Shown here piece after piece: positions 1 to 64,000 of a stretch of DNA of 64,000 nt; within the stretch, counting starts at the first letter, position 1; every line of letters starts with the position of its first letter. Location: the IMG/VR virus record IMGVR_UViG_3300009034_000001, positions 124,001 through 188,000 of that record, one strand, 5' to 3'. The position numbers were made by a program, and so were the translations under genes. The notes below the pieces were generated by a model that saw nothing but the letters and a program-made list of their open reading frames with translations, searched no databases and was not told the DNA's origin.

Positions 1-13
1 AAGTATGCTCATT

Positions 14-529
14 TCAAATTTTTGATAAGCCCATACCTTTGGTGATACTTTCAACTAATGACTTATACGTTTGACAAGTATCACGGAAAGCTCGATGTGG
101 CGGAATTGGCTCTCTAGTTTTTAATACCTCAAATAACAAACTAGTATCCCAGCCACAATAATGAAACGGCCAATCAAGATTGGCGTGTTTCAAAAGTTTC
201 TGCATAAAAGACCACTCGAAGACAATACAATCAGACATCAAAATGGGTCTCGCCCCCGCGCACTTTTCAACAACCAACTTTGCAACATCTGTGTAAATTT
301 GAGCTTTTTCGATGTATTCAAGTTTACTTATCCTATGTACAACACTAGCATTCCAATGTTGGTTTTCCCAGTATGTTGCATTAGTCACTTGAGGCCAAAG
401 AATCAAGGTATCAATAGTGTGTACAATTTCCCAACTTGCATTAAGATATAAGCCGCCAATTTCAATCGGATAGTCTTCATCTGAAACCAGGCCGGTGGTT
501 TCAAAATCAACTAGGAAGTACTTTATCAT
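14..529 (-). CDS. DEDDh 3'-5' exonuclease (DnaQ-like)
   Basis: ExoI VDFETTG, EIG, ExoIII HRAFRD. Confidence 0.85.
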   Translation of the reverse strand: MIKYFLVDFETTGLVSDEDYPIEIGGLYLNASWEIVHTIDTLILWPQVTNATYWENQHWNASVVHRISKLEYIEKAQIYTDVAKLVVEKCAGARPILMSDCIVFEWSFMQKLLKHANLDWPFHYCGWDTSLLFEVLKTREPIPPHRAFRDTCQTYKSLVESITKGMGLSKI

Positions 530-765
530 ATCATATCACCTCCGAGGGAGCCTAGCTACTAAAGCTCCACTTTAATATCTCTAACAACAGTACGTCCAAA
601 GTACACGCCGTTCAAACATTTATCCTTAGTAATTTCGATCTTTACTACGTCACAATTGGTATTATCTTCAAAGTTCCGAAGTAACTGCTGAACTTGATGG
701 ATCAAATCTGTTTTCAATTTTTTAGCATCCATAAGTAGCATCTAAAACCTCCATGTGAAATTATT

Positions 766-842
766 TGGTGGAACCGGAGGGATTTGAACCCTCAACTTCC
801 TGCTTGCAAGGCAGGTGCTCTCCCAAATTGAGCTACGGCCCC
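766..842 (-). tRNA. tRNA-Ala(UGC), encoded CCA
   Basis: Reverse complement GGGGCCGTAGCTCAATTTGGGAGAGCACCTGCCTTGCAAGCAGG...GGTTCAAATCC...CCACCA; G3:U70 Ala identity pair. Confidence 0.95.
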
Positions 843-934
843 ATACTTTCAACTCGGTGGCATTGGAACATTCCAAAAGAGATAAACCAAAATTACGCCA
901 GTAATAGCCAAAACAACAAAACCCGCCATTTTTA

Positions 935-1426
935 CTATACCCCTAATAAAAACATACCACTAATCCAGATGCCAAGGAAATAAGTTGAGGTTAAAACACA
1001 AGTAGCAATTCCTACATGTTCTAATATGACTTTCCAAGGCTCAAGATTTTGTGTTCTTGCAATATAGAAACTGAATACTGCAAGTAACACCATACCAAAC
1101 ATAATATTAACTATGATAGCAACTTGCAATGAAAAGAGTAAACACGGTATAATAAACAATAAAGTAAACAAGAACTTTGATAAAACAGTCGAAATTGTAG
1201 ATTCCCAAACTGACTTCATACATCTACCCTTTGACTCTTCTGATAGATGAATCCCAAGTGCATCAGAAACGGAATCAGCAACAGCAATCATTAATATAAC
1301 GCCAATAACCGCAAGTTGCAAGTGCGTTCCAGAATACATACCGACCATTAATCCTAACGTTGTTATTACGCTAGAGGTCAATCCAAAACCAAAGCCTGTT
1401 TTTACGGAACGTTTCATAATAACCAA
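935..1426 (-). CDS. VIT1/CCC1-family membrane protein (Fe/Mn transporter-like)
   Basis: FGLTSSVITTLGLMVG and IAVADSVSDALGIHLSEES motifs, several TM helices. Confidence 0.75.
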   Translation of the reverse strand: MVIMKRSVKTGFGFGLTSSVITTLGLMVGMYSGTHLQLAVIGVILMIAVADSVSDALGIHLSEESKGRCMKSVWESTISTVLSKFLFTLLFIIPCLLFSLQVAIIVNIMFGMVLLAVFSFYIARTQNLEPWKVILEHVGIATCVLTSTYFLGIWISGMFLLGV

Positions 1427-1920
1427 ACGTGTTATTCGAAAACGGATGCTTTCATAACTTCGAGGAATAGTTTTTTAATAAGCTTTCCCCTATTCTTTTA
1501 AGTGTTGGTTCAAATGCCATTAAGTGGATTTTCAACAAATCATTTTCTCCTATCGTGCTCTTGGAACGATAGGGTGCATTTTAATTATCAGATATACTAA
1601 ATGGCACTACTTCTGCCAATATAATCAAACTCTTTAACAATTCCTTGAAGAATTACCGGGAGACTGTATCGCCAAAACATTGTTGTAAATTAACTTCCTT
1701 CAATTTTTCAGTTCTTCCAGCGTACAAATCACAACTGCTACAACGGAAATGAATACAGTGTTGAAACTCATGCATTACAAGGTGGCCAATACACTCTGGA
1801 TGCTGTGGACACCAAATGGTAGTGGCCAATAACCTAATTGGCTTCTCCCCCATACAGCCATACACAGGATCCACAATGTGATCAAAAGCAGGCTTACACT
1901 TTGACATCATATGCCTCCGA

Positions 1921-2655
1921 TTAAATTATTTCGTCCAACAAACCAAATTCTTTTGCTTGTTCTGCTGAAAACCACAGGTCTTTCCGTTCCCACTTTTGTT
2001 CGATTTCTTCTGGAGACTTTTTCGTACGCAACGCTAATTCATCACGCAACATTACATTCAACTTTTTCAATTCTGCTATTTCGTCTTCCAACTTGAAAAG
2101 GTCGCCCTCTAGGCCGGCCTTACCACAAACGTGAATCAATATCCTGGACATCTTATAAGCAATTCGTCTTGTACAAGCCTGTAAAATATCAGCTGCCATA
2201 GATGCCGCAAGACCTCTAACCTCTCCAATTATAACCTTCCCATTACGTTGGGCATGTTTTATGGTATTAAAGATCAACAGTCCTGGAAAAACTTCGCCTC
2301 CTCTCGAGTTTATAATAATCACAATCTTATCACGGAACTTGGAAACGTAATTGAAATCCCTCAAGAAATCTTTGGCAACATCATCGTCGATATCACCAAG
2401 TAAAGGCACATACCCATCGTCTAACAGGAGCTTCTGTTGATAATCATGCAACATGTAACGTGGAGTACCATCTGCGCCAATTTGTGGCTTCAAACGTTCT
2501 TGCTCTTCGTCATCATCCACCTCCGCTTCAATCTGTTCTACTACCACCTGTGGGCACATGGGATTAGGATCATGCCTTTTGTGAACATCACTGCACATAA
2601 CAAAACCCCCTTTATCGGACAATATTAGTTTACTTATATCAAATTTTAACTGCAT
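1921..2655 (-). CDS. clpP: ClpP-family protease proteolytic subunit with N-terminal extension
   Basis: IINSRGGEV, GLAASMAA (catalytic Ser), ILIH, DLWFSAEQAKEFGLLDEI. Confidence 0.85.
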   Translation of the reverse strand: MQLKFDISKLILSDKGGFVMCSDVHKRHDPNPMCPQVVVEQIEAEVDDDEEQERLKPQIGADGTPRYMLHDYQQKLLLDDGYVPLLGDIDDDVAKDFLRDFNYVSKFRDKIVIIINSRGGEVFPGLLIFNTIKHAQRNGKVIIGEVRGLAASMAADILQACTRRIAYKMSRILIHVCGKAGLEGDLFKLEDEIAELKKLNVMLRDELALRTKKSPEEIEQKWERKDLWFSAEQAKEFGLLDEII

Positions 2656-2703
2656 TGATAAGGAACCTTCAACAAGAAACTAACCACATAGTTAAAAAGG
2701 CAA

Positions 2704-3258
2704 TTATGACCTTCCAAAGTAGGCCAGAACTCTTACTGTTTGAATTGCATCGTCTAAAGCATCATGATGTTTTCCATCAATGGGAAGTTGTAACCTTTTT
2801 GATACGTTCTTCAAGCCCCAAGACTTTGGCTTTAGTCCACGTTTACACATTTCCCACATTACAATACTTTTCAAATCCACACACCGCCGGTAAAAAGGAC
2901 AATTGCGGTTAATCTTTTCATATTGTACACGGAGAAAACCGGCATCAAAGGATACGCCCCAGGCTGCAAACTGTACGGACTTTGGATCCGTTAAAGCTTC
3001 CACCTTTTCCAATACTGGTTCCAGGGATGGCGCATTTAACAATACCTCTTCGGGAATTTGGTGTACCATCATAGACTTAGGCCTTCTAGTAGCTTCCAGG
3101 GGCTTCACGTAACTGCCAAATGACTTAATGATAGTTAATGTTTGTTTACAAACCAACACCGCGCCAATCTGACAGATACTGTAAGCTGACATCGGATCAA
3201 CGCCTGTTGCTTCAACGTCAATCACCAATAAATTCGTAGGAAAGTACATATCTAACAC
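2704..3258 (-). CDS. DEDDh 3'-5' exonuclease
   Basis: IDVEATG, CQIGAV, SFDAGFL, HHDALDDA. Confidence 0.88.
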   Translation of the reverse strand: MLDMYFPTNLLVIDVEATGVDPMSAYSICQIGAVLVCKQTLTIIKSFGSYVKPLEATRRPKSMMVHQIPEEVLLNAPSLEPVLEKVEALTDPKSVQFAAWGVSFDAGFLRVQYEKINRNCPFYRRCVDLKSIVMWEMCKRGLKPKSWGLKNVSKRLQLPIDGKHHDALDDAIQTVRVLAYFGRS

Positions 3259-3913
3259 CTCAAAACCGGTTTTCTACCGGTGAAAGTTAACAAAAGGGTA
3301 TCCAATCGTAAGCAATACCCAAAGTAGCAATACAATCCATATAGGACTTAAAACCCAAATCCATGGCCAGCTAACAACATTTAGAACTTTTAATAAGACA
3401 AACAAGACGGCAACAATAACAGACAACTTAATATAAGTATGCACAAATATAGCAAGTTCAGCAAGTACGAAGTAAATTTGGGATATCAATCTTCTACCTC
3501 CTTACATCTAGTATGATCAAAACAAATAATACATTCCCGACAAATGGTACAAGGACGGTGTCGGTCAGCATACTCCTTGAACTTGCACTTCTGCTCATCA
3601 TCACAACCAAAAAGCCCTCCGCCACCTTCACAACTAACTAAACAGCCACACTCTAACGGTGTCCAAAATTCTCTGGCCAACGTTCACACCTCCTTTAACA
3701 TATTTTTTACCGCCTTCCTAAATGTCTTATCACTTCGCATAGCATCTAAAAACTCTCTCTTTGTAGTACTCAACTTAATGTTTTTCCTCATTCCTTCAAT
3801 AGTGACAGCATCGTACTTCCTCCAACAAGGTGGAACGCCACCTGGCCTTCCGTCCCTTTCCCACTGTATACACCCCATACACATTACGTTCACCTCCATA
3901 GTCATTATTTTAT

Positions 3914-6343
3914 TCATTCTACGATAGACGTATGGAACCCTTTATAACCTTCAGCAAGCTCTATAAGCCGTTTGTTCACTAAGTAATTCACGGTGCCTTT
4001 GGGATAGGTATTATCCTTCCGTTGTGTGCCAGCAGACAATCCAGTCAAGATTTCAATACCTTCATTGATCGAATTTATCTTATAAATATGAAATTGGCCT
4101 TTTTTAACGGCTTGTGTCACATCCTCACGAAGCATCAAATTCCTTATATTCCGTGCCGGAATTAAAACGCCTTGTTCTCCCGTCAGACCTTTTTCTTTAC
4201 ATACATCAAAGAATCCTTCGATCTTTTGATTTACACCACCAATTGGCTGAATTTCACCTTGTTGGTTAACCGAGCCGGTCACGGCTATATACTGCTTAAT
4301 TGGAATATCGGCAAGGCTTGACAGTACGGCGTAAAGTTCAGTAGAAGAGGCACTATCCCCATCTACGCCAGTATAAGTTTGTTCAAAGCAAAGACTTGCT
4401 GTAAGAGACAAAGGCTTATCTTGTGCAAATTTCGATCCCAAGTAGCCAGATAAGATAAGCACGCCTTTATCATGAATTCGTCCGCTGAGTTTTGACTCTC
4501 TTTCAATATTAATCACACCACGTTTACCCAAGAAGGTTTTTGCTGTAATGCGTGAAGGGAAACCGAAACTAAATATTCCAAAGTCATAAACAGCTAATCC
4601 GTTAACCTGTCCAACAACTGACCCTTCAACATCAACCATAAGTGTTCCTTCGGAAATTAGTTGCCGGATATTCTCAGCTACAAGATCAAGTCGATGAATC
4701 TTCTTTTTAACAGCCATATCAACATGTGTTCCAGTAATCATTCGGCTTTCAGACTTCTTTGCCCAGTAGTCCGCCTCAATTGCCAAATCTTTCAACTGTC
4801 CAAAACGAGAAGATAACTTCTCCTGGTCACTTACCGCTCTTGAAGCATATTCCATAACCTTAGCAACACCTGCGCGGTCAAAGGGCAGTAACTTTTCACT
4901 GTCGCAACACTTTCGCAGAAACTGCGCATAACACACCAAATTTTCATCAGTTCGCTTGACTTTGTTGTTAAAATCAGCCTTTACCTTAAACATTTCCCAG
5001 AAATCTTCTTCATACAACGCCAGGAGTTGATAGATACGCTCCTCCCCGGTCATTACTATTTTGACGTTTAAAGGCACGGGCTGCGGTCTGATCCCTTGTG
5101 GAACAAGGAAACCAAATTGTTCAAGAGGGTCTTCAAGTCTAACTTCCTTTGTTTTGATAGCCCTCTTAAGTCCATCCCAAACTCCAGGACTAAACAAAAC
5201 ATCGCGTACGTTAAGAATTAAGTACCCACCGTTGGCCAATTGAAGGGATCCTGGTTTAATCATTGTGTGATCACTTATATAAGCGCCCATTACAGCCTTC
5301 CTTTCAATTTTGCCAAACATATTAAACCAACTGGGATTAGATTCAATAACTATTGGTGGCCCTTGAGAACAACTATTATCTACAAGCACATTCACCTTGA
5401 AGACAATAAACGGATCTGTTTGTATTGGAAAGGTAACTTCTTGTGAACTGTTTTTTGTTGGCTTGAAAAATAGTTGCAATTTTGTGAGTACAAATTCTTT
5501 AACCTCGTTTAAGAAATTTCTCACTTCCAGATATTCGCCATAGACTTCAAACAATTCAGTAAAAGGTCCAGTTATTACAAATTCGGCCACTCTTTTGCCC
5601 ATCTTGTTCAACTTAATGTCCGCCTCTTTTTCGAGACCGCTTACTAGTCTAGCGGTTGCATCAACCTTTTTCATCATCAGCCTTCGCTTTGTTTCAATGG
5701 CTTCCCTTTCTTCATCCTTTAGGCTTAAGAAATCCTCTCTGGATAAAGGCTTGCCGTCAGCCAAAGGAACTACTGTTGAGCCAGACATCGAAAGTTCAAC
5801 CATTAAGCCATCCTTCTTTGCTTCCATATCTAAAACGTGCAGTACTTCGCGATATTCCTTCTGTTTAGCTTCCAAAATTTCCTGCTTACGGTTCTGGACT
5901 TCTTCACTAGTAAAAGCCTTGGGTATTTCCACTTGCAAAGTCTTTAGAAGCCATTCCATATGATTCTTAAAGGACTTACCACACCCCTTTGATAATTTTA
6001 AAATCCGGGGCCGATCCGGATCGGTAAAGTTGTGTACGTAGCACCAATCACAGGGCTGAAAATTTATACCATGCGACCGTTTATCATTAACAAATTTTTC
6101 CACGCAAGACTTGATAGTGGTAGCCTTTCCGGTTCCAGTAAGTCCAGTTAGAAAGAGGTTATAACCCTGACTGTCAACATCTAGTCCAAAGTTAATGGAA
6201 TCTAATGCACGCTCTTGGCCAATAAATTCTTTAAGTGGCTCTAGGTTCGAGGTATCCTTGAACTTGAAATGTGTGGACGGACATCTCCATCGTAGTTCCT
6301 TAAGGGGAACTTTAAATTTTTTAAGCCTAATTTTATTTGACAT
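3914..6343 (-). CDS. Lon-family (LonC/YcbZ-type, peptidase S16) AAA protease
   Basis: IGQERA, GLTGTGKAT, ANGGYLIL, VDGDSASSTE catalytic Ser, QPIGGVNQKIEGFF. Confidence 0.9.
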   Translation of the reverse strand: MSNKIRLKKFKVPLKELRWRCPSTHFKFKDTSNLEPLKEFIGQERALDSINFGLDVDSQGYNLFLTGLTGTGKATTIKSCVEKFVNDKRSHGINFQPCDWCYVHNFTDPDRPRILKLSKGCGKSFKNHMEWLLKTLQVEIPKAFTSEEVQNRKQEILEAKQKEYREVLHVLDMEAKKDGLMVELSMSGSTVVPLADGKPLSREDFLSLKDEEREAIETKRRLMMKKVDATARLVSGLEKEADIKLNKMGKRVAEFVITGPFTELFEVYGEYLEVRNFLNEVKEFVLTKLQLFFKPTKNSSQEVTFPIQTDPFIVFKVNVLVDNSCSQGPPIVIESNPSWFNMFGKIERKAVMGAYISDHTMIKPGSLQLANGGYLILNVRDVLFSPGVWDGLKRAIKTKEVRLEDPLEQFGFLVPQGIRPQPVPLNVKIVMTGEERIYQLLALYEEDFWEMFKVKADFNNKVKRTDENLVCYAQFLRKCCDSEKLLPFDRAGVAKVMEYASRAVSDQEKLSSRFGQLKDLAIEADYWAKKSESRMITGTHVDMAVKKKIHRLDLVAENIRQLISEGTLMVDVEGSVVGQVNGLAVYDFGIFSFGFPSRITAKTFLGKRGVINIERESKLSGRIHDKGVLILSGYLGSKFAQDKPLSLTASLCFEQTYTGVDGDSASSTELYAVLSSLADIPIKQYIAVTGSVNQQGEIQPIGGVNQKIEGFFDVCKEKGLTGEQGVLIPARNIRNLMLREDVTQAVKKGQFHIYKINSINEGIEILTGLSAGTQRKDNTYPKGTVNYLVNKRLIELAEGYKGFHTSIVE

Positions 6344-6354
6344 CCTCTTTCCTC

Positions 6355-7080
6355 CTATTTCTCTTCACCTTCAAAATAACCGTCAATGGCCGAACGACAC
6401 TTTGAAAACTCTGGAGCCGCTGACGAACGCCAACCAAAGTGTTGGTAAACAAAGATGCCGTTCTTCCACTCGTTGGACAACTTCGACCAATTAACCCCTT
6501 TACCGTATAACATTTCGTGTATATCCGACTGATTCTTATTCATTAACTCATTATGCGAAAAGTGTGACTGAGCTAACATATGTATACTGTTACGTTCCCA
6601 ATCCTTCTGACGCCAAATGAAGTAGTTACAAACTTCTTCCTTTGGGATATTAAATACTCTACAATCAAACAGGGCTAATTGGGGAGGCAAAACCACACCA
6701 TACCCATCAATGAAGAAATTTTTCGTAAATGTTACAGAAGCAATACTAGCTGCGATAGAAGTCATCTTTTGAATGTTATAATCAAACCAAGCTGAGGTAT
6801 TTAACTTATCAAAATCCGAAATCAAGATCGAAATTTCATCGGATTGGACATATGCACATTTTGAACCTTGGATTTCACTACACAACGCAATTGCGGTCTT
6901 TTTCATACAATCCGAAAAGATGTTATCAAACGGTTTTTCACATCTTCGTGTCAGGGTATGAAATGCTTTCCCATCCAGTCTCATAATAACAGGCGTTCTG
7001 CGACATAGTTTAATCCTGTAACGATTTTCGTAGTTCTCCTTCATTCTATCGCCTATCGACTGAGTCATGAGGTCCTCCAA
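6355..7080 (-). CDS. Thg1-like tRNA(His) guanylyltransferase / 3'-5' polymerase
   Basis: RLDGKAFH, YVQSDEIS, FDCRVF, NYFIWRQKD..RNS. Confidence 0.92.
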   Translation of the reverse strand: MEDLMTQSIGDRMKENYENRYRIKLCRRTPVIMRLDGKAFHTLTRRCEKPFDNIFSDCMKKTAIALCSEIQGSKCAYVQSDEISILISDFDKLNTSAWFDYNIQKMTSIAASIASVTFTKNFFIDGYGVVLPPQLALFDCRVFNIPKEEVCNYFIWRQKDWERNSIHMLAQSHFSHNELMNKNQSDIHEMLYGKGVNWSKLSNEWKNGIFVYQHFGWRSSAAPEFSKCRSAIDGYFEGEEK

Positions 7081-7429
7081 ATTTATTTGAGCTATAACTT
7101 TTTTTCTTCAATCCATTCAACGGTTACCAAATTACCAAATAATTTATTAATGTTTTTCTCAATTGACTTTAGGTTTTTCTGCCATGGCCCAAAACTTTTA
7201 ACCATAGTTACGGTCACTTCGGAACTAACATAAGTTGCATAGGCCAAATCCTTTAGAAACTTACCATTGGCAAACTCCCATGCTCGGTTTTCCTTTGTAA
7301 AATACATTCGTACTTTACAATGATGTGGTTCGTAGTATTCCCACTTTACCTCAAAGTGAATTGGTTTCTTCGACTTCGTCATCCTCATCGCTACCCCCTT
7401 CATGCCAATTGTTTAAACCTAAAAAAGCT

Positions 7430-7651
7430 TCACTTATGTGTGTCTTCATCTTCATTATCAGTCGATTCTTCAATCAAATCTGATACCTCGTCACGTAAGC
7501 TAGTGATTGGCAGTTCAAGCTCATAACCTAGTAGCCACTCCAATGCAGCTTTCACGCCCTTGTTGTACGGACTGGCCACTTTGTCAGACTCGTCACATTC
7601 AAGCATCTTCAAAACAACATCATCTCGACTTCTCCTAAATTGTTCACACAT
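7430..7651 (-). CDS. small acidic phage protein, tandem paralog 1
   Basis: Near-identical to 7689-7916 (YNKGVxAALEWxLG). Confidence 0.7.
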   Translation of the reverse strand: MCEQFRRSRDDVVLKMLECDESDKVASPYNKGVKAALEWLLGYELELPITSLRDEVSDLIEESTDNEDEDTHK

Positions 7652-7946
7652 TTACCTTTCCCTCCATTGCAGAAATTATTGTGTATACTTACCTTAACCT
7701 CACGTCTTCATTTTCACTATCAGATGATTCTTCATCAAAATCCAAGTTTACCAAGTCGCGTGGGTCAATAATAGATAGTTCATCCTCATAACCTAAAATC
7801 CACTCCAAAGCCGCGTTCACTCCCTTGTTGTAAGGAACAAAAGATTTGGCAGACTCTTCACATTCAAACATCTTTGCGACAACTTCATCTCGACTTCTCT
7901 TAAAATGTTCACACATTTACCTTTCCCTCCATTGCAGAAATTATTG
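7641..7946. repeat. 41-bp exact direct repeat (7641-7681 and 7906-7946) marking a ~265-bp tandem duplication
   Basis: tgttcacacatttacctttccctccattgcagaaattattg occurs twice. Confidence 0.9.
7689..7916 (-). CDS. small acidic phage protein, tandem paralog 2
   Basis: Near-identical to 7430-7651. Confidence 0.7.
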   Translation of the reverse strand: MCEHFKRSRDEVVAKMFECEESAKSFVPYNKGVNAALEWILGYEDELSIIDPRDLVNLDFDEESSDSENEDVRLR

Positions 7947-9036
7947 AATATACATACCGCATTTTATCCTTTGGACAAAACTGCGACATATACCTCATTA
8001 CCTGTCGTTTGTCTTCCATTAACTTAACGCCAAACTCCTTATACTTTTGTAAAACTTCATTCCTTAACTTTACTTCAAATTTAACGTCGTTGATACACTT
8101 CCATACAAGATCCTGGCGAGCTTCAACTTCGCGGTCTGTAATTTCTTCCAATAACAGCTCCTTAACAAATGTATAGGTAAGTTCTTCAACAGATACGTTT
8201 TCAAGCGCGTTATAACATGTTGTTAAAATGTCTTGCTTATTTAAACCTGGCTTAGCATGAACTGCCATCACACTTTCGGGTTTACATTTCCATTGAACCC
8301 AGCCCAACTCAGGATCTTTGACATACACCACAGAACCTTCGGAGCCTTCAATGCCAAAATCTGTTGTTTTATTAGTATTTTCAAGTTCACCACGTATCCT
8401 CTTGTAAAAGTCTTCGAAGTTGTTCTCGGGTTTAATTTGATAATAAACTGTAGCAGTCGGAACTTCCGTTGTGAATGATTCTGGCAGCAGTATTTGTTCG
8501 GACTTCCTGTCAATTCCAAATATCAATGCAGTATCAAGCGGCGTGGGATAAATTATTAAATGTTTATTTCTTATCCCATAAAGTTCACAAACAGCGGTAC
8601 GTTCCATACTGGGTAAACGCTTAATAGCGGGATAACGTTCTAACATTTCACGCCACATCTTTACGAAGTCGTAAGATTCAAAACTGTGCATGACTGGCGT
8701 CATCCTAGTCTTATAAGTTACATATTCTTTCCTTCTGAAACGGTAAACGTAACAAATAATAGCTGTGCCGTCATACTTTTGATAAGCAGGCGAAACTTCA
8801 AGAGTATGATGGAAGAAAAATTTGCCAAACCTATTATGAGGATAGTACATCTTTGGCGCACTCATTATAAACTGAGCTTCGCATTGCATTCCGTTTATAT
8901 GTGTTAACCAAAGTGATCCATAGTATTTGCCAGACTCCGTGCACATATATCCGGAAAGGAGATGATCCGGATTAAAAACATCAACTACATCTTTAAATTC
9001 ACGACGTGGCTTCGTAAGAAATTCAGTAAATTCCAA
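7909..9036 (-). CDS. divergent ATP-dependent (RNA) ligase-family nucleotidyltransferase
   Basis: Motif I QKYDGT, CELYG, EGSVVY, WKCK; probable TTG start at 9036 after AAGGAGG. Confidence 0.65.
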   Translation of the reverse strand: MEFTEFLTKPRREFKDVVDVFNPDHLLSGYMCTESGKYYGSLWLTHINGMQCEAQFIMSAPKMYYPHNRFGKFFFHHTLEVSPAYQKYDGTAIICYVYRFRRKEYVTYKTRMTPVMHSFESYDFVKMWREMLERYPAIKRLPSMERTAVCELYGIRNKHLIIYPTPLDTALIFGIDRKSEQILLPESFTTEVPTATVYYQIKPENNFEDFYKRIRGELENTNKTTDFGIEGSEGSVVYVKDPELGWVQWKCKPESVMAVHAKPGLNKQDILTTCYNALENVSVEELTYTFVKELLLEEITDREVEARQDLVWKCINDVKFEVKLRNEVLQKYKEFGVKLMEDKRQVMRYMSQFCPKDKMRYVYSIISAMEGKVNV

Positions 9037-9040
9037 TTCG

Positions 9041-9982
9041 CTACCTCCTTGGTTTGTGCCGCATAAATGTTTCAATAGTAGCCACAATACTACGCGGTGT
9101 TAAATTATATTTCTTTAATAACGATTCTGGAGAACCCGAGCGAGTAAATATATCAGGAATACCAATACGTAACATTGAAACAAGTTTGTGTTCCATTAAA
9201 CATTCTGACACAGCATCACCTAAACCGCCAATTACTGAATGATCCTCGACGGTAACTACCGAGCCAGTACTTCCAGCACAATGCAACAATAATTCAGTAT
9301 CCAATGGTTTAACTGTTGACATAGCAACAATACTACTGGAAACACCAGACATTTGAAGATAGTTTGCAACTTGTAAACATGTATGAGTTAAATAACCTGT
9401 TGTCACAATTGTGACATCTTTACCGTCACGCAAACAGCTACCCTTCCCAATTTCAAAATGGTTACGCTTTTCAACAATCTCTGGCATATCAATTCTACAA
9501 CCTCTAATATACACCGGGCCTGGATGTGCTACAACAGTTTCAACAACCTGTTCCATTTCGGTGCTATCTATTGGAGCAATCACGGTCATATTTGGTATTA
9601 CTCGCATTAATGCAAGATCTTCCAACGCGTGGTGTGATACACCGTCGGGTCCAACGGTTATTCCGCCATGGCTACCAAAGATTTTTACATTCAAGTTGTC
9701 CAACGCAATTGTTTGTCTTATTTGTTCCCATCCCCTACAAACAAAGATTGCAAAGGTAGCCAGGAAAACAATCTTACCAGTTAGTGCAAGTCCCGCAGCT
9801 ACGGACATCATATTTTGTTCTTGTACCCCAACGTTAAAAAACCGATCCGGGAAAGTCTTCGCAAAGTAATGGGTCTTTGTTGATGATGAAAGGTCAGCAT
9901 CGAGCACGACAACGTCTTTATTTAATGTACCTACTTCTTGTAGTTTCTTTCCGAAAGCATCTCGCGGATTACGCTTTTCCAT
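9041..9982 (-). CDS. transketolase, C-terminal (pyrimidine-binding) subunit
   Basis: LDADLSSST, RFFNVGVQEQNM, GPDGVSHH, TVEDHSVIGGLG. Confidence 0.93.
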   Translation of the reverse strand: MEKRNPRDAFGKKLQEVGTLNKDVVVLDADLSSSTKTHYFAKTFPDRFFNVGVQEQNMMSVAAGLALTGKIVFLATFAIFVCRGWEQIRQTIALDNLNVKIFGSHGGITVGPDGVSHHALEDLALMRVIPNMTVIAPIDSTEMEQVVETVVAHPGPVYIRGCRIDMPEIVEKRNHFEIGKGSCLRDGKDVTIVTTGYLTHTCLQVANYLQMSGVSSSIVAMSTVKPLDTELLLHCAGSTGSVVTVEDHSVIGGLGDAVSECLMEHKLVSMLRIGIPDIFTRSGSPESLLKKYNLTPRSIVATIETFMRHKPRR

Positions 9983-10823
9983 TTAACTCCTCCAACGCTT
10001 TAATATACTCTGCATACGTAGGTGCAACCCCATGATACTTTACTCGATTTTCCATAAAAGAAACGCCTTTACCTTTGACGGTCTTTGCAATAACGCACAA
10101 TGGTCTGTGATGAGTTCGTGGGTATTGAAGTACGCGTTTTAACTGAACAAAGTCGTGTCCATCAACTGAAAACGTTTCCCAACCAAAGGATTGAAACTTG
10201 AGATAAAGTGGATAGATATTCATAACATCAGTAATACGCCCGTCTATCTGGAGGTCGTTATTATCCACAATAACAACAAGATTATCAAGTTCATAGTGAC
10301 TCGCACACATAGCGGCCTCCCAAATTTGTCCAGACTGTAACTCGCCATCACCAGTTACTACAAACACTCTGTTCGGATCCTGATTGAGTTTAAGTCCTAG
10401 TGCAATTCCAACGCCAACTGATAGCCCTTGTCCAAGTGAGCCAGTAGAAACTTCAATACCTGGAGTAAACTTCCTCCTTGGATGCCCTTGAAGCTGGCCA
10501 AAAATTGTCCTTAACTCTAACAAATCCTTAATTGGAAAATAACCTAATCTAGCAAGGATAGAATAAAGCGTTGGACAACCATGACCCTTCGATAATATAA
10601 AATAATCGTGCGGAACATTTACATCAGTTGCAGACAACGGAGGTAAACTCATTACATGACAGAAGAGTGTAGCTAGTATTTCTACACAGGATAATGCGCC
10701 GCCCGTGTGTCCAGAGCCTGCAACACACAACATAGTAAGTACATCTTCCCTTATCCTCTTGACCAGTTTCGGAAATGGCAAAGTACGGAATGTTTCACTA
10801 CTACTAATTATATCTATTGCCAT
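9969..10823 (-). CDS. transketolase, N-terminal (ThDP-binding) subunit
   Basis: SGHTGG, LSKGH, LQGHP, TGSLGQG, GDGELQSG..WEA, TVKGKG. Confidence 0.93.
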   Translation of the reverse strand: MAIDIISSSETFRTLPFPKLVKRIREDVLTMLCVAGSGHTGGALSCVEILATLFCHVMSLPPLSATDVNVPHDYFILSKGHGCPTLYSILARLGYFPIKDLLELRTIFGQLQGHPRRKFTPGIEVSTGSLGQGLSVGVGIALGLKLNQDPNRVFVVTGDGELQSGQIWEAAMCASHYELDNLVVIVDNNDLQIDGRITDVMNIYPLYLKFQSFGWETFSVDGHDFVQLKRVLQYPRTHHRPLCVIAKTVKGKGVSFMENRVKYHGVAPTYAEYIKALEELNGKA

Positions 10824-12315
10824 AGTCTTGTCTCCTTACCAATGAAAACCAACCACATGTCCAAACTTTTTTATTTCCCATTCCTTGGTTTTCCATCCCG
10901 CATCTAGCCACCTTTTTTGCTTTGCCTTACAACCCTTTCTTGTACATTTTCGATAGATTGCATTAAACATGTAATTGTGATAGTATTTCCATTTATGAAG
11001 CTTTAACCTGCACAATAACTTGTTTAGCATTGGAACCTCAAATACTCTCTTTTCACAAGGTAATTTATAATAATCAACCAATAAATTACCTTTATATTTC
11101 TCTTTAGCACCTTTACAAGAGGTTATAAATTCTGGACAAGTGGCACATTTATGATGCATCATTGTACATCTCCTTTAAAATTGAATCAATTTATTTTTAT
11201 GTAACCATAGTCATACCTTTATCAATAAGATATCCTTGGTGGTTGGCACTTTTACCGGAAAGAACGTGCCAAGTCCCTTACTCACAATAGATTCAAACGC
11301 GTCAGACTCATTGAGAAGTGCAAGTACACGCGGACCTTTATGTAAATAAAACTCATTCCAATTTATATCAAATGTGCTTGGAAACTCAATTCCGCCAATT
11401 ATTCTATCAATATGCCTCAAAAGCTTCTTCTGTATAACAGTTGAGTACAACACAGCAACACGCTTGCAACTATCAAATGGTGAAACACCGAAGTTACAAT
11501 TACGGAACTTTTCCACTTGTTCAGTAAAGTCATGAATAAACTCATAAATTGAACAGTGAAAATGTTTAAACATCCCTCTTAACGAACAGTTAGATAACGA
11601 CTTTAAACAAGCAACAATATTAACAGGGTTGCCGGTTTTCATTTGTGACCAAATGAATCGTGACCACATTTTATCCGGGAAGAATTTATTGTAAATACTT
11701 GGATAATCCGAAAATATTTCCCACGATGTAACGTGGTTGTGAGATAACATGCGACTATACTGCAAAAAGTAAGCGGAATTATCTTCTATGGTTTCAGCAA
11801 GCGGTAACCGTGCAATGTCGGTTTCAGACCTAATTGATTGTGCTTTAATTGGATATACTTTACAATCAGCTCGTGAACAATATACCTTGATCAACGCAAC
11901 AGTAACATCTGGCGTGTCAATCAAAATCCCGTCTGGTACATTGTCAATCTTTTTTGGAGTCACTTGTAACACCCTAGGCTGCTTCTTAATATTAAAGCCA
12001 ACACTTGAACGTCTAAGAAATCCAACTTCATGCCTACTTGCCCAGTAGCTACCAAAGTCCCATTTACTATCCCGCCATCGTCTTATTGGTTCCCAGGTTA
12101 TGTTAGGTATCAACATAAGTTGAAGTGACGCCAGATGTTCAACATTATACTTCTTGAACATTGAAGGCTCTGACTCACACAAGCAAGCAAGGTTTGAATC
12201 ACAAATAAAACACGCGGCTACAGACTTCCATCTTCCAAAACATCTCGGCGTGAACTTAAAAATTCTAGAGTACCAAGACCTCTCTTTATGTCTATAAGTT
12301 CTTTTCACAAATCCT

Positions 12316-12483
12316 TCACCCAGTTTCTTTAATAATTGACTTTAACTTTTCCCGGTCACGTTTCCTGTTGTATTTCTTTTTTTTAACAACATGAACCTGT
12401 GTTGGCCTCCCGACTGGAATGCGTATCTTAACATCATCAAGATTAATTTCAATCCGTATCTTCTTTTTCCTTTGTTTACTCAT
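12316..12483 (-). CDS. 55-aa very basic protein (absent from ORF track)
   Basis: MSKQRKKK...RIPVGRPTQVHVVKKKKYNRKRDREK...; ATGA overlap with upstream gene. Confidence 0.6.
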   Translation of the reverse strand: MSKQRKKKIRIEINLDDVKIRIPVGRPTQVHVVKKKKYNRKRDREKLKSIIKETG

Positions 12484-13088
12484 GGCACTTGTGAAAAACG
12501 AAATAACCCTTTTCCAGGGACAATTATATATTTATGTTCGAATATGAACAAATATAAATCCCTAGTCAACTTAACGTCATTGATACAATAAGAAACTAAC
12601 TCACCCCACCTGCCAGCACGCCACAGCAATGGAGCATCAGCTCCATGACCAGTCTTTCCAGACTTGTTTAAGGTGCCTTTCACGCAAGCATCCAAGCCAA
12701 AACCGCCATGAGTTTTATGTACATATTCAACCCCAAGACCTGCTGCTAACCAAGTTTGCCTGAGAATATCAAAATCAACAGGGCCAATATCCGGATTAGT
12801 GGTACGACTTATAATTGGATATCCCGAGTGTTTCATCACGTTATAATCAAAATGAATATGATTAAATCCAATAATTACATCAGCAGAATTAAGTCGGTTT
12901 TGTAATCCATCTAATGTATGTTCATCAAATACTATAAAACGATCAAATGCAAGCTCGTATATTACAGCACAAGATATTCCCATCTCATCATGTGATTGCC
13001 AGCCTCGCGAACACTCCTCAATGGGCTTCTTAATCTCCAAATCAAAAATCACTCTGTCCTTAGTACCTAACGAGTTATGAAATTTCAT
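12480..13088 (-). CDS. RNase H-fold / DEDDy-like exonuclease (YprB-like)
   Basis: FDLEI, IGFNHIHFD, YCINDVKLT. Confidence 0.75.
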   Translation of the reverse strand: MKFHNSLGTKDRVIFDLEIKKPIEECSRGWQSHDEMGISCAVIYELAFDRFIVFDEHTLDGLQNRLNSADVIIGFNHIHFDYNVMKHSGYPIISRTTNPDIGPVDFDILRQTWLAAGLGVEYVHKTHGGFGLDACVKGTLNKSGKTGHGADAPLLWRAGRWGELVSYCINDVKLTRDLYLFIFEHKYIIVPGKGLFRFSQVP

Positions 13089-13366
13089 GCTTCACCCCTC
13101 CAAATATTATCAAATCTATTTTCTTAATTCACGTATCATTCGTATCTTGAATTGATTTTCAAGATACTCACGCCAACACTTCCATGGTGCAGAACAATCT
13201 TCTGACTCACATCGTCCAGTGAAATAGTCATGTAAACTCAACGGACATTCGCCACATTGGTCAAACACATATTTACAAGCTTCTACCAATATCTTCCCTG
13301 TTGTAACTTTTACATTCGGAACTATATCTTTTAGTTTACGCTTTTCCATATCATCACCCCACTAAA

Positions 13367-14623
13367 TTATCGTTTTGCGAGGAATGGGTCACTAGAGTTT
13401 TCACTGCACATTTCTTTGGGTGAATCTATTTCTGTGGATTCTTCAACACCTTTATTAAAGCCAATTGATGGCTTGAAGATATGAAAGTTTTCTTTAACAA
13501 TCTCAACTGCTGATTCAACATACTTTGTTATACCATTAGAATTATGTTTCGCAGCCAACAACTTAGCGGTATCAGCAATTTCACTTACATGAGCTCCAGT
13601 CAATTGAGTTAAATCCTTCGCATTCGAAGGCATTTCAACGCCAACAAACTTCTTGAAAAGTTGATTCAATTCCTCTTTTGTAGGATATTCAAACCGTAAC
13701 CGTCTATCAAATCTACAAGGTCTTACAATTGCTTTATCAAGGACGTCAAACCTGTTTGTTGTTGCTACGATTACAATCGGCAGCTCGTAAGGCTCAATGC
13801 CACTCAACGAAGATAGTAACGGGCCAATTGTTTCGGATATACCAACACGCCTATCGTAAGCAATTAAATCAATGTCTTCAAGTACAATTAACGCCGGAGT
13901 TAAATATTGATTTACAAATGTAAACAATTGATCCACGGAAGCTTCTTTACCACGAAAACAGCTTTCGTCGCTAATGTAAATACATGTTATATTGTTACTT
14001 GTAAGCATGTTAAAAGCAGCTGAGACTAATGAAGTCTTTCCTAACCCGGGATCTCCATGCAGTAAGACGCTCCGTTTCTTTACAACGTTGTGCAATCGAG
14101 GTTCCATTAGAAAGTCCATTACATTTAACTTAAATTCTTCCTTCAACTTTGGCTTCAAAATTACCCCTGCTAACGTCTCATTTGGCGTTTTTGCAAATTG
14201 GAATGTGAGTCCTGGACCAACCTTTAAACACTTACCTTTGTAGAAGTTAGATTCTTTAAACGCATCGACATACCAGCGTTCTAATGCCTCCAAGTCATGA
14301 GCAGTTTTGCCCATAAGTTCAACATGATATGTGTTATATCTGGCGTCATAAATAGCAGTCAGCACACCCGGCTTAAAGACTGCTAGGATGTCCTGAAAAA
14401 CCTTTGTCCTTTCATTCAAACCGGTTTGAATCGATGTTGAAGACGGAGGATCAGTGGGCTTCCTGACGTCGCCACACACAATACAATGTTTGTTAATCAT
14501 CTTTGTAATTGCATAACAAGCAATGGTAATTTCGGCCTTAAAGTAGGTAAAAGACATTGAATGGTTTGATGTATCCTTCGTTAAATCAACTAACTGACTT
14601 TTGAAATCTCTCTCCTTTATCAT
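13367..14623 (-). CDS. AAA+ ATPase
   Basis: Walker A GDPGLGKT, Walker B LEDID, ATTN, RPCRFDR. Confidence 0.88.
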   Translation of the reverse strand: MIKERDFKSQLVDLTKDTSNHSMSFTYFKAEITIACYAITKMINKHCIVCGDVRKPTDPPSSTSIQTGLNERTKVFQDILAVFKPGVLTAIYDARYNTYHVELMGKTAHDLEALERWYVDAFKESNFYKGKCLKVGPGLTFQFAKTPNETLAGVILKPKLKEEFKLNVMDFLMEPRLHNVVKKRSVLLHGDPGLGKTSLVSAAFNMLTSNNITCIYISDESCFRGKEASVDQLFTFVNQYLTPALIVLEDIDLIAYDRRVGISETIGPLLSSLSGIEPYELPIVIVATTNRFDVLDKAIVRPCRFDRRLRFEYPTKEELNQLFKKFVGVEMPSNAKDLTQLTGAHVSEIADTAKLLAAKHNSNGITKYVESAVEIVKENFHIFKPSIGFNKGVEESTEIDSPKEMCSENSSDPFLAKR

Positions 14624-16069
14624 TTAAACCTCCTTCAATTCAATTACTTGTTCACATGGAAGTGACAGTTGATGATGACTTGTAAGTATTACCTGACTAA
14701 AATCCCTAACACGATCTGCCAAAGCAGAAGTAGCAAGGTCAAAGTTTTTATCATCTAATGAATCAAAAGCGCTATCTAGCACCAATGTAAAATCCTTACC
14801 CCCAAAGTGTAACCTTGCAAGTACCCGTGAAATTACAACGCGTAGCAATGTTGCAATTAAATCAATTTGACCGCCAGAATACGTATCAAGCGGTCTACCG
14901 CCAACAATGAGTTCAAAATCATTAGTAAGTTCTAGCCTTCCAAAGTTTGTATATGAAAGGAGTACCTCCGTTGCAGATTGTGAAATGTACTTCGAGTAGC
15001 CATACAGTAACCAACTCCTAAACTCTGTCAAAGCAACACGTAAATCCGACTGTCTCTTACGTTCCGTCCACTGTTCAATTTCGGAAAGTAAGTACTTTAT
15101 TTCAGTTTCGAGTGACGAAGCTTTCTTAATGTCCTCAAACATTTTATCCGTAGTTGATTGTGCTAACCTTTTTAATGTAGCTATATCCTCATTAGGAATT
15201 GAAGACAACACAGTATTAATATTATAAACCTTCCTTTGATATTCAGCACATTTTTGACTGAGTAGTACCAGTTTCTCCTCAATCTTTTGCCTACTTATAT
15301 CTTTGTTCAAACACACGGGACAAACCTTACAGCCAAGTCTTAACGTAAGTTTTAACAAACCTTCTAGGCCTGACAACATATTTACCGTCTTTGTCAACTT
15401 TGTTGCAGAAGTATTCAATTCATCCTTTCGGCCAAGCCATTCTTTATACAACTCGGCACGTTTTAGTTTCCTCCGAGCGTCTTCAGCTGTAAGTGCGTCC
15501 TCTACTGTAAAACCAGCAATAAGATGTTTCAAACCTTCCAATTCGGAACGCTTCTGTGACAACGACCCCCCCATATCTGGCGGTGAGCCTCTTAACAGCC
15601 TTAACTTTTGAGTACACCGGTCAACAATATCCACACCCAACAGTTTTGACAAAACTTGTTTCCTCATGCCTTCGGTTGCCTTTGCAAGTAGATCGCATTC
15701 CTTCTGTTTGCACAAAAATGTGTGATGAAAGAGCTTTTCATCAACAAGGAACTTCATAAATGTCTTTGTAACTTGCGCTAATCCTTTAACTTCTTCTCCG
15801 CCAATCGTTGCATGAGCTTTACTCAAACCCCTTGTTGCATCAAAAGGATGTCCAAAGATGTCGCCAATCATTCGTACTTCCAAATCCTTTGCGTAATTAT
15901 CCTTACTTGAACGTAGTGCAGTTGTGCCTGCAAGTAAAAAGTGAATTGCTTCCGTTATATTCGATTTACCACTCCCATTGGGCCCGTATATAAAAATCAA
16001 TCCAGGTTTCAAATTAAACTCTCGGATCCCCGGAAGTCCAAAGTTTGTCGTTTTCAAATATTTAATCAT
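14624..16069 (-). CDS. sbcC: SbcC/Rad50-like ATPase
   Basis: GPNGSGKS, CPVC zinc hook, YSGGQ signature, LDSAFDSLD, TSH. Confidence 0.88.
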   Translation of the reverse strand: MIKYLKTTNFGLPGIREFNLKPGLIFIYGPNGSGKSNITEAIHFLLAGTTALRSSKDNYAKDLEVRMIGDIFGHPFDATRGLSKAHATIGGEEVKGLAQVTKTFMKFLVDEKLFHHTFLCKQKECDLLAKATEGMRKQVLSKLLGVDIVDRCTQKLRLLRGSPPDMGGSLSQKRSELEGLKHLIAGFTVEDALTAEDARRKLKRAELYKEWLGRKDELNTSATKLTKTVNMLSGLEGLLKLTLRLGCKVCPVCLNKDISRQKIEEKLVLLSQKCAEYQRKVYNINTVLSSIPNEDIATLKRLAQSTTDKMFEDIKKASSLETEIKYLLSEIEQWTERKRQSDLRVALTEFRSWLLYGYSKYISQSATEVLLSYTNFGRLELTNDFELIVGGRPLDTYSGGQIDLIATLLRVVISRVLARLHFGGKDFTLVLDSAFDSLDDKNFDLATSALADRVRDFSQVILTSHHQLSLPCEQVIELKEV

Positions 16070-16088
16070 AGCTATTCCATCCCGTAAA

Positions 16089-17036
16089 TTAAATTTTCTC
16101 TAATTCTTCCTTTAACATGGCAGCGCCGGGCTCCAAAAATTCGACTTTGCCAGCTTCCTGACACCAAGTTGCATATCGTTCTAGTAATGTTCCATGAGTA
16201 ACTTGAGCTTCTTCCACAAGCATTTCCTCACTTTCGGTATCACAAATTACATGAAAAGCCCTCTTTTTTAATGTGCCAATATCTAAATCAAACTCAAACG
16301 AGCCAAGAAGTCTAATAATCTTCCCATCTAATTTCTGTGGCAAGTCTTTAATGTTCCTAACTGTCAATAATTCCCTAGAACGAACGGGATAAAAAGTTGG
16401 CTTCCAATCATGAATCATTACGTAACCGCCCACAAATCCTTCCTCCGAAAAGTTACGCCGTTCTAGCGAACCAGGATAAACCAATTTCCCTTTCACAAAG
16501 TGCCTATGTAAATGTCCACCAGCAATATATTTATATCGATCCTGATCAATCTTATGAATACTGTCAACATGCTTAAACTCCTCAACACCCGAAGTTGCAC
16601 AGTGTATAAGTAAGATGTCAGCATTTCCTGGCGGAATTGGTTTACCATATGGAACGCATATAATTGACACCGGACCCTTACTGGTATTAACTTTTATACG
16701 TTGAGACTCAGTTACTACAGTAATATTTTCACCTGCCAACACTTCCACCGGCGACTTATCAAATGGACTAGCATCATCATGGTTCCCAGGTATTACAACA
16801 ATTGGAATGTTGAGCTGTTTCAACTTGCCGGCAACAATTTGTGCAAGATTCGGTGGCTTACGTTTGTCGTAGAGATCGCCAGCAATTAACATAAGGTCTG
16901 GATGACATTGACGAATTTCCTTCACCGTCTGGATGAAAGTCCGGTAGAAATCGGCCTCTCTTGCATTCATTTGTTGGGTATACTTACCATAAGCCCGGAA
17001 ACCGAGATGGGCATCAGCAATGTGTGCAATTATCAT
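16089..17036 (-). CDS. sbcD: SbcD/Mre11-like metallophosphoesterase nuclease
   Basis: ADAHLG, AGDLYD, PGNHD, GHLH, YPGS; adjacent to sbcC. Confidence 0.9.
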   Translation of the reverse strand: MIIAHIADAHLGFRAYGKYTQQMNAREADFYRTFIQTVKEIRQCHPDLMLIAGDLYDKRKPPNLAQIVAGKLKQLNIPIVVIPGNHDDASPFDKSPVEVLAGENITVVTESQRIKVNTSKGPVSIICVPYGKPIPPGNADILLIHCATSGVEEFKHVDSIHKIDQDRYKYIAGGHLHRHFVKGKLVYPGSLERRNFSEEGFVGGYVMIHDWKPTFYPVRSRELLTVRNIKDLPQKLDGKIIRLLGSFEFDLDIGTLKKRAFHVICDTESEEMLVEEAQVTHGTLLERYATWCQEAGKVEFLEPGAAMLKEELEKI

Positions 17037-17606
17037 TTTGGAATTTCCTCCAATGCAATCTTTCTTTTCACATAGTAAATTTTTTGGTTAACATTCGCTA
17101 TTATTAAGTCATCAATTATAACAGAAAAACATTCCCAACCATAACGTGACAAATAGGACAATAATGGTTTAACATCGGAATAGCCTGTAAAGTCTTGAAC
17201 AACAACCGATATTTCTTTCCTTTCACTTGTAACCAATCGATATCCTTCTGGAGATTTAACCACTATTCCATATTCCCAGCCCCACACATCCATTTTAATC
17301 CTCCTTACCAGTTTTAATATACTTCTTTGCTTATTTCCGCACAAGCCTCATGTCCATCTACATCCTCATGAAACAAAAATGTCCTTCCATATAACTCAAA
17401 GTATACCCAACCATTTCCAAGATTCTTAATAATTTTTGCATCACATGGTAACGTGTCAGGATAAAACTGTACTGAACTTGCCTGTGCCAACTGGTTCTGT
17501 TTATGAACATCAAAACCGTAAGCAAAAAACACAATAAAACCTAAAACCACTATCAACAATGCTTCCTCTATAAGCCAACTTCGATTCATATATTTACCTC
17601 TAAACT

Positions 17607-18635
17607 TTATTTTGCAAAGTTGTCATATTTCCTCAAAACGGAATCATCCATCAGATGATTTAAAACGAGATCCGAAACACTTTTTATACGCTTGTTTGAC
17701 CACCTTAGATAAGTTCCCAGTTTAAGTACAAACTCCTTTCCAAGAGCTTCGTGATGCACGTAGGTACTTCTATCAAGTTTATGAACCCGCACAAACGGTT
17801 TTGCAATGTCATGGAGCAATAAAGCCCACGCTACCTCAATATCCAACGAATCGCATACTGAAGAATAAGCATCAAGCGCAGTTAAAGTATGTTCCCATAA
17901 ATCACGGTTGTGCCATTTGTTATTCTGATCGTAATCTACTTGAACTGAGAGTTCAGGTAAAATATAATTGAGTACTTCAGTTCTATCCAAGAAACTTAAT
18001 CCTCTTGAAGGTTTATAACTCAGTAACAATTTGTCAATTTCTCCAACCCAACGTTCCTTACTAACACCCAATATCTTATAATTCACTTTTTTTGCACAAT
18101 CTTCCGTCTTAGCATCAACATGAAAGCCAAGTTGTGAAGCAAAACGTGCAGCTCTTAACAGTCTCAATGGATCCTCGCGAAAACGAGACGTGGGATTACC
18201 TACAGCACGAATTAATTGCTTTTCAATATCTCGACTACCACCAAAGGGGTCTATATACCTATTACCTCTTTTAGCAATTGCGTTCATAGTGAAATCTCTT
18301 CTACTAAGGTCAGCCGTGATATTATTAACAAATTCAACTTGAGGTTTACGAGATCCAGTAATATACTTCTCTTTTCGGAACGTAGTTATTTCCACCATCC
18401 TTCCATCTACCTTCACTCCCAAAGTTCCAAATTTCTTGCCAACTAAATATGGCCTTCTTTGAGCCTTTCTAATACGGTTTTCAATTTCATCCGGAGGCAG
18501 AGGTGTAGTGAAATCGTAATCCTTCGGATCAACACCCATCAGCTCATCCCTAACGGAACCACCTACGAGATAGACAGGACAAACCAAGCCTTCAACGTAT
18601 TTAACAATCTCTTTATGTGTCATCCTCTTTGCCAC
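17607..18635 (-). CDS. CCA-adding enzyme / poly(A) polymerase family NTase with HD domain
   Basis: VGGSVRD, DYDFTT, RRDFTMNA, EDPLRLLRAARF, LLHDIAKP. Confidence 0.9.
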   Translation of the reverse strand: MAKRMTHKEIVKYVEGLVCPVYLVGGSVRDELMGVDPKDYDFTTPLPPDEIENRIRKAQRRPYLVGKKFGTLGVKVDGRMVEITTFRKEKYITGSRKPQVEFVNNITADLSRRDFTMNAIAKRGNRYIDPFGGSRDIEKQLIRAVGNPTSRFREDPLRLLRAARFASQLGFHVDAKTEDCAKKVNYKILGVSKERWVGEIDKLLLSYKPSRGLSFLDRTEVLNYILPELSVQVDYDQNNKWHNRDLWEHTLTALDAYSSVCDSLDIEVAWALLLHDIAKPFVRVHKLDRSTYVHHEALGKEFVLKLGTYLRWSNKRIKSVSDLVLNHLMDDSVLRKYDNFAK

Positions 18636-19438
18636 TATGCCCGCTCCTTCCAGAAGTCCTTAATGATACTTGTGCACAACTCGTTTGCCTTATTAAAATT
18701 TGGCTTTGCAGGTAACTTGCTCCTTACAAATGCTTCTTCGGCTAACTTGAATAAATGTTGTGCTTCATCTTGCACCTTTTCAAGTGGCCATTCCCCTCGT
18801 TTAATAGCAATTAACTGTTGTCTATCGTGTCTCAGCACATTGAGTTCACCTGTAATCAATAGTTCTATTCCCATCTTGAGTAACCTAATCAAGTGGCCAG
18901 CATTCTTACAGTCATAGCCAAACTTCTCAACCAACTCTTTCCTCTTTTGTCCCATGTAGCCTTCAAATCTGAAATGTGTCATCCGTCGTAACTGTCCGTA
19001 AGCATAGCCAGTAAAAGACTTATAACATTGTTTAGATATGAACATATCACGGTTTTCGATAAGTCGGTTTCCCAAATCAGTTTTTAGGATGTAATGGTTT
19101 GGACTAAGCCATAATAAACCAAGCACATTAGGATTTCCCTTAAGCAACAACCGTATATATTTCTTAATGTCGTATACAACCAAATCGATACTTCCTTCGA
19201 AACAGTCATAACTCTCAAACTTCTTTAATCCAAGATAGTAATCTTTTGGAGAAACAGAAACGCCTATAATGTCAATATCATCAATATGACTTGGCACGTA
19301 GGTTCCATGTGCTTTACTACCACGGTATCCTCTAAGAATACAATCTTTATGGTATGGACAGAAGCCGAGTTGAACTGCACGAGAACAAAAGCTAGAATTT
19401 CTACTGTCACATAGACTACAATCTTTCCATCTGTCCAT
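18635..19438 (-). CDS. Pol-beta-superfamily nucleotidyltransferase (RlaP/YcgL-like)
   Basis: GSKAHG..DDIDIIG, KGNPNVL, HLIRLL, IKRG. Confidence 0.8.
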   Translation of the reverse strand: MDRWKDCSLCDSRNSSFCSRAVQLGFCPYHKDCILRGYRGSKAHGTYVPSHIDDIDIIGVSVSPKDYYLGLKKFESYDCFEGSIDLVVYDIKKYIRLLLKGNPNVLGLLWLSPNHYILKTDLGNRLIENRDMFISKQCYKSFTGYAYGQLRRMTHFRFEGYMGQKRKELVEKFGYDCKNAGHLIRLLKMGIELLITGELNVLRHDRQQLIAIKRGEWPLEKVQDEAQHLFKLAEEAFVRSKLPAKPNFNKANELCTSIIKDFWKERA

Positions 19439-19526
19439 AACTACCCTTTCTTCTTATTAACCTTACTTTGTCCAATCCAAATAAAAATTACTATCAGTAT
19501 ATACCAACCAATTGAGCCCATACCCT

Positions 19527-20576
19527 TCACCTCATTTGAACAAATTTGTGTATCTGAGTACCAAGGATGACGTCCTTACCTTTCCAAAAGTTAGACATCA
19601 AAATATCCGCAACGTTACTCAATCGTTTAAGGTATTCATTAACATCAAACGGGACCGGAGACACTGGAGACAAAACAAAGGCTGCGGTTGACATTTTTTC
19701 TACTACATACTTTGCAAACTCTAGATCTTCAATGCCGTCCAGAAGTAACTTGAACTGAACGAAAGGCCGAGGATGTTGTGGATCAAAGAAATGCTGTCTT
19801 TGGTCTAGCCAGAAACGTTTGTAAATCTTCATGGGAACGTCCAAATTGTTTTTAACCTTTGAACTCGGTCCTTTTATATCTACGGAAATCAAGCCATTCA
19901 CCAAGTCAAACACCTCAGGGTTCCAAATTGTGCCATTGGTTTGTAGCATTATTTGGCAACCAAATCGACGTAACATATTTATCAAATACTTAGCGGCTGA
20001 AGGTTGATGTAGCACCTCACCGCCAGTAAGGAAAATCACACTATTTCTTAACGGACTATATTCATCATGTGCGTTAACACAATGAACTTCATCAAGTAAC
20101 CGACGAATCGACCAATTCTGACCTTTTCCCCAACTATACTTTGTGTCGCAATATGGACACTGGAGGTTACACCCCGAAAATCTAATAAATGTAGCAGGGG
20201 TTCCCACCTCATGTCCTTCGCCACAAACGGACCGGAACACATCTTCAGCAAGCCTTACTGGAACCGTTCTTTCAAACCAAGCTTGTGGCAAATCATTCAA
20301 ATCTTCTTCATACAAACCTAAATACTCTATCTTATGAGAACGGTAACTGTTTACCGCGTCAACAAAATATTTAAAGTATCCAGGAATGTCAAATCCGCCA
20401 AAATATTCAATAAAAAGTTGTGGGTGTTTAATATAACAATCCGGACTGATTATACCATCAGGTTGTGGATAGCAATTCTCAAAATCCAAACCCAAATCGT
20501 GGAAAAAGTAAATAATCTTGTCAATTTGATTAGCAAACATATCTTGGAATTTTATTTCGATCTTTTTTCCAGTCAT
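19527..20576 (-). CDS. queE: QueE 7-carboxy-7-deazaguanine synthase (radical SAM) with ~100-aa N-terminal PD-(D/E)XK-like domain
   Basis: FRSVCGEG..GTPATFIRFSGCNLQCPYCDT, TGGE, QTNG, QIHK. Confidence 0.85.
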   Translation of the reverse strand: MTGKKIEIKFQDMFANQIDKIIYFFHDLGLDFENCYPQPDGIISPDCYIKHPQLFIEYFGGFDIPGYFKYFVDAVNSYRSHKIEYLGLYEEDLNDLPQAWFERTVPVRLAEDVFRSVCGEGHEVGTPATFIRFSGCNLQCPYCDTKYSWGKGQNWSIRRLLDEVHCVNAHDEYSPLRNSVIFLTGGEVLHQPSAAKYLINMLRRFGCQIMLQTNGTIWNPEVFDLVNGLISVDIKGPSSKVKNNLDVPMKIYKRFWLDQRQHFFDPQHPRPFVQFKLLLDGIEDLEFAKYVVEKMSTAAFVLSPVSPVPFDVNEYLKRLSNVADILMSNFWKGKDVILGTQIHKFVQMR

Positions 20577-21588
20577 AATATTTCTCCCAATTAAAACTTA
20601 ATGTGCGTAATGTAATTTACGGCAACCCATTTAACAGCTGTGTACACCCCAAGAACAAAAAATGCCAACAAGGAAAGACTCATCAAAAACGACTTGAAAT
20701 TAACATCTCGAGGTTCAATTTCGGTATGACCACATTTTTTACAAGTTTGAACTGGCTCAGAATGTAATTGCAAACATTTTACACACTCATAAATTTTCAT
20801 TTATTAACCTCCCCAAGACTTCTTTTTTTTGAAATGTGGACACTGTGAGCATGTAAAGGAAACAAAGCTGGTTTCCAATGCAACCCAACTCAAACATAAA
20901 TTATAATGCTTACAATCCAAATATCGATGATTACGAACATCTGGAACCGCCAAAGCGTCAAATAACTCAGTGGGCTTACAGCCAAACTTCTTTAATTCAT
21001 GAAAGATAGACTTCATTTCTCCGGCATCGATCTTACTACTTACGCTTAGTATAATCCTTCGGAGATCGTAAGCAATTATCCTAAATACTGTAAACACCGA
21101 ATACCGACCATGAAATCTACGAGGATGTTCACCATTAAGAAACCGTTTCACAAAATCTTCACGTTCCGGAACAGAAACAACAGATTTATCAATACGCCTA
21201 TTCACGTGTCCCTCTACTGTGGCACTACTCTCTTCAGTATGATTCTGAATTTCCGACATAGACACACCTCCTACGAGAAGTGAGTTATCACAATTTTTAT
21301 TATTTTTTGTAGTTGAGTTGACATAAATAATATTAGTGTATCTTTTTACGTGCCTTCATGGTCCATTCAACTAAATTAATCCAAGTTTCCACTCGCTCAT
21401 TGTAGCACATCTCCTTACCAGCGATGGCTTTCCAGTAGAGGCTATAAAGTGAGTTTAGACAATCCGGACAAAACCAATGTTTTGCAGTAAAGTCAAAAAT
21501 TAAGCCGCCTTCACTCCAATCGGCACAACAAACTTCACAAATTGTCCTATTTGGATTTAACATATAAAATCCTCACACACTTATTAGG

Positions 21589-22170
21589 TTAAAGTAAATC
21601 AAATTTGTTAATATACCTATACCATTTATTCCGAGGTGTTATTGGATACAATAACGACGTTCGTCTATCCCGTTTGCCAACTGGAAGCAAATACGTAGGC
21701 ACAATAACATTCAGAGTCAAACTTTTATCTTGTAAAATAAAAATGGTAATGTTACTGTCATACCGCGCGACATACGGACAAAATTTGTAACCTCTAGGAT
21801 CTAATTGTACCTTTGAAGCCAAAAGTCTTACAATTTTATCATTAACACGAATGTAGCTACCACGCGAGACTCTCGTAACCACAAATCCTTTCCTTTTTAG
21901 AAGTTGTGTAAATTCCTCCTTTGCACGTGAAAACCAACACTTGCCCCACGAGAAAGTCTTACACCTATTTACTACTCTTTCGCGTTTCTGACTTAAACCT
22001 AACTTATCAATAACTTGTCGAGCGTACTCCCTTGTAAAACCAAAGTATCTACCAATATCTGCCTTAGAACACAGTGGATCGTGATACATCCGCATAAACT
22101 GTTGCATAGCGCCGGGACCATAAAGTTCCTCAAATTTATCCTTAAAAGTTTGGCTCCTTCGCCTTCGCAT
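21589..22170 (-). CDS. HTH-containing basic DNA-binding protein
   Basis: KADIGRYFGFTREYARQ resembles a sigma region 4 type HTH. Confidence 0.45.
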   Translation of the reverse strand: MRRRRSQTFKDKFEELYGPGAMQQFMRMYHDPLCSKADIGRYFGFTREYARQVIDKLGLSQKRERVVNRCKTFSWGKCWFSRAKEEFTQLLKRKGFVVTRVSRGSYIRVNDKIVRLLASKVQLDPRGYKFCPYVARYDSNITIFILQDKSLTLNVIVPTYLLPVGKRDRRTSLLYPITPRNKWYRYINKFDLL

Positions 22171-23227
22171 TGTACGCCTCCTTCAGTTCGTTCAAACTAA
22201 TTACCCCCTTTTTATACGCTTCCCACTTTAGCCAGAAGAAGTAGGTGTAACACACATGATCTCGCAACTCCTCCGATCCAAATTCAAACATGTCATCCTT
22301 AAGGAAATGTGCTGAATCAAACTTTCTCAAACCAGCTCGCAGTCCATCAATACAAAAGTTCATAAATTCCTTAAACCTTTTCTCATCAAAAGAGTTCAAG
22401 CCTTCGTATTTACTATCCCTATCAAACAAGCTAACCAACTGTGCAAATGGAATACGAAGAAGGTTAGGTCTATTCTTGAAAACCCAGATAAGTCCTGGCA
22501 TGTACCGCATTTGAACACAATATTCAGGGAAAAGTGGACTTTCCCGTGGATCTTTATCATAAGTCGTTTTATCTTCCCCAAGCGCAGACAACATTGCAAC
22601 GTTGCGCTCAACACATAAATAACATTGGCCACAATGTAACTTATATGGAATACTTCTACCCTTTATTGTACCTCTATCATAGTAAAAACAGCTGTTCGTT
22701 TCATATATCAAATCGCCAACTTGGTCATGACACAGTTTAACACGATCACACTTTATGGTTGCATTTCCAATGTCATCCAACGTCCAAAGTTTGCACTGAG
22801 GATCTTTCCCATGAATGTAGTTCTGTAACTCTTCAGTATTGCTGTCTTTTGTTGACACCGACCACCAATTTACCCAAGTTTCTGGCCCACCACCTTTATA
22901 CTCGCCCATTCCAATGTCAGCACCCGGGAACCGTTCCAATGTCCAATCAATCATATACTGATTCCTTTTAGGTAGCATATCTCGCGTCATCATGTATTTC
23001 CGATCTGAAAAAATAAGCGGTTTCGGAATATCAAAACCTTCCTTAGTGCACTTATTCCATAAGTTCATAACGGTTCGAACTTCGCGTACACAATAGCCTT
23101 CACCTTTCCACCTAACGTATATTGGCTGTGGTTTAATTAATCCAAGAGTCTGATTGCAACGAGCAAGCCAAGTCAACACGGCCAGTGAATCCAATCCGCC
23201 TGAAAATAGCACAATAGCTTTTTTCAA
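22142..23227 (-). CDS. queC: QueC-like PP-loop ATPase (7-cyano-7-deazaguanine synthase family) with C-terminal extension
   Basis: KKAIVLFSGGLDS, PKRN, TNSCF, HCGQCYLCVER zinc site. Confidence 0.75.
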   Translation of the reverse strand: MKKAIVLFSGGLDSLAVLTWLARCNQTLGLIKPQPIYVRWKGEGYCVREVRTVMNLWNKCTKEGFDIPKPLIFSDRKYMMTRDMLPKRNQYMIDWTLERFPGADIGMGEYKGGGPETWVNWWSVSTKDSNTEELQNYIHGKDPQCKLWTLDDIGNATIKCDRVKLCHDQVGDLIYETNSCFYYDRGTIKGRSIPYKLHCGQCYLCVERNVAMLSALGEDKTTYDKDPRESPLFPEYCVQMRYMPGLIWVFKNRPNLLRIPFAQLVSLFDRDSKYEGLNSFDEKRFKEFMNFCIDGLRAGLRKFDSAHFLKDDMFEFGSEELRDHVCYTYFFWLKWEAYKKGVISLNELKEAYNAKAKEPNF

Positions 23228-25531
23228 TTCACTTCCCCCTCATTTTTAAGAATTTCCTCAAGGTTATCTTTCTCTTGAGGCCAATGTTCTAAAATTTTAA
23301 TATGTGCTCGATATGCAAAACCGAACGTCTGTTTGCCGTTGACAGGATCATTTAACGTAAAATCGCCGCGTTCTGAAACATTTAATACTAACCTGATAGC
23401 ACCCGCCTTCTGGGAAGTCGATAACCCTTTCACAATTTGAATGTACATTCCATGTTGCAAATCCGGAAGAGCAAATTTGGACTCTTCAGCAACAGTTTTT
23501 GTTATGTTATCCTGTAGTTGTTGTTCCAATTTATCAAACTTATCAAGGAGAACCGCACAACAGGTCCGGTCGTCGGTAAATGCTTTTCCAAGTTTAAATT
23601 GTTCCAATGGCAAATCAACCATAATTTGCAGAAAACTATGAAATGCATCATCTGTAGAAACATTTTTATGAATACGGAACTCTTTAATCCACAGGTTAAG
23701 CTGAAAACTAGTCGCAATTTTCCTAAGGAATGACAATTCTGGATACCCAATTTCAAGTAGCATGATAATTTTCTCCTCGTATTAAAGCTTCGTTAATCCA
23801 GCTTGTGACTACTTTGTTTGATTGGCCTCTCCCGGTAAACAATACCAAATCTCGATATATCGAATTTGACCGGTGAAGTAGACGGGCTTAATTAAAATTA
23901 CTACGTGCGACTTAATAAAAGCATTTGCATCGCGTGTGAGATTATTTACATCGCCGCATACTGGAATCGATGTGTTCCGAGAAAAAATCTTTATGCCGAC
24001 TTTTGGACATTTTCCCGCACTTAACACACTACTTTCCAATGGAACCTTATCAGAACAAGCAGAGGTATGACCTTCATAATATCCAAACACTAATCCCACT
24101 ACTAAACAGAAAACAGCAATTGTGTTTTTCACGTACTATCACCTCCTAATATCACGGGCGAGGATCTTTTTTTGATGCCAATTTGTAACGTCTTTCAAAA
24201 TCGTTACATATTGGACTGTCAACTAACGGATTTAGCCAAAATTCTCCTGTCATTACCAACTCAACATCTTCCGGTCTGTAGCACATAATATGTTCTGGAA
24301 GACAACAGTAACGTGCATTACGAGGATCAATGTTGTTGACCTGGCAATAATACTTAAACTGCTTATACGTGCCTGTAAGAACTAAGACCACCTTCTTCAT
24401 ATTATTTCGTCTCCTTGATTACCTTTCGAAGCCTCTTTTCGAGAATGTTAAACATCTGCGGTAAAACTTGTTTAACATTTGATACAGAATGGGTAACTGT
24501 AGATAAGTCACAGTAGAAGCAATACTTCATTACAACTCCATTTTCTTCAATAGTGTCAGCAATAGGAACATTAGCCGAGCCACAAAAGGCACAATCCCCA
24601 AGTTCTTCAGTCATGATATCTCGACCTCCTTAACAACCGACGTCACTGACGTCCGTTTGTTGTTCTTCAACTTCAAGTTGTTCTTCAACAGCGTGTATTC
24701 CTACACATTCCGAAGGTAAATCTAATGTAGTTATTCTGTGGTAAGCATCACTCTTTGAATTAATTCCATCTTTCCGACATCTTATCTGACCCTGACCTAA
24801 CTCACATTCCCAACCGTCATTCATCAATTTACCAACCGAGTCAGCAACATGTTCAAGTCGTCGCTTTAACTCTTCGCCAAGCTCTTTAAGAGCCTCACAG
24901 AAAACAATTGGCTTTGCGTTTTGTTCTTTATAATTATTCCACCATTTATCAAGTTCTGCGCCTGCCGTCCTAAACAAATACAAACTAACGTAAATCATCT
25001 CAATCTCCTTACTTTTTAATCTTTACTCGTTTATTCATCCCTCCCTTCTTGCTAGATCTGTTTCAACACACTCCATTAGTAATTCAAGCTCATCTCGTAA
25101 CCCTTTTAACATATCAAATGTTGTCTCCAATGGGACAGAGGTATCTGTATGTACTTCATTAATGGCTTTAATTGCTTTCTTATATGCTATGGAATCTATC
25201 ATTATCTACCTCCTTACCGTCTTCTTTTCAATATAATTCTACCTGTTTTACAATTCTTGCACTTAAACTTTAACTTATAAGCACATTTCCTACAGTAGGC
25301 CGAATCGTTAGAAATATAGCAACTGTAGTAGTCATATTTCAAATAGACTCGTTTCCCAGCTTTTGTCAATTTAGAAACTGTGCTTGGTGCAACCTTTCTT
25401 CTTATACGAGCGTTATTACACCCCCACTCTTCTTCATGTTGAATGTTGTGTCCTAATCCACTCCACCAAGCTAAAGCTTTTCTACAGTTACAACAAAGAA
25501 CATCATGTGTTGAAACCATAACATCCCCCTT

Positions 25532-26404
25532 TTACATAATCCTAGACGCCTTACTACTCCAACTCGTATACAAGTGTCCATCTGGTAAATGTATAACGCT
25601 CTTGAAGCCATCTTTGTACTCATTTACAACACATGTTGCAACGGTAACTTGCAATCCACTGTTGAAAACGTCATAGACCACTTCGCCCCAAGGTAGCCAA
25701 ATAATACTTCTGGCCTTCTTGTGTAAAACTAACCATTCTAAAGCATCTCTAGCAACTTGAATATCAACAAAGTTGTCTCGACTCCATTGAGTTACCGAGT
25801 TCTCTTTCGAATTTTCAGGTATCCACAATTCCCTAAAGACAATTGAATCCACTCCAAGTGAAATTGCACGCTTAATATAGTTGATTATTGTTGTTTCATT
25901 ATAAACGCCTTGTTTATTCATCACGCACGAAAGTCGGACAGTTACATCCGCTTTCTCTTTTAAAAACTTAAACAATTGTGTATAATCTAGATGAATTCCC
26001 ATCAATTCATAATTGAGTTCAAAATCTAACGAAGCAACTGTTATTGTAACGTTTGTTAAGCCATACCTCGGCTTTATAAGCCATTCCAAAAATTCATCCT
26101 GTCTATCCAGAACCAAAGACATGTTGCTATGTAAATCTCGTTGCCCGAATCCAACTAAGGAACACTCGAGTAAAATATTACTCAAATAAACCCAATCAAC
26201 TCCCAAGAGAGTTTCGCCTTTACTAGTGAGAATTGCGGTTTGTGCATTGCCAGCCCTTGCCCACATCAACGAGTTTCGTAACTTAGCAAAGTCTAAGTCG
26301 TTCCTACCAGACTTTGGAGTCTGTGACATCGCGGAAATGCAATATTTACACTTGGCATTACACCCTTGAACTGCAGGAACAATGGAAATGGATTGAACAT
26401 CCAT
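25532..26404 (-). CDS. radical SAM protein, function unknown
   Basis: CNAKCKYC motif, KGETLL. Confidence 0.8.
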   Translation of the reverse strand: MDVQSISIVPAVQGCNAKCKYCISAMSQTPKSGRNDLDFAKLRNSLMWARAGNAQTAILTSKGETLLGVDWVYLSNILLECSLVGFGQRDLHSNMSLVLDRQDEFLEWLIKPRYGLTNVTITVASLDFELNYELMGIHLDYTQLFKFLKEKADVTVRLSCVMNKQGVYNETTIINYIKRAISLGVDSIVFRELWIPENSKENSVTQWSRDNFVDIQVARDALEWLVLHKKARSIIWLPWGEVVYDVFNSGLQVTVATCVVNEYKDGFKSVIHLPDGHLYTSWSSKASRIM

Positions 26405-27078
26405 AACTTTACCCCTTTAATTTTGGTAAATTTACTTCTTGCGTTTCGTGCATGATCTTTTCGATGTCTCTTTGTAAGAATTTAGACTCTTCGAGTTTCT
26501 TCCTTACAAGGAAATCATGTATTTGTGCTATTCTTTGGATAAGTTCAACAACCTCGTTGTATAAGTTATTAAGTTCTTTGTCTTGTGGAAAAGTCCTTAC
26601 TAAAGTAGGTAGATTTAGTAATTCCTGTGCATAGTATACCAATTTGGACACTTCATTCGTCCAAACTTGTATGTATTTTGGATCTGCAATCCAAGTCGGA
26701 AGAGGTACTTTTATAATAAATTCCAGGTTACTACTTTTTTTACAAAGGTCAATAATACTTTGTACTCTTTTATCTTGGTATGTCATAAACTTTACTCCTT
26801 ACTCAGTCGAGTATACATCTAAACAACCTACCACCACGAATTTATATCATTCCAAACCTCTTGTCTAAGTTCCTCCATCGACTCCGCAGAAACCGAACCA
26901 TCGCTACTTTTCAAATGGTACAAACTACCGACTCCTCTAGAAAATAAACGTTGGAAAAACGTACTCATTGCAATCCTAGCAACCGCTTTATTATGTTCTT
27001 GAAATTTTTTCTCAGTAAGAAAAATCTTCATCTTTCCCTCCTTAATCCGAATCACACATAACAGTATTTCTTAACATA

Positions 27079-28293
27079 CTATATAACCCTTTTAAGCCTT
27101 ATTGTGTTAAAGTTATACTTCCTTCCCTTCTTGGCACAATTAATCCACATTCCAAGTGACCTTTGAACAATATCCGCGGTAAAGTCAAACTTGCCATCAA
27201 ACATAGACGAGCCAACACCATAAGCATAAACCGGCAAATCTAACCTTTCAAATTTGGAAATCTTCTCCGGCGTAAATCCGCCACTAACTACAATCTTAAT
27301 ATCACTAAAGAATTGACGTCCTACGCTCCCTACCTTAAAGTCCAAAGACCTGTTTCGTAATGCTAAAAAAACATTTTTTACCAATTGTGGGTTGACTCCA
27401 GTTATTTCATGTAAATTATGCGGCACAAATGTACCTTCATCATCTATAGAATCCAACACCGACTTATCCACCATCGTTCCAGATGTATCTAGTCTTACAC
27501 CAAACAGTTTGTATCGTGGATCTCTTGTTTCCTGATATTTTAACCACATTGCATTTGCAACATCCAAAGATGTCTTTACGGAATCGTTGTCAAAATCAAC
27601 AAGCACAACTCTCTTTACCATTGGATCAATAAATTGACAAAACTTAAGTGTAGCCGTTACTGTATCTCCGCCATAGGCAGCAATTAATCCATGAGGCATC
27701 GTTCCAATGCCTTTTTCTCCCCACCACCAACCTTGGGCGTCAGTCGACACGCCTCCGCATAATGGCAGACCAGCAGCTTCTCTGCCAACAGAATAAGAGT
27801 ACCCATCTTTAGGCTGTACAGTATAACTATCAAATCTGGCAGGAAAGAAAAGAATTGGTTTACCCTTCGCAGCTTTCACGCACCTATAAACATTAGTTGC
27901 AACCTTAGTACCTCTCGCTAAAGTGCCCAAGTATACAGTCTCAAGATGTGCAAACAGTGAATAATCGCCCTCAATTAACATTACCGTTTCCCAAGCGTTT
28001 ATAATATCGCCATCACGTAAAGACCTAATCGTAAGCTTTTCAAAACTTGTGTTTAAAATTTGTTTCATTATATGAATTGACTCATCAATGCCACACAAGC
28101 ATGCGTTATTATTCTTCTGGAAAATCTGAATCCTGACAATGGGACGATGATGATCCCACTCCAAAATTCGTTTGGTATTGTTGAAGTATTCGTCGGTGTA
28201 GCTTCCAAACTTTATCACAGGTTCAACTTTTACACGATTACAATTTAATTTCATATTCCTTACCCTTTTTATCTGGTTTGTAGGTTGTCTCAC
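27079..28293 (-). CDS. nicotinate (or nicotinamide) phosphoribosyltransferase family
   Basis: YTDEYF, GTMPHG, LVDFDND, GVRLDTSG, VSGGF, YGVGS. Confidence 0.85.
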   Translation of the reverse strand: MRQPTNQIKRVRNMKLNCNRVKVEPVIKFGSYTDEYFNNTKRILEWDHHRPIVRIQIFQKNNNACLCGIDESIHIMKQILNTSFEKLTIRSLRDGDIINAWETVMLIEGDYSLFAHLETVYLGTLARGTKVATNVYRCVKAAKGKPILFFPARFDSYTVQPKDGYSYSVGREAAGLPLCGGVSTDAQGWWWGEKGIGTMPHGLIAAYGGDTVTATLKFCQFIDPMVKRVVLVDFDNDSVKTSLDVANAMWLKYQETRDPRYKLFGVRLDTSGTMVDKSVLDSIDDEGTFVPHNLHEITGVNPQLVKNVFLALRNRSLDFKVGSVGRQFFSDIKIVVSGGFTPEKISKFERLDLPVYAYGVGSSMFDGKFDFTADIVQRSLGMWINCAKKGRKYNFNTIRLKRVI

Positions 28294-28985
28294 ATTGAGG
28301 ACTAGACAAACTCATATCGTTGTTTATACAAAGCTCCTTCATAGCCTGACAAATTATCCAACGAGGATACGTCAAATCCGTAGCAAACATCATAAACATT
28401 TGTCTACGTTCACTATCAGACTTTGCAACTGAGAAACAATCCTTAACATACTTAAGCTGTACTTTCTCCTTGTCCGTCATTGTACATCTCCCCCCTTAAG
28501 TGTTTGTAACATTTATGGCCTGTCACATTCAATGTGATCACGGAACCACTGGTCATAATTTTCGGAAATTATTCTCTTGCAACGTTTACACTGAAGGTCA
28601 CTCGGTCCACCGGCTCTCTTATGAACTACTTGTTTCAACTTTAATCCACAAACAGTTTTGAGTTGATTCTTCAACGAGTGATACTTTCCGTTAATTACAA
28701 TCTGTGCCCAGTAAACTGTTATATCAAACATTTATGGTAGCCCCCCTTCTTCAAATAAACGATTCAAGAATTCAAGTGCAAACCAATACGTATGTGAAAA
28801 CTCAACAAAACACGTGCTACAGAATTGTTCTACTGACGGTTTACTTGGCTTTATCGGCTCAGGCCTTAAATTCAGCCAGTTATGATATGTATTTAGTATG
28901 TAAGATTCCTTTTTTGTAAACTCAACCGCTCCATCACTAGGACTAGTCACTTAACCCCCTCACTTTCATATCAAGCTCGCAAGCC

Positions 28986-29567
28986 TCATGGTTCCGGCGT
29001 GGTTATAACACGATCTCCGGTCACTAGGCCAGTCAGGTTGAGTTCATTATGCTCACCGCCAGAGCTACAAACTAGTGGAGCCTGAAAGTGTAAAGAAGCC
29101 GATTGTTGCAAGGCCCGCCACGCTTTAAATTGATGTTCATCAAACATATTAAAACCCACACAGTGAGTAATTACATCCACCGTCACATCTTGAGTCCACC
29201 ACAAATGAGGTTGAAGTATTTCAGCACAAAGAAGTGGTAGAACTGCTATCTGATTACGACCTTGCGGATTATTAACAGTAATTACCCTAATTGGACCCAT
29301 TGGCGCAATAATTCCTTCAGCGATGTCCCAACTTGTTAGTACTCTTTTTGTGCGAGAAAAACTACTGGTACAAGTGTTAATATAAATTTCGCGTGAAGGC
29401 CTCTTCCTATCATATACGCCAAATACCCATACCGAATCATGCCAATCCTTTGGAATTTTAAAATCCGGGTTTGCAAAATCTTCAGAACCAACAACTAATT
29501 TCATATCGCCAAACTGAACGGCAATAAGATTTTTCCTACTTATGTCCAGGATTTCCATATCTTTCAC
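28986..29567 (-). CDS. divergent carbon-nitrogen hydrolase (nitrilase superfamily)
   Basis: LVVGSEDF ~ LvvfPE, RTKRVL ~ yrKxhL, LPLLCAE ~ gxxICyD, giving a Glu-Lys-Cys triad. Confidence 0.55.
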   Translation of the reverse strand: MKDMEILDISRKNLIAVQFGDMKLVVGSEDFANPDFKIPKDWHDSVWVFGVYDRKRPSREIYINTCTSSFSRTKRVLTSWDIAEGIIAPMGPIRVITVNNPQGRNQIAVLPLLCAEILQPHLWWTQDVTVDVITHCVGFNMFDEHQFKAWRALQQSASLHFQAPLVCSSGGEHNELNLTGLVTGDRVITTPEP

Positions 29568-31484
29568 TCTTTACTAATAAGCCCTGTTGAATTACATCGA
29601 GTACAAGATTTAACTGAAATGTTATCATGAGATATAATATCTTTAATTTTCCCATTGCCCTCACATATAGGACACACAGGAAAACTTTCAAGCCAACGTT
29701 GTAACCCCGCTTCATATGTTTCTAGGATTCTTACTCTATTTAGTAAATCATCCATCTCCTGTCTAAGTGCATGACGAAGTCGTTTAACCATCTTATACCG
29801 AAACGGCTCTCCCTTGTCGTAGTACGGGAATTTGGTATCCAAATCTTTTATATTAGACGTGTTAAATATAAGTTTCCAATAGTCACTCATTTTTGACCCT
29901 CCACCCTTCATTACTTAAACAAAAAGTGTAGACAGACAGGTGAAATCTCCTTGCCGCCAATAGAGAATAGTAATGCCATAAAGGCAACCGCGGCCGTAAT
30001 TGAAATTATTATTGTAATTATTTCAGCTCTCATTTATGTTCCTTTACATGAGTCTTCACAAGACTCAAGAAGTTCAATTTTAATATATTTACCTTGTATT
30101 TGTGATTGACACTTTTCACAAACAAAAAGCCAGCCACAAACTTGGTCTGTAGAACCTCTATGTGCTAACATCCTAAGACTCTCTTGACCATTACATAAAA
30201 CACAACACATTATATAGTCAATTTTTTTCATTTGAACTCCTATAAATCCAATCATTATTTTACTTTTGTTTCAAGATACTTAACAAACATGTTTGTAACG
30301 TGATCTAGTTCCTCTTCAAGCTTCTTCACGCGCGATGACAACTTAAACAGGGTTTCAAACATCAAGCCGTACCTAGCGGGGTCTAACTTAAAATCCCGGC
30401 ACGATTCAGATGTTAACATATCATGCAAGGCCGGCTCATCCGGAGTAAAACGTTTGCAACCTGACCCTGAACGTTTTGTAATCTTCCGTTTAGAACAATA
30501 CAAACACATTCGTTCCTTACCTGGGATAACACTTTCTGTATTTACTTCTTTTTCCCAGTCGTCAATGTGAACTCGTTCGCTGCTTTTCATAAACTTGCCT
30601 CCTCACGAGTAGAAACTGGCATTCCATCTTCAAGCCAGTCAATCACACCTGAAATATAATATTTACAGTTATCCTGAAAACAGAGCCAATCCTCATTAGA
30701 CTTTGCATCGACCATTTCGAGTACAAAACCTGCAATTGTTGGATTTATAACCCGCCACGCGTCGTAAATGTGATTGATATAATGTTCAATCCAAGTTTCA
30801 TTCCAAAGTTTTTCAATCATGTTATTTCTAAATTCCGGACCAACCCGAAAGGCGCCCAAAAAGTCGACCGCGTCTAAAACCCAACGATTACGGCCACGTA
30901 GAGGGCCAGTAAACAAACACTTTGTAGACCAAGCCGTTCCCCTTTCGACTACGCCATCCGGTCCTCGAAGTGCCGTTAAATAATGCCAACAATTATGTGG
31001 ATTAATTTCATATAACTCCTGTGCGAGTTGCCAAAATGTCTTGAACTTCATACGGTTATCCTCCTTTTTTCAAGTTAGCAAGTCCCGGAAGTACTTTTTT
31101 CTCTACTACTTTCGAAAGCTTTGAAATTTCCTTTTCAAGTGACTGAAGATTCTTTACCATCTTCGGAAGCATGGAAATACATCTAATAAGCTCAGGTAGG
31201 TCTTCAGGCATTGATTTTAACAGTTCCTTTTGTGCTTTCAACTTATCCAAAAGTTCCATGATACAACCCACAAGAAAATACAACTATACAATTTTAGTAA
31301 AACTTAAACTTCCAGATTTCATATAATCCGTCATACCTCGATAGGTGCCACATATGAGACAAATATTACACTGAAAATTTGACTTATGACCGCAGATTAA
31401 GCTCGGTAACATCATATATCGTGGTCCATCCTTGACACTTCTAAATTTTGATTCCTTCCTCTTAGGTCTCGGCATCAATCACCT

Positions 31485-32399
31485 CTAAACGCCTAAATCA
31501 ATCTTGTAAGAATCCACTGTCTTTTGTAGACCATCTTTAAACGGGCTTGGTAAATACCCAAGAATATTCTTTGAATTTGTAATATCAAAACTGACATCTC
31601 TAATGTCACCAAGCCTTTGTTGAACATGTCGAGCTTCCATAGATGCGCCGGTAATTTGTTTTAAATAACTAAAGAGTTCATTTACAGTATGTGACCGGCC
31701 ACTTCCAATGGGAAAGGATTTGCCACAAACAAGTTGCTTTGGTACAAAAGCAGCTAACACGTTTGCAGTAACAACATCTTCAACATAAACAAAGTCCCTA
31801 GTTTGTTCTCCATCACCATAAATTTCAACTGGCTCGCCAGTTAAAAGCGCCCTAGTAAATTTCGGCACTACGGCAGCATATTCTAAATGTGGATTCTGCC
31901 TTGGTCCAAACACATTTGAATAACGCAGTGAAACGGTTTCCAGGCCATACAATTCATAGAAAAGTCTCAAATAATGTTCGCAAGTCAGTTTTGTTACTCC
32001 ATATGGCGACGCAGGCTTAAAGTTGTTGTTGGCACCGTAAACCGAGCCCGAGGATGCAAAAATAAAACGTTTCACGTCAAATTCTCGAGATGCTATCAAC
32101 ATATTCAAAGTGCCCAATACGTTATTTGCATGACTTTCTATTGGATTATCGACGGAACGTTTTACAGAACCAATTGCAGCAAGATGTAACACAAAGTCCA
32201 TTCCATAGCACATAAAACGACAGGCCTCAAGGTCTTTAATGTCGCCACGCCAAAACCGAGCTTTCGAATTTACATTTTCAATTTTTCCATTGGATAGATT
32301 ATCCAAAACGGCAACAAGTTGGCTATTATCGCACAAATAGTCCACAAGGTGTGAGCCAATAAAGCCCGCTCCACCAGTCACTAGCCACTTATATTTCAT
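31485..32399 (-). CDS. NAD-dependent NDP-sugar epimerase/dehydratase (extended SDR)
   Basis: TGGAGFIGSH, HLAA, ASSGSVYG, YGVTK, NVFGPRQ, GDGEQTRDFVYV. Confidence 0.92.
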   Translation of the reverse strand: MKYKWLVTGGAGFIGSHLVDYLCDNSQLVAVLDNLSNGKIENVNSKARFWRGDIKDLEACRFMCYGMDFVLHLAAIGSVKRSVDNPIESHANNVLGTLNMLIASREFDVKRFIFASSGSVYGANNNFKPASPYGVTKLTCEHYLRLFYELYGLETVSLRYSNVFGPRQNPHLEYAAVVPKFTRALLTGEPVEIYGDGEQTRDFVYVEDVVTANVLAAFVPKQLVCGKSFPIGSGRSHTVNELFSYLKQITGASMEARHVQQRLGDIRDVSFDITNSKNILGYLPSPFKDGLQKTVDSYKIDLGV

Positions 32400-32653
32400 G
32401 CTACATCAACTCCTTATTTGATTTATCTGGAGTCATATCCACTAATACAACCAAAGCGCCAAACATAGGATGTGATTCATCAGCCCTTGCAGCCAATAAC
32501 CTACCTGCGATAATTTCGCTATCAGTAAAGAACACCTTTACATCTTTCTTAAACAAATGTGGATCCAGCCTGGCCAATTCGTTCAACTTTAGCCTTACAA
32601 CATCTTTGTTATTATCCTCCATAAGCAAATCTTTCATGTCTTGCACACCTCCT

Positions 32654-33112
32654 TTACTTGTATACAACTATAAACCTGTCATCCCAAATTTTCAACACTG
32701 GCTTAACCGTGGTTTCCCAATTCAAACGTCCATATCCACAACCAGGTCGAGGAATATAAATCTCCTTAATATCTGGAGATTCATTAACATATTGTAACAG
32801 TTCCCATGCACTCCTCTCAATTAACTGAATATCTGCAGGGCCCATAAAATTTCGAGGTTTAACAGGGAAAGTAAAGATTGAATACTTTCCGTACTGACCA
32901 AGAAACCATACATGGTTACCTCCCATGGTTATCTTAAATCCAATGTCATGTGCAATCTCCGGGAACCTTTCCTTAGCCTCAAGTGCACATCCTCTCCCCA
33001 TGACGCATTGATTATAGCGAGTAACATATCCATTTGTGGTTATAGCAATATAAGGACCAAGACTCCAAATATTTCGTTTAAGTTCAAGCATAAGCTTTAT
33101 ATCACCCCTCAA
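32654..33112 (-). CDS. macrodomain protein (DarG/TARG1-like ADP-ribosyl hydrolase)
   Basis: TTNG, VMGRGCA, FPVK, PRPGCGYGRLNW. Confidence 0.8.
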   Translation of the reverse strand: MRGDIKLMLELKRNIWSLGPYIAITTNGYVTRYNQCVMGRGCALEAKERFPEIAHDIGFKITMGGNHVWFLGQYGKYSIFTFPVKPRNFMGPADIQLIERSAWELLQYVNESPDIKEIYIPRPGCGYGRLNWETTVKPVLKIWDDRFIVVYK

Positions 33113-33657
33113 TTTTCATACAATCTTAGTGGTCTATTCTGGTAATTCCAAATTTCTGACAATGTTCACATCTACATGGGCCTTTCCACCGCCACCGATC
33201 TTCAGCTCCCATAAGGCAATAAGTTTTAATTTTGTCTCGCTTTCGGCGTTCATTAGGAATAGCCAAATTCATGTGAAGATGGAATTTTCGAGTTACGAAG
33301 TCATCAAAACTTTTCAATAATTGTTGATCCGATAAATGAATGTTGTAAGTACAATGAGAAAACCAAGTTAAACACCAAGTTTCAAGTTCAAAAAACACAC
33401 AACCCAATCTTTTTAATTTCGGATTTTTACTTAATAAAGTAACCTTTGTTCTTGGATGTTCTTTCCTTAGATGGTCTTCCCACCAGTCAATAGTATCCTG
33501 TCTTGCTTGATTCATACCAGGGTCCTCTCGGTACATCCTGTTAAAACTTACAAAGCCATCCTTGAAATCATCGTGGTCATACCAAGCAGAGACTATGTAA
33601 ATAGGGTATCTTTTCTCATTCATATCTTAATCTCCATTTATAAACACGTCAAAGATG

Positions 33658-33813
33658 CTACTCCTCAACAGGAAGGTCATCCGTATCACCAAGTACCCAT
33701 TCCAATGCGGTTCTAACGCCTTCCTCGTAGGACAAGCCAAAACACTTCCCTTCCGTTTCATGACTTACATTAATCTGCTGAACAATCTCAGATTCAGTTC
33801 TTGGGACAAACAT
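33658..33813 (-). CDS. 51-aa protein related to the 7430/7689 paralogs (absent from ORF track)
   Basis: GGAGG RBS; ...SYEEGVRTALEWVLGDTDDLP. Confidence 0.65.
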   Translation of the reverse strand: MFVPRTESEIVQQINVSHETEGKCFGLSYEEGVRTALEWVLGDTDDLPVEE

Positions 33814-34374
33814 TACAACATCCTCCTTCAATTGAATGAATATAAACCTACAATAAAATGACTATCCGCGTATCAAGCCAACAATCTCGCCTAATATATG
33901 GTCAACCGAAGCAGTATCCAAAGCTCCAAGTTTCCTCCACTTGTTTATAACCATCTTAAATCTGTAACTACAATCGTAAACCACTTCAGCAAGTTCAATT
34001 TTCGCCCTTTTTAACTCTTGAAGTTCCTTTTCGTCTTCAGGCTCGTATAACGCGAAGCAATTGCTATCTTTTGCGTACTTTATATACTCGCGTTTTCTCA
34101 TGTTACCCTCCAATTTTTTTTCAAACTTTATTATATAATACCTTTGCCAGAGTTAGCAAATTCCTAAGACCTTGCCAAATTGTTAATTTCTGTTCAAAAT
34201 ATTTACACTCGCCGTGAATGTTTTCTAACTTGTGGCTAAGGCCTCTACGTTCGCGTGTGTAACGATTTGTTATTATCACTTTTGAACATGTTTCTATCCC
34301 AAATATCCCCATTAAATATACCTTGAAAAATTTACACTCTTCACAATATACTTTTTCCATCTCCTTCACCTCGA

Positions 34375-35307
34375 TCAAAATGCATAATTTACTATGCTGC
34401 CTTTAGAAACCTTCTTTATATTCAAACGTTTCTTACTTCCAAAAATCACCCAATCATCAAAGCCAACAAAAGGTTTGTAAATATAGCCAACATAAGTGTA
34501 GTACTGTTTTAATACCTTAACAGTATCACCCAACGTGCGACTTCCCGTGCCTAAACCGGTTATAACATATGGAACGGTAAAATGACAAAAGTAAACAAGC
34601 TCCCTGAACTTAGCTAATTCATTCCCTTCATGCCAATCGTCAGGTTGACAAAAGAACACATCGTTATATAGTAACGCTTCCAGAACGTCATAACGTTTAT
34701 GAAAAACTTTATAACGTTTCTCCGGCATAACCGTTGGCATACCAAGATAGACAAGTTGTATAACATCTGGATTCAAAACATTTTGTAAAAACATATTTGC
34801 ATCGCCAAATCGGAAGTCAACCTGGTTAGGCTTAATCCTTGAAGTCATCCTCTCTAAATACTTCTGATTCTTCTTCACAAGTTCATTTACCGGAACTTGT
34901 AAGTCATGAACATAAATATGTTCCAACCATGCCATAATCTGTGCAGCACGAGAAAAACTTTGTGGCTGTTTCTTAAATATATAGTCAGCAATGGCCTTTA
35001 CAGTCTTCATTCTATCGCAGCATATCACATTGAGACCTTTTCTAGCACATCCATAAGGTAAGTCCAACCCACACGCAAAAGGTATAACAACTTGTTCAAC
35101 ATCAGGTGGGATATTTTCAACAATTTCATCTAAGATTAACCGTTGGGAACCCAAGATGCGAGTATCAAATATAATATCACGATCGAACTCCGGCTTATTC
35201 TTTACAGTTAATTCAAGCCTTTCATAGTTATCCGACTCTAATGATCTCACAAATTGTTTTAATCTGTCAATCCAAAGTTGATTCGCTTTATTTCTTGGTT
35301 TCTTCAT
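34375..35307 (-). CDS. D12-class DNA methyltransferase-like protein with altered motifs
   Basis: LGSQRLIL..I, IPFACG, NVICCD, DAN, LVYLGMP where DPPY is expected. Confidence 0.55.
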   Translation of the reverse strand: MKKPRNKANQLWIDRLKQFVRSLESDNYERLELTVKNKPEFDRDIIFDTRILGSQRLILDEIVENIPPDVEQVVIPFACGLDLPYGCARKGLNVICCDRMKTVKAIADYIFKKQPQSFSRAAQIMAWLEHIYVHDLQVPVNELVKKNQKYLERMTSRIKPNQVDFRFGDANMFLQNVLNPDVIQLVYLGMPTVMPEKRYKVFHKRYDVLEALLYNDVFFCQPDDWHEGNELAKFRELVYFCHFTVPYVITGLGTGSRTLGDTVKVLKQYYTYVGYIYKPFVGFDDWVIFGSKKRLNIKKVSKGSIVNYAF

Positions 35308-36086
35308 CGTACATACACCTCACTAGCAAAGGCACGTAACTTCATACAATTGTTCCAAATCTGGAGTAACACTTTCGGACCAACCTTGATCGAAAAGTCG
35401 AGATCAAATGGACTTGGTTTTTCAAAAGTGCCAAACTGACTAATTTCCTTACCGGCTAACGCAAGTTTGGTTGGATCTCCAGTATCAAGACGTAAGTACA
35501 AACCAGCGTGTCGATATCCCATTAATTCCAATCCACCATCTGAAGGCATACCTAGTAAATGAATAACCTTGTTTATTGTTAATTTACTTAACAGGTAACT
35601 TAAAAACCTCAAACGATTTATGCCAGGATGAGTTGAAAACAACGCGGGCAATAAACCTCTATAGCCAAACCCGATCGAGTAAATCTCAGGGTGTTGATTA
35701 AACCAATTAAAACTTTGAACTAGAGATTCAAGTTCCAAACCTTGAACAACGCCCATGAACTTTATATCTGGACCAAAGGCATCACGAAATAATTTTATTG
35801 AACGATCGGCTGTGCGAATTGTCTTCTGTGCATCCTTCCAAATGTCAGGCAATACTACTTCATTAGGCTGTGTCAACTCAATCTTTTCGCACATCTTTTC
35901 AGCTTCCATTGCAACGCCGCACTCAACCGCGCCGTTATCCAAAACTTTCCACTTTGAATTCTGTGAGTAGAACTTGGTATAAGCATTACTTGGTTCTACT
36001 AAGTGTGCCAGTAACAAATGAAAATCTTGCAAACTGTCAAAGTCGTCCAAATATGCAGTTGGCACACAAAAACTAAACTCTATCAT
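35304..36086 (-). CDS. TGT-fold protein, candidate DNA 7-deazaguanine transglycosylase (DpdA-like)
   Basis: VLDNGA, VLPD, GVVQG, IGFG, HLLG, LDTG occur in TGT barrel order. Confidence 0.65.
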   Translation of the reverse strand: MIEFSFCVPTAYLDDFDSLQDFHLLLAHLVEPSNAYTKFYSQNSKWKVLDNGAVECGVAMEAEKMCEKIELTQPNEVVLPDIWKDAQKTIRTADRSIKLFRDAFGPDIKFMGVVQGLELESLVQSFNWFNQHPEIYSIGFGYRGLLPALFSTHPGINRLRFLSYLLSKLTINKVIHLLGMPSDGGLELMGYRHAGLYLRLDTGDPTKLALAGKEISQFGTFEKPSPFDLDFSIKVGPKVLLQIWNNCMKLRAFASEVYVR

Positions 36087-36725
36087 AATACACCTCCGTC
36101 TCGTGTCTCCTGTCCTTCCTTCACGACAGATTGCAACCTTTTGTACATAAGTTCACTTGTTAAAAAGCCACTCCCCAGTTTTGCAAATAGTAGAACTAAA
36201 GCCGGAATCCAAGCTTCTCTACCAAGGTAAAATCCACAAAGGAATAGGGTAACTGTAGAAAGCCTACCAACAACTTGCAACCCGTTTTGATAAAAACGAG
36301 AAGATTTAAGTGCCGTCCTTTCCATTACTAAGCTTTAATAGTAAAAATTCTCCTTTAGTATTGAGATAAATGCCAATTTCACCTTTATCAATGCTTTCGA
36401 ACCAAATTTTAATCAGTGGCGGCGGTGGCATTAGTTTCCACACAGACAAAATCACAGCCCACTTAAAAGCACGTTTTTCGTCCACGGATACCTCTTCGGA
36501 AGTGTCCACCACACCACTAATGGCCTGAGTCCCAGGTAAGATGTTGAGGATATCCGTTGATTCAACTTGTGTAGATTTCGAAACATTTTGTTCACTTTTA
36601 CGGCTAAAATATAACAGTGCTATTACAATAACGACAGTTATAATTATAATAGAAATTTCGCTCACCGGCCTCGATTTTTCTGTGGACTATACTAGAATTT
36701 TAAACATACGGGTATAATGAAGACA

Positions 36726-37229
36726 CTATATAAGTACAACAACAAGAAGTATTGTGGTTACTATTTGGACAATTGTTCCAAGTGCGTCTCTTATTACCTT
36801 CTGCCTTTCCATCTTAATCAACTGGTTCTGGGTATCAACAAAAATCTTGTAATATGTATCTCCTCTAGCCTGTTCTAATTGCAACAAATCAATCATAGAA
36901 TTAAGTAATCTTGTCTGGATACCAAGTTTTTCAAAATATAACTTAGCAACTTCGTGATATTCCTTGCCTTGCCGTACCTTAGCCACCAGCTTATCATGTT
37001 CCTTAACCAAATAGCCAATCACTTCCTTGCCATCAGGTGTCTGCATTTCTATTGGTATTGGCTTTTCTATCTTCCGCTGTTCGATTTCAGTCAGCAAGTC
37101 CTTCGTCTGAGCAGACTTTTGAATTTCGATGTGGTTAAGTGGAATATGCTTTAAATAAGCAGGGCCGCAACCACTAATCCCAAGAGTCATTAAGACTATC
37201 AATAGACTCCTTAGCATCTTTGCTATCAT
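36726..37229 (-). CDS. lipoprotein, o-spanin-like
   Basis: Lipobox-like LGISGC; overlaps upstream TM/coiled-coil gene in lysis cassette; also has a C-terminal hydrophobic segment. Confidence 0.5.
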   Translation of the reverse strand: MIAKMLRSLLIVLMTLGISGCGPAYLKHIPLNHIEIQKSAQTKDLLTEIEQRKIEKPIPIEMQTPDGKEVIGYLVKEHDKLVAKVRQGKEYHEVAKLYFEKLGIQTRLLNSMIDLLQLEQARGDTYYKIFVDTQNQLIKMERQKVIRDALGTIVQIVTTILLVVVLI

Positions 37230-37533
37230 GTTTCCCTCCTAACCTTTCTTTGACCCTCTTGTCGAAGTTGTTGATTCGATCATCAACCTCTTTCAATTGA
37301 TCTTGAAGATATAATATTTCTTCTTCTTTACTTTCGATTTCACTTGTGGTCTTAGCTACTTTTTTCAAGTCTTCGGTAATAGCCAATTTGTGTTCCAAGC
37401 GTTGTTTCTCATGTTTCTGGTTAAGCTTGCCGATTAAATACCAAAACACAATAAGAAGTCCCACAAGAAAAGGTATGAACTTGTAACCTTTCTTAATGGT
37501 ACTTTTAATTATGTTCCACAAACTTTTCAACAT
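37174..37533 (-). CDS. i-spanin-like protein
   Basis: N-terminal TM plus coiled coil, downstream of holin and endolysin. Confidence 0.5.
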   Translation of the reverse strand: MLKSLWNIIKSTIKKGYKFIPFLVGLLIVFWYLIGKLNQKHEKQRLEHKLAITEDLKKVAKTTSEIESKEEEILYLQDQLKEVDDRINNFDKRVKERLGGKHDSKDAKESIDSLNDSWD

Positions 37534-37564
37534 AACACCTCCTGACGTTATTCCTGAACTGCGG

Positions 37565-37864
37565 TTACACCTTTATTCGTCCGCCACCTAACTGTTTTAT
37601 CTTTTTTGCAACGTGCACGCCACTACTCGTTAACCAAGTACGTACAGTTGCTGTTTTAAAGACTTCACGCATTCCGTAAATAACGCCATAATTAGCCACA
37701 TTAAAGGTTGTCCAATTACCTCCCGAGATGTGACTATGTGTAACCAACCACGTTGAAACCCAAAGGCCACTTATGATGCCCCAAGTTTTCAAACTGATTA
37801 CATTTTCAACAATCTTGTATAAAGCAGCTTTCCAAAATGATTCTTCCACTTTCTTTTCTGCCAT
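37565..37864 (-). CDS. putative holin
   Basis: Small, two hydrophobic segments, basic C-terminus, next to endolysin. Confidence 0.45.
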   Translation of the reverse strand: MAEKKVEESFWKAALYKIVENVISLKTWGIISGLWVSTWLVTHSHISGGNWTTFNVANYGVIYGMREVFKTATVRTWLTSSGVHVAKKIKQLGGGRIKV

Positions 37865-37959
37865 TGTTACCCCCTTTACTTCGTTATATCATCTTAATAG
37901 TTAGTCCAATTACTAAGGAAAATTACAGTTAAAAACACATCTCTTATGTTAAGAAATAT

Positions 37960-38475
37960 TTAAACTCTATTCAACCAGCCTTTTAAATACTTTGTAAGCT
38001 CTGGCCTACGTTCAGATAGCTTGATATATCTGACAACTTCCTCACAACGATATATCTTAAGTAAGGCTTTAGACCAACCATCCTCAATAAGCAAATTCAA
38101 ATTGTACAATGTTTTAGGGCCAATATCTCCATCCAGCATCAAATACGCTGGTTCCCCAAGTACCATAGTAAGTTTATTTACTGTACGTTGTAAGGTAACG
38201 GATGCTGTCTTTACGCCTACGTTCACAGCATAATCCAAAATTTCTGTTGCTAAATCCTGATCCTCAATGTAAACACCTTTTATTGGACACCAGTAATCGC
38301 AGTCATAAATTTCAGTTGCTTCATCCTTGGTTAAACTTTTAATGTCAACAGCTGGATGTGCACGTTTAGAGATTCCATATTTTGTTTCTCCACCCGGATC
38401 GTCGGGATCATTTACATATCCGCCTTCATGTTCAAAGATTACAGGCATTGCTTTCTCTAGTCTGGCCATAAACAT
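37960..38475 (-). CDS. endolysin, glycoside hydrolase family 108
   Basis: HEGGYVNDPDDPGGETKYGIS, DGDIGPKT, GWLNRV. Confidence 0.92.
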   Translation of the reverse strand: MFMARLEKAMPVIFEHEGGYVNDPDDPGGETKYGISKRAHPAVDIKSLTKDEATEIYDCDYWCPIKGVYIEDQDLATEILDYAVNVGVKTASVTLQRTVNKLTMVLGEPAYLMLDGDIGPKTLYNLNLLIEDGWSKALLKIYRCEEVVRYIKLSERRPELTKYLKGWLNRV

Positions 38476-39135
38476 TTACCTCCTGAAGTCTTTGTGTTTC
38501 AACTTAGTTACTATACGTTTACCCGACCGAGCTTTTAATTCAACCAATGGCTTCAACACAAGTCCCTCAGCAAGAAAGTCGCCAAAGCTCGATTTAAGTC
38601 CACGTTTAACAGTCATTATAGCATCATCAATAGTTCCTATGCTAAGGATTTGGACAATATCAATTCCAAGCTTCGTTGCAATATCTACCATATTTCCCCT
38701 TTCAAGCCACCAATCATTAATTAATATGTCAAATAGTATGAAACTCTGTCCATCGCGTATGTAATTGCCCCCTTTCTGAATTCCGGCGCCATAACCTTCG
38801 CCATACAAAGTCACGTCCTGCATTCCAAACATTTTCTTAAACTTTTCAACAGGGAACATTTTATTAAGTACCTCTAGCAATAGTGGGGGCATATTCGCAT
38901 TATCGGTTTTTCCTCTAAACGAAACTTTATCCGCATCGTTAATTTCAATCCCGTTGTTTGCAACGGTTCTGTAAATTACCCTGATGTTCATTCCGTCAAT
39001 TTTCTCGGTCCCAACCCAGAAGTTATCCTTCAAGTATTGAAATTCAGGCCGAGTCCAATCACCTTCGATGAAGTAATTTGGTTTCTGTGACATATCGCGT
39101 TTGAAGATACTTTGAATTTTAGGATACTCCTTCAC
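38476..39135 (-). CDS. RNA ligase (Rnl2-like adenylation domain)
   Basis: TEKIDGMN, YGEGYG, FILFDI, AEGLVLKP, TKLK. Confidence 0.85.
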   Translation of the reverse strand: MKEYPKIQSIFKRDMSQKPNYFIEGDWTRPEFQYLKDNFWVGTEKIDGMNIRVIYRTVANNGIEINDADKVSFRGKTDNANMPPLLLEVLNKMFPVEKFKKMFGMQDVTLYGEGYGAGIQKGGNYIRDGQSFILFDILINDWWLERGNMVDIATKLGIDIVQILSIGTIDDAIMTVKRGLKSSFGDFLAEGLVLKPLVELKARSGKRIVTKLKHKDFRR

Positions 39136-39766
39136 TTGCGTAACCCCCTATATACAAAGTATTATTGTCATTATTACAATTACGCCAACAACCAGGCTCA
39201 TTAAAAGGAAGACCTTATCATCCTGATCAGCTATTTTCTCTTTTTCCAATGCCTCCTCGTATGTAATGTCTCCTTTTTGCCATTTATCCCTAATTTCCTT
39301 TCTCATTTTCTAACTCCCTCATCACTACACGTCAATCTTCTTCAGAATTATCCTCGTCCTCTTCAAGTATTGACTTCTTATACTCTTCAGTACAAATCAC
39401 ACAGCCACGACTGCCATAGTCATGATAATACTCATCAATACTAGTATCAACCTTCTCGCCTTTATTCACCTGCTCTACCGCATGATTAAAGCATAATGAG
39501 CCATACTTCTTTGTTGAAAAGACCACCTCCCACGGACTACTCATACCTTAGCCTCCTCAAATGCTTGCTTAACATCTGTTATGCACTTCCTGACTGACTT
39601 TTCAGCTCTAACCCAAAACTTTAGTTTCTTTTCAAGATATACAAGATCACAATCTTTATCGCAATGTTCATCTTTAATCTGGTCAGTTATCGATACCTGA
39701 GATATCAATATTCGTGTCAATACTTCCTGTAAGTCGTAAAAAATTCCGCCCATAACTATTATCCTC

Positions 39767-40003
39767 CTACACCACGGAAACGTAGCCGTTTGAAAATTTA
39801 ACTGTGCCTCGTTTCTTAGCAAATAGTGTAAAATCTCTTCCAACACCGACGTTGGAACCCAGCTTTATTTTTGTGCCAACTTGTCTCACCAAAATTGTTC
39901 CTACGTTTACAAGTTGGCCATCTCCTCGTCTCACGCCTCTACGCTTTCCCCGCGTATGACACCCTTGATGGGCTCTACTGCCGCCAGCTTTCTTGTGTGC
40001 CAT
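39767..40003 (-). CDS. rpmA: 50S ribosomal protein bL27
   Basis: MAHKKAGGS...KRRGV...[11 protein letters not shown]...[18 protein letters not shown]. Confidence 0.95.
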
Positions 40004-40005
40004 TG

Positions 40006-40527
40006 TTACTCCTGTAACATAAGCGTGTTCTGGCCTAACAATTTAAAATGTTCTGGTTTGAATGTTGCAAAGAAGTCAACTGAACTACACAACCACCAAT
40101 TGGTATCTAAAAGTATGAAAGGTTTGTCCCAAAGTATGTTAGAAAGCCGCTGAGATAATTCAATAAACTCGAACTTCATGCCGATGTAGGGTTTTCGGTT
40201 ATCACGTTTAATCACCAATATTGGTATCCGGTTGGTTTCCCTAGCGTCACGTTCACATTGTGCAGCATATTCAAGGAATCTAACATTTTTGTTATGGTCC
40301 AAAAGTTTTAGTATATCAAATTCTTTCGGCGCTTTCAACTCAATATTAAAATGATCAATTAATGGTAAACCAAGTTTATAGTGAGGATGATTAAGATTAA
40401 CCGTAACGTCCCCTTGGTGGGACTGACCAGGAATGCGTTTAAAGATACCTGTGTATTGTCCATTTGTCCACCAACGACTCAACGACTTTTTCGGCCACTC
40501 TCTTTCAAAACTTTTCCACGATTTCAT
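40006..40527 (-). CDS. PD-(D/E)XK Holliday junction resolvase-like protein
   Basis: [18 protein letters not shown]. Confidence 0.6.
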
Positions 40528-41448
40528 CCTATATCACCTTCTATAACCTTCCGTTCCTCATGAATTACCTGAATGTGTGGCCGCCATTCAAATGGAATTT
40601 CAGCATTAACTTGAGCTTCTGTAGCACCCATAGACTCAAGGAGTGCTACAATCCCAAGGCATTCAATTGGAGTATGTTGTTTGTAATCCTTATTCAAGTT
40701 TCCCAATTTACTTAAAGTGCAATTCGCCCTAAGTAACTTAATAAACTCGTTGTCAAGTTCTATCGTTATCCTAACCTTCCTAGACATAAAGCCTCCTTAA
40801 GAAACATCACCATACTGTTGGATTTACATCACCGTGCTGTTTGATTTTTGTATCTTCATATAGACCGTGGTTTTTACGATATATCTCCAAGATAGCCATT
40901 ATTAACGATCCAACCCCAAGAGCTCTCTCCCAGTATTTCCCGTTAAATGTGTCAAGTAGTCTATAAATCACATAAGTAAATTCACCTGCGGCTTTAGTCT
41001 GATCATCAGGAAGTCTCGAAAGAATTGTGTTTATTGCAACATCATATTCTTCTCTTCGTTCTTGTGGTATATACGGCATTTTTTACCTCCTTCATCTCTC
41101 CATACGGTTTCACCGTAGGATATACATAACTAGCTGCTTGCAACTTTGGACAATTAATACAGCATCTCGACCACGAAAGTGTCCACGGTTTCCCACTAAA
41201 ATCCCAATTATGAAAGCCAACAAAACAAAAGAACCTTCTAAACCGTTCCCATATACTATCAACCAATTTCTTCATATGTAGTTCCTCGTTCGATATAAGT
41301 TGGTATTTCATACACATCTGGAAACTCTTTAAATAACTCAAATTCCAAACGTCTTAAGAACGATTCGCGTTCCACTCTTTCGCTCCAACGTCGCAGGTAA
41401 TGCCCAAGGTAAATTATTGCAAACCACATAGCCATTTTCTATTACTCC

Positions 41449-41670
41449 TTATGTTTTTAAATTTTTTAAAGCTTTTTCAACCTTCTCGATACTCTCCTTA
41501 GTAACAAATTCTTCGTTGCAAATGTCACAACGTTTTACGGTAAAATCAAACACCGTAACATGAAAAAATTCCTTTCCGCGCGTGAATGGCTTCGGAAACT
41601 TAAAAGTTTCACGCGCTTTCACCGTCAAGTGTAAAATGCCCTCGTCACAAACGTAACACTTCTCTTCCAT
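41449..41670 (-). CDS. YgiT/MqsA-type zinc finger protein
   Basis: CYVC...CDICNEEF; likely start MEEKC. Confidence 0.6.
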   Translation of the reverse strand: MEEKCYVCDEGILHLTVKARETFKFPKPFTRGKEFFHVTVFDFTVKRCDICNEEFVTKESIEKVEKALKNLKT

Positions 41671-41891
41671 TAATCTTCCTTTATCAAACCATCCAACAAG
41701 CCCCAGCGTGTCTTCGTCCAACAGCGTTCATACAGCCAATAGAAAAGTGTTTTAGTCACTGCAACACCGGCCGTAATTTCTAATGATGTAAGCCAAGCCC
41801 CGGTAACAGCTTCACAGACAAGAAAAGTTATAACTATTGCGCCAACCCGATAACCAACGGTTTTAACTAATGTTCTTTTATGTGTTTCCAT
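41670..41891 (-). CDS. DUF2061-like small membrane protein
   Basis: METHKRTLVKTVGYR...YWLYERCW..WG. Confidence 0.7.
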   Translation of the reverse strand: METHKRTLVKTVGYRVGAIVITFLVCEAVTGAWLTSLEITAGVAVTKTLFYWLYERCWTKTRWGLLDGLIKED

Positions 41892-42269
41892 TTCGATTTA
41901 TTTAAAAAATAACTTTACCGACTTTAACACGTTTAATTAATTGTTTAATTTCGTCAAGTAGTTCCATCCTTTCACTGCACAAAATCGGAGAGTAATAATT
42001 CCAGTAGTCTGGACTACTATGGTTCATATAATAAACACATCTGTTCAGAATATCTAATAGCTCAGACTTCTTACGCTGTTGTGTAACTTTTTTTACGGCC
42101 TTCCGGATAACACTACGCTTAACAGTGCCCTTACCCGGATGATTTTTAACAATTCGTTTCCTCATGGAGTCACCTCGGAAACCTACTAGATACTTTTAAA
42201 TTAAACTATTTTCATCAATAATTCAACGCTTGACAATTGAATCAGGAAAAGAACATTCTAAGTGCCAAT

Positions 42270-42680
42270 TTAACCAAAAGTAGCCCAATTGGTTGGAGTT
42301 TCGTACACTGTAACCTCCTTAACAATAAGAGACTGTGTATTTAACTGACTTGATAGAATGTTATAGATATATCTCGACATAACTTCTGCTGTTGGCTGAT
42401 CCTCTGGTAATAAAACAACTTCATTGCCAAGATTATATAAATGTCGAAACAGCTCATCATCGGAAGACGATAAAATTGTAGCATGATCAAACTTTTCAAG
42501 GATCTTCTTTAATTCCATTTTCAAAATACCAAAATCAATAACCATTCCCTGATTCAAAGTACCTTTACAAACCGTTGCAATAACCTTATAAGTGTGGCCA
42601 TGAAGATTCTTGCATTTACCGTCGTATTCCGGTAATCGATGTGCAGCGTCAAAAGTCATCTCAATACTAACGCAATACAT
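42270..42680 (-). CDS. queD: QueD 6-carboxy-5,6,7,8-tetrahydropterin synthase
   Basis: FDAAHRL, CKNLHGHTY, MVIDF, FDH, PTAE, VYETP. Confidence 0.93.
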   Translation of the reverse strand: MYCVSIEMTFDAAHRLPEYDGKCKNLHGHTYKVIATVCKGTLNQGMVIDFGILKMELKKILEKFDHATILSSSDDELFRHLYNLGNEVVLLPEDQPTAEVMSRYIYNILSSQLNTQSLIVKEVTVYETPTNWATFG

Positions 42681-45636
42681 TAGTCCACCCCCTAACCTTT
42701 TTTACAGCTGTTAACACCAAATCACCTATTTTAATTATTCCCACCATCATCCAAAGAAATATTACCGCAAGCATCACCACTGAAAAGAATCCAATACGTT
42801 TACAATGTAAACTCAAACTAAGATTTTTATGCTGAAAGTTACCGGGACCTTCATCGGACTCATGTAATCCAGTTTCAAGAATATACAGAGCATCGCGCTT
42901 CGTGCGTTCAACAGAAGTGATAGAATTAAGGGTTTCTCCATTGTGCCAAACGTTTGGCCAAACTATTTTAGTTCTTAGGAGTTGTCTAATTTTCTTAACA
43001 TCCTCATCGGATATCAACCACCAATCCATAATATTTCACCTCCTGTACGATTTCCTCCAAGCTCTAATAAATTCCTTATCTTTTTCCTTTACACACCCGA
43101 CACTACACAGACGGGCTTCATAGTTTATTTCCACTAAATGGGTTAGCTCACCGCAGTTCCAACAAGGTTGTAAATCTGGCGCTATCACAAATTCTTCATT
43201 ATCTATGCGAAGGTTCTCTACTATACTCATCACCAACCCTCCTTGCCAAATATCCAATCTCCTACCTTTACAAATGTTACCTTGAGTAAAGTTAAAGAAA
43301 TGCCTAGTGCGAAAATCATAACAACCAGTCCAATGGAACTAGCCATTCCAGCGTGACCGTGAGATAAATACATCAGTAGATTCTCAAACCATTCCATTAC
43401 CAACCTCCTACCATTATTTAATTCACACCTCGGCTGTGTTGATCTTTTGGTTTAGTACACCCATGAGATAATTCGTGAACTTAACAACCTCTTCTTTCCC
43501 AAACCTCTTCTCAAAAGTCTCTGAACAGTCAACATCATATGCGAAAGAGACAAACTCGTAATTTGAAACTGCCTTCTTGAGATTACGTTTTATCGTTTTT
43601 TCATTTAACATAACGTCACCTCACAACTTGGCTTTTCGAGCAAGTGCAATTAATGTTGCCAGATTAAACGTTTCTACCATTAGTTTCCCCGGCAACCTCC
43701 TTTCAAGAATTACAACAAACTCTTGACAGCCATTCATAATAAAATTAGGCAAAACCTGGTCGCCATAGGCATTATCAAGATTATAACCAACAACTCTCGC
43801 TTCGAGTTCTTGCTCATCTGGCTCATGCATATCATCACGACACCCTCGACAAATCTTTAAAAGTCTTGCTTTTGTTTCTTTCATAATTTAACCTCCACTT
43901 TGGGAAAAGGATCGTCGTTACCAAACCAATGACGCCATTCATCATTGGTCATATTTGGCCCCGGATAAGAGTAGTACAAGCCATGATAATCATGCCACAT
44001 TAACTTACCGCCATCAACACGAATACTATAAAATGTACTTCGGGTCCAAAAGTTTCGCCAGTGGTACCTTAACTTTGTATACTTAAACCAATGTGGAATA
44101 CCAAACCAATTCATTCTAAAATCCCAAGAACAACCGCAACCAACATAAATTAAATACTTCACTTCAAACCGTCTCCTTTATACTTGACCTCTGATAAAAG
44201 GCCGGATTATCTCGGGATGCTCTTCACCCTCATCTACTGGCTTTCGAATCTTTTTTTCCGCAGTACCGGACTTTGGAATAATATAAAATCTCACAAAACA
44301 TTTAGCAAATTCAACTTGATAAGCCTCTTGTGGACATTCCATTAAGTAAACCATGTGCCTTTCCGATATCCATTCTAACAAATCATCAAGATCGGTCTCA
44401 TCCATCCTCTTCCAATGTTTATGTTTTTCTGCAGAAACATAAACCAACCCATTTCTTTTTAACCTACGCTTTCGACTTTTATGTACCGAAGAAGCTACTT
44501 GGATTGACTGCGGACCTTTGCGTTTCTTCCGAGACTGCTTCTTCTTAGGTTTAGATTTCTCGTTTGTCCGCGTGGAAATGTTAGGAACGTTTTGTTCTGG
44601 CTCAATAACAGGTTTCCTAAGTTTTGCATCATTTTCCTGTGTGGGTTGGACAATGTCCTGGCCATTCCCTTTTAGTACATCCTGCATCTTAATAATCTTT
44701 GTCATACAAGCCTCCGACAAAACATTTATAATACAACAACACTGTCCTCAACGGACAACTCGACAAATTTTTCTTCAATCTTAAGCTGTGGAAATGGATG
44801 TAAACACAAATAGTAACGTCCATAAACGAGCCACACCCAAGTTACATGCAATTTCTTAAAGAGTTTCTTTGAAAACCACTTATTTATACGCCGTTTAGCT
44901 TCATCAAACACCGTGATATACTTAATTCTAACAACACGCCTTAGATGGTTTGAAATAACAACTTCAAGGTCCGCAATTTTAATAGGAGGACATGTCATCG
45001 GCATGTCAGTTGTACTAGTTAAATCCTTATACAAGTCATGTACCTTCTTTGGACTCACCAAAACCTTCGTTGGGGTAAAACCTTTAAGTGATAACCACGT
45101 CCTCTGGGCTTCAATTTCAGCAATTACTCTTGAACCAAAACTCACCGTCTCAAATGTCAAATCTTCAAACTCAGGTGGAACACTCGAAATGGAATCAACT
45201 ATTTCAACACTTGGTCTAAACACAACAAATCTAACCTGTTGTTCAACAGGTTCAAGTCCAGAACGCATAATGAAGCTTAAACCTCGTTCAAAAGCAGACT
45301 TTACAATATCAAGTCTAAATGAATGTCTAAGCTCACCCCAAACCTGTTCTGTCATCTTTAAACAATGAATAGACTCCAACGGTTAAATCACCTCCCATTA
45401 CCAATCCTCTTTTTTTACCTCATTAACGCCAAATGGCCTTTGGCCTTTGTACCACTTTGCATCTTCTGGAGCATCGGCTAATATTTTCTCCTTCAATTCC
45501 TCGTACTTACCATGATACTCAGGCTTTTCTTGCCCATCAGGCCCAAAAGCTGAAACAGTATCATCATCCCAATGAATTACCTCATTAATTGGAACGTTAG
45601 TCTCTACCATCTTGCAACACCTCCTTACTTTCTGGT

Positions 45637-45714
45637 TGGTCTGGAAGGGAGGATTTGAACCTCCAACAACCTGGCTCCAAACCAGGGGCTCTATCCAGAC
45701 TGAGCTACTTCCAG
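45637..45714 (-). tRNA. tRNA-Pro(UGG), encoded CCA, A37/G38
   Basis: CTGGAAG...CCTGG-TTTGGAG-CCAGG...GGTTCAAATCC...CTTCCAGACCA; C1:G72 and A73. Confidence 0.93.
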
Positions 45715-46218
45715 ATTAAACATCTTCCCACCCACAAGGCCACCAATCATCCAAATCAAACCAACTGTTGACTGGGTTAAGTTCAATAATCTCAGCGCCA
45801 TCGTGTGGATAAGAATAAGCCTGCAACTGACAAACCCGATCGACATCACAAACCATAAGTGCTTCTTTATACTCAAATGTAATAAAACGTTTAGCTTTGT
45901 TGTAACCCGATATCCGACAAGCATCTTCAAATCTCATTGTAATTCACCTCAGAATGGATTACTCCTTCTACGAATTTTCCTTTTATTAACTTTACCCTTT
46001 CTTTTACCGGCTCGAGCCTCTCTTAAAGCTTTAAGGACAGCCTCTTCTGGATACAATCGGTCGTAGCCATAGTGATCAAGTGCATCATACCGGCCAGTAC
46101 TATAAAGTTCGTATTCCTGTAGTAAACAAACATCACACAAATCATACTCGTCTGGCATATAACTGCCACATTTACACAACTTTGTCCAACCCTTCATATT
46201 ACACCGCCTTAAGATTAA

Positions 46219-47208
46219 TTACCTAAAGAAACAAAACCGTTCTAATTCAAATTCACTTTCTGACATTAACTTGCGGTAAATTTGAGCAGCACAGAAAATG
46301 TCTTGAATAGCCAACCCGGTTGAATCAAATACTGTTATTGTATCTAATGAAGGAATAACCGACTTCCTACCGGTAACAATTTCGCCAATATCCGCGTATA
46401 TATATGTTATATCAATTAAGCCTTTTGCAAGAGGCACATTAATTTCTCCACTTATTGATGCCTGTTCCCGATCATCAACAACTACCGTAGCAACATCAAG
46501 AATTGAGATATCTAATTCACGTTTGCCGGGTGCATCCGCGCCAATTGCGTTAATATGCATTCCATTCCGCAACCACTCCAGTCTAACTATTGGAATTAAA
46601 GACGGCGTTGTTGTAATAACGACATCAGCCACACGTAAAGTGTCTTGAACTGTAGAAGAAAGTTCACCTTTTATACCAAATTTGAAATGTGCCCATTGTA
46701 AAAACGTCACAGTATTTTTCTCATTAATATCCCAAGCAGTAACTTTCTCAATTCCAGGTCTGACAACCAACAAAGCTTCTAGTTGCGTCCTTGCTTGGAC
46801 TCCCGCGCCAATAAAAGCGGCTACCTTTGAATCTTTGCGAGCAAGATACTTCACTGCAACACCACCCGCAGCTCCAGTTCGCATGTTTGTAATATGTGTT
46901 CCATCCATAATTGCGATTGGAAAGCCAGTCTCCGGATCAAATAATGTTATAGTTGCCATTACTGTAGGCAAACGTTCATTCCGAGGATGAACACTCACAT
47001 TCTTTACGCCTGCAAGGTTGACCGATGGAATATAAGCAGGCATACAACGTAAGTCGCCTTTTAAAAATTGTAAATAAACCTTGGGCGGAGCTTGCACTTG
47101 ACCCCGGCCAAATTGTTTAAATACGCTTTCCACGGCATCTATATATTCCGGCATACTAAAAGCCTTTTCAATTTGGGAACGCGTAATTATATAGGTTGTC
47201 TTGTTCAT
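46219..47208 (-). CDS. ornithine cyclodeaminase / mu-crystallin family (archaeal-type alanine dehydrogenase-like)
   Basis: PPKVYL..GDLRCMPAY, RTGAAG, GAGVQA, INAIGADAPGKRE, FDSTGLAIQD. Confidence 0.9.
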   Translation of the reverse strand: MNKTTYIITRSQIEKAFSMPEYIDAVESVFKQFGRGQVQAPPKVYLQFLKGDLRCMPAYIPSVNLAGVKNVSVHPRNERLPTVMATITLFDPETGFPIAIMDGTHITNMRTGAAGGVAVKYLARKDSKVAAFIGAGVQARTQLEALLVVRPGIEKVTAWDINEKNTVTFLQWAHFKFGIKGELSSTVQDTLRVADVVITTTPSLIPIVRLEWLRNGMHINAIGADAPGKRELDISILDVATVVVDDREQASISGEINVPLAKGLIDITYIYADIGEIVTGRKSVIPSLDTITVFDSTGLAIQDIFCAAQIYRKLMSESEFELERFCFFR

Positions 47209-49290
47209 TTACACCTTCAAAGTAGAAATTAGAAAACAGGCCGGAAGAACTTGCACGCGGCGTAACCAATCGCACACAACAAAAGCGCCATTACTATAAG
47301 ACACATACCAGCTATTAAGTAACAATCCTTTGAATCCAATATGTTCACCTCAAATCAACTTTCTCCTGAGTCTACACAACTGTTTCATTAATTGTTTAAA
47401 TTTAGGCCCGGCTGAAGCTCCATAACCACCCCGCCTTGACCCTAAACCTTTTAAAACGCCAATCTGTTTTAAATGTTCGCCCATGCGATGATTAGTAATT
47501 TGAACCTCATCACTTTCAACAGCCTCTAGTGTATCTATCAAATCCCAGAACTCAAACCTTTCGCCTTCAACCCAGACAAAATCAACTTGTCTGGTTACCG
47601 GTTCCCGCTTATGTCTAACGTCTAAAGGCTTATAACTCAAATCAAAACTAAGTTGTTTATCTCTCATAATTTTCACTTTTTGCACCATACATAGGATTTA
47701 TTATCCTCTAAGTCTAAACCAATTAAGGATAACCTGAGACACTTTTTACAATACTCTACAGCCATTTCTCTGCTACAGTCGGTACAGTCTACCCACCTAG
47801 ATCCTGTTTTGTTTACTTTTATAGCTCTCTTTGTGACAAATCCAAAAAATTCTACTGCGATATTTTTCATGTTTCACCAACTACCTCTTGGTGTTCAAAA
47901 ACTTTGGGTTAAAATTTGGCATGTGGATAATAGCGTGTAACCCACATACTGGACAAGACCAAATTTCGCGTACGCCCATATCATCAAACCACGTCATAGT
48001 ACTTCCACAGATGCACTTAAACCCAAAAATTCTATGCCAAACACGTTGCGCCCACGTTAAGTATACATATTTAGTTATTCCAACATCAGTTGGAGCCATA
48101 GTTACAACCTCGTCATTAAACTAATAGTCATTAACTCAAAAGCTCAAAGGCTTCACCCGACTTCTGCAAGATCCATTCACTTTCACTCTCGGTATCATAA
48201 ATCTCGATTTGTTGAGACTCAAAACCGAATAATTTTTCTAAGAAAGTCCTCTTGACTTCAATCATCTTTTTGAAAGTTGGTATTCGAAAGTAAATACCAC
48301 GCCTTCGATCGTTCGATTTAAAATAGATCTTTCTGTTTATACGATCAACTTTGTACTGTAAGTTTAACGAATTTGACAAAGTGTTTGAAATGAAAAGGTC
48401 CACAACGTTTCCTTATTTGTTAAATGTAACGTCTTGGTTTAAAGTCCATTGCTTATGCCAACATACTCACTTGCAGCTGTCTCCAAAATTGGCTCGATTT
48501 GACTCAAAAATGCTCCCATAAAGAAAATACCTGAAAATATTTTTAACAAAGCAACCCACATAAATGCCAACCCAAATAACCCCTCACATTTTCACATTAC
48601 AGACCAAACTTAAATAAGTCAGTTCCAAACGGTCCATATTGGATTATTAAATACATCTTTCCCTCACGATATTGTTTGGGCATCTTAGTAAGTCCGTTTC
48701 AGTAATGCCACTTATTACACCGGGCATGTAACCATGCCAACGAGTCTCAAATTTCTTTTCCCAAACATTCAAATAGCGCAACAGCTCTTCAGACTCAAAT
48801 TCACGCCACAAATGTGAATGCTTTTTAAGAAAGACCTCAGGCTCAACTGGCGACTTCTGAATGCAATATAATGGTTTAGCTGTACCATGAAATTCATTTG
48901 AATCCCAATGTAACTCTTCAAATAAATAATTGTGTCCAAACTTAACACGAGAAATAACAAAACTAGTGCGTTCTGAAATCCAAATACCGACTTTAGCTCT
49001 CCTAGCGACGATTCGGTACAAGTAGCCGTCCTTCAATTCACACATCTTCATGTAGTCATTCATATTAATCTCCCTTACTTTGGAGGTTGTTGTCCAACGC
49101 CTTCCAGTTCTTCCTTTCACCCAAACATACCCACGAAAAGTATCGTGCAACCTTTAAAGACCATTGATGTAACTTAAAAAAAGATCAGACAAACTTAAAA
49201 AGAAAATTACTAACTTTAACGCTCGCATATTTCAACCTCCGCACAATTAAGGCCCCCGTCTTGGTGTAGTATATAGTCTAGCGGGTTCTG

Positions 49291-49375
49291 GCGGACTTAC
49301 ACTGTTGGACTAGCTTTCGTTTCCTACTAGCTTATACGCCCTGTGGGGAGCTCTTATGTCTCCTGTGCAGTCCGC
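49291..49375 (-). ncRNA. candidate structured intergenic RNA
   Basis: GCGGACT/AGTCCGC closing stem with internal GGAG/CTCC hairpin in a GC-rich intergenic gap. Confidence 0.3.
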
Positions 49376-49380
49376 GACAA

Positions 49381-50265
49381 TTAATGAACTATATCAATTT
49401 CGTCATGATCAAGTACAAGTCTCGGTTCGTTAATATACTTATGCAGCACATTCCTACTGTCAAGACTTCTACTTAACGGCCTTCCAGAATGTGATAGAAC
49501 TTCGGTAAATGCATTAAAGACATCCCACTTAGTTGGATCTGGTTCCAACTTCCCAAGAATTTGTGTTCTGCCTTTCTGAGAAATTCCAAGCCGATTTACA
49601 ATATATTCAACGAGAGGTTGAGCTGTTAGTTCTGGTAAAGTAAACTGAGACCAATTTTTATAAAGTGCTACAAGGTCGTCAAGATTTTTCACGCCATCTT
49701 CAATTCTCTTCTGTAACACTTCACCACCAAGAAGATTGTGTTCCATGATCAACGGAAGAACGAAATCCTTCCTCTGGCCTATCATCCCATTTTCGCACAA
49801 TAGTCGCCACAAGCCAAAGAAAATTGCAGTTTTAAAGTGTTGTGTGTAATCATTTACAACAGTCATAGTTGTTTGTACCACATCGCCAACAACAACCTCA
49901 TGTTCAGCCTTATAGAACTTAAACAAAATGCACATCCTGCCGGCATTCTTTGAAAGTTCCCAGGACGGTTCAAAATCTCTTCCTGTGGCCACAAGACCAT
50001 TCAGTGCGGTATCGAGTACTTGAGCATGTGGAAAAACTGCTTTTTTCTTACTAATTGTGCCTAAGATTATCTTCCCATCCTTAACATCTCGCAAGATTGT
50101 ATCATACTTCGATCTCTTATGGGAATCCTCAGAAATTAATGGCTCACGATAAATCGGAAAGTCAATAACTTTCCGTAAAGGCTCAAATATTTCCATAACG
50201 TTATCCTCCATTTTAATTACGTGCCCGGCGTAAAAGTCGTGGAAACCGCAGAAGCTCATGAGCAT
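49381..50265 (-). CDS. DUF932-like phage/plasmid protein
   Basis: RLLCENGM, TKWDVFNAFTE; true start may be downstream (MEDNV). Confidence 0.65.
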   Translation of the reverse strand: MLMSFCGFHDFYAGHVIKMEDNVMEIFEPLRKVIDFPIYREPLISEDSHKRSKYDTILRDVKDGKIILGTISKKKAVFPHAQVLDTALNGLVATGRDFEPSWELSKNAGRMCILFKFYKAEHEVVVGDVVQTTMTVVNDYTQHFKTAIFFGLWRLLCENGMIGQRKDFVLPLIMEHNLLGGEVLQKRIEDGVKNLDDLVALYKNWSQFTLPELTAQPLVEYIVNRLGISQKGRTQILGKLEPDPTKWDVFNAFTEVLSHSGRPLSRSLDSRNVLHKYINEPRLVLDHDEIDIVH

Positions 50266-50624
50266 TGTGATTACAAATTGTGTTTAAAAACAAATCAATA
50301 CCTTTCGATGTTGAACTAACAGATACCCTTATGGAGAGTCCACACATACATAGTAAAACTTTTGTACCTCCTAGTAATCTCCTTCTTGTTTCTCTAGTTA
50401 ATTTCATCTGCCACAACCTCACGAATTTTATACGTAACAGCTTGGAATTGCAACTTAGATTTCTTCTCAATCGAGCAAGACACCCTCGGGGGGCCGGAAC
50501 AAAACTTGTGGGCCTTGACTTTGTAAACACGATTTTGTTTACATCTCAAAATCACACGACTGTTACTACGTTTTATTTTGAAATGACAAATTGGACAAAT
50601 CATACAAACCTCACGTTATCTAAT

Positions 50625-50749
50625 GCAGCCCTTACCCAAACCCAGATTATGCACAACGGAAAGCGCACTGGACGGTACCTGACCAACCATACAAGAGCGG
50701 GCACTACTTTCTTATATGGCCCGTTGTTCTACCGGACGGTAAGGACTGC
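50625..50749 (-). ncRNA. candidate structured ncRNA (~125 nt)
   Basis: Three nested stems of 12, 7 and 11 bp; mismatches become G-U pairs on the minus strand. Confidence 0.55.
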
Positions 50750-51038
50750 TTGACTTATATCAACCAAATTGTCTTGTCCAAATAATCTAAGCCAAACTCT
50801 CCAAGCGTCGAATGAGCAACTTCAACGGATTCGCAACCAAGTAGCCTATCAACTAAATGGACAACTTCAGTATGTTGAAGACGACCAATTACTTCAATCC
50901 AATTTAAGTTGTTCATTGTAAGTACGCCAGCTTTTTGTGCCTCCATTGTTAACCTCGATCGAACGTTACTCTTCAGGAAGGTCCAGTTCCGACATCATCT
51001 TATCGAGCTCGTCTATAACCTTGTCTCCATCTTCAGTC

Positions 51039-51122
51039 GTTTCAACTGGTGTTTCAACAGGTGTTTCATCAAGCGTTTCAACAGGTGTTTCATCAAGCGT
51101 TTCAACAGGTGCTTCAACCGGT
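51039..51122. repeat. 12-bp tandem repeat x7 within CDS 50966-51508 (PVET/LDET)
   Basis: gtttcaacaggt / gtttcatcaagc units. Confidence 0.9.
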
Positions 51123-52186
51123 TTAGTAACTTCAACATTGGACTCCTTTGGCTTGTCTACTTCGATCTGACCTAATCCAAGATACGCACGCACTGGCTTG
51201 CCACCTTTGAAAACAACACCCCCCAACTTTTTCCACTCGTTCCGTATGGTAAGAACAGTCTGATTTTCTTCCTTCTTTGTTCTCGCCGGATCATTCTCAA
51301 ACACCTTACCGGTCTCTTTATTAACTTCCTGACAAATCTCCCTCACTTCAAGACAATCGTCACCACCCATTTGGGTCTTCAACTCGGTAAGCTTTGTTCG
51401 AACATAAGCAGCAAAGGAAGGCACTTCCCTTCCTTTTATACCTTTGGGAGAAGAAACTGCTTGTGTTGAAACAAACTTTGAATCACTCTTTACATCACCC
51501 TTTGTCATCTAAATTCACCTCCTTTTCTGTTGTACTTATATGTTTATCAACTTTTTCTTCGGGTAAATATGCTGAACTTCCAAAATAGCAATCGTCCGGC
51601 GGTATGCCATGAAATCGTTCAAAATATTCTTGAATATTACGAACGTCCCGTTCGCGTAAATATACTCTCCACGGATATGCCCAACTGTATGACAGAAAGT
51701 TCCGGATAATCTGCTTACGATTATAGGTTTCTAACGTAGCTTCTCGTCTATTACTTGGACGCATACGTTTACATTTAGGTCGGTCTACCTCACAAAAGAA
51801 ACATTTGTTTAATCTAAAACGGCCAAACACTTGTACAAAGGCTTCAGAACTAAAATGTAAACAAAGTCCGGATAATTCATTTTCCCGTGTAAACATATTA
51901 AATATTTCAATGTTTGTTTCCTTAACCTTGCGTCTCTTTCTATGTTTAAAGCCCATTAGTACCTCGTACGCTTGTAGTTGTACAACAGTAGTACCGTGTT
52001 AATAATTTGGCAACCAATTTCCGAATTATGCGACACTCCTGTTCAAGTTCGGCTAATCCTGAGGTAACATTTGGTGGTCTGAGTTGACTTTTCGACTTTT
52101 TTGAGGTGGCCTTTTCCTTTTCTAACTTCTTTAATTTCGATTCAGCTAAAATGTCAACAATTTTCTTAATGTTCAAAGTGCCCTCA

Positions 52187-52210
52187 ATGACATAAAAAAT
52201 TTTATGTCAT
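52187..52210. promoter_or_regulatory. palindromic operator candidate
   Basis: ATGACATAAAA-AA-TTTTATGTCAT over the predicted +1. Confidence 0.6.
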
Positions 52211-52215
52211 GCTTA

Positions 52216-52244
52216 ATAATATTAACTATTTTACGCGACGTCAA
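52216..52244 (-). promoter_or_regulatory. sigma70-type promoter
   Basis: TTGACG-17 nt-TATTAT in an intergenic gap. Confidence 0.7.
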
Positions 52245-52317
52245 GGGGTATACGTAAATATTTTTGATCCCACAAACAGGATAACCGTATACATCACGTA
52301 CCTTCTACATAACAAAC

Positions 52318-52722
52318 TTATTTGATTCCCAAGTACCTTAATACGTCATCAAATGTATCAACTCTAATTACTAACGGATGCCAATAGAAGATGTTGAAAG
52401 AGTGATCTCCAACCACAAAAATACGCTCGGGCCCCCGATCACTTACCAAACGAACGCCAAGTGCTGTTCCAAGTTCGGTAAACCTCCCACCCGTGCTCTC
52501 TTGTTCATCGGAAAGAAGGACGTATACATCACTAAGTATTACAGCATTAAGTTCATCATTAGCCCACTGCCTAGACAACTCTATGTTATCGCCAGCTTGA
52601 CCCCCCAAAAATTCATGATCTGTCCAATCATAAGTAACGTCATGACCAAGTTCCTTAAGTTGGTTGATAATCTTTTTCACTTCATGTCTGAAGTGAAATC
52701 TAGCGGCTATATAAAACTTCAA
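52318..52722 (-). CDS. nucleoside 2-deoxyribosyltransferase / nucleotide N-glycosidase-like protein
   Basis: FYIAARF, DELNAV..SD, GGRFTELG.ALG. Confidence 0.7.
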   Translation of the reverse strand: MKFYIAARFHFRHEVKKIINQLKELGHDVTYDWTDHEFLGGQAGDNIELSRQWANDELNAVILSDVYVLLSDEQESTGGRFTELGTALGVRLVSDRGPERIFVVGDHSFNIFYWHPLVIRVDTFDDVLRYLGIK

Positions 52723-52738
52723 TATATCACCTCCATAA

Positions 52739-54022
52739 CTACCTATTGCAACAGCCGTATTCTCCTAACTCAAAGAAGTACTTTGCGTATGTAAAAATTG
52801 CGGAATTCCTGGCTATCCTTGTTTGTTTATGAGGTTGACTTAATACAAACTCATAAACTGACCGAATTCCACGAATTAACTGTAAAGGCATCAAATTATG
52901 AAATCTAAATGTTTGACACATACCATTAAATCTATCCCAATCAACGTCCAGTAATCGACCTTGTGTCTTTAGTCTGTTAAACAAGGCCGAACCCGGAATC
53001 GGTGTTAGGATCCAACAGTAAACGTTGTAGACTTCATTGTCAGCCAGAAATTTGATTGTATCCTTAAACGTCACGGGTGTATCTTGGTCAAACCCAAATA
53101 TTAAACTTAATGCAGGCTCAACCCGATTACGTTTCATTAACGTTATCAAATCTGCATATTTGGAAGGTGTATTTTGTCTCTTTCCAGAGTCCGCTAAAGC
53201 AGCTTCGGACAACGTTTCAAATCCAATAAGTAAGTTTACACATCCACTTTCACCCGCCAACCTAACTAAATCAGGATAATCCAAAATATGAGTTGCGGCC
53301 TGACTAAACCACTTAATCCCTAACTTCTTTACCTCTGTAAATAATTCGCGAGCATAATCCGGAGTGCCGAATATGTTATCATCCACAAAAGCGTAGAACT
53401 TAGCGGGGTTACGACTTATTTCCTCAATAACATTCCTAACTGGCCGAACTCTGCGAGTGCATCCAAAGAATTTTGTAACTGCACAAAAATCACAATTAAA
53501 CGGGCAACCACGCGCAGTTTCAATGGGATAACATATCTTCAATAACCGTTGTACTCGGTTGTCAAAGGAACTGAAATCTGATGGCGGAGTAATAGACAAA
53601 TCACAAAACCTACTATGTCTGTACTTTTGGTTTAAATTAAAACTACTAAAGTCGTTTATTATTCGAGGTAATAGTATTTCAGCTTCGCCACATGCAACTG
53701 AGTCGACAAACTTTGAGGCTTCATCAGAAAACATACTTGCATGCGGCCCACCATAGATAACAGTAGCCCCTTTTTCTTTAAAATAGCTTGAAAGTTCATA
53801 TACTCGAGTACTTTGGCAGGTCAAAGAAGTAAATATTACCAAGCGGTATTTTTTGTTAAAGTTGATATCTGAAAAACTTTCATCAACCGTGTCTACATTC
53901 CAGTCGTTAGGTAAAAGTGCTTTCAATAAGCCAAGTGTCGTTGACAAAAGATAACTCCTTCTGGGTTTGATTATACGTTTACGATTGTCATATATGCCAG
54001 GTCGAACGCACAAAACCTTCAA
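52739..54022 (-). CDS. B12-binding radical SAM protein
   Basis: GGPHAS, GEAE, ETARGCPFNCDFC, FVDDNI, IGFET, TPIPGS. Confidence 0.9.
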   Translation of the reverse strand: MKVLCVRPGIYDNRKRIIKPRRSYLLSTTLGLLKALLPNDWNVDTVDESFSDINFNKKYRLVIFTSLTCQSTRVYELSSYFKEKGATVIYGGPHASMFSDEASKFVDSVACGEAEILLPRIINDFSSFNLNQKYRHSRFCDLSITPPSDFSSFDNRVQRLLKICYPIETARGCPFNCDFCAVTKFFGCTRRVRPVRNVIEEISRNPAKFYAFVDDNIFGTPDYARELFTEVKKLGIKWFSQAATHILDYPDLVRLAGESGCVNLLIGFETLSEAALADSGKRQNTPSKYADLITLMKRNRVEPALSLIFGFDQDTPVTFKDTIKFLADNEVYNVYCWILTPIPGSALFNRLKTQGRLLDVDWDRFNGMCQTFRFHNLMPLQLIRGIRSVYEFVLSQPHKQTRIARNSAIFTYAKYFFELGEYGCCNR

Positions 54023-55854
54023 TACAATACCTCCAAGGTTGTAATTTTTACTCTTCTTCTGTTACGACGGTAACAGTTATATTATTGCCCAATTCCGTAT
54101 CTTTCGGAACTGCAAGACGAGTGTGTTTACACAAATTGTTTTTCTTATCGCCATTAATACTTACAGCGACAAAATTCTTTCTCTTCTTGGTTGTTTTTGA
54201 ATATTTCATTTTTATTACCGTTTGAGCTCCCATGATCAAACCCTCCTTATTTGAAAAAACTAATCTTCCTCTTCAGGTATCCATAACTTCCGCGTAAATG
54301 TAATATTCTGATTACATTTACTAATCCGGTTATTTACCAAACGGTCCATGTTGTTAATTGCCTGAGCAATTTTACTTTTAATCACCTCTACATCTTTAAG
54401 TTCCTTTGGTGAAATTTCTACCTCAAACTTTCGAGACCTTGGCAACTCACCTACCAAGGTAATTCCTAAAATAGCATCACTGTATCTAGGCCGAGGGTAA
54501 GTTACCTCAATAGTATAACTCTTCCAATAGTCAAAAAGTTCGGGCAACTTTTTGTCAGATTCAAATTTATAAATGACTTGTGGACACCATATTCGTGCGC
54601 CCGGCATAATGCCATCAACAGCTTCCTCCAAATACTTCAACACAACCTGTAACTTGCTTTCACAAAACGCAGTCCTGTTCTTACTTACCTTTTCCCTTAG
54701 AGCCTCTGCGGCCTCTTGAAGTTCATATTCCTTGATGGAATTAGCCTTTGAGGCTGACAAAAGTGAGGAGAACGACTGTGTTGAAAACTCGGAAAACTCA
54801 TAACAAAGAAATCGCCTTTCTATTTCCCTCCGTGCGTCATATCCCACATCAGTATACTTTGGACCAAGCGCTTCGGAAATAACTCGTTGAATACAATCTT
54901 GCCAGATTAGAAATTTGCCATTGTTTAAACGTTCAACCAACAATCTAACCCAGCACGTCTTCGACTTAGATTGTGTATAGTAAGACAATCTACCATCAAC
55001 GCGAAGATATTCATCAACTGAACGATCGTGTCGTATCTGTAACCAGACTTCTAAATTTGGATAACCTTGAAGAACTTCTGACAGCCCTTGAATCAAGTCC
55101 ATCACATTCCTCCTTATACTTTATAAGTAGTTTGATTGAAAACATCTTTTATTTTTTTGAAATCACCTGGCCGGTCATCTAAATAGAAACTATTGTAAAC
55201 CGTAAGTTCAATTTGTTTACCCAACTTGATTGGTTCACATTTGCCAAAAATTCTAATCATCCTCCGAATTCGATTTACAAGCGGCTTATGTTTCTGCGAC
55301 CATGCAACTTCGACCATATCTCTAGTTTGCCAAGGTGCAACTTCCAACTTGCCATATCCCAACGCACGATTCAACACTAAAGCAAAGGTTGTAACTCCAA
55401 ACTTAAAGGAGTCTGGCAACCCTTTCCTCTTCCTCGTGCCGTCAATAATTTCAATCTTTCCGCCTTTTAACAGATGAATTACTGAACGATAAGACAACGA
55501 GTCTATCCTGAAGTAACCTTTCTTCTTCGAGTGTCCAAATTGTGATTGAAACATAGACACATCATCATAAGGCTCGAAGTATAAACCGTTTGTGCCGTTT
55601 GCAACGAGTAACGTGTCCACAATGTTAACCTCCTTATACTTACAAAGAAGTGTCGCCCCAATCAAAACAAGTAAAGGATGGAATATAACAGTTTCTACCA
55701 TAAATCAAAAAATCTTTTGCTTCCTTGAGATTATCAAAGATCATCGCAAATACATAATTCTTTGGACCAACGTTTGGATTCGTATTTCGATATACAATCC
55801 AAAAATCGCCTTCTTGGACCAATGTTGCGTATTTTATTTCGCGCATGACAACTA

Positions 55855-56250
55855 TCACCTCATGTCATATTCCTTTGCTAAATACGACTCCATATTTTCA
55901 ACAGCGCGGCACACATCTTCCGCGGTATGAGTCCATGCCGGATTAACAGCCCGATCATCCAGATAGATATGGCACATAATTTTTGAACTAGAAGTATCCT
56001 CCTGAGGTTGATATGGATTACAGTTGAAATGATCAATTGGAATTTTATTCGCTTTAATCCAAAGCTTTAATTTTGGAGTAATTATCCGAGTTGTGTCTAA
56101 CACAATAATCCACCCTTTGGATTTCAACATCTTCAAGGCTTTAACTACCTTTTCTATTGGTTTCCCAATCTTACCAGCACTTCGGTAACCTCGTTTGTAC
56201 TCTGCCAGAGTACCATCCAAATCAACTCAACAATACTTCACGTTATACAT
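55855..56250 (-). CDS. HAD-superfamily phosphatase with in-frame UGA at codon 8 (candidate selenoprotein, otherwise pseudogene)
   Basis: GGAGG RBS, then MYNVKYC*VDLDGT..., TTR, K, YLDDRA. Confidence 0.7.
56197..56213 (-). promoter_or_regulatory. bacterial SECIS-like hairpin
   Basis: GTACTCT-GGC-AGAGTAC starting 13 nt after the UGA; loop begins with G. Confidence 0.55.
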
Positions 56251-58477
56251 TTTTGACCCTCCAAGGTTATTTCCGTTTCCACGGAAAGCCAGCATGGATA
56301 AAAGCTATCTCATAATCTACATGACCAGAAACAAATTTACCTACAAAAAACCTTTCGGATTGATTTAAGTTTTTAACTGCCTTTTTGTATTCGTTTCTAA
56401 GAAGTTTATCTATCGGTTTTTCTAACTTCTGTGCTATATCTAATAGTTCTGCATAGGTCTTTGTTGTTTTACTCTTCATTTCTCAAACCTCCAAAGCGAG
56501 TGAAATTGTTATTATAAGCGGTTCCGGATCCGCATGAGTATAGCCCTTCTTCGGGCGTTTTACTAAATAGTCACGACGGAAGTACGTTAATCTTATTAAA
56601 CCTCCCTTAATTTCAACTTCATCAGGGATATCCAAATCGAAAGAAACAAGGCGACTCCTATCAGCATACTTCGCACGATATGTCAATTCCCTATACGATT
56701 CAGTACAGTCAAATCTAACCTTTGACCCAAGTGCCCGGATCTCTTGTAGTCGAAGTCTACGTTTTTGTCCCTTGGTTGAAAAGATTACTTCCTTCCCAAC
56801 AAAGGTCTGCAACTTTTGAAATACAGCATCATCAAACTCCGTTGCCCAAGCCATTATTCGACTCCTTATGTTCAAATTTTGTTGTTAAATCGGTTGAATT
56901 TCAACCGCTACGGGAGTTAAATGTTAATCAAAACAAAGTTTCATCTGTCAAAGTGACAATCCCGGAATTTCCGGAATTTCCGGAAATTAATAAACATCTA
57001 CAATTTCGGGCTTTCCATTAAATTCAGTCCATTCTTTACAAGCTTGGTACACAGCCCTTGCAAATCCGGTCCAGTATGAAAACCTAGAATGTAAAAATGT
57101 TTCTTCTCCGGGTTTGAAATCTGATGCAACTTTGTGAATAAGGCTTAAAACTAACTGTTCAAACCCAACTTCAACCGCTGGAACTCCGTCGTAAAGTTTA
57201 GCTACGTTTAACAGGATAATTCGATGAAACCTTTCAACCTCTACCATTTCATCCGGTTCAACACGACAAAATTCGGGATGTAGCCTCAAATCCAAAAGGA
57301 AACGCTGAATTAACATATTGTGAAACTTTATGAAGTGGATTTTACCCTTGTGGGCCAAAGTCATCTTCACACCGGCTTTGGCACTGTTGACATCCTTTTC
57401 CTGTTTCATCGCGTTCTATACCCCCATATTTCATGTCGAGCAACTGTTTTTCAGACAAAGCCTCTTTCAATGATTGTTTATCCAGTTTCAAATTGAGATA
57501 CAACTTTCCACCTTTCAAACTAGCACCCGACACATGTCCAATCTTATTAGAAAATTGCATCTCCAATGTCACCTCGGGACCATTTTTATTTAGTTTAGTC
57601 ACAAGTTGATCCGCCGCCCTCTTAGAAAATCGCATCTTACTTAAATCCAAAATTACTGTGTAAACAGTCATTAATTTTTACCTCCTTACTAAAGCCATTC
57701 CAACGTCTGGATGATATTCCCACAAATGTTTAACATGGTGTTGTAAGACTGAACGTTTAACATGGTAAATGTGTTTAGAACTCGGTTGAAACTTCAAAGG
57801 TGTTCCGCCAGATGGAGTACTTAAATTTACAGCCAGTACAACAAAAGTGTCATAGTTGCCAAGAATGTCGTAACTAAAATCGTCGGGTAAAGCAGTTTCT
57901 GTTGGCCACTTGCCCCACCGCAAGTAAACACCGGGCACTTCATCTCTAAATGCAATTGTCCGACCCTGTGAAAACATAAACGTCACCTCCTTATATCAAA
58001 TGTTCTGGAGTTAATTTACCTTCAATCAACATCCAAGAGAGGAACTGTTGAACTCGAAGTTTGTCAAAACCATACCTTTTTGTAAGTGTGAAATCAATTC
58101 TGTCAATATGGACTTTCTTAAATCCACTCTGTTCATCAAATATTTCCTCAAAAGACATTCCCTCGCCCTTCAACTTTACGTCAAATTTGTCAAGAAACTT
58201 CATAGCTAAGTCAATAATTGCACCCTTGATTATCTCCTCCGACTTCCTTCCGAGTTCCGAATACAATGTCATAATCCTATCAACTAACTCTGAATGATCG
58301 AATTCATGCAAGTATTCCACAACTATTCTGTCAGGATCAAAATTAGGTTTCCAACCGCGATCAAGGGCTTTGTCTATTACTACATCTCCAAGTGCACGTA
58401 ACCTTTTAATTAAAAACGTCTTCCTCATTTTCATGTCGCTCTCCTCGACTCAATCTGATAATTGGAATCCAAAAAAT

Positions 58478-58888
58478 CTAGTCTGGAAGAACTTTCATCT
58501 CCGTAAAGACAGAACAACGAGCAAATTCTGTGCCACCGTTAACTACAGTTGCAATGTCTTGTATACCTGTTGCAACAATATCTCTCACTTCAACCCTTCT
58601 TACAGCTAATTTTGTGAGGTCATCTGTCCAAATCTCAGCATGTAACTTTTTGTGGAAGCCATGGAAGCCGTACGGGTACGTTTCGGAAGTACCATCAGTG
58701 TGGATAACTCCTCGTTTTCGAGATTCTCGACACCTGTAGTCCATTTCCGATACCCACTTCCCAACCGGAACAATCTTGTTAGTATTTCCTTGACAATCAA
58801 GAAATAAATTACCTCGAGTGGTTAACCTAAAGACCTTCCAACAATACTTCCTTCTGGCCTTTCTTATTACTAGTTTATGTAAACACAT
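58478..58888 (-). CDS. unknown phage protein family, paralog 1 of 3
   Basis: MCL..WKVF..Y..GFH.F..VEV..VA.G.Q shared with 60792 and 63547. Confidence 0.7.
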   Translation of the reverse strand: MCLHKLVIRKARRKYCWKVFRLTTRGNLFLDCQGNTNKIVPVGKWVSEMDYRCRESRKRGVIHTDGTSETYPYGFHGFHKKLHAEIWTDDLTKLAVRRVEVRDIVATGIQDIATVVNGGTEFARCSVFTEMKVLPD

Positions 58889-60471
58889 AACTACCTCCTA
58901 CTAGTCAAACTTACAACTAAGGTTATTAAAAATTCATTGCACGATATTCATTTAATTGTGCGCCCATACCCAACGCAAAATTATAAACTTCAACTACGCG
59001 TTGCATATTCTTGCAATGAAACTCTTCAAAAGTTTTATGCACATCTTGGTCAGAACTTACATAAACAGGGTAGTCTTCCATACTAAACTCGTCGCATACG
59101 ACAATCATATGTGTAGCGCCAGACTTCTTCCCGGCTTTAAACCAGGTGATAATGTCTTCTCTCGTAGCTATATCCATACTATACCCCCATTTACCAATCA
59201 AGATCGAATCTTAAAGACTGGGCCCAATCTAGTCCCCGAACGTAATAGAAGGGATTACCAAAAACAGTTCCAAACACATTCTTTAATGCATCTCGTAAGA
59301 GTGACTCATCAGTTCCAGGGAAATCTCGTTTGAGCTTTTCTAAGATAGAATCCATTTTTGAAGACAATCGAACTTTATGATTCTCAATCAAATTGGTAAC
59401 ATCTTCAGACAAGGTATCCAAAAAGTTGCCTACTTCTTCAATCAGATCATCTTCCATATCACATAGGTTCATGTTAGTCACCTCCTTGACGTTCTGTCTT
59501 TCAGTTTACCTTTAGTGCCAATTTCCTTAATGGAACTAACTAATATGTGATAGTTATTTTCTATTCTTGATCCAAAGACTCTAACAAAGTCAGTAGGATC
59601 AACTTCATCCACCAATGTGCCATGTTCTTCCAAATCTCCTGGTACCAATCCAGCCTCGCCACACGGAATGCACTCAAATGTTAAAAGAGTCCGGCCACCT
59701 CGTTTCGTATTTCCCGGCCCTTGTCGGTAATAGTTAACATTAAAAGGAGTACTAACAGTATGAATAGCTTCGTTGTCAAAAATTACAAATTGATCGCCAC
59801 ATTTAATCAATGCAAGCTTTTCTGGATTTGGCTTTAGTGTATCATATTCGGTTCCGGATAGGTATTTCCTTCCAGTTTCATCATCAAGAGTAAATGAAGG
59901 AATTTTATATACTTTAGCTTTTATTAAAGTCACACTACCACCTCCTAATCGTCTTCCTCGTCTTTTTCTACTTCTTCAAAGGTTACAGAAGAATGTTCGG
60001 AAACATTAATCCCGCGTTTTTCCAATTCGCGAATAGCACTTTCGAAGAATAACAAATCGCCTGATGCATAACAATCTGAGTTGTGTATCGAGTCGTTAAG
60101 TTCGACTACCATCTCCTTCAATCTTTCGGTTTCAAATTCAGAAACATGCATTTGCCACCTCCTCATATACCATTTATCCAGCATAAAAACCTTCTCCAAA
60201 GTCGAGCCCATCTGCCAGTAATAGGAATGTAATACATACAAGTCCCATGACAATTCCAAGTTCTATAATCTCTGGTTTCCCATTCACTTGTAAAAGCATT
60301 CCTCAAGGCATTGAACCGACACCTTTCTTTTGGTTTAAACCTAGGCTCAAAATCAACACATTTAATACAAAAAGACTTTTTTTCCGGGATGTTAAAAGCT
60401 TTGTTTACATCCCATAGGTTTAAGCCCATCACAGAACCTCCATTTATGTCGATCTTCTTCTGGAAACAATG

Positions 60472-60758
60472 TCAATGTGTTGCTAAGAAAATGCCAAAAG
60501 CTATTCCTAGAATAAGTCCAAGAATGAATCCATTTCCTGGAACAAGCACGAAATTAGCAACCCGTGTGCAAAATGAGATCTTTTCTTCGTAGAAGCGACA
60601 TTTGCCATCTCTATTTTCCTCTGAAGGATTGATTCTTTTCCTTTCGCCTGGATAAGGATTCATTATTTTATAAAGTCTGCAGGTTTCCCAGAAGATCTCC
60701 AATGTCTACAGTTTTTACAATATACCTTATTTTCAGTTCCTTTTTTTGGCATCATCAT
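60472..60758 (-). pseudogene. frameshifted Cys-rich protein similar to 34121-34378
   Basis: KVYCKNCRHW in one frame and EIFWETC...ENRDGKCRFYE in another; one base missing near 60700. Confidence 0.55.
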
Positions 60759-60791
60759 CCTCTCCTTAGACATAGTCATGTACTAATATTT

Positions 60792-61178
60792 TCACTCATT
60801 AGTTACCTTTGGCAAAATCCGAATCTTTTTACAAACGAACACGGACAGGTTATTTGACCTATCAACATACTGCAAACCAAAAGCAACCGCCTTACTTATC
60901 TCGACTTTACGAACTACCAAACGTCCAAACATTCGCATTCGGTGTTTCCATTTTAAAGCATCTTTCTTGGTATAAAAACAATGCCAACCATTCTCATATG
61001 TGCCCTGTTCATATCCCAAACTAATACGCTTAGGGCCCTTAGCATTCAGCCAAACGTCTACTGGACGAACGGTGCCACAGCCAAAGTACTCCGACTTCAA
61101 CTTATCTGCCATTACAAAGAAAACTTTATAGCCATACCTCGGTTGATATTCGCTTTTCCTAAGATAATCCAAACACAT
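60792..61178 (-). CDS. unknown phage protein family, paralog 2 of 3
   Basis: MCL..YKVF..YENGWHCF..VEI..VAFGLQ. Confidence 0.7.
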   Translation of the reverse strand: MCLDYLRKSEYQPRYGYKVFFVMADKLKSEYFGCGTVRPVDVWLNAKGPKRISLGYEQGTYENGWHCFYTKKDALKWKHRMRMFGRLVVRKVEISKAVAFGLQYVDRSNNLSVFVCKKIRILPKVTNE

Positions 61179-61644
61179 TATACCACCCCCGCATCAGATT
61201 TTGAAGTAACAATGCCATCTCTAAGTAACTCTTTGAGTATCAAAGGGTCAAAGATACAGTGTATAACGCCTTCTAAGTCTGAACAAGTACGAATCCTAAC
61301 ATCACAAAGTTCTAATTGATAGGAATAGACTAACTTTACAAATTCTCTGGTGTTTTTAACAAAAAACCCTTTGTCGTATGCTATATCAATCAGTTTGTGA
61401 ATTACATCTTCGGGTATTACGTGTTTAATCCGCAAGCACATTTCCATATAATTTAACTCCTCCTAACACCTTGTTTTGTTGACCCTAGTTGATAACCACC
61501 ACATTCGTTTTGGTTTTTGAGTTGTTTCCACCACCAATTCTTCACCTGCCGTAACGTACCACGGAAGAAAACTGTTCCATCTACACAATCACATACAATA
61601 TACCTTCTTACTCTTTTCATATTCCAAATTTCCTTTCAAAATAT

Positions 61645-61782
61645 GAGGCTGTAGACTGCGGTCTCCCTGTCCCATTTAACTTTCGACAGGACGTTTATGA
61701 ATTATTGAAGTTACCTCTCTCGGTAGAGGCTTTCCGAGTACTTCAACAACCAAGTGTGTCCTACGGGCTACGAAAGCACCTC
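61645..61782 (-). ncRNA. candidate structured intergenic RNA
   Basis: Nested inverted repeats AGGAC/GTCCT, TTGAAGT/ACTTCAA, CTCGG/CCGAG, CCTGTC/GACAGG. Confidence 0.35.
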
Positions 61783-62780
61783 TTCACAATAAAATCAATT
61801 ACAATGTTAGCGTCGTCTTACCTAAAGCTTCTTTCACATCACTCAATAACGAACGAACGCATTTCGAGAAAGTTTGCGCACGACCATAAATTTCGGGATC
61901 AATTGATTTATGATGTGCATGGAGACAATTTGGGCCTGCAACCTTTCTAGTTGCCTCATAAGCCTGATTTATGACTTCGGTAAGGTTATTTGCCCTCTTT
62001 TCATATTCGTCGACCGAAGGTAAATATTCTAATATGTTCCCACACTCTAGCCACAACTGGGTTAGATATGTACGTGGACACATCCTTAATGTTGCAATTG
62101 ACTCTTTGTGAATCCGCTCCATTTCCTTCTGAAACCCATCTGGCTCATCGTAGACAATCATCGTACTACGTTCCGTTTTCAATATAGAATACTTCTTGTC
62201 CGGAATATGCTTACGCGATATAACAGGTAAACCTTCAAACTCAGTAATTTGGTCAGATCGCAATGTAGAGTCCATAATACCACCTCCTAATGTATTTTTT
62301 ACTTCCATGGACAATATCTTGTACGGTAGTCTTCTAAAACTGGGCCCCCACAACCGTAGGCATAATCATGCAATAGCCACGGGGCAAAACGAAGTAAGTA
62401 CTCACTCATAGGCATCTCTTGTAAACCGTAACCATAGTAAAGTTCATTTTTCAGCTCTGATTGAAAACGAAATTCAAATTCACCTATACATTTCTCATTG
62501 TTATTAAAGTACTTTCTTATCATCCCGCCGTCATTGTGCCAATACTCTTTAAAATAAATCTTAGTTTCACTTGCATCTTCCTTAATTGAAGGAATCCAAC
62601 CTTCTACAACAAGACAATTTCCAAGATCCGTAACCTTTTCAATAATAGCAAGATTTGGATCGACGGTTAGATCACTAGCAAGCAGATTTACGGCGATAAA
62701 TGTCAAAAAAATCCATAGGATTAATATGATCCATGACATTTTTTTACGCCTATCACACATAGACTAACCCCCCCAGAAGA

Positions 62781-63059
62781 TTATCGCGGTTCGGTTGAGG
62801 CTTGATCAGCAAAGTTCATGATTACCTCATCCCATATCTCGGCTAACCAACAGGCCTCCGTATATGAAATTCGGCCAACTTTACCTTCCCTAAGTTCATC
62901 TTGCTTATTCCGATAAAACCGCGGGCCAAGTTGTAATTTACGTTTACCATTGCCATACGATCGAATAGAAACTCCTAAAATCGGATCTCGGCCTTCAAAC
63001 CCGGCGCCTTTCAACGTCCAAACTTTATGAACTTTATCTTTACTAGGTTCATAAGGCAT
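62781..63059 (-). CDS. PC4/YdbC-like ssDNA-binding protein (tentative)
   Basis: VSIRSYGNGKRKLQL...KVGRIS..EA pattern. Confidence 0.4.
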   Translation of the reverse strand: MPYEPSKDKVHKVWTLKGAGFEGRDPILGVSIRSYGNGKRKLQLGPRFYRNKQDELREGKVGRISYTEACWLAEIWDEVIMNFADQASTEPR

Positions 63060-63073
63060 ACCTATGCCACCTC

Positions 63074-63547
63074 CTAATCATATTCTTTCTTTAATACAGC
63101 CTCAACTTCAAGCATGAAAGTCTCATTGATGTTGTAGTACTTTGTATCAAAAAGATCCAAACCATCAAGATACGAATCGTCATAACACTCCTGATCGGTA
63201 TCATAACGTTGAAATCGACTTGCTTTTTTGTGCTCCTTAAGGATATCTTCAACCCCTTCTAATATCTGAAGTACATCATTGAAGGTTGTTGTTTTACCGT
63301 CATAATTTGTTAAAAACAACTTTATATCATCCAACGCAATACTGTAACCATTATCAAACCACTGCGCGAAACCGCCATTCTCAACCTGATAGTTTAAATT
63401 TCCCAAGATTACAGCATTGTAATGTGCTGGGCTAAACTTTTCGTGTATCTCATCAAGGAATTGACTATAAGAGCAACGACCCTTTTTAGATTTCCAAAAG
63501 TCATAGGCCTCATCCATCAGTTTTTGATGTATATCGCACTTTTCCAT
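63074..63547 (-). CDS. DUF4375/DMP19-like acidic protein (possible DNA mimic)
   Basis: YQVENGGFAQWFDNGY; D/E-rich. Confidence 0.7.
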   Translation of the reverse strand: MEKCDIHQKLMDEAYDFWKSKKGRCSYSQFLDEIHEKFSPAHYNAVILGNLNYQVENGGFAQWFDNGYSIALDDIKLFLTNYDGKTTTFNDVLQILEGVEDILKEHKKASRFQRYDTDQECYDDSYLDGLDLFDTKYYNINETFMLEVEAVLKKEYD

Positions 63548-63969
63548 TAATGGATCCTCCTTTCTTTCTTCTTTTGTTCCTCCGGAGGTAATACTCTCAT
63601 CTCTTTAAACACAGAAACAGGCACACGACGACGACCGAACATTTCTTGATGTCCGGTTGCCACAATTCGTCTTACCTCCACCAGGCATACAATCTGACCA
63701 TACCCTTTCCAATCTTCTGCATCTGACTTAAGGTGGAAACCGTGGAAACCTGTTTTATACAGCTTTTCAGACCGAAGTGAATATATGAAATTATGTTTTC
63801 GATTTTTATAGCCTCTACGATCTTTCTCGTTAATCCAGACACCATACGGAATGGCTCGTTTCCTCACGCCCTTACAATCTGATAACAATCTATTTCTCAA
63901 TCCCAAAGTGAAAACTTTCCAGAAGTATCGTTTCCTTACACGTTTCTTTACAACAATGTCTAAACACAT
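63547..63969 (-). CDS. unknown phage protein family, paralog 3 of 3
   Basis: MCL..WKVF..YKTGFHGF..VEV..VATGHQ. Confidence 0.7.
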   Translation of the reverse strand: MCLDIVVKKRVRKRYFWKVFTLGLRNRLLSDCKGVRKRAIPYGVWINEKDRRGYKNRKHNFIYSLRSEKLYKTGFHGFHLKSDAEDWKGYGQIVCLVEVRRIVATGHQEMFGRRRVPVSVFKEMRVLPPEEQKKKERRIH

Positions 63970-64000
63970 GTGGTTACACCTCTCGGCGCAATGTGATTAA

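What the first reader, a model, noticed from the sequence alone, without database searches (positions are those of the whole stretch)
19527..42680. Dispersed 7-deazaguanine (preQ0) DNA modification pathway
Seen: queE (19.5 kb), queC-like (22.1 kb), TGT-like (35.3 kb) and queD (42.3 kb) are scattered rather than clustered. No folE, queF or arcS is recognisable in the window. Established: FolE-QueD-QueE-QueC make preQ0, which phages use against restriction. Inference: the genome carries dPreQ0 or a derivative. The QueC-like protein is divergent and has ~120 extra C-terminal residues, so its product may differ.
Basis: partly seen in the sequence, partly recalled or inferred. Interest (0 to 1): 0.6.

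Follow-up and report, generated by a model that had tools for sequence, protein, structure and literature searches.

The report
Jumbo phage 7-deazaguanine DNA modification genes
An uncultured 241-kb phage from sediment carries a complete, scattered gene set for making a 7-deazaguanine base and swapping it into its DNA, a known anti-restriction trick, here with two lineage-specific accessory proteins of unknown role.

Summary
QueD is canonical. QueE is a QueE-like radical SAM enzyme with about 105 unexplained extra N-terminal residues. The "TGT-like" protein has no Pfam TGT match. It belongs to the DpdA3 family of phage guanine transglycosylases: its family profile hits the DpdA3 of phages CP220 and immuto_2-6A at about 1e-31, and its fold is TGT/DpdA-like.

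The "QueC-like" protein belongs to a divergent, mostly viral QueC branch that keeps the PP-loop and zinc cysteines. Its C-terminal extension is a fused copy of a small helical protein that related phages encode as a separate gene, usually directly upstream of their DpdA3-like gene.

The missing first enzyme exists. FolE2 lies 9.2 kb before the window, and an HGPRT lies 0.4 kb before it. QueF, ArcS, Gat and formyltransferase are absent from the genome.

A degenerate Dam-like protein (34375-35307) is translationally coupled to the transglycosylase gene and is syntenic with the QueC-like gene in three related contigs.

Verdict: a 7-deazaguanine DNA modification system of the DpdA3 type. The base is probably dPreQ0 or dADG, but this is unproven. 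It is a new variant of a known kind and of moderate interest.

The parts
42270..42680 (-). QueD (6-carboxytetrahydropterin synthase), 136 aa, with the CxxxHGH signature. It is not the DpdL paralog.
   Evidence: PF01242 E 1.6e-35. TIGR03367 scores 91.7 bits, above the 89.25 cut-off. The motif is seen. It is the only PTPS-family gene in the genome.
19527..20261 (-). QueE-like radical SAM domain (residues about 106-349 of the 349-aa ORF), the presumed 7-carboxy-7-deazaguanine synthase.
   Evidence: phrog_2076 'QueE-like' 9.4e-27. The top five NCBIfam hits are QueE models at 5e-22 to 2e-10, all below their cut-offs. The CxxxCxxC motif is present. Homologs sit in Que clusters in L007, L016, L026 and L038.
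20262..20576 (-). N-terminal extension of the QueE ORF, about 105 aa, function unknown. The QueE-like proteins of the related contigs are only 211-223 aa.
   Evidence: No Pfam or PHROG match. The related QueE-like proteins are short.
22478..23227 (-). QueC-type core (residues 1 to about 250). It is an ATP-pyrophosphatase with a PP-loop and a Cys4 zinc site, and belongs to a divergent, mostly viral QueC branch.
   Evidence: Motifs are shown. The exhaustive search found 49 proteins at E <= 0.001; most are proteins of 215-311 aa that match the core. Of 32 aligned members, 31 hit PF06508 weakly. The family profile hits Cap9 at 8e-9, QatC at 8e-8 and QueC 2pg3 at 1e-7 over its full length. Atlas neighbours are viral QueC clusters. 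A member occupies the QueC slot of a FolE-QueD-QueE-TGT cluster in L007.
22163..22399 (-). Fused small helical domain (residues 277-355 of the QueC-like ORF). In related phages it is a separate gene of 77-140 aa.
   Evidence: Stand-alone homologs were found and aligned as A5. It is a separate gene directly after the QueC-like gene in L005, L008 and L009. It lies directly before a DpdA3-like gene in L005, L008, L061 and L062, and close to FolE2 (one 76-aa gene between) in L060. The AF2 model is helical with pLDDT 70, and no known fold or family was found.
35304..36086 (-). DpdA3-family guanine transglycosylase, 260 aa. It has a TIM barrel and lacks the zinc and C-terminal domains of tRNA TGTs.
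   Evidence: tblastn gives 24.5% identity over 98% to the immuto_2-6A DpdA. The family profile A1 hits CP220 at 1.6e-31, immuto at 2.3e-32 and D479 at 5e-42. The AF2 model has pLDDT 81. Foldseek top hits are TGT/arcTGT. VIA top three are arcTGT Z 16.5, DpdA 7ui4 Z 16.1 and TGT Z 15.7. D50, N51, E55, H176 and D201 are invariant from the window protein to CP220 and immuto; D81 is invariant within the A1 family only. Family members sit next to FolE2, QueD and QueE in many viral contigs.
34375..35307 (-). 'X': a 310-aa protein with a Dam-like (D12 methyltransferase) fold and a degenerate catalytic motif. It overlaps the DpdA3-like gene by 4 bases.
   Evidence: Pfam D12 scores only 16.2 bits, below the 22-bit cut-off. 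Atlas features score 0.93-0.94, and Atlas structure gives TM 0.68-0.71 to D12 methyltransferase clusters. Motif IV reads (G/D)-(T/M)-P-T instead of DPPY, and motif I is not conserved. Homologs lie directly upstream of the QueC-like gene in L005, L008 and L009 at 29-36% identity. The family is rare in IMG/VR.

Best explanation
The phage makes a 7-deazaguanine base from GTP with its own enzymes. The route is FolE2 (just outside the window), then QueD, then the QueE-like radical SAM enzyme to give 7-carboxy-7-deazaguanine. The viral QueC-type enzyme then converts this to 7-amido-7-deazaguanine and probably on to preQ0. A DpdA3-family transglycosylase exchanges guanine in the phage's double-stranded DNA for this base after replication, which shields the genome from restriction enzymes.

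No QueF, ArcS/Gat or formyltransferase is encoded, so the expected end product is dPreQ0 or dADG. By analogy with the three characterised DpdA3 phages, the replacement may be extensive.

Shown here: the genes, their family assignments, their motifs and their co-occurrence. Inferred: the substrate of each enzyme, DNA as the target, and the identity and level of the modified base.

The encoded HGPRT may recycle the released guanine into GTP (inference). The Dam-like protein and the small helical domain are conserved accessory parts whose role is unknown.
For: Pathway enzymes:
- QueD is above its curated cut-off and carries CxxxHGH.
- The QueE-like domain is supported.
- FolE2 has E 1.2e-35.
- The QueC-type core keeps the PP-loop and zinc motif. 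A family member sits in the QueC slot of a complete cluster in L007, and another sits next to QueD-QueE in L016.

Transglycosylase:
- It is homologous to the DpdA3 of CP220 and immuto_2-6A.
- It has a TGT/DpdA-like fold.
- DpdA3-like genes lie next to FolE2, QueD or QueE in about 10 independent viral contigs.
- DpdA3 phages show complete G replacement by LC-MS (PMC10516641).

Other points:
- Enzymes for later steps are absent from the genome.
- The phage's three tRNAs (Ala, Pro, Glu) are not queuosine-type tRNAs.
Against: - No chemical or sequencing-signal evidence of a modified base exists. Only assembled metagenome contigs hold this phage.
- The transglycosylase has no significant sequence match to Pfam TGT, and a profile comparison with a PF01702 DpdA was not significant. 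The TGT structural matches stand only slightly above other TIM barrels.
- DpdA3 activity has never been reconstituted (PMC10516641).
- The QueC-type protein is as close to the protein-conjugating Cap9/QatC as to QueC.
- The QueE and FolE2 scores are below the NCBIfam equivalog cut-offs.
Confidence: 0.75

Rival explanations
1. The system makes a 7-deazaguanine derivative not yet described. The QueC-type enzyme, helped by its fused small domain, would couple the activated carboxyl of CDG to something other than ammonia or stop at a different product. Alternatively, the Dam-like protein X would further alter the base once it is in DNA.
For: X, the QueC-like gene, the small gene and the DpdA3-like gene form a conserved block in L005 and L008. 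The block is nearly intact in L009, at only about 30-36% protein identity. The small domain is fused to QueC in the window and lies next to DpdA3-like elsewhere. The QueC branch is as close to Cap9/QatC, which form amide conjugates, as to QueC. X keeps a methyltransferase fold with an altered catalytic motif.
Against: X lacks a conserved SAM-binding motif I across its four known members. The small domain has no recognisable catalytic fold. Neither protein is found near the DpdA3 genes of immuto, CP220, D479 or 37 other viral loci, so neither is needed for DpdA3 function in general. Conserved synteny among related phages may be inherited rather than functional.
Confidence: 0.15
2. The base enters DNA through the nucleotide pool, not by base exchange. 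A purine phosphoribosyltransferase would turn the 7-deazaguanine base into a nucleotide that the phage polymerase incorporates. The DpdA3-like protein would have another role.
For: A bona fide HGPRT (TIGR01203, 180.9 bits against a 150 cut-off) lies 0.4 kb before the window. Purine PRTase-like genes also sit beside FolE2 in L005, near QueE in L009, and between QueE and FolE in immuto_2-6A. Complete replacement of G, as reported for DpdA3 phages, is easier to picture through the nucleotide pool. PMC10516641 (citing its ref. [quoted passage not shown]
Against: The authors of PMC10516641 take the universal presence of DpdA to show post-replicative insertion. HGPRT is equally well explained as salvage of the released guanine. 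No kinase or reductase specific for such nucleotides was identified here.
Confidence: 0.06
3. The genes are auxiliary metabolic genes that boost host queuosine or preQ0 supply for tRNA, and the transglycosylase acts on tRNA only.
For: Many phages carry que genes. The window also encodes tRNA-related enzymes: a CCA-adding enzyme, an RlaP nucleotidyltransferase and an RNA ligase.
Against: The transglycosylase is of the DpdA3 type found in DNA-modified phages. It lacks the zinc and C-terminal RNA-binding parts of tRNA TGTs, being 260 aa. There is no QueF to make preQ1, the bacterial tRNA substrate. The phage tRNAs are not Q-type.
Confidence: 0.04

Closest known systems
[quoted passage not shown]
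   Same: Both have a DpdA3-type transglycosylase of about 260 aa (24.5% identity over 98%; profile E 2.3e-32). Both have QueD and QueE, a purine PRTase-like gene in the neighbourhood, and genes interspersed with unrelated ones.
   Different: Immuto uses FolE type IA, a canonical QueC, QueF and the DpdN formyltransferase. The window's genome has FolE2 and a divergent fused QueC-type protein, and lacks QueF and the formyltransferase. X and the small protein were not found in the immuto regions fetched (about 20 kb, including the DpdA3 neighbourhood).
Campylobacter phage CP220 (dADG, complete G replacement; DpdA3 and QueC*)
   Same: CP220's DpdA3 is hit by the window family's profile at 1.6e-31. 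It also has a QueC-family enzyme and no QueF. Its pathway genes are dispersed in a large genome.
   Different: CP220's QueC* is no closer to the window's QueC branch than an ordinary QueC is (5.8e-8, 28.7 bits). The CP220 precedent therefore cannot be used to predict ADG here.
DpdA1/DpdA2 phage systems (phage 9g dG+, CAjan dPreQ0, Vibrio phages dPreQ1) and the bacterial DpdABC system
   Same: The logic is the same: preQ0-pathway enzymes plus a TGT-superfamily base-exchange enzyme acting on DNA. The solved DpdA 7ui4 is among the top structural matches (Z 16.1).
   Different: Those DpdAs match Pfam TGT, carry the zinc subdomain and modify 0.1-30% of G (PMC10516641). The window's enzyme has no PF01702 match and is much shorter.
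Cap9 / QatC (QueC-like enzymes of type IV CBASS and Qat defence systems)
   Same: They share the PP-loop and zinc-motif QueC-like core. The family profile hits Cap9 at 8.4e-9 and QatC at 8.3e-8, as good as its hit to QueC.
   Different: Those enzymes are bacterial defence proteins in other gene contexts. The window's protein and its relatives sit with FolE/FolE2, QueD, QueE and a transglycosylase in phage genomes.

Membership tests
DpdA3 (phage 7-deazaguanine DNA transglycosylase subfamily) | Detectable homology to the DpdA3 proteins of phages with measured modification (CP220, immuto_2-6A) | tested here: met
   tblastn gives 24.5% identity over 98% to the immuto DpdA. Profile A1 hits CP220 at 1.6e-31 and immuto at 2.3e-32, nearly full length.
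DpdA3 (phage 7-deazaguanine DNA transglycosylase subfamily) | TGT-superfamily TIM-barrel fold | tested here: met
   The AF2 model has pLDDT 81 and pTM 0.83. Foldseek top hits are TGT/arcTGT at about 2e-6. The exhaustive VIA search ranks arcTGT at Z 16.5, DpdA 7ui4 at 16.1 and TGT at 15.7. These lead other TIM barrels by only about 1-2 Z units.
DpdA3 (phage 7-deazaguanine DNA transglycosylase subfamily) | Catalytic aspartates equivalent to those of TGT | tested here: inconclusive
   D50 and D201 are invariant from the window protein to CP220 and immuto; D81 is invariant within the A1 family only. The register with the TGT motifs (DSGGFQ, VQG) appears in an hhalign alignment that is not significant.
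DpdA3 (phage 7-deazaguanine DNA transglycosylase subfamily) | Co-occurrence with 7-deazaguanine synthesis genes | tested here: met
   The own genome has FolE2, QueD, QueE-like and QueC-type genes. Family members lie next to FolE2, QueD or QueE in L013, L016, L017, L019, L020, L022, L024, L026, L030 and L038.
DpdA3 (phage 7-deazaguanine DNA transglycosylase subfamily) | Inserts a 7-deazaguanine base into DNA; modified dG present in virion DNA | not testable with these tools
   Only Logan contigs from sediment metagenomes hold the sequence. There is no isolate.
Pfam TGT (PF01702) | Match above the gathering score | tested here: not met
   There is no hit in hmmscan or in the six-frame search of the whole genome at E <= 1.
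QueC (7-cyano-7-deazaguanine synthase, PF06508) | PP-loop SGGxDS and C-terminal Cys4 zinc motif | tested here: met
   Both are visible in the translation and are invariant or nearly so in the 32-member family alignment.
QueC (7-cyano-7-deazaguanine synthase, PF06508) | Match above the Pfam gathering score | tested here: not met
   The score is 20.8 bits against 22, and only residues 3-25 align. Of 32 relatives, 31 hit PF06508 at E < 0.01, the best at 1e-11.
QueC (7-cyano-7-deazaguanine synthase, PF06508) | Closer to QueC than to paralogous QueC-like enzymes | tested here: inconclusive
   The family profile hits Cap9 at 8.4e-9, QatC at 8.3e-8 and QueC 2pg3 at 1.1e-7. Only the QueC hit is full-length. 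The nearest Atlas clusters are all viral QueC clusters.
QueC (7-cyano-7-deazaguanine synthase, PF06508) | Converts CDG to preQ0 | not testable with these tools
   The only evidence is genomic context. A family member sits between a TGT-family gene and QueD-FolE in L007, and another sits next to QueD-QueE in L016.
QueE (7-carboxy-7-deazaguanine synthase) | Radical SAM CxxxCxxC motif and a best match to QueE models | tested here: met
   The motif is present. The five best NCBIfam hits are QueE models and phrog_2076 scores 9.4e-27. All NCBIfam scores are below the equivalog cut-offs.
QueD (6-carboxytetrahydropterin synthase) | Score above the TIGR03367 cut-off and the CxxxHGH signature that separates QueD from DpdL | tested here: met
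   The score is 91.7 bits against 89.25. The signature is present. The criterion comes from PMC10516641.
FolE2 (GTP cyclohydrolase IB, PF02649) | Match above the Pfam gathering score | tested here: met
   The score is 120 bits against 25, over the full profile. The NCBIfam FolE2 equivalog scores 109.5 bits, below its 215 cut-off. The gene lies outside the window at genome 114001-114804.
D12-class N6-adenine DNA methyltransferase (for protein X, 34375-35307) | Catalytic DPPY-type motif IV and SAM-binding motif I | tested here: not met
   The fold is Dam-like (TM 0.68-0.71). Motif IV reads (G/D)-(T/M)-P-T, motif I is not conserved in L008, and Pfam scores 16.2 bits against 22.

The most novel reading that the evidence does not exclude
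The Dam-like protein X and the small helical protein, which is fused to QueC in this phage, are new working parts of a DpdA3 sub-type. They would either yield a 7-deazaguanine derivative not yet catalogued, or act as the DNA-handling or substrate-channelling factors that let DpdA3 replace G. This could explain why DpdA3 alone has not been reconstituted in E. coli.
Probability: 0.2. Interest if true: 0.7.

Novelty: new variant of a known kind. Interest (0 to 1): 0.45.

Why it matters
7-Deazaguanine DNA modification is an established phage counter-defence. The DpdA3 branch is the one linked to complete replacement of G, yet it has never been reconstituted, and what determines its substrate is unknown.

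This phage lineage offers several concrete handles on those questions:
- a compact conserved block (Dam-like X, viral QueC-type, small helical protein, DpdA3);
- a natural QueC-small-protein fusion;
- FolE2 in place of FolE;
- a recurring purine phosphoribosyltransferase.

These give candidate partners to co-express when trying to reconstitute DpdA3 activity. They also raise a testable idea that released guanine is recycled into the pathway. For genome annotation, the case shows that DpdA3 and this viral QueC branch escape the Pfam TGT and QueC thresholds.

Tried and rejected
- DNA megablast of the QueE-QueC region against GenBank phages found no match.
- tblastn of the QueC-like protein, whole or residues 1-245, against phages found no match even at E 5.
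- The word-index search for protein X found only the protein itself. Homologs came from gene context instead.
- The small domain has no Pfam, PHROG or PDB sequence match and no convincing fold match: Foldseek found nothing, and the best VIA Z was 4.9. One weak row, 2p06 at Z 4.7, recalled from memory as an all-alpha NTP-pyrophosphatase-like protein, is a lead only.
- The complex prediction of the DpdA3-like protein with the small domain gave no verdict (score 0.00). It is not evidence either way.
- hhalign of the DpdA3-like family against a PF01702-positive phage DpdA was not significant.
- The QueE N-terminal extension has no family match.
- The sequencing-run search found only assembled contigs from sediment metagenomes, so no read-level modification signal could be examined.
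- DpdL (CDG decarboxylase) was considered and rejected. The only PTPS-family gene has the QueD cysteine signature.
- Gat-QueC, ArcS, QueF and DpdN routes were considered and rejected because the genes are absent.

Full report
**Setting**

The window is bases 124001-188000 of a 241,415-bp IMG/VR virus record that CheckV rates 98% complete. GC content is about 0.38, and nearly all genes lie on the minus strand. A 173-kb IMG/VR contig carries identical copies of the two genes compared (DpdA3-like and X). Public runs holding the sequence are sediment metagenomes, kept only as contigs. The DNA polymerase is at most about 28% identical to that of any GenBank phage, so there is no cultured near relative.

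**The four reported genes**

All four are intact minus-strand ORFs at the stated coordinates.

- QueD (42270-42680). It is unambiguous: PF01242 E 1.6e-35, and TIGR03367 scores 91.7 bits against a cut-off of 89.25. It has the CxxxHGH signature that separates QueD from the decarboxylase paralog DpdL (criterion from PMC10516641). It is the only PTPS-family gene in the genome.
- QueE (19527-20576). This ORF encodes 349 aa. Residues about 112-346 are QueE-like (phrog_2076 9.4e-27). The five best NCBIfam hits are all QueE models but fall far below their cut-offs. The CxxxCxxC motif is present. The first 105 or so residues match nothing, and the QueE-like proteins of the related contigs are only 211-223 aa.

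**The "TGT-like" gene (35304-36086, 260 aa)**

[quoted passage not shown] PMC10516641 assigns that protein to the DpdA3 subfamily.

A profile built from 13 family members (A1) hits the corresponding ORFs as follows:

| Phage | E-value |
|---|---|
| CP220 | 1.6e-31 |
| immuto_2-6A | 2.3e-32 |
| Vibrio phage D479 | 5e-42 |

The AF2 model (pLDDT 81) is a TIM barrel. Its best matches in two independent structure searches are arcTGT, the DNA preQ0 insertase DpdA (7ui4) and bacterial TGT, with VIA Z scores of 16.5, 16.1 and 15.7. Their margin over other TIM barrels is small.

D50, N51, E55, H176 and D201 are invariant from the window protein to CP220 and immuto. D81 is invariant within the A1 family only. 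Their equivalence to the TGT catalytic residues is suggested by motif register only, because the profile comparison with a PF01702-type DpdA was not significant.

In IMG/VR, members of this family lie within 10 kb of FolE2, QueD or QueE in about ten independent contigs.

**The "QueC-like" gene (22142-23227, 361 aa)**

The protein has the PP-loop and the C...CxxCxxC zinc motif. It scores below the Pfam QueC threshold (20.8 against 22) and has no tblastn match in GenBank phages. The exhaustive profile-free search found 49 proteins. They fall into two groups.

- Proteins of about 215-311 aa cover residues 1 to about 245. Of the 32 aligned, 31 hit PF06508 weakly. Their profile matches Cap9 (8.4e-9), QatC (8.3e-8) and QueC 2pg3 (1.1e-7, full length) about equally. 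The nearest Atlas clusters are viral QueC clusters, including one of 353 aa aligned over residues 1-355.
- Proteins of about 77-140 aa (plus the C-terminus of one 266-aa protein) cover residues 277-355.

Gene context supports a role in 7-deazaguanine synthesis. In a 145-kb contig (L007), a family member sits between a PF01702 TGT-family gene and QueD-FolE, with a QueE-like gene nearby. In L016, one sits next to QueD-QueE. CP220's QueC*, the proposed ADG synthase, is no closer to this branch than ordinary QueC is. The product, preQ0 or ADG, therefore cannot be predicted from homology.

**The C-terminal extension is a gene fusion**

In three related contigs (L005, L008, L009), the sequence homologous to residues 277-355 is a separate gene directly after the QueC-like gene. 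In L005, L008, L061 and L062, that small gene lies directly before a DpdA3-like gene. In L060, it lies close to FolE2, with one 76-aa gene between.

The identical 361-aa product was called on three contigs, which argues against an assembly artefact. The domain is helical (AF2 pLDDT 70) and has no recognisable family or fold. A complex prediction with the DpdA3-like protein gave no verdict.

**A further conserved partner**

The 310-aa ORF at 34375-35307 overlaps the DpdA3-like gene by four bases. Its homologs (29-36% identity) lie directly upstream of the QueC-like gene in L005, L008 and L009. Together these genes form a block: X, QueC-like, small gene, DpdA3-like. The window has split this block into two pairs 12 kb apart.

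Atlas feature and structure searches place X with D12-class (Dam-like) DNA methyltransferases, at TM 0.68-0.71. However, motif IV reads (G/D)-(T/M)-P-T instead of DPPY, and motif I is not conserved. An ordinary adenine methyltransferase activity is therefore unlikely.

X is rare. IMG/VR holds it only in this phage and in the contigs of L005 and L009. Neither X nor the small protein is found near the DpdA3 genes of immuto, CP220, D479 or 37 other viral loci.

**The rest of the pathway**

- Present just outside the window:
  - FolE2 (PF02649, 120 bits) lies at genome 114001-114804, 9.2 kb before the window.
  - A bona fide HGPRT (TIGR01203, 180.9 bits against 150) lies at genome 123047-123568.
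- Absent from the genome: FolE type IA, QueF, DUF5591/ArcS, class-II amidotransferase and formyltransferase.
- Purine PRTase-like genes also accompany FolE2 in L005, QueE in L009, and QueE/FolE in immuto_2-6A.
- The genome's only tRNAs are Ala(UGC), Pro(UGG) and Glu(UUC). None is a queuosine substrate.

**Interpretation**

The most likely reading (about 0.75) is a phage 7-deazaguanine DNA modification system of the DpdA3 type. GTP is converted by FolE2, QueD and QueE to CDG. The viral QueC-type enzyme makes ADG and probably preQ0. DpdA3 then exchanges guanine in phage DNA for this base.

With no downstream enzymes encoded, dPreQ0 or dADG is expected. The characterised DpdA3 phages replace all G (PMC10516641), so replacement may be extensive here too.

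HGPRT may recycle the released guanine towards GTP (inference).

Rival readings are:
- a new derivative involving X or the small domain (about 0.15);
- a nucleotide-pool route through the PRTase (about 0.06);
- a tRNA-only or auxiliary-metabolism role (about 0.04).

Nothing chemical was or could be measured.

**Novelty**

The kind of system is known. Three things are new:
- the lineage-specific block, with a degenerate Dam-like protein and a small helical protein, the latter fused to QueC in this phage;
- the use of FolE2;
- the recurrent purine PRTase.

I rate it a new variant of a known kind, of moderate interest.

Noticed in passing
window 20262-20576 (-), residues 1 to about 105 of the QueE ORF: The QueE ORF has an in-frame N-terminal extension of about 105 aa, whereas the QueE-like proteins of the related contigs are only 211-223 aa. 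By eye it contains a PD...(I)E(Y)-like pattern reminiscent of small PD-(D/E)xK nucleases, but no Pfam or PHROG family matches.
   Followed up: partly
genome 123047-123568 (-), 0.4 kb before window base 1; L005 7121-7564; L009 1461-1892; L001 5843-6238: A bona fide HGPRT is encoded just outside the window. Purine PRTase-like genes recur beside FolE2/QueE/FolE in related contigs and in phage immuto_2-6A. The enzyme may salvage guanine released by base exchange, or it may make 7-deazaguanine nucleotides.
   Followed up: partly
window 17607-19438 (-) and 38476-39135 (-): There is a tRNA or RNA repair set: a CCA-adding enzyme with an HD domain (17607-18635), an RlaP-family nucleotidyltransferase (18635-19438) and an RNA ligase (38476-39135).
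   Followed up: no
window 25532-26404 (-): A second, weak radical SAM-like protein of 290 aa (PF04055 24.2 bits, below the cut-off). It has no PHROG match and no clear NCBIfam family.
   Followed up: partly
window 27079-28293 (-) and 31485-32399 (-): A 404-aa protein has a quinolinate/nicotinamide PRTase N-terminal domain, and a 304-aa protein is an NAD-dependent nucleotide-sugar epimerase/dehydratase (PF01370 2.5e-59). Both look like auxiliary metabolic genes interspersed with the pathway genes.
   Followed up: no
L009 10001-11848 and 13510-17097: In the related 90-kb contig, the QueC-like gene carries an intein with a LAGLIDADG domain inserted at the zinc-motif region. The UDG-fused family A DNA polymerase also carries an intein.
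   Followed up: no
genome 113220-113987 (-), next to FolE2: A phosphoheptose isomerase-like SIS protein (GmhA/DiaA-like, 8e-51, below the cut-off) lies directly downstream of FolE2, and a dUTPase lies downstream of that. dUTPase and PolA also follow the modification block in L005 and L009.
   Followed up: no
window 766-842 (-) and 45637-45714 (-); genome 189584-189660 (-): The whole genome has three tRNA genes: Ala-UGC, Pro-UGG and Glu-UUC.
   Followed up: yes
window 37960-38475 (-) and 40006-40527 (-): A GH108 endolysin with a peptidoglycan-binding domain, and a phage PDDEXK endonuclease.
   Followed up: no
L007 9504-9998: The 164-aa gene directly upstream of the QueC-like gene in the 145-kb contig gives a weak hit (3e-05) to the X family profile. 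A shorter relative of X may therefore accompany the QueC branch more widely.
   Followed up: no

What the first reader, a model, noticed from the sequence alone, without database searches (positions are those of the whole stretch)
34375..36086. TGT/DpdA-like gene translationally coupled to a methyltransferase fold lacking DPPY
Seen: the TGT-barrel gene overlaps (ATGA, 35304-35307) a D12-class MTase-like gene whose FxGxG reads FACG and whose DPPY reads GMPT. Established: phage DpdA proteins insert 7-deazaguanines into DNA, some phages further tailor the base, and DPPY is required for amino-MTase chemistry on A/C. Inference: the partner may be a repurposed tailoring enzyme or base-flipping specificity factor producing an undescribed deazaguanine derivative.
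Basis: partly seen in the sequence, partly recalled or inferred. Interest (0 to 1): 0.75.

Follow-up and report, generated by a model that had tools for sequence, protein, structure and literature searches.

The report
Dam-like partner in deazaguanine DNA module
An uncultivated 241-kb phage carries a DNA guanine-swapping enzyme (DpdA3-like) joined to a Dam-type methyltransferase look-alike that lacks the Dam catalytic motif. That look-alike always travels with an unusual QueC-like enzyme, so the phage probably makes a 7-deazaguanine DNA base by a route not yet described.

Summary
On the minus strand, a 260-aa gene (35304-36086) ends in ATGA, which also starts a 310-aa gene (34375-35307).

- **260-aa protein:** it folds as a TGT barrel. 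It is a distant relative of the DpdA3 DNA transglycosylase of Flavobacterium phage immuto.
- **310-aa protein:** it is a class-I methyltransferase fold closest to DpnM and Dam. It reads PFACG at motif I and YLGMPT where Dam has DPPY.

The interpretation needs adjusting. ATGA overlaps are common in this genome (31 of 393 same-strand neighbour pairs), so the overlap alone says little.

The strong evidence is comparative. The MT-like family is tiny, with 8 representatives among 1.8 billion. It sits next to a divergent QueC-like PP-loop gene in 5 of 6 foreign contexts, usually with a Zn-ribbon gene, a DpdA3-like gene, QueE and FolE.

The DpdA3-like proteins that travel with it form one clade. Thirty-seven other DpdA3-like loci lack it, and no GenBank phage has it. 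The window phage also encodes FolE2, QueD, QueE and the QueC-like gene, but no QueF.

Best reading: this is a conserved 7-deazaguanine DNA-modification module. A Dam-derived protein with a remodelled target pocket acts on the deazaguanine together with QueC'. The chemistry is untested, and the complex prediction gave no answer.

The parts
35304..36086 (-). DpdA3-like DNA-guanine transglycosylase candidate, 260 aa. TIM-barrel TGT fold without the Zn subdomain. Family-invariant D50, D81, Q115 (VQG), H176-L-L-G179 and D201 (DTxxP).
   Evidence: ORF. tblastn to immuto DpdA and others, with its annotation and QueD/QueE/FolE/QueF neighbours. Immuto is a DpdA3 phage per PMC10516641. Invariant columns. 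AF2 pLDDT 81. Foldseek top hits are TGT, and also Cap10. No Pfam, NCBIfam or TGT model hit.
34375..35307 (-). Dam/D12-derived methyltransferase-fold protein, 310 aa. Motif X reads GSQR, motif I PFACG, motif II D98, and motif IV YLGMPT instead of DPPY. A family-invariant GxGxG lies at 251-255 and FxD at 283-285.
   Evidence: ORF. Pfam D12 hit below cut-off, with 4 of 8 members hitting D12. DpnM profile hit with the motif IV alignment. AF2 pLDDT 77. Foldseek and VIA best matches are DpnM and Dam. AFDB and Atlas neighbours are adenine MTases. Family alignment and invariant columns.
35304..35307 (-). ATGA start/stop overlap between the two genes.
   Evidence: Sequence. The overlap type is frequent in this genome: 31 of 393 pairs.
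22142..23227 (-). QueC' : a divergent QueC-like PP-loop ATPase (SGGLDS; Cys cluster TxSC...CGxCYLC) fused to a small C-terminal domain. That domain is a separate Zn-ribbon-like gene in relatives. This is the constant neighbour of the MT-like gene in other phages.
   Evidence: Weak QueC hits. BLAST to L005, L006, L007 and L009 neighbours, including the fusion. Alignment. PDB profile hits to Cap9, QatC and QueC. NCBIfam QatC-like C-terminal region. Atlas neighbours are all QueC.
19527..20576 (-). QueE-like radical-SAM 7-carboxy-7-deazaguanine synthase with a roughly 110-aa N-terminal extension.
   Evidence: Pfam Radical_SAM/Fer4_12. The best NCBIfam hits are all QueE models, though below their cut-offs. 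BLAST to QueE of L005, L006 and L011.
42270..42680 (-). QueD (6-carboxytetrahydropterin synthase).
   Evidence: PF01242 at 121 bits. TIGR03367 QueD at 91.7 bits, above its cut-off of 89.25.
34121..34378 (-). 85-aa Cys-rich ORF joined to the MT-like gene by a TTGA overlap. It has no detectable relatives and its membership of the module is unknown.
   Evidence: ORF and sequence. No Pfam or PHROG hit. It does not match the Zn-ribbon HMM of the module.
36083..36325 (-). 80-aa hydrophobic ORF joined to the DpdA-like gene by an ATGA overlap. It is probably the tail of the lysis cassette and not part of the module.
   Evidence: ORF and sequence. No family hit.

Best explanation
The pair is one half of a conserved phage module for putting a 7-deazaguanine into DNA.

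Shown:
- The phage encodes FolE2 (outside the window), QueD, QueE, a divergent QueC-like ligase (QueC', with a Zn-ribbon domain), a DpdA3-like transglycosylase and the MT-like protein.
- The MT-like protein, QueC' and this DpdA3-like clade are inherited together in diverged phages.

Inferred pathway: GTP is converted to CDG by FolE2, QueD and QueE. QueC' activates the C7 carboxylate. The DpdA3-like enzyme exchanges guanine in phage DNA for the deazaguanine.

Inferred role of the MT-like protein: it is a Dam descendant. It keeps the cofactor-binding half of Dam (GxQR helix, PFxxG after strand 1, Asp at the end of strand 2). Its target-base pocket has been rebuilt: DPPY became G[T/M]PT, and a new invariant GxGxG loop follows strand 5. 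It therefore no longer methylates adenine N6.

Most likely it binds SAM, flips out the 7-deazaguanine (or handles its precursor), and modifies the C7 substituent in concert with QueC'. The product would be a methylated or otherwise tailored derivative not among the eight known ones.
For: - **Pathway genes in the same genome:**
- **Missing genes:** no QueF, no canonical TGT and no type-I FolE in the genome.
- **DpdA3-like identity:**
- **Module conservation:** in L005 and L007 the genes run MT-like, QueC', Zn-ribbon, DpdA3-like in one tight operon next to QueE and FolE2. L006 has the same set rearranged, with an intein in QueC'. L010 and L011 show MT-like followed by QueC', and L011 also has FolE, QueD and QueE.
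- **Co-occurrence:** MT-like and QueC' scans of IMG/VR return the same 3 contigs.
- **Phylogeny:** DpdA3-like proteins with the module form one clade (96/89, 0 of 500 shuffles as low).
- **Dam ancestry and motif IV replacement:**
- **Position of invariant residues:** they fall on the canonical cofactor and target-pocket elements of the model, namely the helix at 54-64, the strand 1 loop, the end of strand 2, the strand 4 loop, the strand 5 loop and the strand 6/7 hairpin.
- **Charge:** 6 of 7 family members are basic (pI 8.5-9.6) while DpdA3-like proteins are acidic to neutral, which fits a nucleic-acid-binding partner.
Against: - No chemistry was tested.
- One family member (P0018, in an intact L007 operon) lacks both the motif I glycine and the motif II aspartate. 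SAM binding may therefore not be the conserved property.
- The region corresponding to Dam's DNA-recognition domain is short, helical and highly variable in the family. This argues against sequence-specific DNA recognition.
- The three-chain complex prediction gave no answer.
- The MT-like structural matches to Dam (Z 15) stand only slightly above many other class-I methyltransferases (Z 14-15) and spermidine synthases.
- The family is known from few, related phages that also share a UDG-PolA type polymerase. Part of the synteny may therefore be shared ancestry.
- All tree branches in the clade are long.
Confidence: 0.42

Rival explanations
1. The MT-like protein is a non-catalytic adaptor. 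It is a Dam-derived DNA-binding, base-flipping subunit that presents a DNA base to a partner enzyme. The partner could be QueC', converting DNA-embedded dCDG to the amide or nitrile on DNA, or the small acidic DpdA3-like barrel, presenting G for exchange.
For: - The catalytic DPPY is lost in every member, and P0018 also lacks the SAM motifs.
- The MT-like family is basic while DpdA3-like proteins are acidic.
- QueC' is far from canonical QueC, scoring under the Pfam cut-off, and always comes with the MT-like gene. That fits a changed substrate.
- PMC10516641 argues that DpdA3 may insert CDG and reports that DpdA3 alone did not work in E. coli.
Against: - Six of 7 members keep the motif I glycine and the motif II aspartate.
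- The invariant residues line the pocket rather than a surface.
- The TRD-equivalent region is variable.
- Other DpdA3 phages manage without it.
- The predicted complex gave no answer.
Confidence: 0.25
2. QueC', the DpdA3-like protein and the MT-like protein form a nucleobase-protein conjugation system like type IV CBASS Cap9/Cap10. QueC' would link CDG to an amine of a protein, possibly the MT-like protein's conserved N-terminus, and the TGT-like protein would bind the adduct.
For: - The QueC' profile's best PDB hit is Cap9, followed by QatC.
- The DpdA-like model also matches Cap10.
- Cap9/Cap10 deazaguanylate a partner enzyme's N-terminus (PMC11996544).
- Four of 7 MT-like proteins share an N-terminal M-x-KPR motif.
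Against: - The phage carries a full de novo CDG pathway, typical of bulk DNA modification.
- The TGT-like protein groups with DpdA3 of phages whose DNA is fully modified.
- It keeps the invariant Asp, Gln and Gly motifs.
- The Cap9 and Cap10 hits are weak and no better than the QueC and TGT hits.
Confidence: 0.05
3. The MT-like gene is an ordinary or decaying orphan DNA methyltransferase that merely lies next to the DpdA-like gene in a densely packed phage operon.
For: - Four-nt overlaps are common in this genome.
- The genes upstream and downstream are joined in the same way.
- The Pfam hit is to D12 adenine methylases.
Against: - The protein family is conserved at 24-48% identity, with invariant pocket residues and the same non-DPPY motif in all members.
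- It stays with QueC' and DpdA3-like genes through several rearrangements.
- The same protein is found 100% identical in a second contig.
Confidence: 0.08

Closest known systems
DpdA3 subfamily of phage DNA guanine transglycosylases (Flavobacterium phage vB_FspM_immuto, Cellulophaga phage phiST, Campylobacter phage CP220; Cui et al. 2023, PMC10516641)
   Same: - A small TGT barrel of about 260 aa without a Pfam TGT hit.
- Full-length similarity to immuto DpdA.
- Shared invariant D, VQG, HLLG and DTxxP motifs.
- Found in a genome with FolE, QueD and QueE.
   Different: - Only 24.5% identical to immuto DpdA.
- Belongs to a separate clade that is the only one travelling with the MT-like and QueC' genes.
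- No QueF, DpdN or DpdL equivalents were found, so the inserted base is unknown.
D12-class (alpha-group) N6-adenine DNA methyltransferases: DpnM (2dpm), E. coli Dam, T4 Dam
   Same: - Best structural and only sequence-profile match.
- Same order of motif X, I, II, then IV.
- G-x-(K/Q)-R helix, PFxxG, and Asp at the end of strand 2.
   Different: - DPPY is replaced by G[T/M]PT (DTPT in one member).
- The SNS-type strand 5 loop is replaced by an invariant GxGxG.
- The DNA-recognition domain is reduced to variable helices.
- The score is below the Pfam cut-off.
- It is embedded in a deazaguanine pathway.
[quoted passage not shown]
   Same: A phage protein that tailors a 7-deazaguanine and is encoded beside the dpdA and que genes.
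   Different: - Unrelated fold: DpdM is a metal-binding CxxxCxxCC protein.
- DpdM needs preQ1, and hence QueF, which this phage lacks.
QueC and QueC-like ligases Cap9 (type IV CBASS) and QatC (Qat defence), for the partner QueC'
   Same: A PP-loop SGGxDS motif and a C-terminal Zn-type Cys cluster. Cap9 shows that QueC-like enzymes can couple CDG to amines other than ammonia.
   Different: - QueC' scores at or below the Pfam QueC cut-off.
- It carries or is followed by an extra Zn-ribbon domain.
- It is always paired with the MT-like gene.

Membership tests
TGT/DpdA superfamily (DpdA3-like) for 35304-36086 | TIM-barrel TGT fold | tested here: met
   AF2 pLDDT 81. The top Foldseek PDB hits are TGTs, at E 7e-6 and TM 0.63 by query.
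TGT/DpdA superfamily (DpdA3-like) for 35304-36086 | Match to the curated TGT profile (PF01702) or an NCBIfam DpdA/TGT model | tested here: not met
   No hit. The DpdA3 founders were likewise found only by HHpred.
TGT/DpdA superfamily (DpdA3-like) for 35304-36086 | Conserved catalytic and recognition motifs: Asp nucleophile in D-x-x-x-P, VQG, LLGxG and upstream Asp residues | tested here: inconclusive
   D50, D81, Q115, H176, L178, G179 and D201 are invariant in the family. Their equivalence to TGT D102, D156, Q203, G230 and D280 rests on my knowledge of TGT motifs, not on a residue-level superposition.
TGT/DpdA superfamily (DpdA3-like) for 35304-36086 | Sequence relationship to an experimentally linked DpdA3, and a genome context with deazaguanine synthesis genes | tested here: met
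   Immuto DpdA at E 6e-7 over 98% of the length. FolE2, QueD, QueE and QueC' are in the genome.
TGT/DpdA superfamily (DpdA3-like) for 35304-36086 | Guanine exchange in DNA | not testable with these tools
   Needs nucleoside mass spectrometry.
D12-class N6-adenine DNA methyltransferase for 34375-35307 | Class-I MTase fold closest to Dam and DpnM | tested here: met
   DpnM Z 15.1 with 210 residues aligned, and Dam Z 15.0. Foldseek ranks DpnM and Dam first. The profile hits DpnM at E 0.002.
D12-class N6-adenine DNA methyltransferase for 34375-35307 | Pfam PF02086 gathering score | tested here: not met
   16.2 bits against a cut-off of 22.
D12-class N6-adenine DNA methyltransferase for 34375-35307 | Cofactor motifs X, I (FxGxG) and II (acidic residue at the end of strand 2) | tested here: inconclusive
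   GSQR, PFACG and D98 align to Dam and DpnM GGK(R/Y), PFVG(A/G) and D. They are kept in 6 of 7 members and lost in P0018. SAM binding was not tested.
D12-class N6-adenine DNA methyltransferase for 34375-35307 | Catalytic motif IV (D/N/S)PP(Y/F/W) | tested here: not met
   GMPT here. It is G[T/S]PT or DTPT in all relatives, and it aligns to DPPY of DpnM.
DpdM (DUF3109) preQ1-DNA methyltransferase for 34375-35307 | DUF3109 fold with a CxxxCxxCC metal site | tested here: not met
   No such Pfam hit, and the fold is Rossmann-type MTase. The DpdM features are taken from PMC10516641.
QueC family for partner 22142-23227 | PP-loop SGGxDS motif and a C-terminal Cys cluster | tested here: met
   SGGLDS, plus invariant C180, C199 and C205 in the four full-length members; the fourth Cys (CYLC) is Pro in L007. 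PDB hits to Cap9, QatC and QueC.
QueC family for partner 22142-23227 | Pfam PF06508 gathering score | tested here: inconclusive
   The window protein scores 20.8, below the cut-off of 22. The L005 orthologue scores 22.8.

The most novel reading that the evidence does not exclude
A Dam-derived base-flipping protein has been recruited as the DNA-handling subunit of a QueC-like ligase. DpdA3 would insert 7-carboxy-7-deazaguanine, and the MT-like/QueC'/Zn-ribbon trio would then finish the base on the DNA itself. The product could be an amide, a nitrile, or a conjugate with a new amine, with or without methylation. That would be a new 7-deazaguanine DNA base and a new use of the methyltransferase fold.
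Probability: 0.2. Interest if true: 0.8.

Novelty: new variant of a known kind. Interest (0 to 1): 0.62.

Why it matters
Eight 7-deazaguanine DNA bases and their enzymes are known (PMC10516641). That study could not get DpdA3, the subfamily linked to complete G replacement, to work in its E. coli test system.

This module adds two undescribed, co-inherited components to a DpdA3-like enzyme: a Dam-derived protein without DPPY, and a divergent QueC with a Zn-ribbon.

If the MT-like protein tailors or presents the base, three things would follow:
- a new phage DNA modification, relevant to restriction and CRISPR evasion;
- a second, unrelated solution to deazaguanine tailoring besides DpdM;
- a concrete set of genes to co-express to get a DpdA3-type system working in the laboratory.

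It would also be a clear case of an amino-methyltransferase scaffold being retargeted.

Tried and rejected
- **Three-chain complex prediction** (DpdA3-like + QueC' + MT-like): scores 0.00, 0.38 and 0.00, verdict 'no answer'. It is not used as evidence either way.
- **GenBank phage searches** with the MT-like protein, a second family member and QueC': no match. The nucleotide search found no close phage.
- **Widening the family** added nothing beyond the 8 representatives. The profile word-index search gave 3 hits, the IMG/VR scan 3 contigs, and the metagenome scan only L006 again.
- **Alignments A3 and A6** were too diverse for pattern scans.
- **hhalign of the family against single-sequence E. 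coli Dam** was insignificant (E 0.25) but aligned motif X and I as expected. It is used only as an illustration.
- **Pfam PF22555 'DAM-like-phage1'**, suggested by the Atlas, had no match in the genome.
- **Promoter and terminator scan** of 33000-38500 showed nothing above shuffles.
- **BFVD structural search** gave only generic adenine methylases.
- **Relationship to DpdM** was rejected on fold and on the absence of QueF.
- **Records behind L005, L006, L009 and L011** could not be searched as whole contigs. DpdA presence in L009, L010 and L011 therefore stays unknown.
- **Two literature searches** for a Dam-like partner of QueC/TGT found nothing.
Full report
**Setting**

The window is bases 124001-188000 of a 241,415-bp virus record, estimated 98% complete, with 39.6% G+C. 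Almost all genes are on the minus strand. Near-identical sequence occurs in sediment and marine metagenome runs. A second IMG/VR contig of 173 kb carries both proteins at 100% identity. No GenBank phage is close at the nucleotide level.

**Observation**

The 260-aa ORF at 35304-36086 and the 310-aa ORF at 34375-35307 overlap by ATGA, with a GAGGTG ribosome-binding-like site upstream of the second start. The N-terminus of the second protein aligns from its first residues with homologues, so the start is right.

The overlap is not distinctive. Thirty-one of 393 same-strand neighbour pairs in this genome overlap by 4 nt. The flanking small ORFs are chained in the same way.

**The upstream protein (260 aa)**

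- It has no Pfam, NCBIfam or TGT-model hit. It has only two PHROG hits of unknown function.
- tblastn finds the annotated DpdA of Flavobacterium phage immuto over 98% of its length (E 6e-7). That gene sits among QueD, QueE, FolE and QueF.
- Cui et al. 2023 place immuto among the DpdA3 phages whose guanines are completely replaced.
- Thirteen database relatives and two phage proteins share invariant D50, D81, Q115, H176, L178, G179, E187 and D201.
- From my knowledge of TGT, these resemble the VQG, LLGxG and D-x-x-x-P signatures. I did not superpose residues.
- The AF2 model (pLDDT 81, pTM 0.83) has TGTs as best PDB matches and also matches Cap10.

I therefore file it as DpdA3-like. This rests on fold, distant homology and context, not on a curated profile.

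**The downstream protein (310 aa)**

- Pfam D12 MTase scores 16.2 bits, below the cut-off of 22. Four of eight family members hit the same model.
- An exhaustive HMMER search of 1.84 billion representatives found only seven relatives.
- The family profile hits DpnM at E 0.002. It aligns GsQR to GGKR, PFACG to PFVGG, D98 to the motif II Asp, and vYlgtPt to vYfDPPY.
- The AF2 model (pLDDT 77) is a seven-stranded class-I methyltransferase fold. DpnM (Z 15.1), Mcbe1 and E. coli Dam (Z 15.0) are the best matches.
- Many other methyltransferases and spermidine synthases follow closely at Z 14-15. AFDB, Atlas and BFVD neighbours are adenine methylases.
- Invariant family positions are G53, Q55, R56, I62, L83, Y187, P191, T192, F202, V248, G251, G253, G255, F283 and D285.
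- On the model, most of these sit on the motif X helix, strand 4 and its loop, strand 5 and its loop, and the strand 6/7 hairpin. These are the elements that line the cofactor and target pockets in this fold.
- DPPY is absent in all members. The motif I glycine and motif II aspartate are kept in six of seven, and P0018 lacks both.
- The segment that corresponds to Dam's DNA-recognition domain is short, helical and variable.
- Six of seven members are basic, while DpdA3-like proteins are acidic to neutral.

**Context, the decisive part**

Contigs carrying the MT-like relatives show a recurring set.

| Locus | Gene arrangement seen |
|---|---|
| L005 | QueE, PRTase, FolE2, then MT-like, QueC'-like PP-loop, Zn-ribbon and DpdA3-like, overlapping or adjacent |
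| L007 | QueE, MT-like, QueC', Zn-ribbon, DpdA3-like, FolE2 |
| L006 | DpdA3-like, two genes, then MT-like, QueC' (with an intein), Zn-ribbon; QueE, FolE2 and PRTase upstream |
| L010 | MT-like followed by QueC' |
| L011/L012 | MT-like followed by QueC'; L011 also has FolE, QueD and QueE within 4 kb |
| L009 | QueC' lies 1.6 kb downstream of MT-like |

IMG/VR scans with MT-like and with QueC' return the same three contigs. In contrast, 37 other IMG/VR DpdA3-like loci have neither gene within 10 kb. No GenBank phage has either.

In a tree of 47 DpdA3-like proteins, the four that travel with the module form one clade. Support is 96/89, and 0 of 500 label shuffles were as clustered, though the branches are long.

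**The window phage's own pathway**

| Gene | Position |
|---|---|
| FolE2 | C1:114001-114804, outside the window |
| QueE | window 19527-20576 |
| QueC' fused to the Zn-ribbon domain | window 22142-23227 |
| QueD | window 42270-42680 |

These are supported. The genome has no QueF, no type-I FolE, no canonical TGT and no D12 profile hit.

QueC' has the PP-loop and a QueC-type Cys cluster. It scores at or under the Pfam cut-off, and its best PDB profile hits are Cap9, QatC and QueC.

**Interpretation**

- *Shown:* the pair belongs to a co-inherited deazaguanine module. The MT-like protein's most constant neighbour is QueC'. Its adjacency and coupling to DpdA is a rearrangement in this phage.
- *Inferred:* FolE2, QueD and QueE make CDG. 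QueC' activates its carboxylate. The DpdA3-like enzyme exchanges guanine in DNA.

The MT-like protein cannot be an N6-adenine methylase, because motif IV was tested and not met. It keeps a Dam-like cofactor half and a conserved but rebuilt target pocket. I therefore favour a tailoring enzyme that acts on the 7-deazaguanine with QueC', probably SAM-dependent and probably on DNA (confidence about 0.4).

The main rival is a non-catalytic base-flipping adaptor for QueC' or DpdA (about 0.25). This is encouraged by P0018, by the charge contrast, and by the report that DpdA3 alone failed in E. coli.

A Cap9/Cap10-like protein conjugation and a chance neighbour are unlikely. The complex prediction was uninformative.

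**Novelty**

The DpdA3-like gene is a new member of a known kind. The MT-like/QueC'/Zn-ribbon trio attached to it is not in the published inventories I could search. It has no cultured representative. I rate the whole as a new variant of a known kind.

Noticed in passing
window 22142-23227 (-); L005:8863-10037; L006:9033-11205; L007:1196-2282: The QueC-like PP-loop gene is fused to a small domain in the window phage. In three relatives that domain is a separate Zn-ribbon-like gene. In L006 the QueC-like gene carries an intein with a LAGLIDADG endonuclease.
   Followed up: partly
window 36726-38475 (-): A lysis cassette lies directly upstream of the DpdA-like gene. It includes a GH108 endolysin with a PG_binding_3 domain (37960-38475). 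It also has a small membrane protein (37565-37864), a coiled-coil membrane protein (37174-37533) and a lipoprotein-like ORF (36726-37229) that looks like a spanin pair. It is unusual company for DNA-modification genes.
   Followed up: no
window 17607-19438 (-) and 38476-39135 (-); L009:1116-1766: An RNA-repair-type gene set is present: a CCA-adding/poly(A) polymerase with an HD domain, an RlaP nucleotidyltransferase and an RNA ligase. An RlaP gene also lies next to the MT-like homologue in L009, and an RNA ligase lies in the L006 module region.
   Followed up: no
window 46219-47208 (-): A full-length ornithine cyclodeaminase/mu-crystallin family gene (Pfam E 2.7e-93) sits in a phage genome. 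Its function there is unknown.
   Followed up: no
G000:C1:109647-111962 (outside the window); L005:11205-13652; L006:12542-16129: The phage and its module-bearing relatives share an A-family DNA polymerase with an N-terminal UDG domain. The L006 copy is interrupted by an intein. A 2026 paper (PMC13697223) ties this polymerase type to phages with thymine-modified genomes. These phages may therefore modify both T and G.
   Followed up: partly
window 19527-20576 (-): The QueE-like radical-SAM protein has an extra N-terminal segment of about 110 aa that is absent from the QueE of L005, L006 and L011.
   Followed up: no
window 25532-26404 (-), 27079-28293 (-), 31485-32399 (-), 32654-33112 (-): Further metabolic genes are nearby: a second, unassigned radical-SAM protein, a nicotinate/quinolinate phosphoribosyltransferase-like protein, an NAD-dependent nucleotide-sugar epimerase, and a PHROG 335 'phosphatase'-like protein.
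   Followed up: no
window 766-842 (-) and 45637-45714 (-): tRNA-Ala(TGC) and tRNA-Pro(TGG) genes.
   Followed up: no
L005:5983-6426; L006:493-924; L001:3843-4238; G000:C1:123047-123568 (weak): A small phosphoribosyltransferase gene recurs beside deazaguanine genes, in DpdA3-type phages including immuto. This hints at a base-to-nucleotide salvage step in these pathways. In the window phage the match is only weak (E 1.7e-4).
   Followed up: partly

What the first reader, a model, noticed from the sequence alone, without database searches (positions are those of the whole stretch)
39767..40003. Phage-encoded ribosomal protein bL27 with remodelled N-terminal tail
Seen: intact bL27 between an RNA ligase and a resolvase-like gene, without its usual chromosomal neighbour rplU. 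After MAHKKAGGS it reads [14 protein letters not shown] instead of the canonical TRNGRDSxxKRLG. Established: the bL27 N-terminus reaches the peptidyl transferase centre and contacts tRNA; the commonly reported viral ribosomal proteins are bS21 and bL12. Inference: the phage may swap a PTC-proximal protein into host ribosomes to alter translation or counter a defence.
Basis: partly seen in the sequence, partly recalled or inferred. Interest (0 to 1): 0.8.

Follow-up and report, generated by a model that had tools for sequence, protein, structure and literature searches.

The report
Jumbo phage carries a lone bL27 gene
A large tailed phage from a sediment metagenome carries one intact gene for ribosomal protein bL27, a protein next to the ribosome's catalytic centre not yet securely documented in a virus, but its odd N-terminal linker matches the bL27 of Patescibacteria (CPR) bacteria and is not a phage invention.

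Summary
Window 39767-40003 (-) is an intact 78-aa ORF that is clearly bL27 (Pfam PF01016 85.8 bits; model body pLDDT about 90; all top Foldseek hits are ribosomal bL27).

The contig is a real tailed phage. A large terminase (PHROG 38, E=7e-51) and a portal-like protein lie about 59 kb away on the same contig and strand. The neighbours are phage-type, no rplU is present, and the gene's codon usage matches the phage's.

The "remodelled tail" reading is only partly right. Residues 1-9, the tip that reaches the peptidyl transferase centre, are canonical. Only the linker (residues 10-23, one residue longer) differs. That linker type (S-[KR]-A-x-Q-G...G-K-R-x-G) occurs in cellular bL27 genes next to rplU. 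In 185,579 GTDB species the motif hit almost only Patescibacteria (WWE3, Woykebacteria and relatives). The globular body alone cannot resolve the donor.

Most likely this is a host-type bL27 captured from a Patescibacteria-like bacterium and kept to supply 50S subunits during infection. That function is inferred, not shown.

Two pattern scans of 2.9 million IMG/VR contigs found bL27 only on this phage's own two contigs. The bL27 genes checked in GenBank "phage" records sit in cellular rplU-rpmA contexts. Novelty: new member of a known kind.

The parts
39767..40003 (-). Phage rpmA-like gene: bL27, 78 aa, including the TAG stop.
   Evidence: ORF, Pfam, TIGR00062. AlphaFold body pLDDT about 90, and all 50 top Foldseek PDB hits are bL27 chains, TM about 0.7.
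39977..40003 (-). Codons 1-9, MAHKKAGGS: the PTC-reaching tip, which is canonical.
   Evidence: each residue is the majority residue across 311 bL27s. PMC13450312 describes the AHKKAGG tip and the hinge at Gly8.
39935..39976 (-). Codons 10-23, [14 protein letters not shown]: the linker, one residue longer than canonical and of the Patescibacteria type.
   Evidence: The closest linker is SKAHQGCDVKGKRRG in P0125/P0271 (10 of 15 identical).
39770..39934 (-). Codons 24-78: the beta-sandwich body. All near-invariant residues are kept. It deviates at K25R, A34V and P48L and has a short C-terminal loop.
40009..40013 (-). Shine-Dalgarno-like AGGAG, 5 nt before the ATG, inside the 3' end of the upstream gene.
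   Evidence: the upstream sequence reads CAGGAGTAACAATG. The upstream gene's TAA stop ends 2 nt before the ATG.
40006..40527 (-). Upstream gene: phage PDDEXK_15 nuclease (PHROG 244, annotated 'RusA-like resolvase').
39541..39753 (-). Downstream 70-aa ORF of unknown function. Its ATG lies 13 nt after the bL27 stop and is preceded by GGAGGA.
   Evidence: The 101-aa GTG-start ORF 39541-39846 is an over-extension.
39332..39544 (-). 70-aa ORF of unknown function in the same tightly packed gene run.
38476..39135 (-). RNA ligase, Rnl2-like. JGI aa; the ORF list gives 219 aa from a GTG start.
37960..38475 (-). Endolysin: GH108 domain plus PG_binding_3.

Best explanation
A jumbo tailed phage (contigs of 241 kb and 173 kb, no close cultured relative) carries one orphan copy of the bacterial ribosomal protein gene rpmA. 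The copy was captured from a bacterium whose bL27 has the Patescibacteria/CPR-type linker, which is probably the host lineage, and it was cut out of the rplU-rpmA operon. It now sits as one cistron in a tightly packed, same-strand run of phage genes, has its own Shine-Dalgarno site, and has taken on the phage's codon usage. The PTC-reaching tip and every near-invariant residue of the RNA-binding body are kept. The most likely function is therefore the ordinary one: the protein is made during infection and enters host 50S subunits as a host-compatible bL27. This would keep ribosome maturation and elongation going, and, following the 2026 result on bL27, keep tmRNA-SmpB off translating ribosomes while host gene expression is shut down or under attack. 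Shown here: gene identity, fold, viral context, linker type and its taxonomic distribution. Inferred: donor equals host, expression, incorporation into ribosomes, and any benefit.
For: Identity. Virality: all genes on one strand with uniform GC of about 0.385. TerL matches PHROG 38 at E=7e-51 next to a 1233-aa portal-like protein, with an HNH endonuclease, primase and SSB nearby. DnaB, UDG-PolA and RecA are also on the contig. An endolysin lies in the window, and the surroundings are dense small ORFans. TerL matches 1658 phage records at 27% identity or less. Not chimeric: the two assemblies are identical over 20 kb. A 207-bp, 100%-identical contig from another sediment run bridges the bL27 3' end into the next gene. 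GC3 is 0.392 against 0.350 +/- 0.034 for phage genes, and a CAI-like index is 0.732 against 0.754 +/- 0.022. Linker origin: the pattern HKKxGGSxAxQ hit 48 loci among GTDB species. 42 of these are full bL27 genes, nearly all labelled Patescibacteria (WWE3, Woykebacteria, 'Saccharibacteria' MAGs), and 41 of the 42 have rplU directly upstream. The best-scoring relatives among 5.8 billion proteins (P0002, P0003) carry this linker, and P0003 and P0271 lie in rplU-rpmA contexts. In full-length trees the canonical bL27s form a starred clan (98/95 and 97/93) that excludes the phage protein. Its sister is the AHQGC-linker group P0125/P0271/P0310. TIGR00062 scores group the phage protein (77) with linker-variant cellular bL27s (79-83), not with canonical ones (120-132). 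Conservation. Functional role of bL27: PMC13450312.
Against: With the tail columns removed, the 54-residue body gives no resolved placement, and its highest identities (69%) are to canonical-linker bL27s. The AU test merely fails to reject the variant clade (p=0.126). The donor call therefore rests mainly on the linker: one indel plus a motif. No independent host evidence was obtained. The phage RecA has no close or named relatives, and the transketolase look-alikes are mostly Bacillota. bL27 is not among the readily exchangeable ribosomal proteins that Mizuno et al. found enriched in viruses (PMC6375957), so replacement in mature ribosomes is not a given. No sister allele exists, so purifying selection could not be measured. 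Expression was not tested.
Confidence: 0.55

Rival explanations
1. One reading: the phage itself remodelled the PTC-proximal tail of bL27 so as to change peptidyl-transferase or tRNA behaviour, or to evade a host defence that targets bL27.
For: Within the Patescibacteria-type linker the phage copy has substitutions of its own. Against the subfamily consensus S-K-A-R-Q-G-G-N-V-A-G-K-R-L-G it reads [15 protein letters not shown]. It also has K25R and P48L at positions conserved in 99% and 81% of bL27s.
Against: The tip that actually reaches the PTC (residues 1-9) is unchanged. The linker length and motif are shared with cellular bL27 genes in rplU-rpmA operons. The AHQGC stretch itself occurs in cellular P0125/P0271/P0310. 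The TIGR00062 score equals that of cellular variants.
Confidence: 0.1
2. The gene is a neutral passenger, or the very basic protein has been put to a non-ribosomal use, for example nucleic-acid binding or acting as a decoy for a host factor.
For: It is a singleton: no second phage lineage carries it, so there is no evidence of long-term retention across phages. Its neighbours are nucleic-acid enzymes (PDDEXK nuclease, RNA ligase) and not translation factors.
Against: The ORF is intact, has a strong Shine-Dalgarno site and is tightly coupled to its neighbours. All near-invariant rRNA-binding residues are kept despite at least 32% divergence from every known bL27. Codon usage is ameliorated, which implies long residence without decay.
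Confidence: 0.15
3. The locus is cellular DNA or an assembly chimera, as is argued for the PhiMa05/MaAM05 record.
For: Most bL27 matches in GenBank 'phage' records are short unannotated records or other doubtful entries. The two that were inspected, MaAM05 and 'Acinetobacter phage MD-2021a', sit in rplU-rpmA housekeeping contexts. PMC13623518 argues that PhiMa05 is not viral. The two contigs here come from one sample and are not independent.
Against: TerL and a portal-like gene lie on the same contig and strand. About 100 kb was inspected and holds no rplU and no other ribosomal or core cellular operon. Composition is uniform and GC3 is phage-like. A contig from another run bridges one junction. 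The gene lies more than 10 kb from the end of the 173-kb contig and more than 70 kb from either end of the 241-kb contig.
Confidence: 0.03

Closest known systems
Cellular bL27 (rpmA) of Patescibacteria/CPR bacteria (WWE3, Woykebacteria and related MAGs; metagenomic P0002, P0003, P0125/P0271, P0288, P0296)
   Same: Same family and fold. Same canonical MAHKKAGGS tip. Same one-residue-longer linker with S-[KR]-A-x-Q-G...G-K-R-x-G. Same sub-threshold TIGR00062 score (77 against 79-83). Up to 68% identity.
   Different: Not preceded by rplU, whereas 41 of 42 cellular loci are. It lies in a phage genome. It has a shorter C-terminal loop and is 78 aa long. Its own substitutions are H12, C15, H16, T17, R18, K25R, A34V and P48L. 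The body phylogeny is unresolved.
Virus-encoded ribosomal proteins: bS21, bL12, bL9, bL31, bL33 and others (Mizuno et al. 2019, PMC6375957); S1, S4, S21 and L7/L12 in huge phages (Al-Shayeb et al. 2020, PMC7162821)
   Same: A single ribosomal protein gene taken out of its operon and carried by a phage, here a jumbo phage that also carries tRNAs and tRNA-maturation or repair genes.
   Different: bL27 does not appear in the main text or held supplements of Mizuno et al. as a viral protein, nor in the Al-Shayeb list. It lies next to the PTC and is not one of the loosely bound, exchangeable proteins those authors found enriched in viruses.
bL27 of 'Microcystis phage PhiMa05/MaAM05' (MW495066; Meza-Padilla et al. 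2026, PMC13157829)
   Same: A bL27 gene annotated in a record deposited as a jumbo phage.
   Different: There rpmA follows rplU and rpsA among ispH, ruvA, ispD and thiL, which is a cellular operon context. A published comment argues that the record is not an intact phage (PMC13623518). Here the gene is orphan, flanked by phage genes, and on a contig with a terminase and a portal.
Firmicutes bL27 with an N-terminal propeptide cleaved by the Prp protease
   Same: Another lineage-specific variation at the bL27 N-terminus.
   Different: The phage protein starts directly at MAHKK with no extension. No Prp-like gene was seen among the annotated neighbours.

Membership tests
Bacterial ribosomal protein bL27 (rpmA) | Matches Pfam PF01016 above the gathering score. 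| tested here: met
   85.8 bits against 20.5, E=2e-24.
Bacterial ribosomal protein bL27 (rpmA) | Reaches the NCBIfam TIGR00062 equivalog cut-off. | tested here: not met
   77.0 bits against a cut-off of 90.35. Bona fide cellular bL27s with the same linker type also fail (79-83 bits), while canonical ones score 120-132. The cut-off therefore excludes the whole subfamily, not this protein in particular.
Bacterial ribosomal protein bL27 (rpmA) | Conserved N-terminal AHKKxGG tip. | tested here: met
   MAHKKAGGS: every residue is the majority residue in 311 bL27s.
Bacterial ribosomal protein bL27 (rpmA) | bL27 beta-sandwich fold with a flexible N-terminal tail. | tested here: met
   AlphaFold mean pLDDT is 83. 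Ten-residue blocks from residue 21 on average 89-96, and residues 1-20 average about 55. All 50 top Foldseek PDB hits are bL27 chains, TM 0.69-0.75.
Bacterial ribosomal protein bL27 (rpmA) | Near-invariant body residues are kept (G23, G29, G35, I37, R40, Q41, G43, G49, N51, V52, G53, G55, D57, T59, F61, A62, G66, V68). | tested here: met
   The deviations are only K25R, A34V and P48L.
Bacterial ribosomal protein bL27 (rpmA) | Lies in an rplU-rpmA operon. | tested here: not met
   No L21-like ORF in the 64-kb window at E<=10. This is expected for a captured gene.
Bacterial ribosomal protein bL27 (rpmA) | Is a component of the 50S subunit. | not testable with these tools
   Needs biochemistry or cryo-EM.
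Patescibacteria-type bL27 linker subfamily | 25 instead of 24 residues from M1 to the G-[VIL]-[KR] motif, with S-[KR]-A-x-Q after GG. | tested here: met
Patescibacteria-type bL27 linker subfamily | The globular body groups with the subfamily when the linker columns are left out. | tested here: inconclusive
   Tail-free trees are unresolved. AU test p=0.126, not rejected.
Virus-encoded ribosomal protein (auxiliary gene of a phage) | The contig carries viral hallmark genes. | tested here: met
   TerL matches PHROG 38 at E=7e-51, and a portal-like protein matches PHROG 12 at 1e-8. An endolysin is present. The major capsid protein was not recognised.
Virus-encoded ribosomal protein (auxiliary gene of a phage) | Flanked on both sides by viral or ORFan genes, away from contig ends, and not an assembly artefact. 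| tested here: met
Virus-encoded ribosomal protein (auxiliary gene of a phage) | Under purifying selection, or conserved among related viruses. | tested here: inconclusive
   It is a singleton cluster. No second viral copy was found in two pattern scans of IMG/VR or among 5.8 billion proteins.

The most novel reading that the evidence does not exclude
This is a roughly 240-kb jumbo phage of a Patescibacteria (CPR) bacterium, whose own genome would be only about 1 Mb. It carries a host-type copy of the PTC-adjacent protein bL27 to finish or protect the host's few, reduced ribosomes during infection. That would make it the first secure case of a virus encoding a protein of the ribosome's catalytic neighbourhood, and a ribosomal-protein marker for CPR phage-host links.
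Probability: 0.3. Interest if true: 0.8.

Novelty: new member of a known kind. Interest (0 to 1): 0.6.

Why it matters
Virus-encoded ribosomal proteins are known, but they are mostly peripheral, exchangeable ones such as bS21 and bL12. The only published claim of a viral bL27 (PhiMa05) is disputed because that record looks cellular. Here bL27 is a lone gene among phage genes on a contig with a terminase and a portal. It is therefore a clean test case for whether phages can supply a late-assembling protein next to the PTC. The lineage-specific linker also offers a host clue that points to Patescibacteria, for which very few phage links exist. It also flags a bL27 subfamily that NCBI's equivalog model under-scores.

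Tried and rejected
- Megablast of 20 kb of the window against GenBank phages found no match. PolA and TerL have only distant phage relatives, at most 28% identity.
- No PHROG family matched the bL27.
- Promoter and terminator scans around the gene were not above shuffled expectation.
- The RNA fold of the leader was unremarkable, z = -1.8. Rfam found only the two tRNAs and no ribosomal-protein leader.
- Host inference failed. The RecA homologue search gave nothing close or named, and the ESM Atlas look-alikes of the transketolase were uninformative.
- A metagenome-contig scan for the AHQGC-type tail returned nothing. It did not even return the source contig, so that collection does not hold this sample.
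- Cluster look-ups gave no taxon names for the variant-linker proteins.
- Tail-free phylogenies were unresolved.
- The major capsid protein was not recognised by PHROGs among candidate ORFs downstream of the portal gene.
- One contig look-up failed because the gene starts with TTG.
- A literature search for the sample identifier found nothing.
- Rejected: a Prp-type propeptide (none is present), and a real 101-aa gene overlapping the bL27 3' end (the true start is the ATG at 39753).

Full report
**1. The observation**

Window 39767-40003 on the minus strand is an uninterrupted 78-codon ORF with an ATG start and a TAG stop. JGI's own gene call on the source contigs is the same.

Several results identify it as bL27:
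- It matches Pfam Ribosomal_L27 at 85.8 bits, with a gathering score of 20.5 and E=2e-24.
- It aligns end to end with solved bL27 chains; the best PDB hit has E=9e-18.
- An AlphaFold model built on a 58-sequence alignment has mean pLDDT 83. Ten-residue blocks from residue 21 on average 89-96, and the first 20 residues average about 55, as expected for a tail that is ordered only on the ribosome.
- All 50 best Foldseek matches in the PDB are bL27 chains of ribosome structures, with TM 0.69-0.75.

**2. Is the contig a phage?**

The window is positions 124001-188000 of IMG/VR UViG 3300009034_000001, which is JGI Ga0115863_1000006 at 241,415 bp. A second contig of the same sample, Ga0115863_1000017 at 173,109 bp, is identical over the 20 kb compared.

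Every sizeable ORF in the window is on the minus strand. GC is a flat 0.37-0.41 and GC skew is uniformly negative.

Walking along the 173-kb contig downstream of the window's low-coordinate end gave these genes:
- a DnaB helicase, a primase, GTP cyclohydrolase FolE2, dUTPase and MazG;
- a UDG-PolA fusion, an SSB and RecA;
- then a large terminase (PHROG 38, E=7e-51, 436 residues aligned), followed by a 1233-aa protein with a portal-like N-terminus (PHROG 12, E=1e-8) and an HNH endonuclease.

The terminase is about 59 kb from the bL27 gene, on the same contig and strand. It matches 1658 phage records, none above 27% identity. The polymerase likewise has only distant phage relatives.

The window itself holds a GH108 endolysin, an Rnl2-like RNA ligase, a 'phage PDDEXK' nuclease and long runs of 40-150-aa ORFans. 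About 100 kb of the contig was inspected through precomputed Pfam calls, and no rplU or other ribosomal or core cellular operon was seen.

I could not recognise the capsid protein. I conclude this is a genuine, deeply novel tailed jumbo phage.

**3. Is the bL27 gene part of that phage?**

- The stop codon of the upstream nuclease gene ends 2 nt before the bL27 ATG.
- An AGGAG lies 5 nt upstream of the ATG.
- The next gene starts 13 nt after the bL27 stop, behind GGAGGA.
- Overall GC of the gene is high (0.473), but that reflects its Gly/Arg/Ala-rich composition. Third-position GC is 0.392 against 0.350 +/- 0.034 for 65 phage ORFs, and a CAI-like index is 0.732 against 0.754 +/- 0.022. Codon usage is therefore the phage's.
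- Low-depth contigs from sediment metagenome runs released in 2024 are 100% identical to parts of the region. One 207-bp piece (39632-39838) bridges the 3' end of bL27 into the downstream gene. The piece at the 5' junction has only 16 nt inside bL27 and does not count as bridging. Whether these runs are independent of the source sample is unknown.

A chimera or cellular contaminant is very unlikely.

**4. The 'remodelled tail'**

Residues 1-9 are canonical. Each is the majority residue in an alignment of 311 bL27s. They include the AHKKAGG tip whose mutation or truncation is what matters in the 2026 study of bL27 and tmRNA-SmpB, and the Gly8 hinge (PMC13450312).

What differs is the linker, residues 10-23, which is one residue longer than usual. 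Among 270 retrieved bL27s, 230 have 24 residues up to the G-[VIL]-[KR] motif and 10 have 25. Those with 25 share the motif S-[KR]-A-x-Q-G/K...G-K-R-x-G with the phage protein.

The two best-scoring relatives among 5.8 billion proteins (P0002 and P0003, 64-66% identity) have this linker. P0003 lies directly downstream of an L21 gene.

The closest linker of all is SKAHQGCDVKGKRRG in P0125/P0271, with 10 of 15 residues identical including the Cys. It lies in an rplU-rpmA-rpoB context.

A degenerate DNA pattern for HKKxGGSxAxQ, scanned over one genome for each of 185,579 GTDB species, hit 48 loci:
- 42 are complete bL27 genes. Nearly all are labelled WWE3, Woykebacteria, 'Saccharibacteria' or 'Patescibacteria group'.
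- The few labelled Gammaproteobacteria or Nanoarchaeia cluster inside the Woykebacteria-type clade in the tree, so they look like mislabelled MAGs.
- In 41 of the 42, rplU sits directly upstream, with a gap of -8 to 96 nt.

A profile search then found some thirty more such proteins, with up to 68% identity to the phage copy. That is as high as the best canonical bL27.

NCBI's equivalog model scores the phage protein at 77.0 bits, the cellular linker variants at 79-83, and canonical bL27s at 120-132, with a cut-off of 90.35. The sub-threshold score is thus a trait of the subfamily and not a sign of decay.

The linker is therefore an inherited, cellular, Patescibacteria-type feature and not a phage innovation.

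**5. Phylogeny and its limits**

In two full-length maximum-likelihood trees (121 and 112 rows), the canonical-linker bL27s form one side of a strongly supported branch (98/95 and 97/93) that excludes the phage protein. In the second tree its sister is the P0125/P0271/P0310 group, with weak support of 74/65.

With the first 24 columns removed, only 64-65 columns remain and the placement dissolves:
- The nearest rows by path are canonical in both tail-free trees.
- In the second tree the sister is a Patescibacteria group, with negligible support.
- Body identity peaks at 69% with canonical sequences, against 61% for linker variants.
- An AU test on tail-free columns does not reject a phage-plus-variant clade, p=0.126.

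The canonical set was chosen as the best of about 7,700 hits to the query, which biases it towards similarity. The honest statement is that the linker (one indel plus a motif) assigns the gene to the Patescibacteria-type subfamily, and the body neither confirms nor contradicts this.

**6. How rare is this?**

- Two scans of the 2.9 million IMG/VR contigs, one with exact peptides of the query and one with degenerate patterns from an alignment, confirmed bL27 only on this phage's own two contigs. The patterns do not cover every bL27 variant.
- Its 90% cluster has one member, and the next relative is at most 68% identical.
- tblastn against 50,697 GenBank phage records gave 15 hits, many of them short unannotated records.
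- The two large annotated records I inspected, 'Acinetobacter phage MD-2021a' and Microcystis phage MaAM05 (PhiMa05), carry rpmA right after rplU among housekeeping genes. These are ispB, lolA and serS in the first, and rpsA, ispH, ruvA, ispD and thiL in the second.
- PhiMa05 is the only published claim of a viral bL27 (PMC13157829). A 2026 comment argues the record is not an intact phage (PMC13623518).
- Mizuno et al. list 14 viral ribosomal proteins. bL27 is not in the main text or held supplements as a viral protein. Al-Shayeb et al. list S1, S4, S21 and L7/L12 for huge phages.

**7. Mechanism**

Shown here:
- an intact, translatable bL27 with a canonical tip;
- a host-lineage-type linker;
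- a fully conserved RNA-binding body, apart from K25R, A34V, P48L and a short C-terminal loop;
- placement in a tight phage gene run.

Inferred: the protein is made during infection and occupies the bL27 site of host 50S subunits.

From general knowledge, not tested here, bL27 joins late in 50S assembly, and its loss cripples growth. PMC13450312 reports that it keeps tmRNA-SmpB from interfering with elongation. A phage that shuts down host expression, or whose mRNAs are cut by defence nucleases, could gain from keeping bL27 supplied.

The same genome carries the following genes, so translation upkeep is a theme:
- two tRNAs;
- a CCA-adding enzyme;
- a Thg1-like enzyme;
- an RNA ligase;
- Lon-like and ClpP proteases.

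A host-type linker would be needed if the linker's rRNA contacts have co-varied in Patescibacteria. That is testable but was not tested here. By analogy with the use of phage rpS21 trees to confirm host phylum (PMC7162821), the linker suggests a Patescibacteria host. No second line of host evidence was obtained.

**8. Verdict**

- The 'phage-encoded bL27' reading is supported.
- The 'remodelled tail' reading is corrected: it is an inherited Patescibacteria-type linker with a canonical tip.
- The function is unproven.
- This is a new member of the known class of virus-encoded ribosomal proteins. It is arguably the first securely viral bL27, and it carries an intriguing but unconfirmed pointer to a CPR host.

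Noticed in passing
window 766-842 (-) and 45637-45714 (-): Two phage tRNA genes, tRNA-Ala(TGC) and tRNA-Pro(TGG). ARAGORN and Rfam agree.
   Followed up: partly
window 17607-18635 (-), 6355-6984 (-), 38476-39135 (-), about 55.1-55.7 kb (-): A tRNA maturation and repair set: a CCA-adding enzyme with an HD domain (PHROG 2244, E=4e-73), a Thg1-like protein, an Rnl2-like RNA ligase, and a weak Rit1_C-like hit. It suggests defence against tRNA-cleaving host systems.
   Followed up: partly
window 42270-42680 (-), 19527-20576 (-), 22142-23227 (-); L057:11240-12043: 7-deazaguanine (preQ0) pathway genes: QueD/PTPS, a QueE-like radical SAM enzyme, a protein with a QueC-like N-terminus, and FolE2 just outside the window. 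This may be DNA or tRNA modification. No transglycosylase was looked for.
   Followed up: no
window 3914-6343 (-) and 1921-2655 (-): The phage encodes an 809-aa LonB/LonC-like AAA protease and a ClpP.
   Followed up: no
window 9041-9982 (-) and 9969-10823 (-): A split transketolase (separate N- and C-terminal subunit genes) in a phage. The Atlas model has pTM 0.95, and the nearest clusters are mostly Bacillota.
   Followed up: partly
window 27079-28293 (-), 31485-32399 (-), 46219-47208 (-): Other metabolic passengers: a protein with a QRPTase_N domain, an NAD-dependent epimerase/dehydratase, and an ornithine cyclodeaminase/mu-crystallin homologue.
   Followed up: no
window 63074-63547 (-): A 157-aa protein hits PF14300 (DMP19, a DNA-mimic protein family), with a YAcAr-domain protein about 1 kb further on, just past the window's high end. 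These are possible anti-restriction or host-takeover genes in a region of tiny ORFans.
   Followed up: no
window 39541-39846 (-) and + strand ORFs 39804-40153: The mechanical ORF list shows a 101-aa GTG ORF overlapping the bL27 3' end, and several + strand ORFs across the gene. The real downstream gene starts at the ATG at 39753, and the + strand ORFs have no support.
   Followed up: yes
L058:13887-17588 (source contig, outside the window): A 1233-aa protein whose N-terminus is portal-like. It also gives weak hits further along to a second portal family and to a head-maturation protease family. It may be a portal fusion.
   Followed up: no
P0125/P0271/P0310 (L059): A cellular bL27 lineage in an rplU-rpmA-rpoB context. 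Its tip reads MAHTT or MAHKT instead of MAHKK, so the otherwise 96-98% conserved lysines next to the PTC are replaced. Its taxon is unknown.
   Followed up: partly
TIGR00062 against Patescibacteria-type bL27: NCBI's bL27 equivalog model scores genuine rplU-linked, linker-variant bL27s at 79-83 bits, below its 90.35 cut-off. This subfamily may therefore go unnamed in automated annotation.
   Followed up: yes
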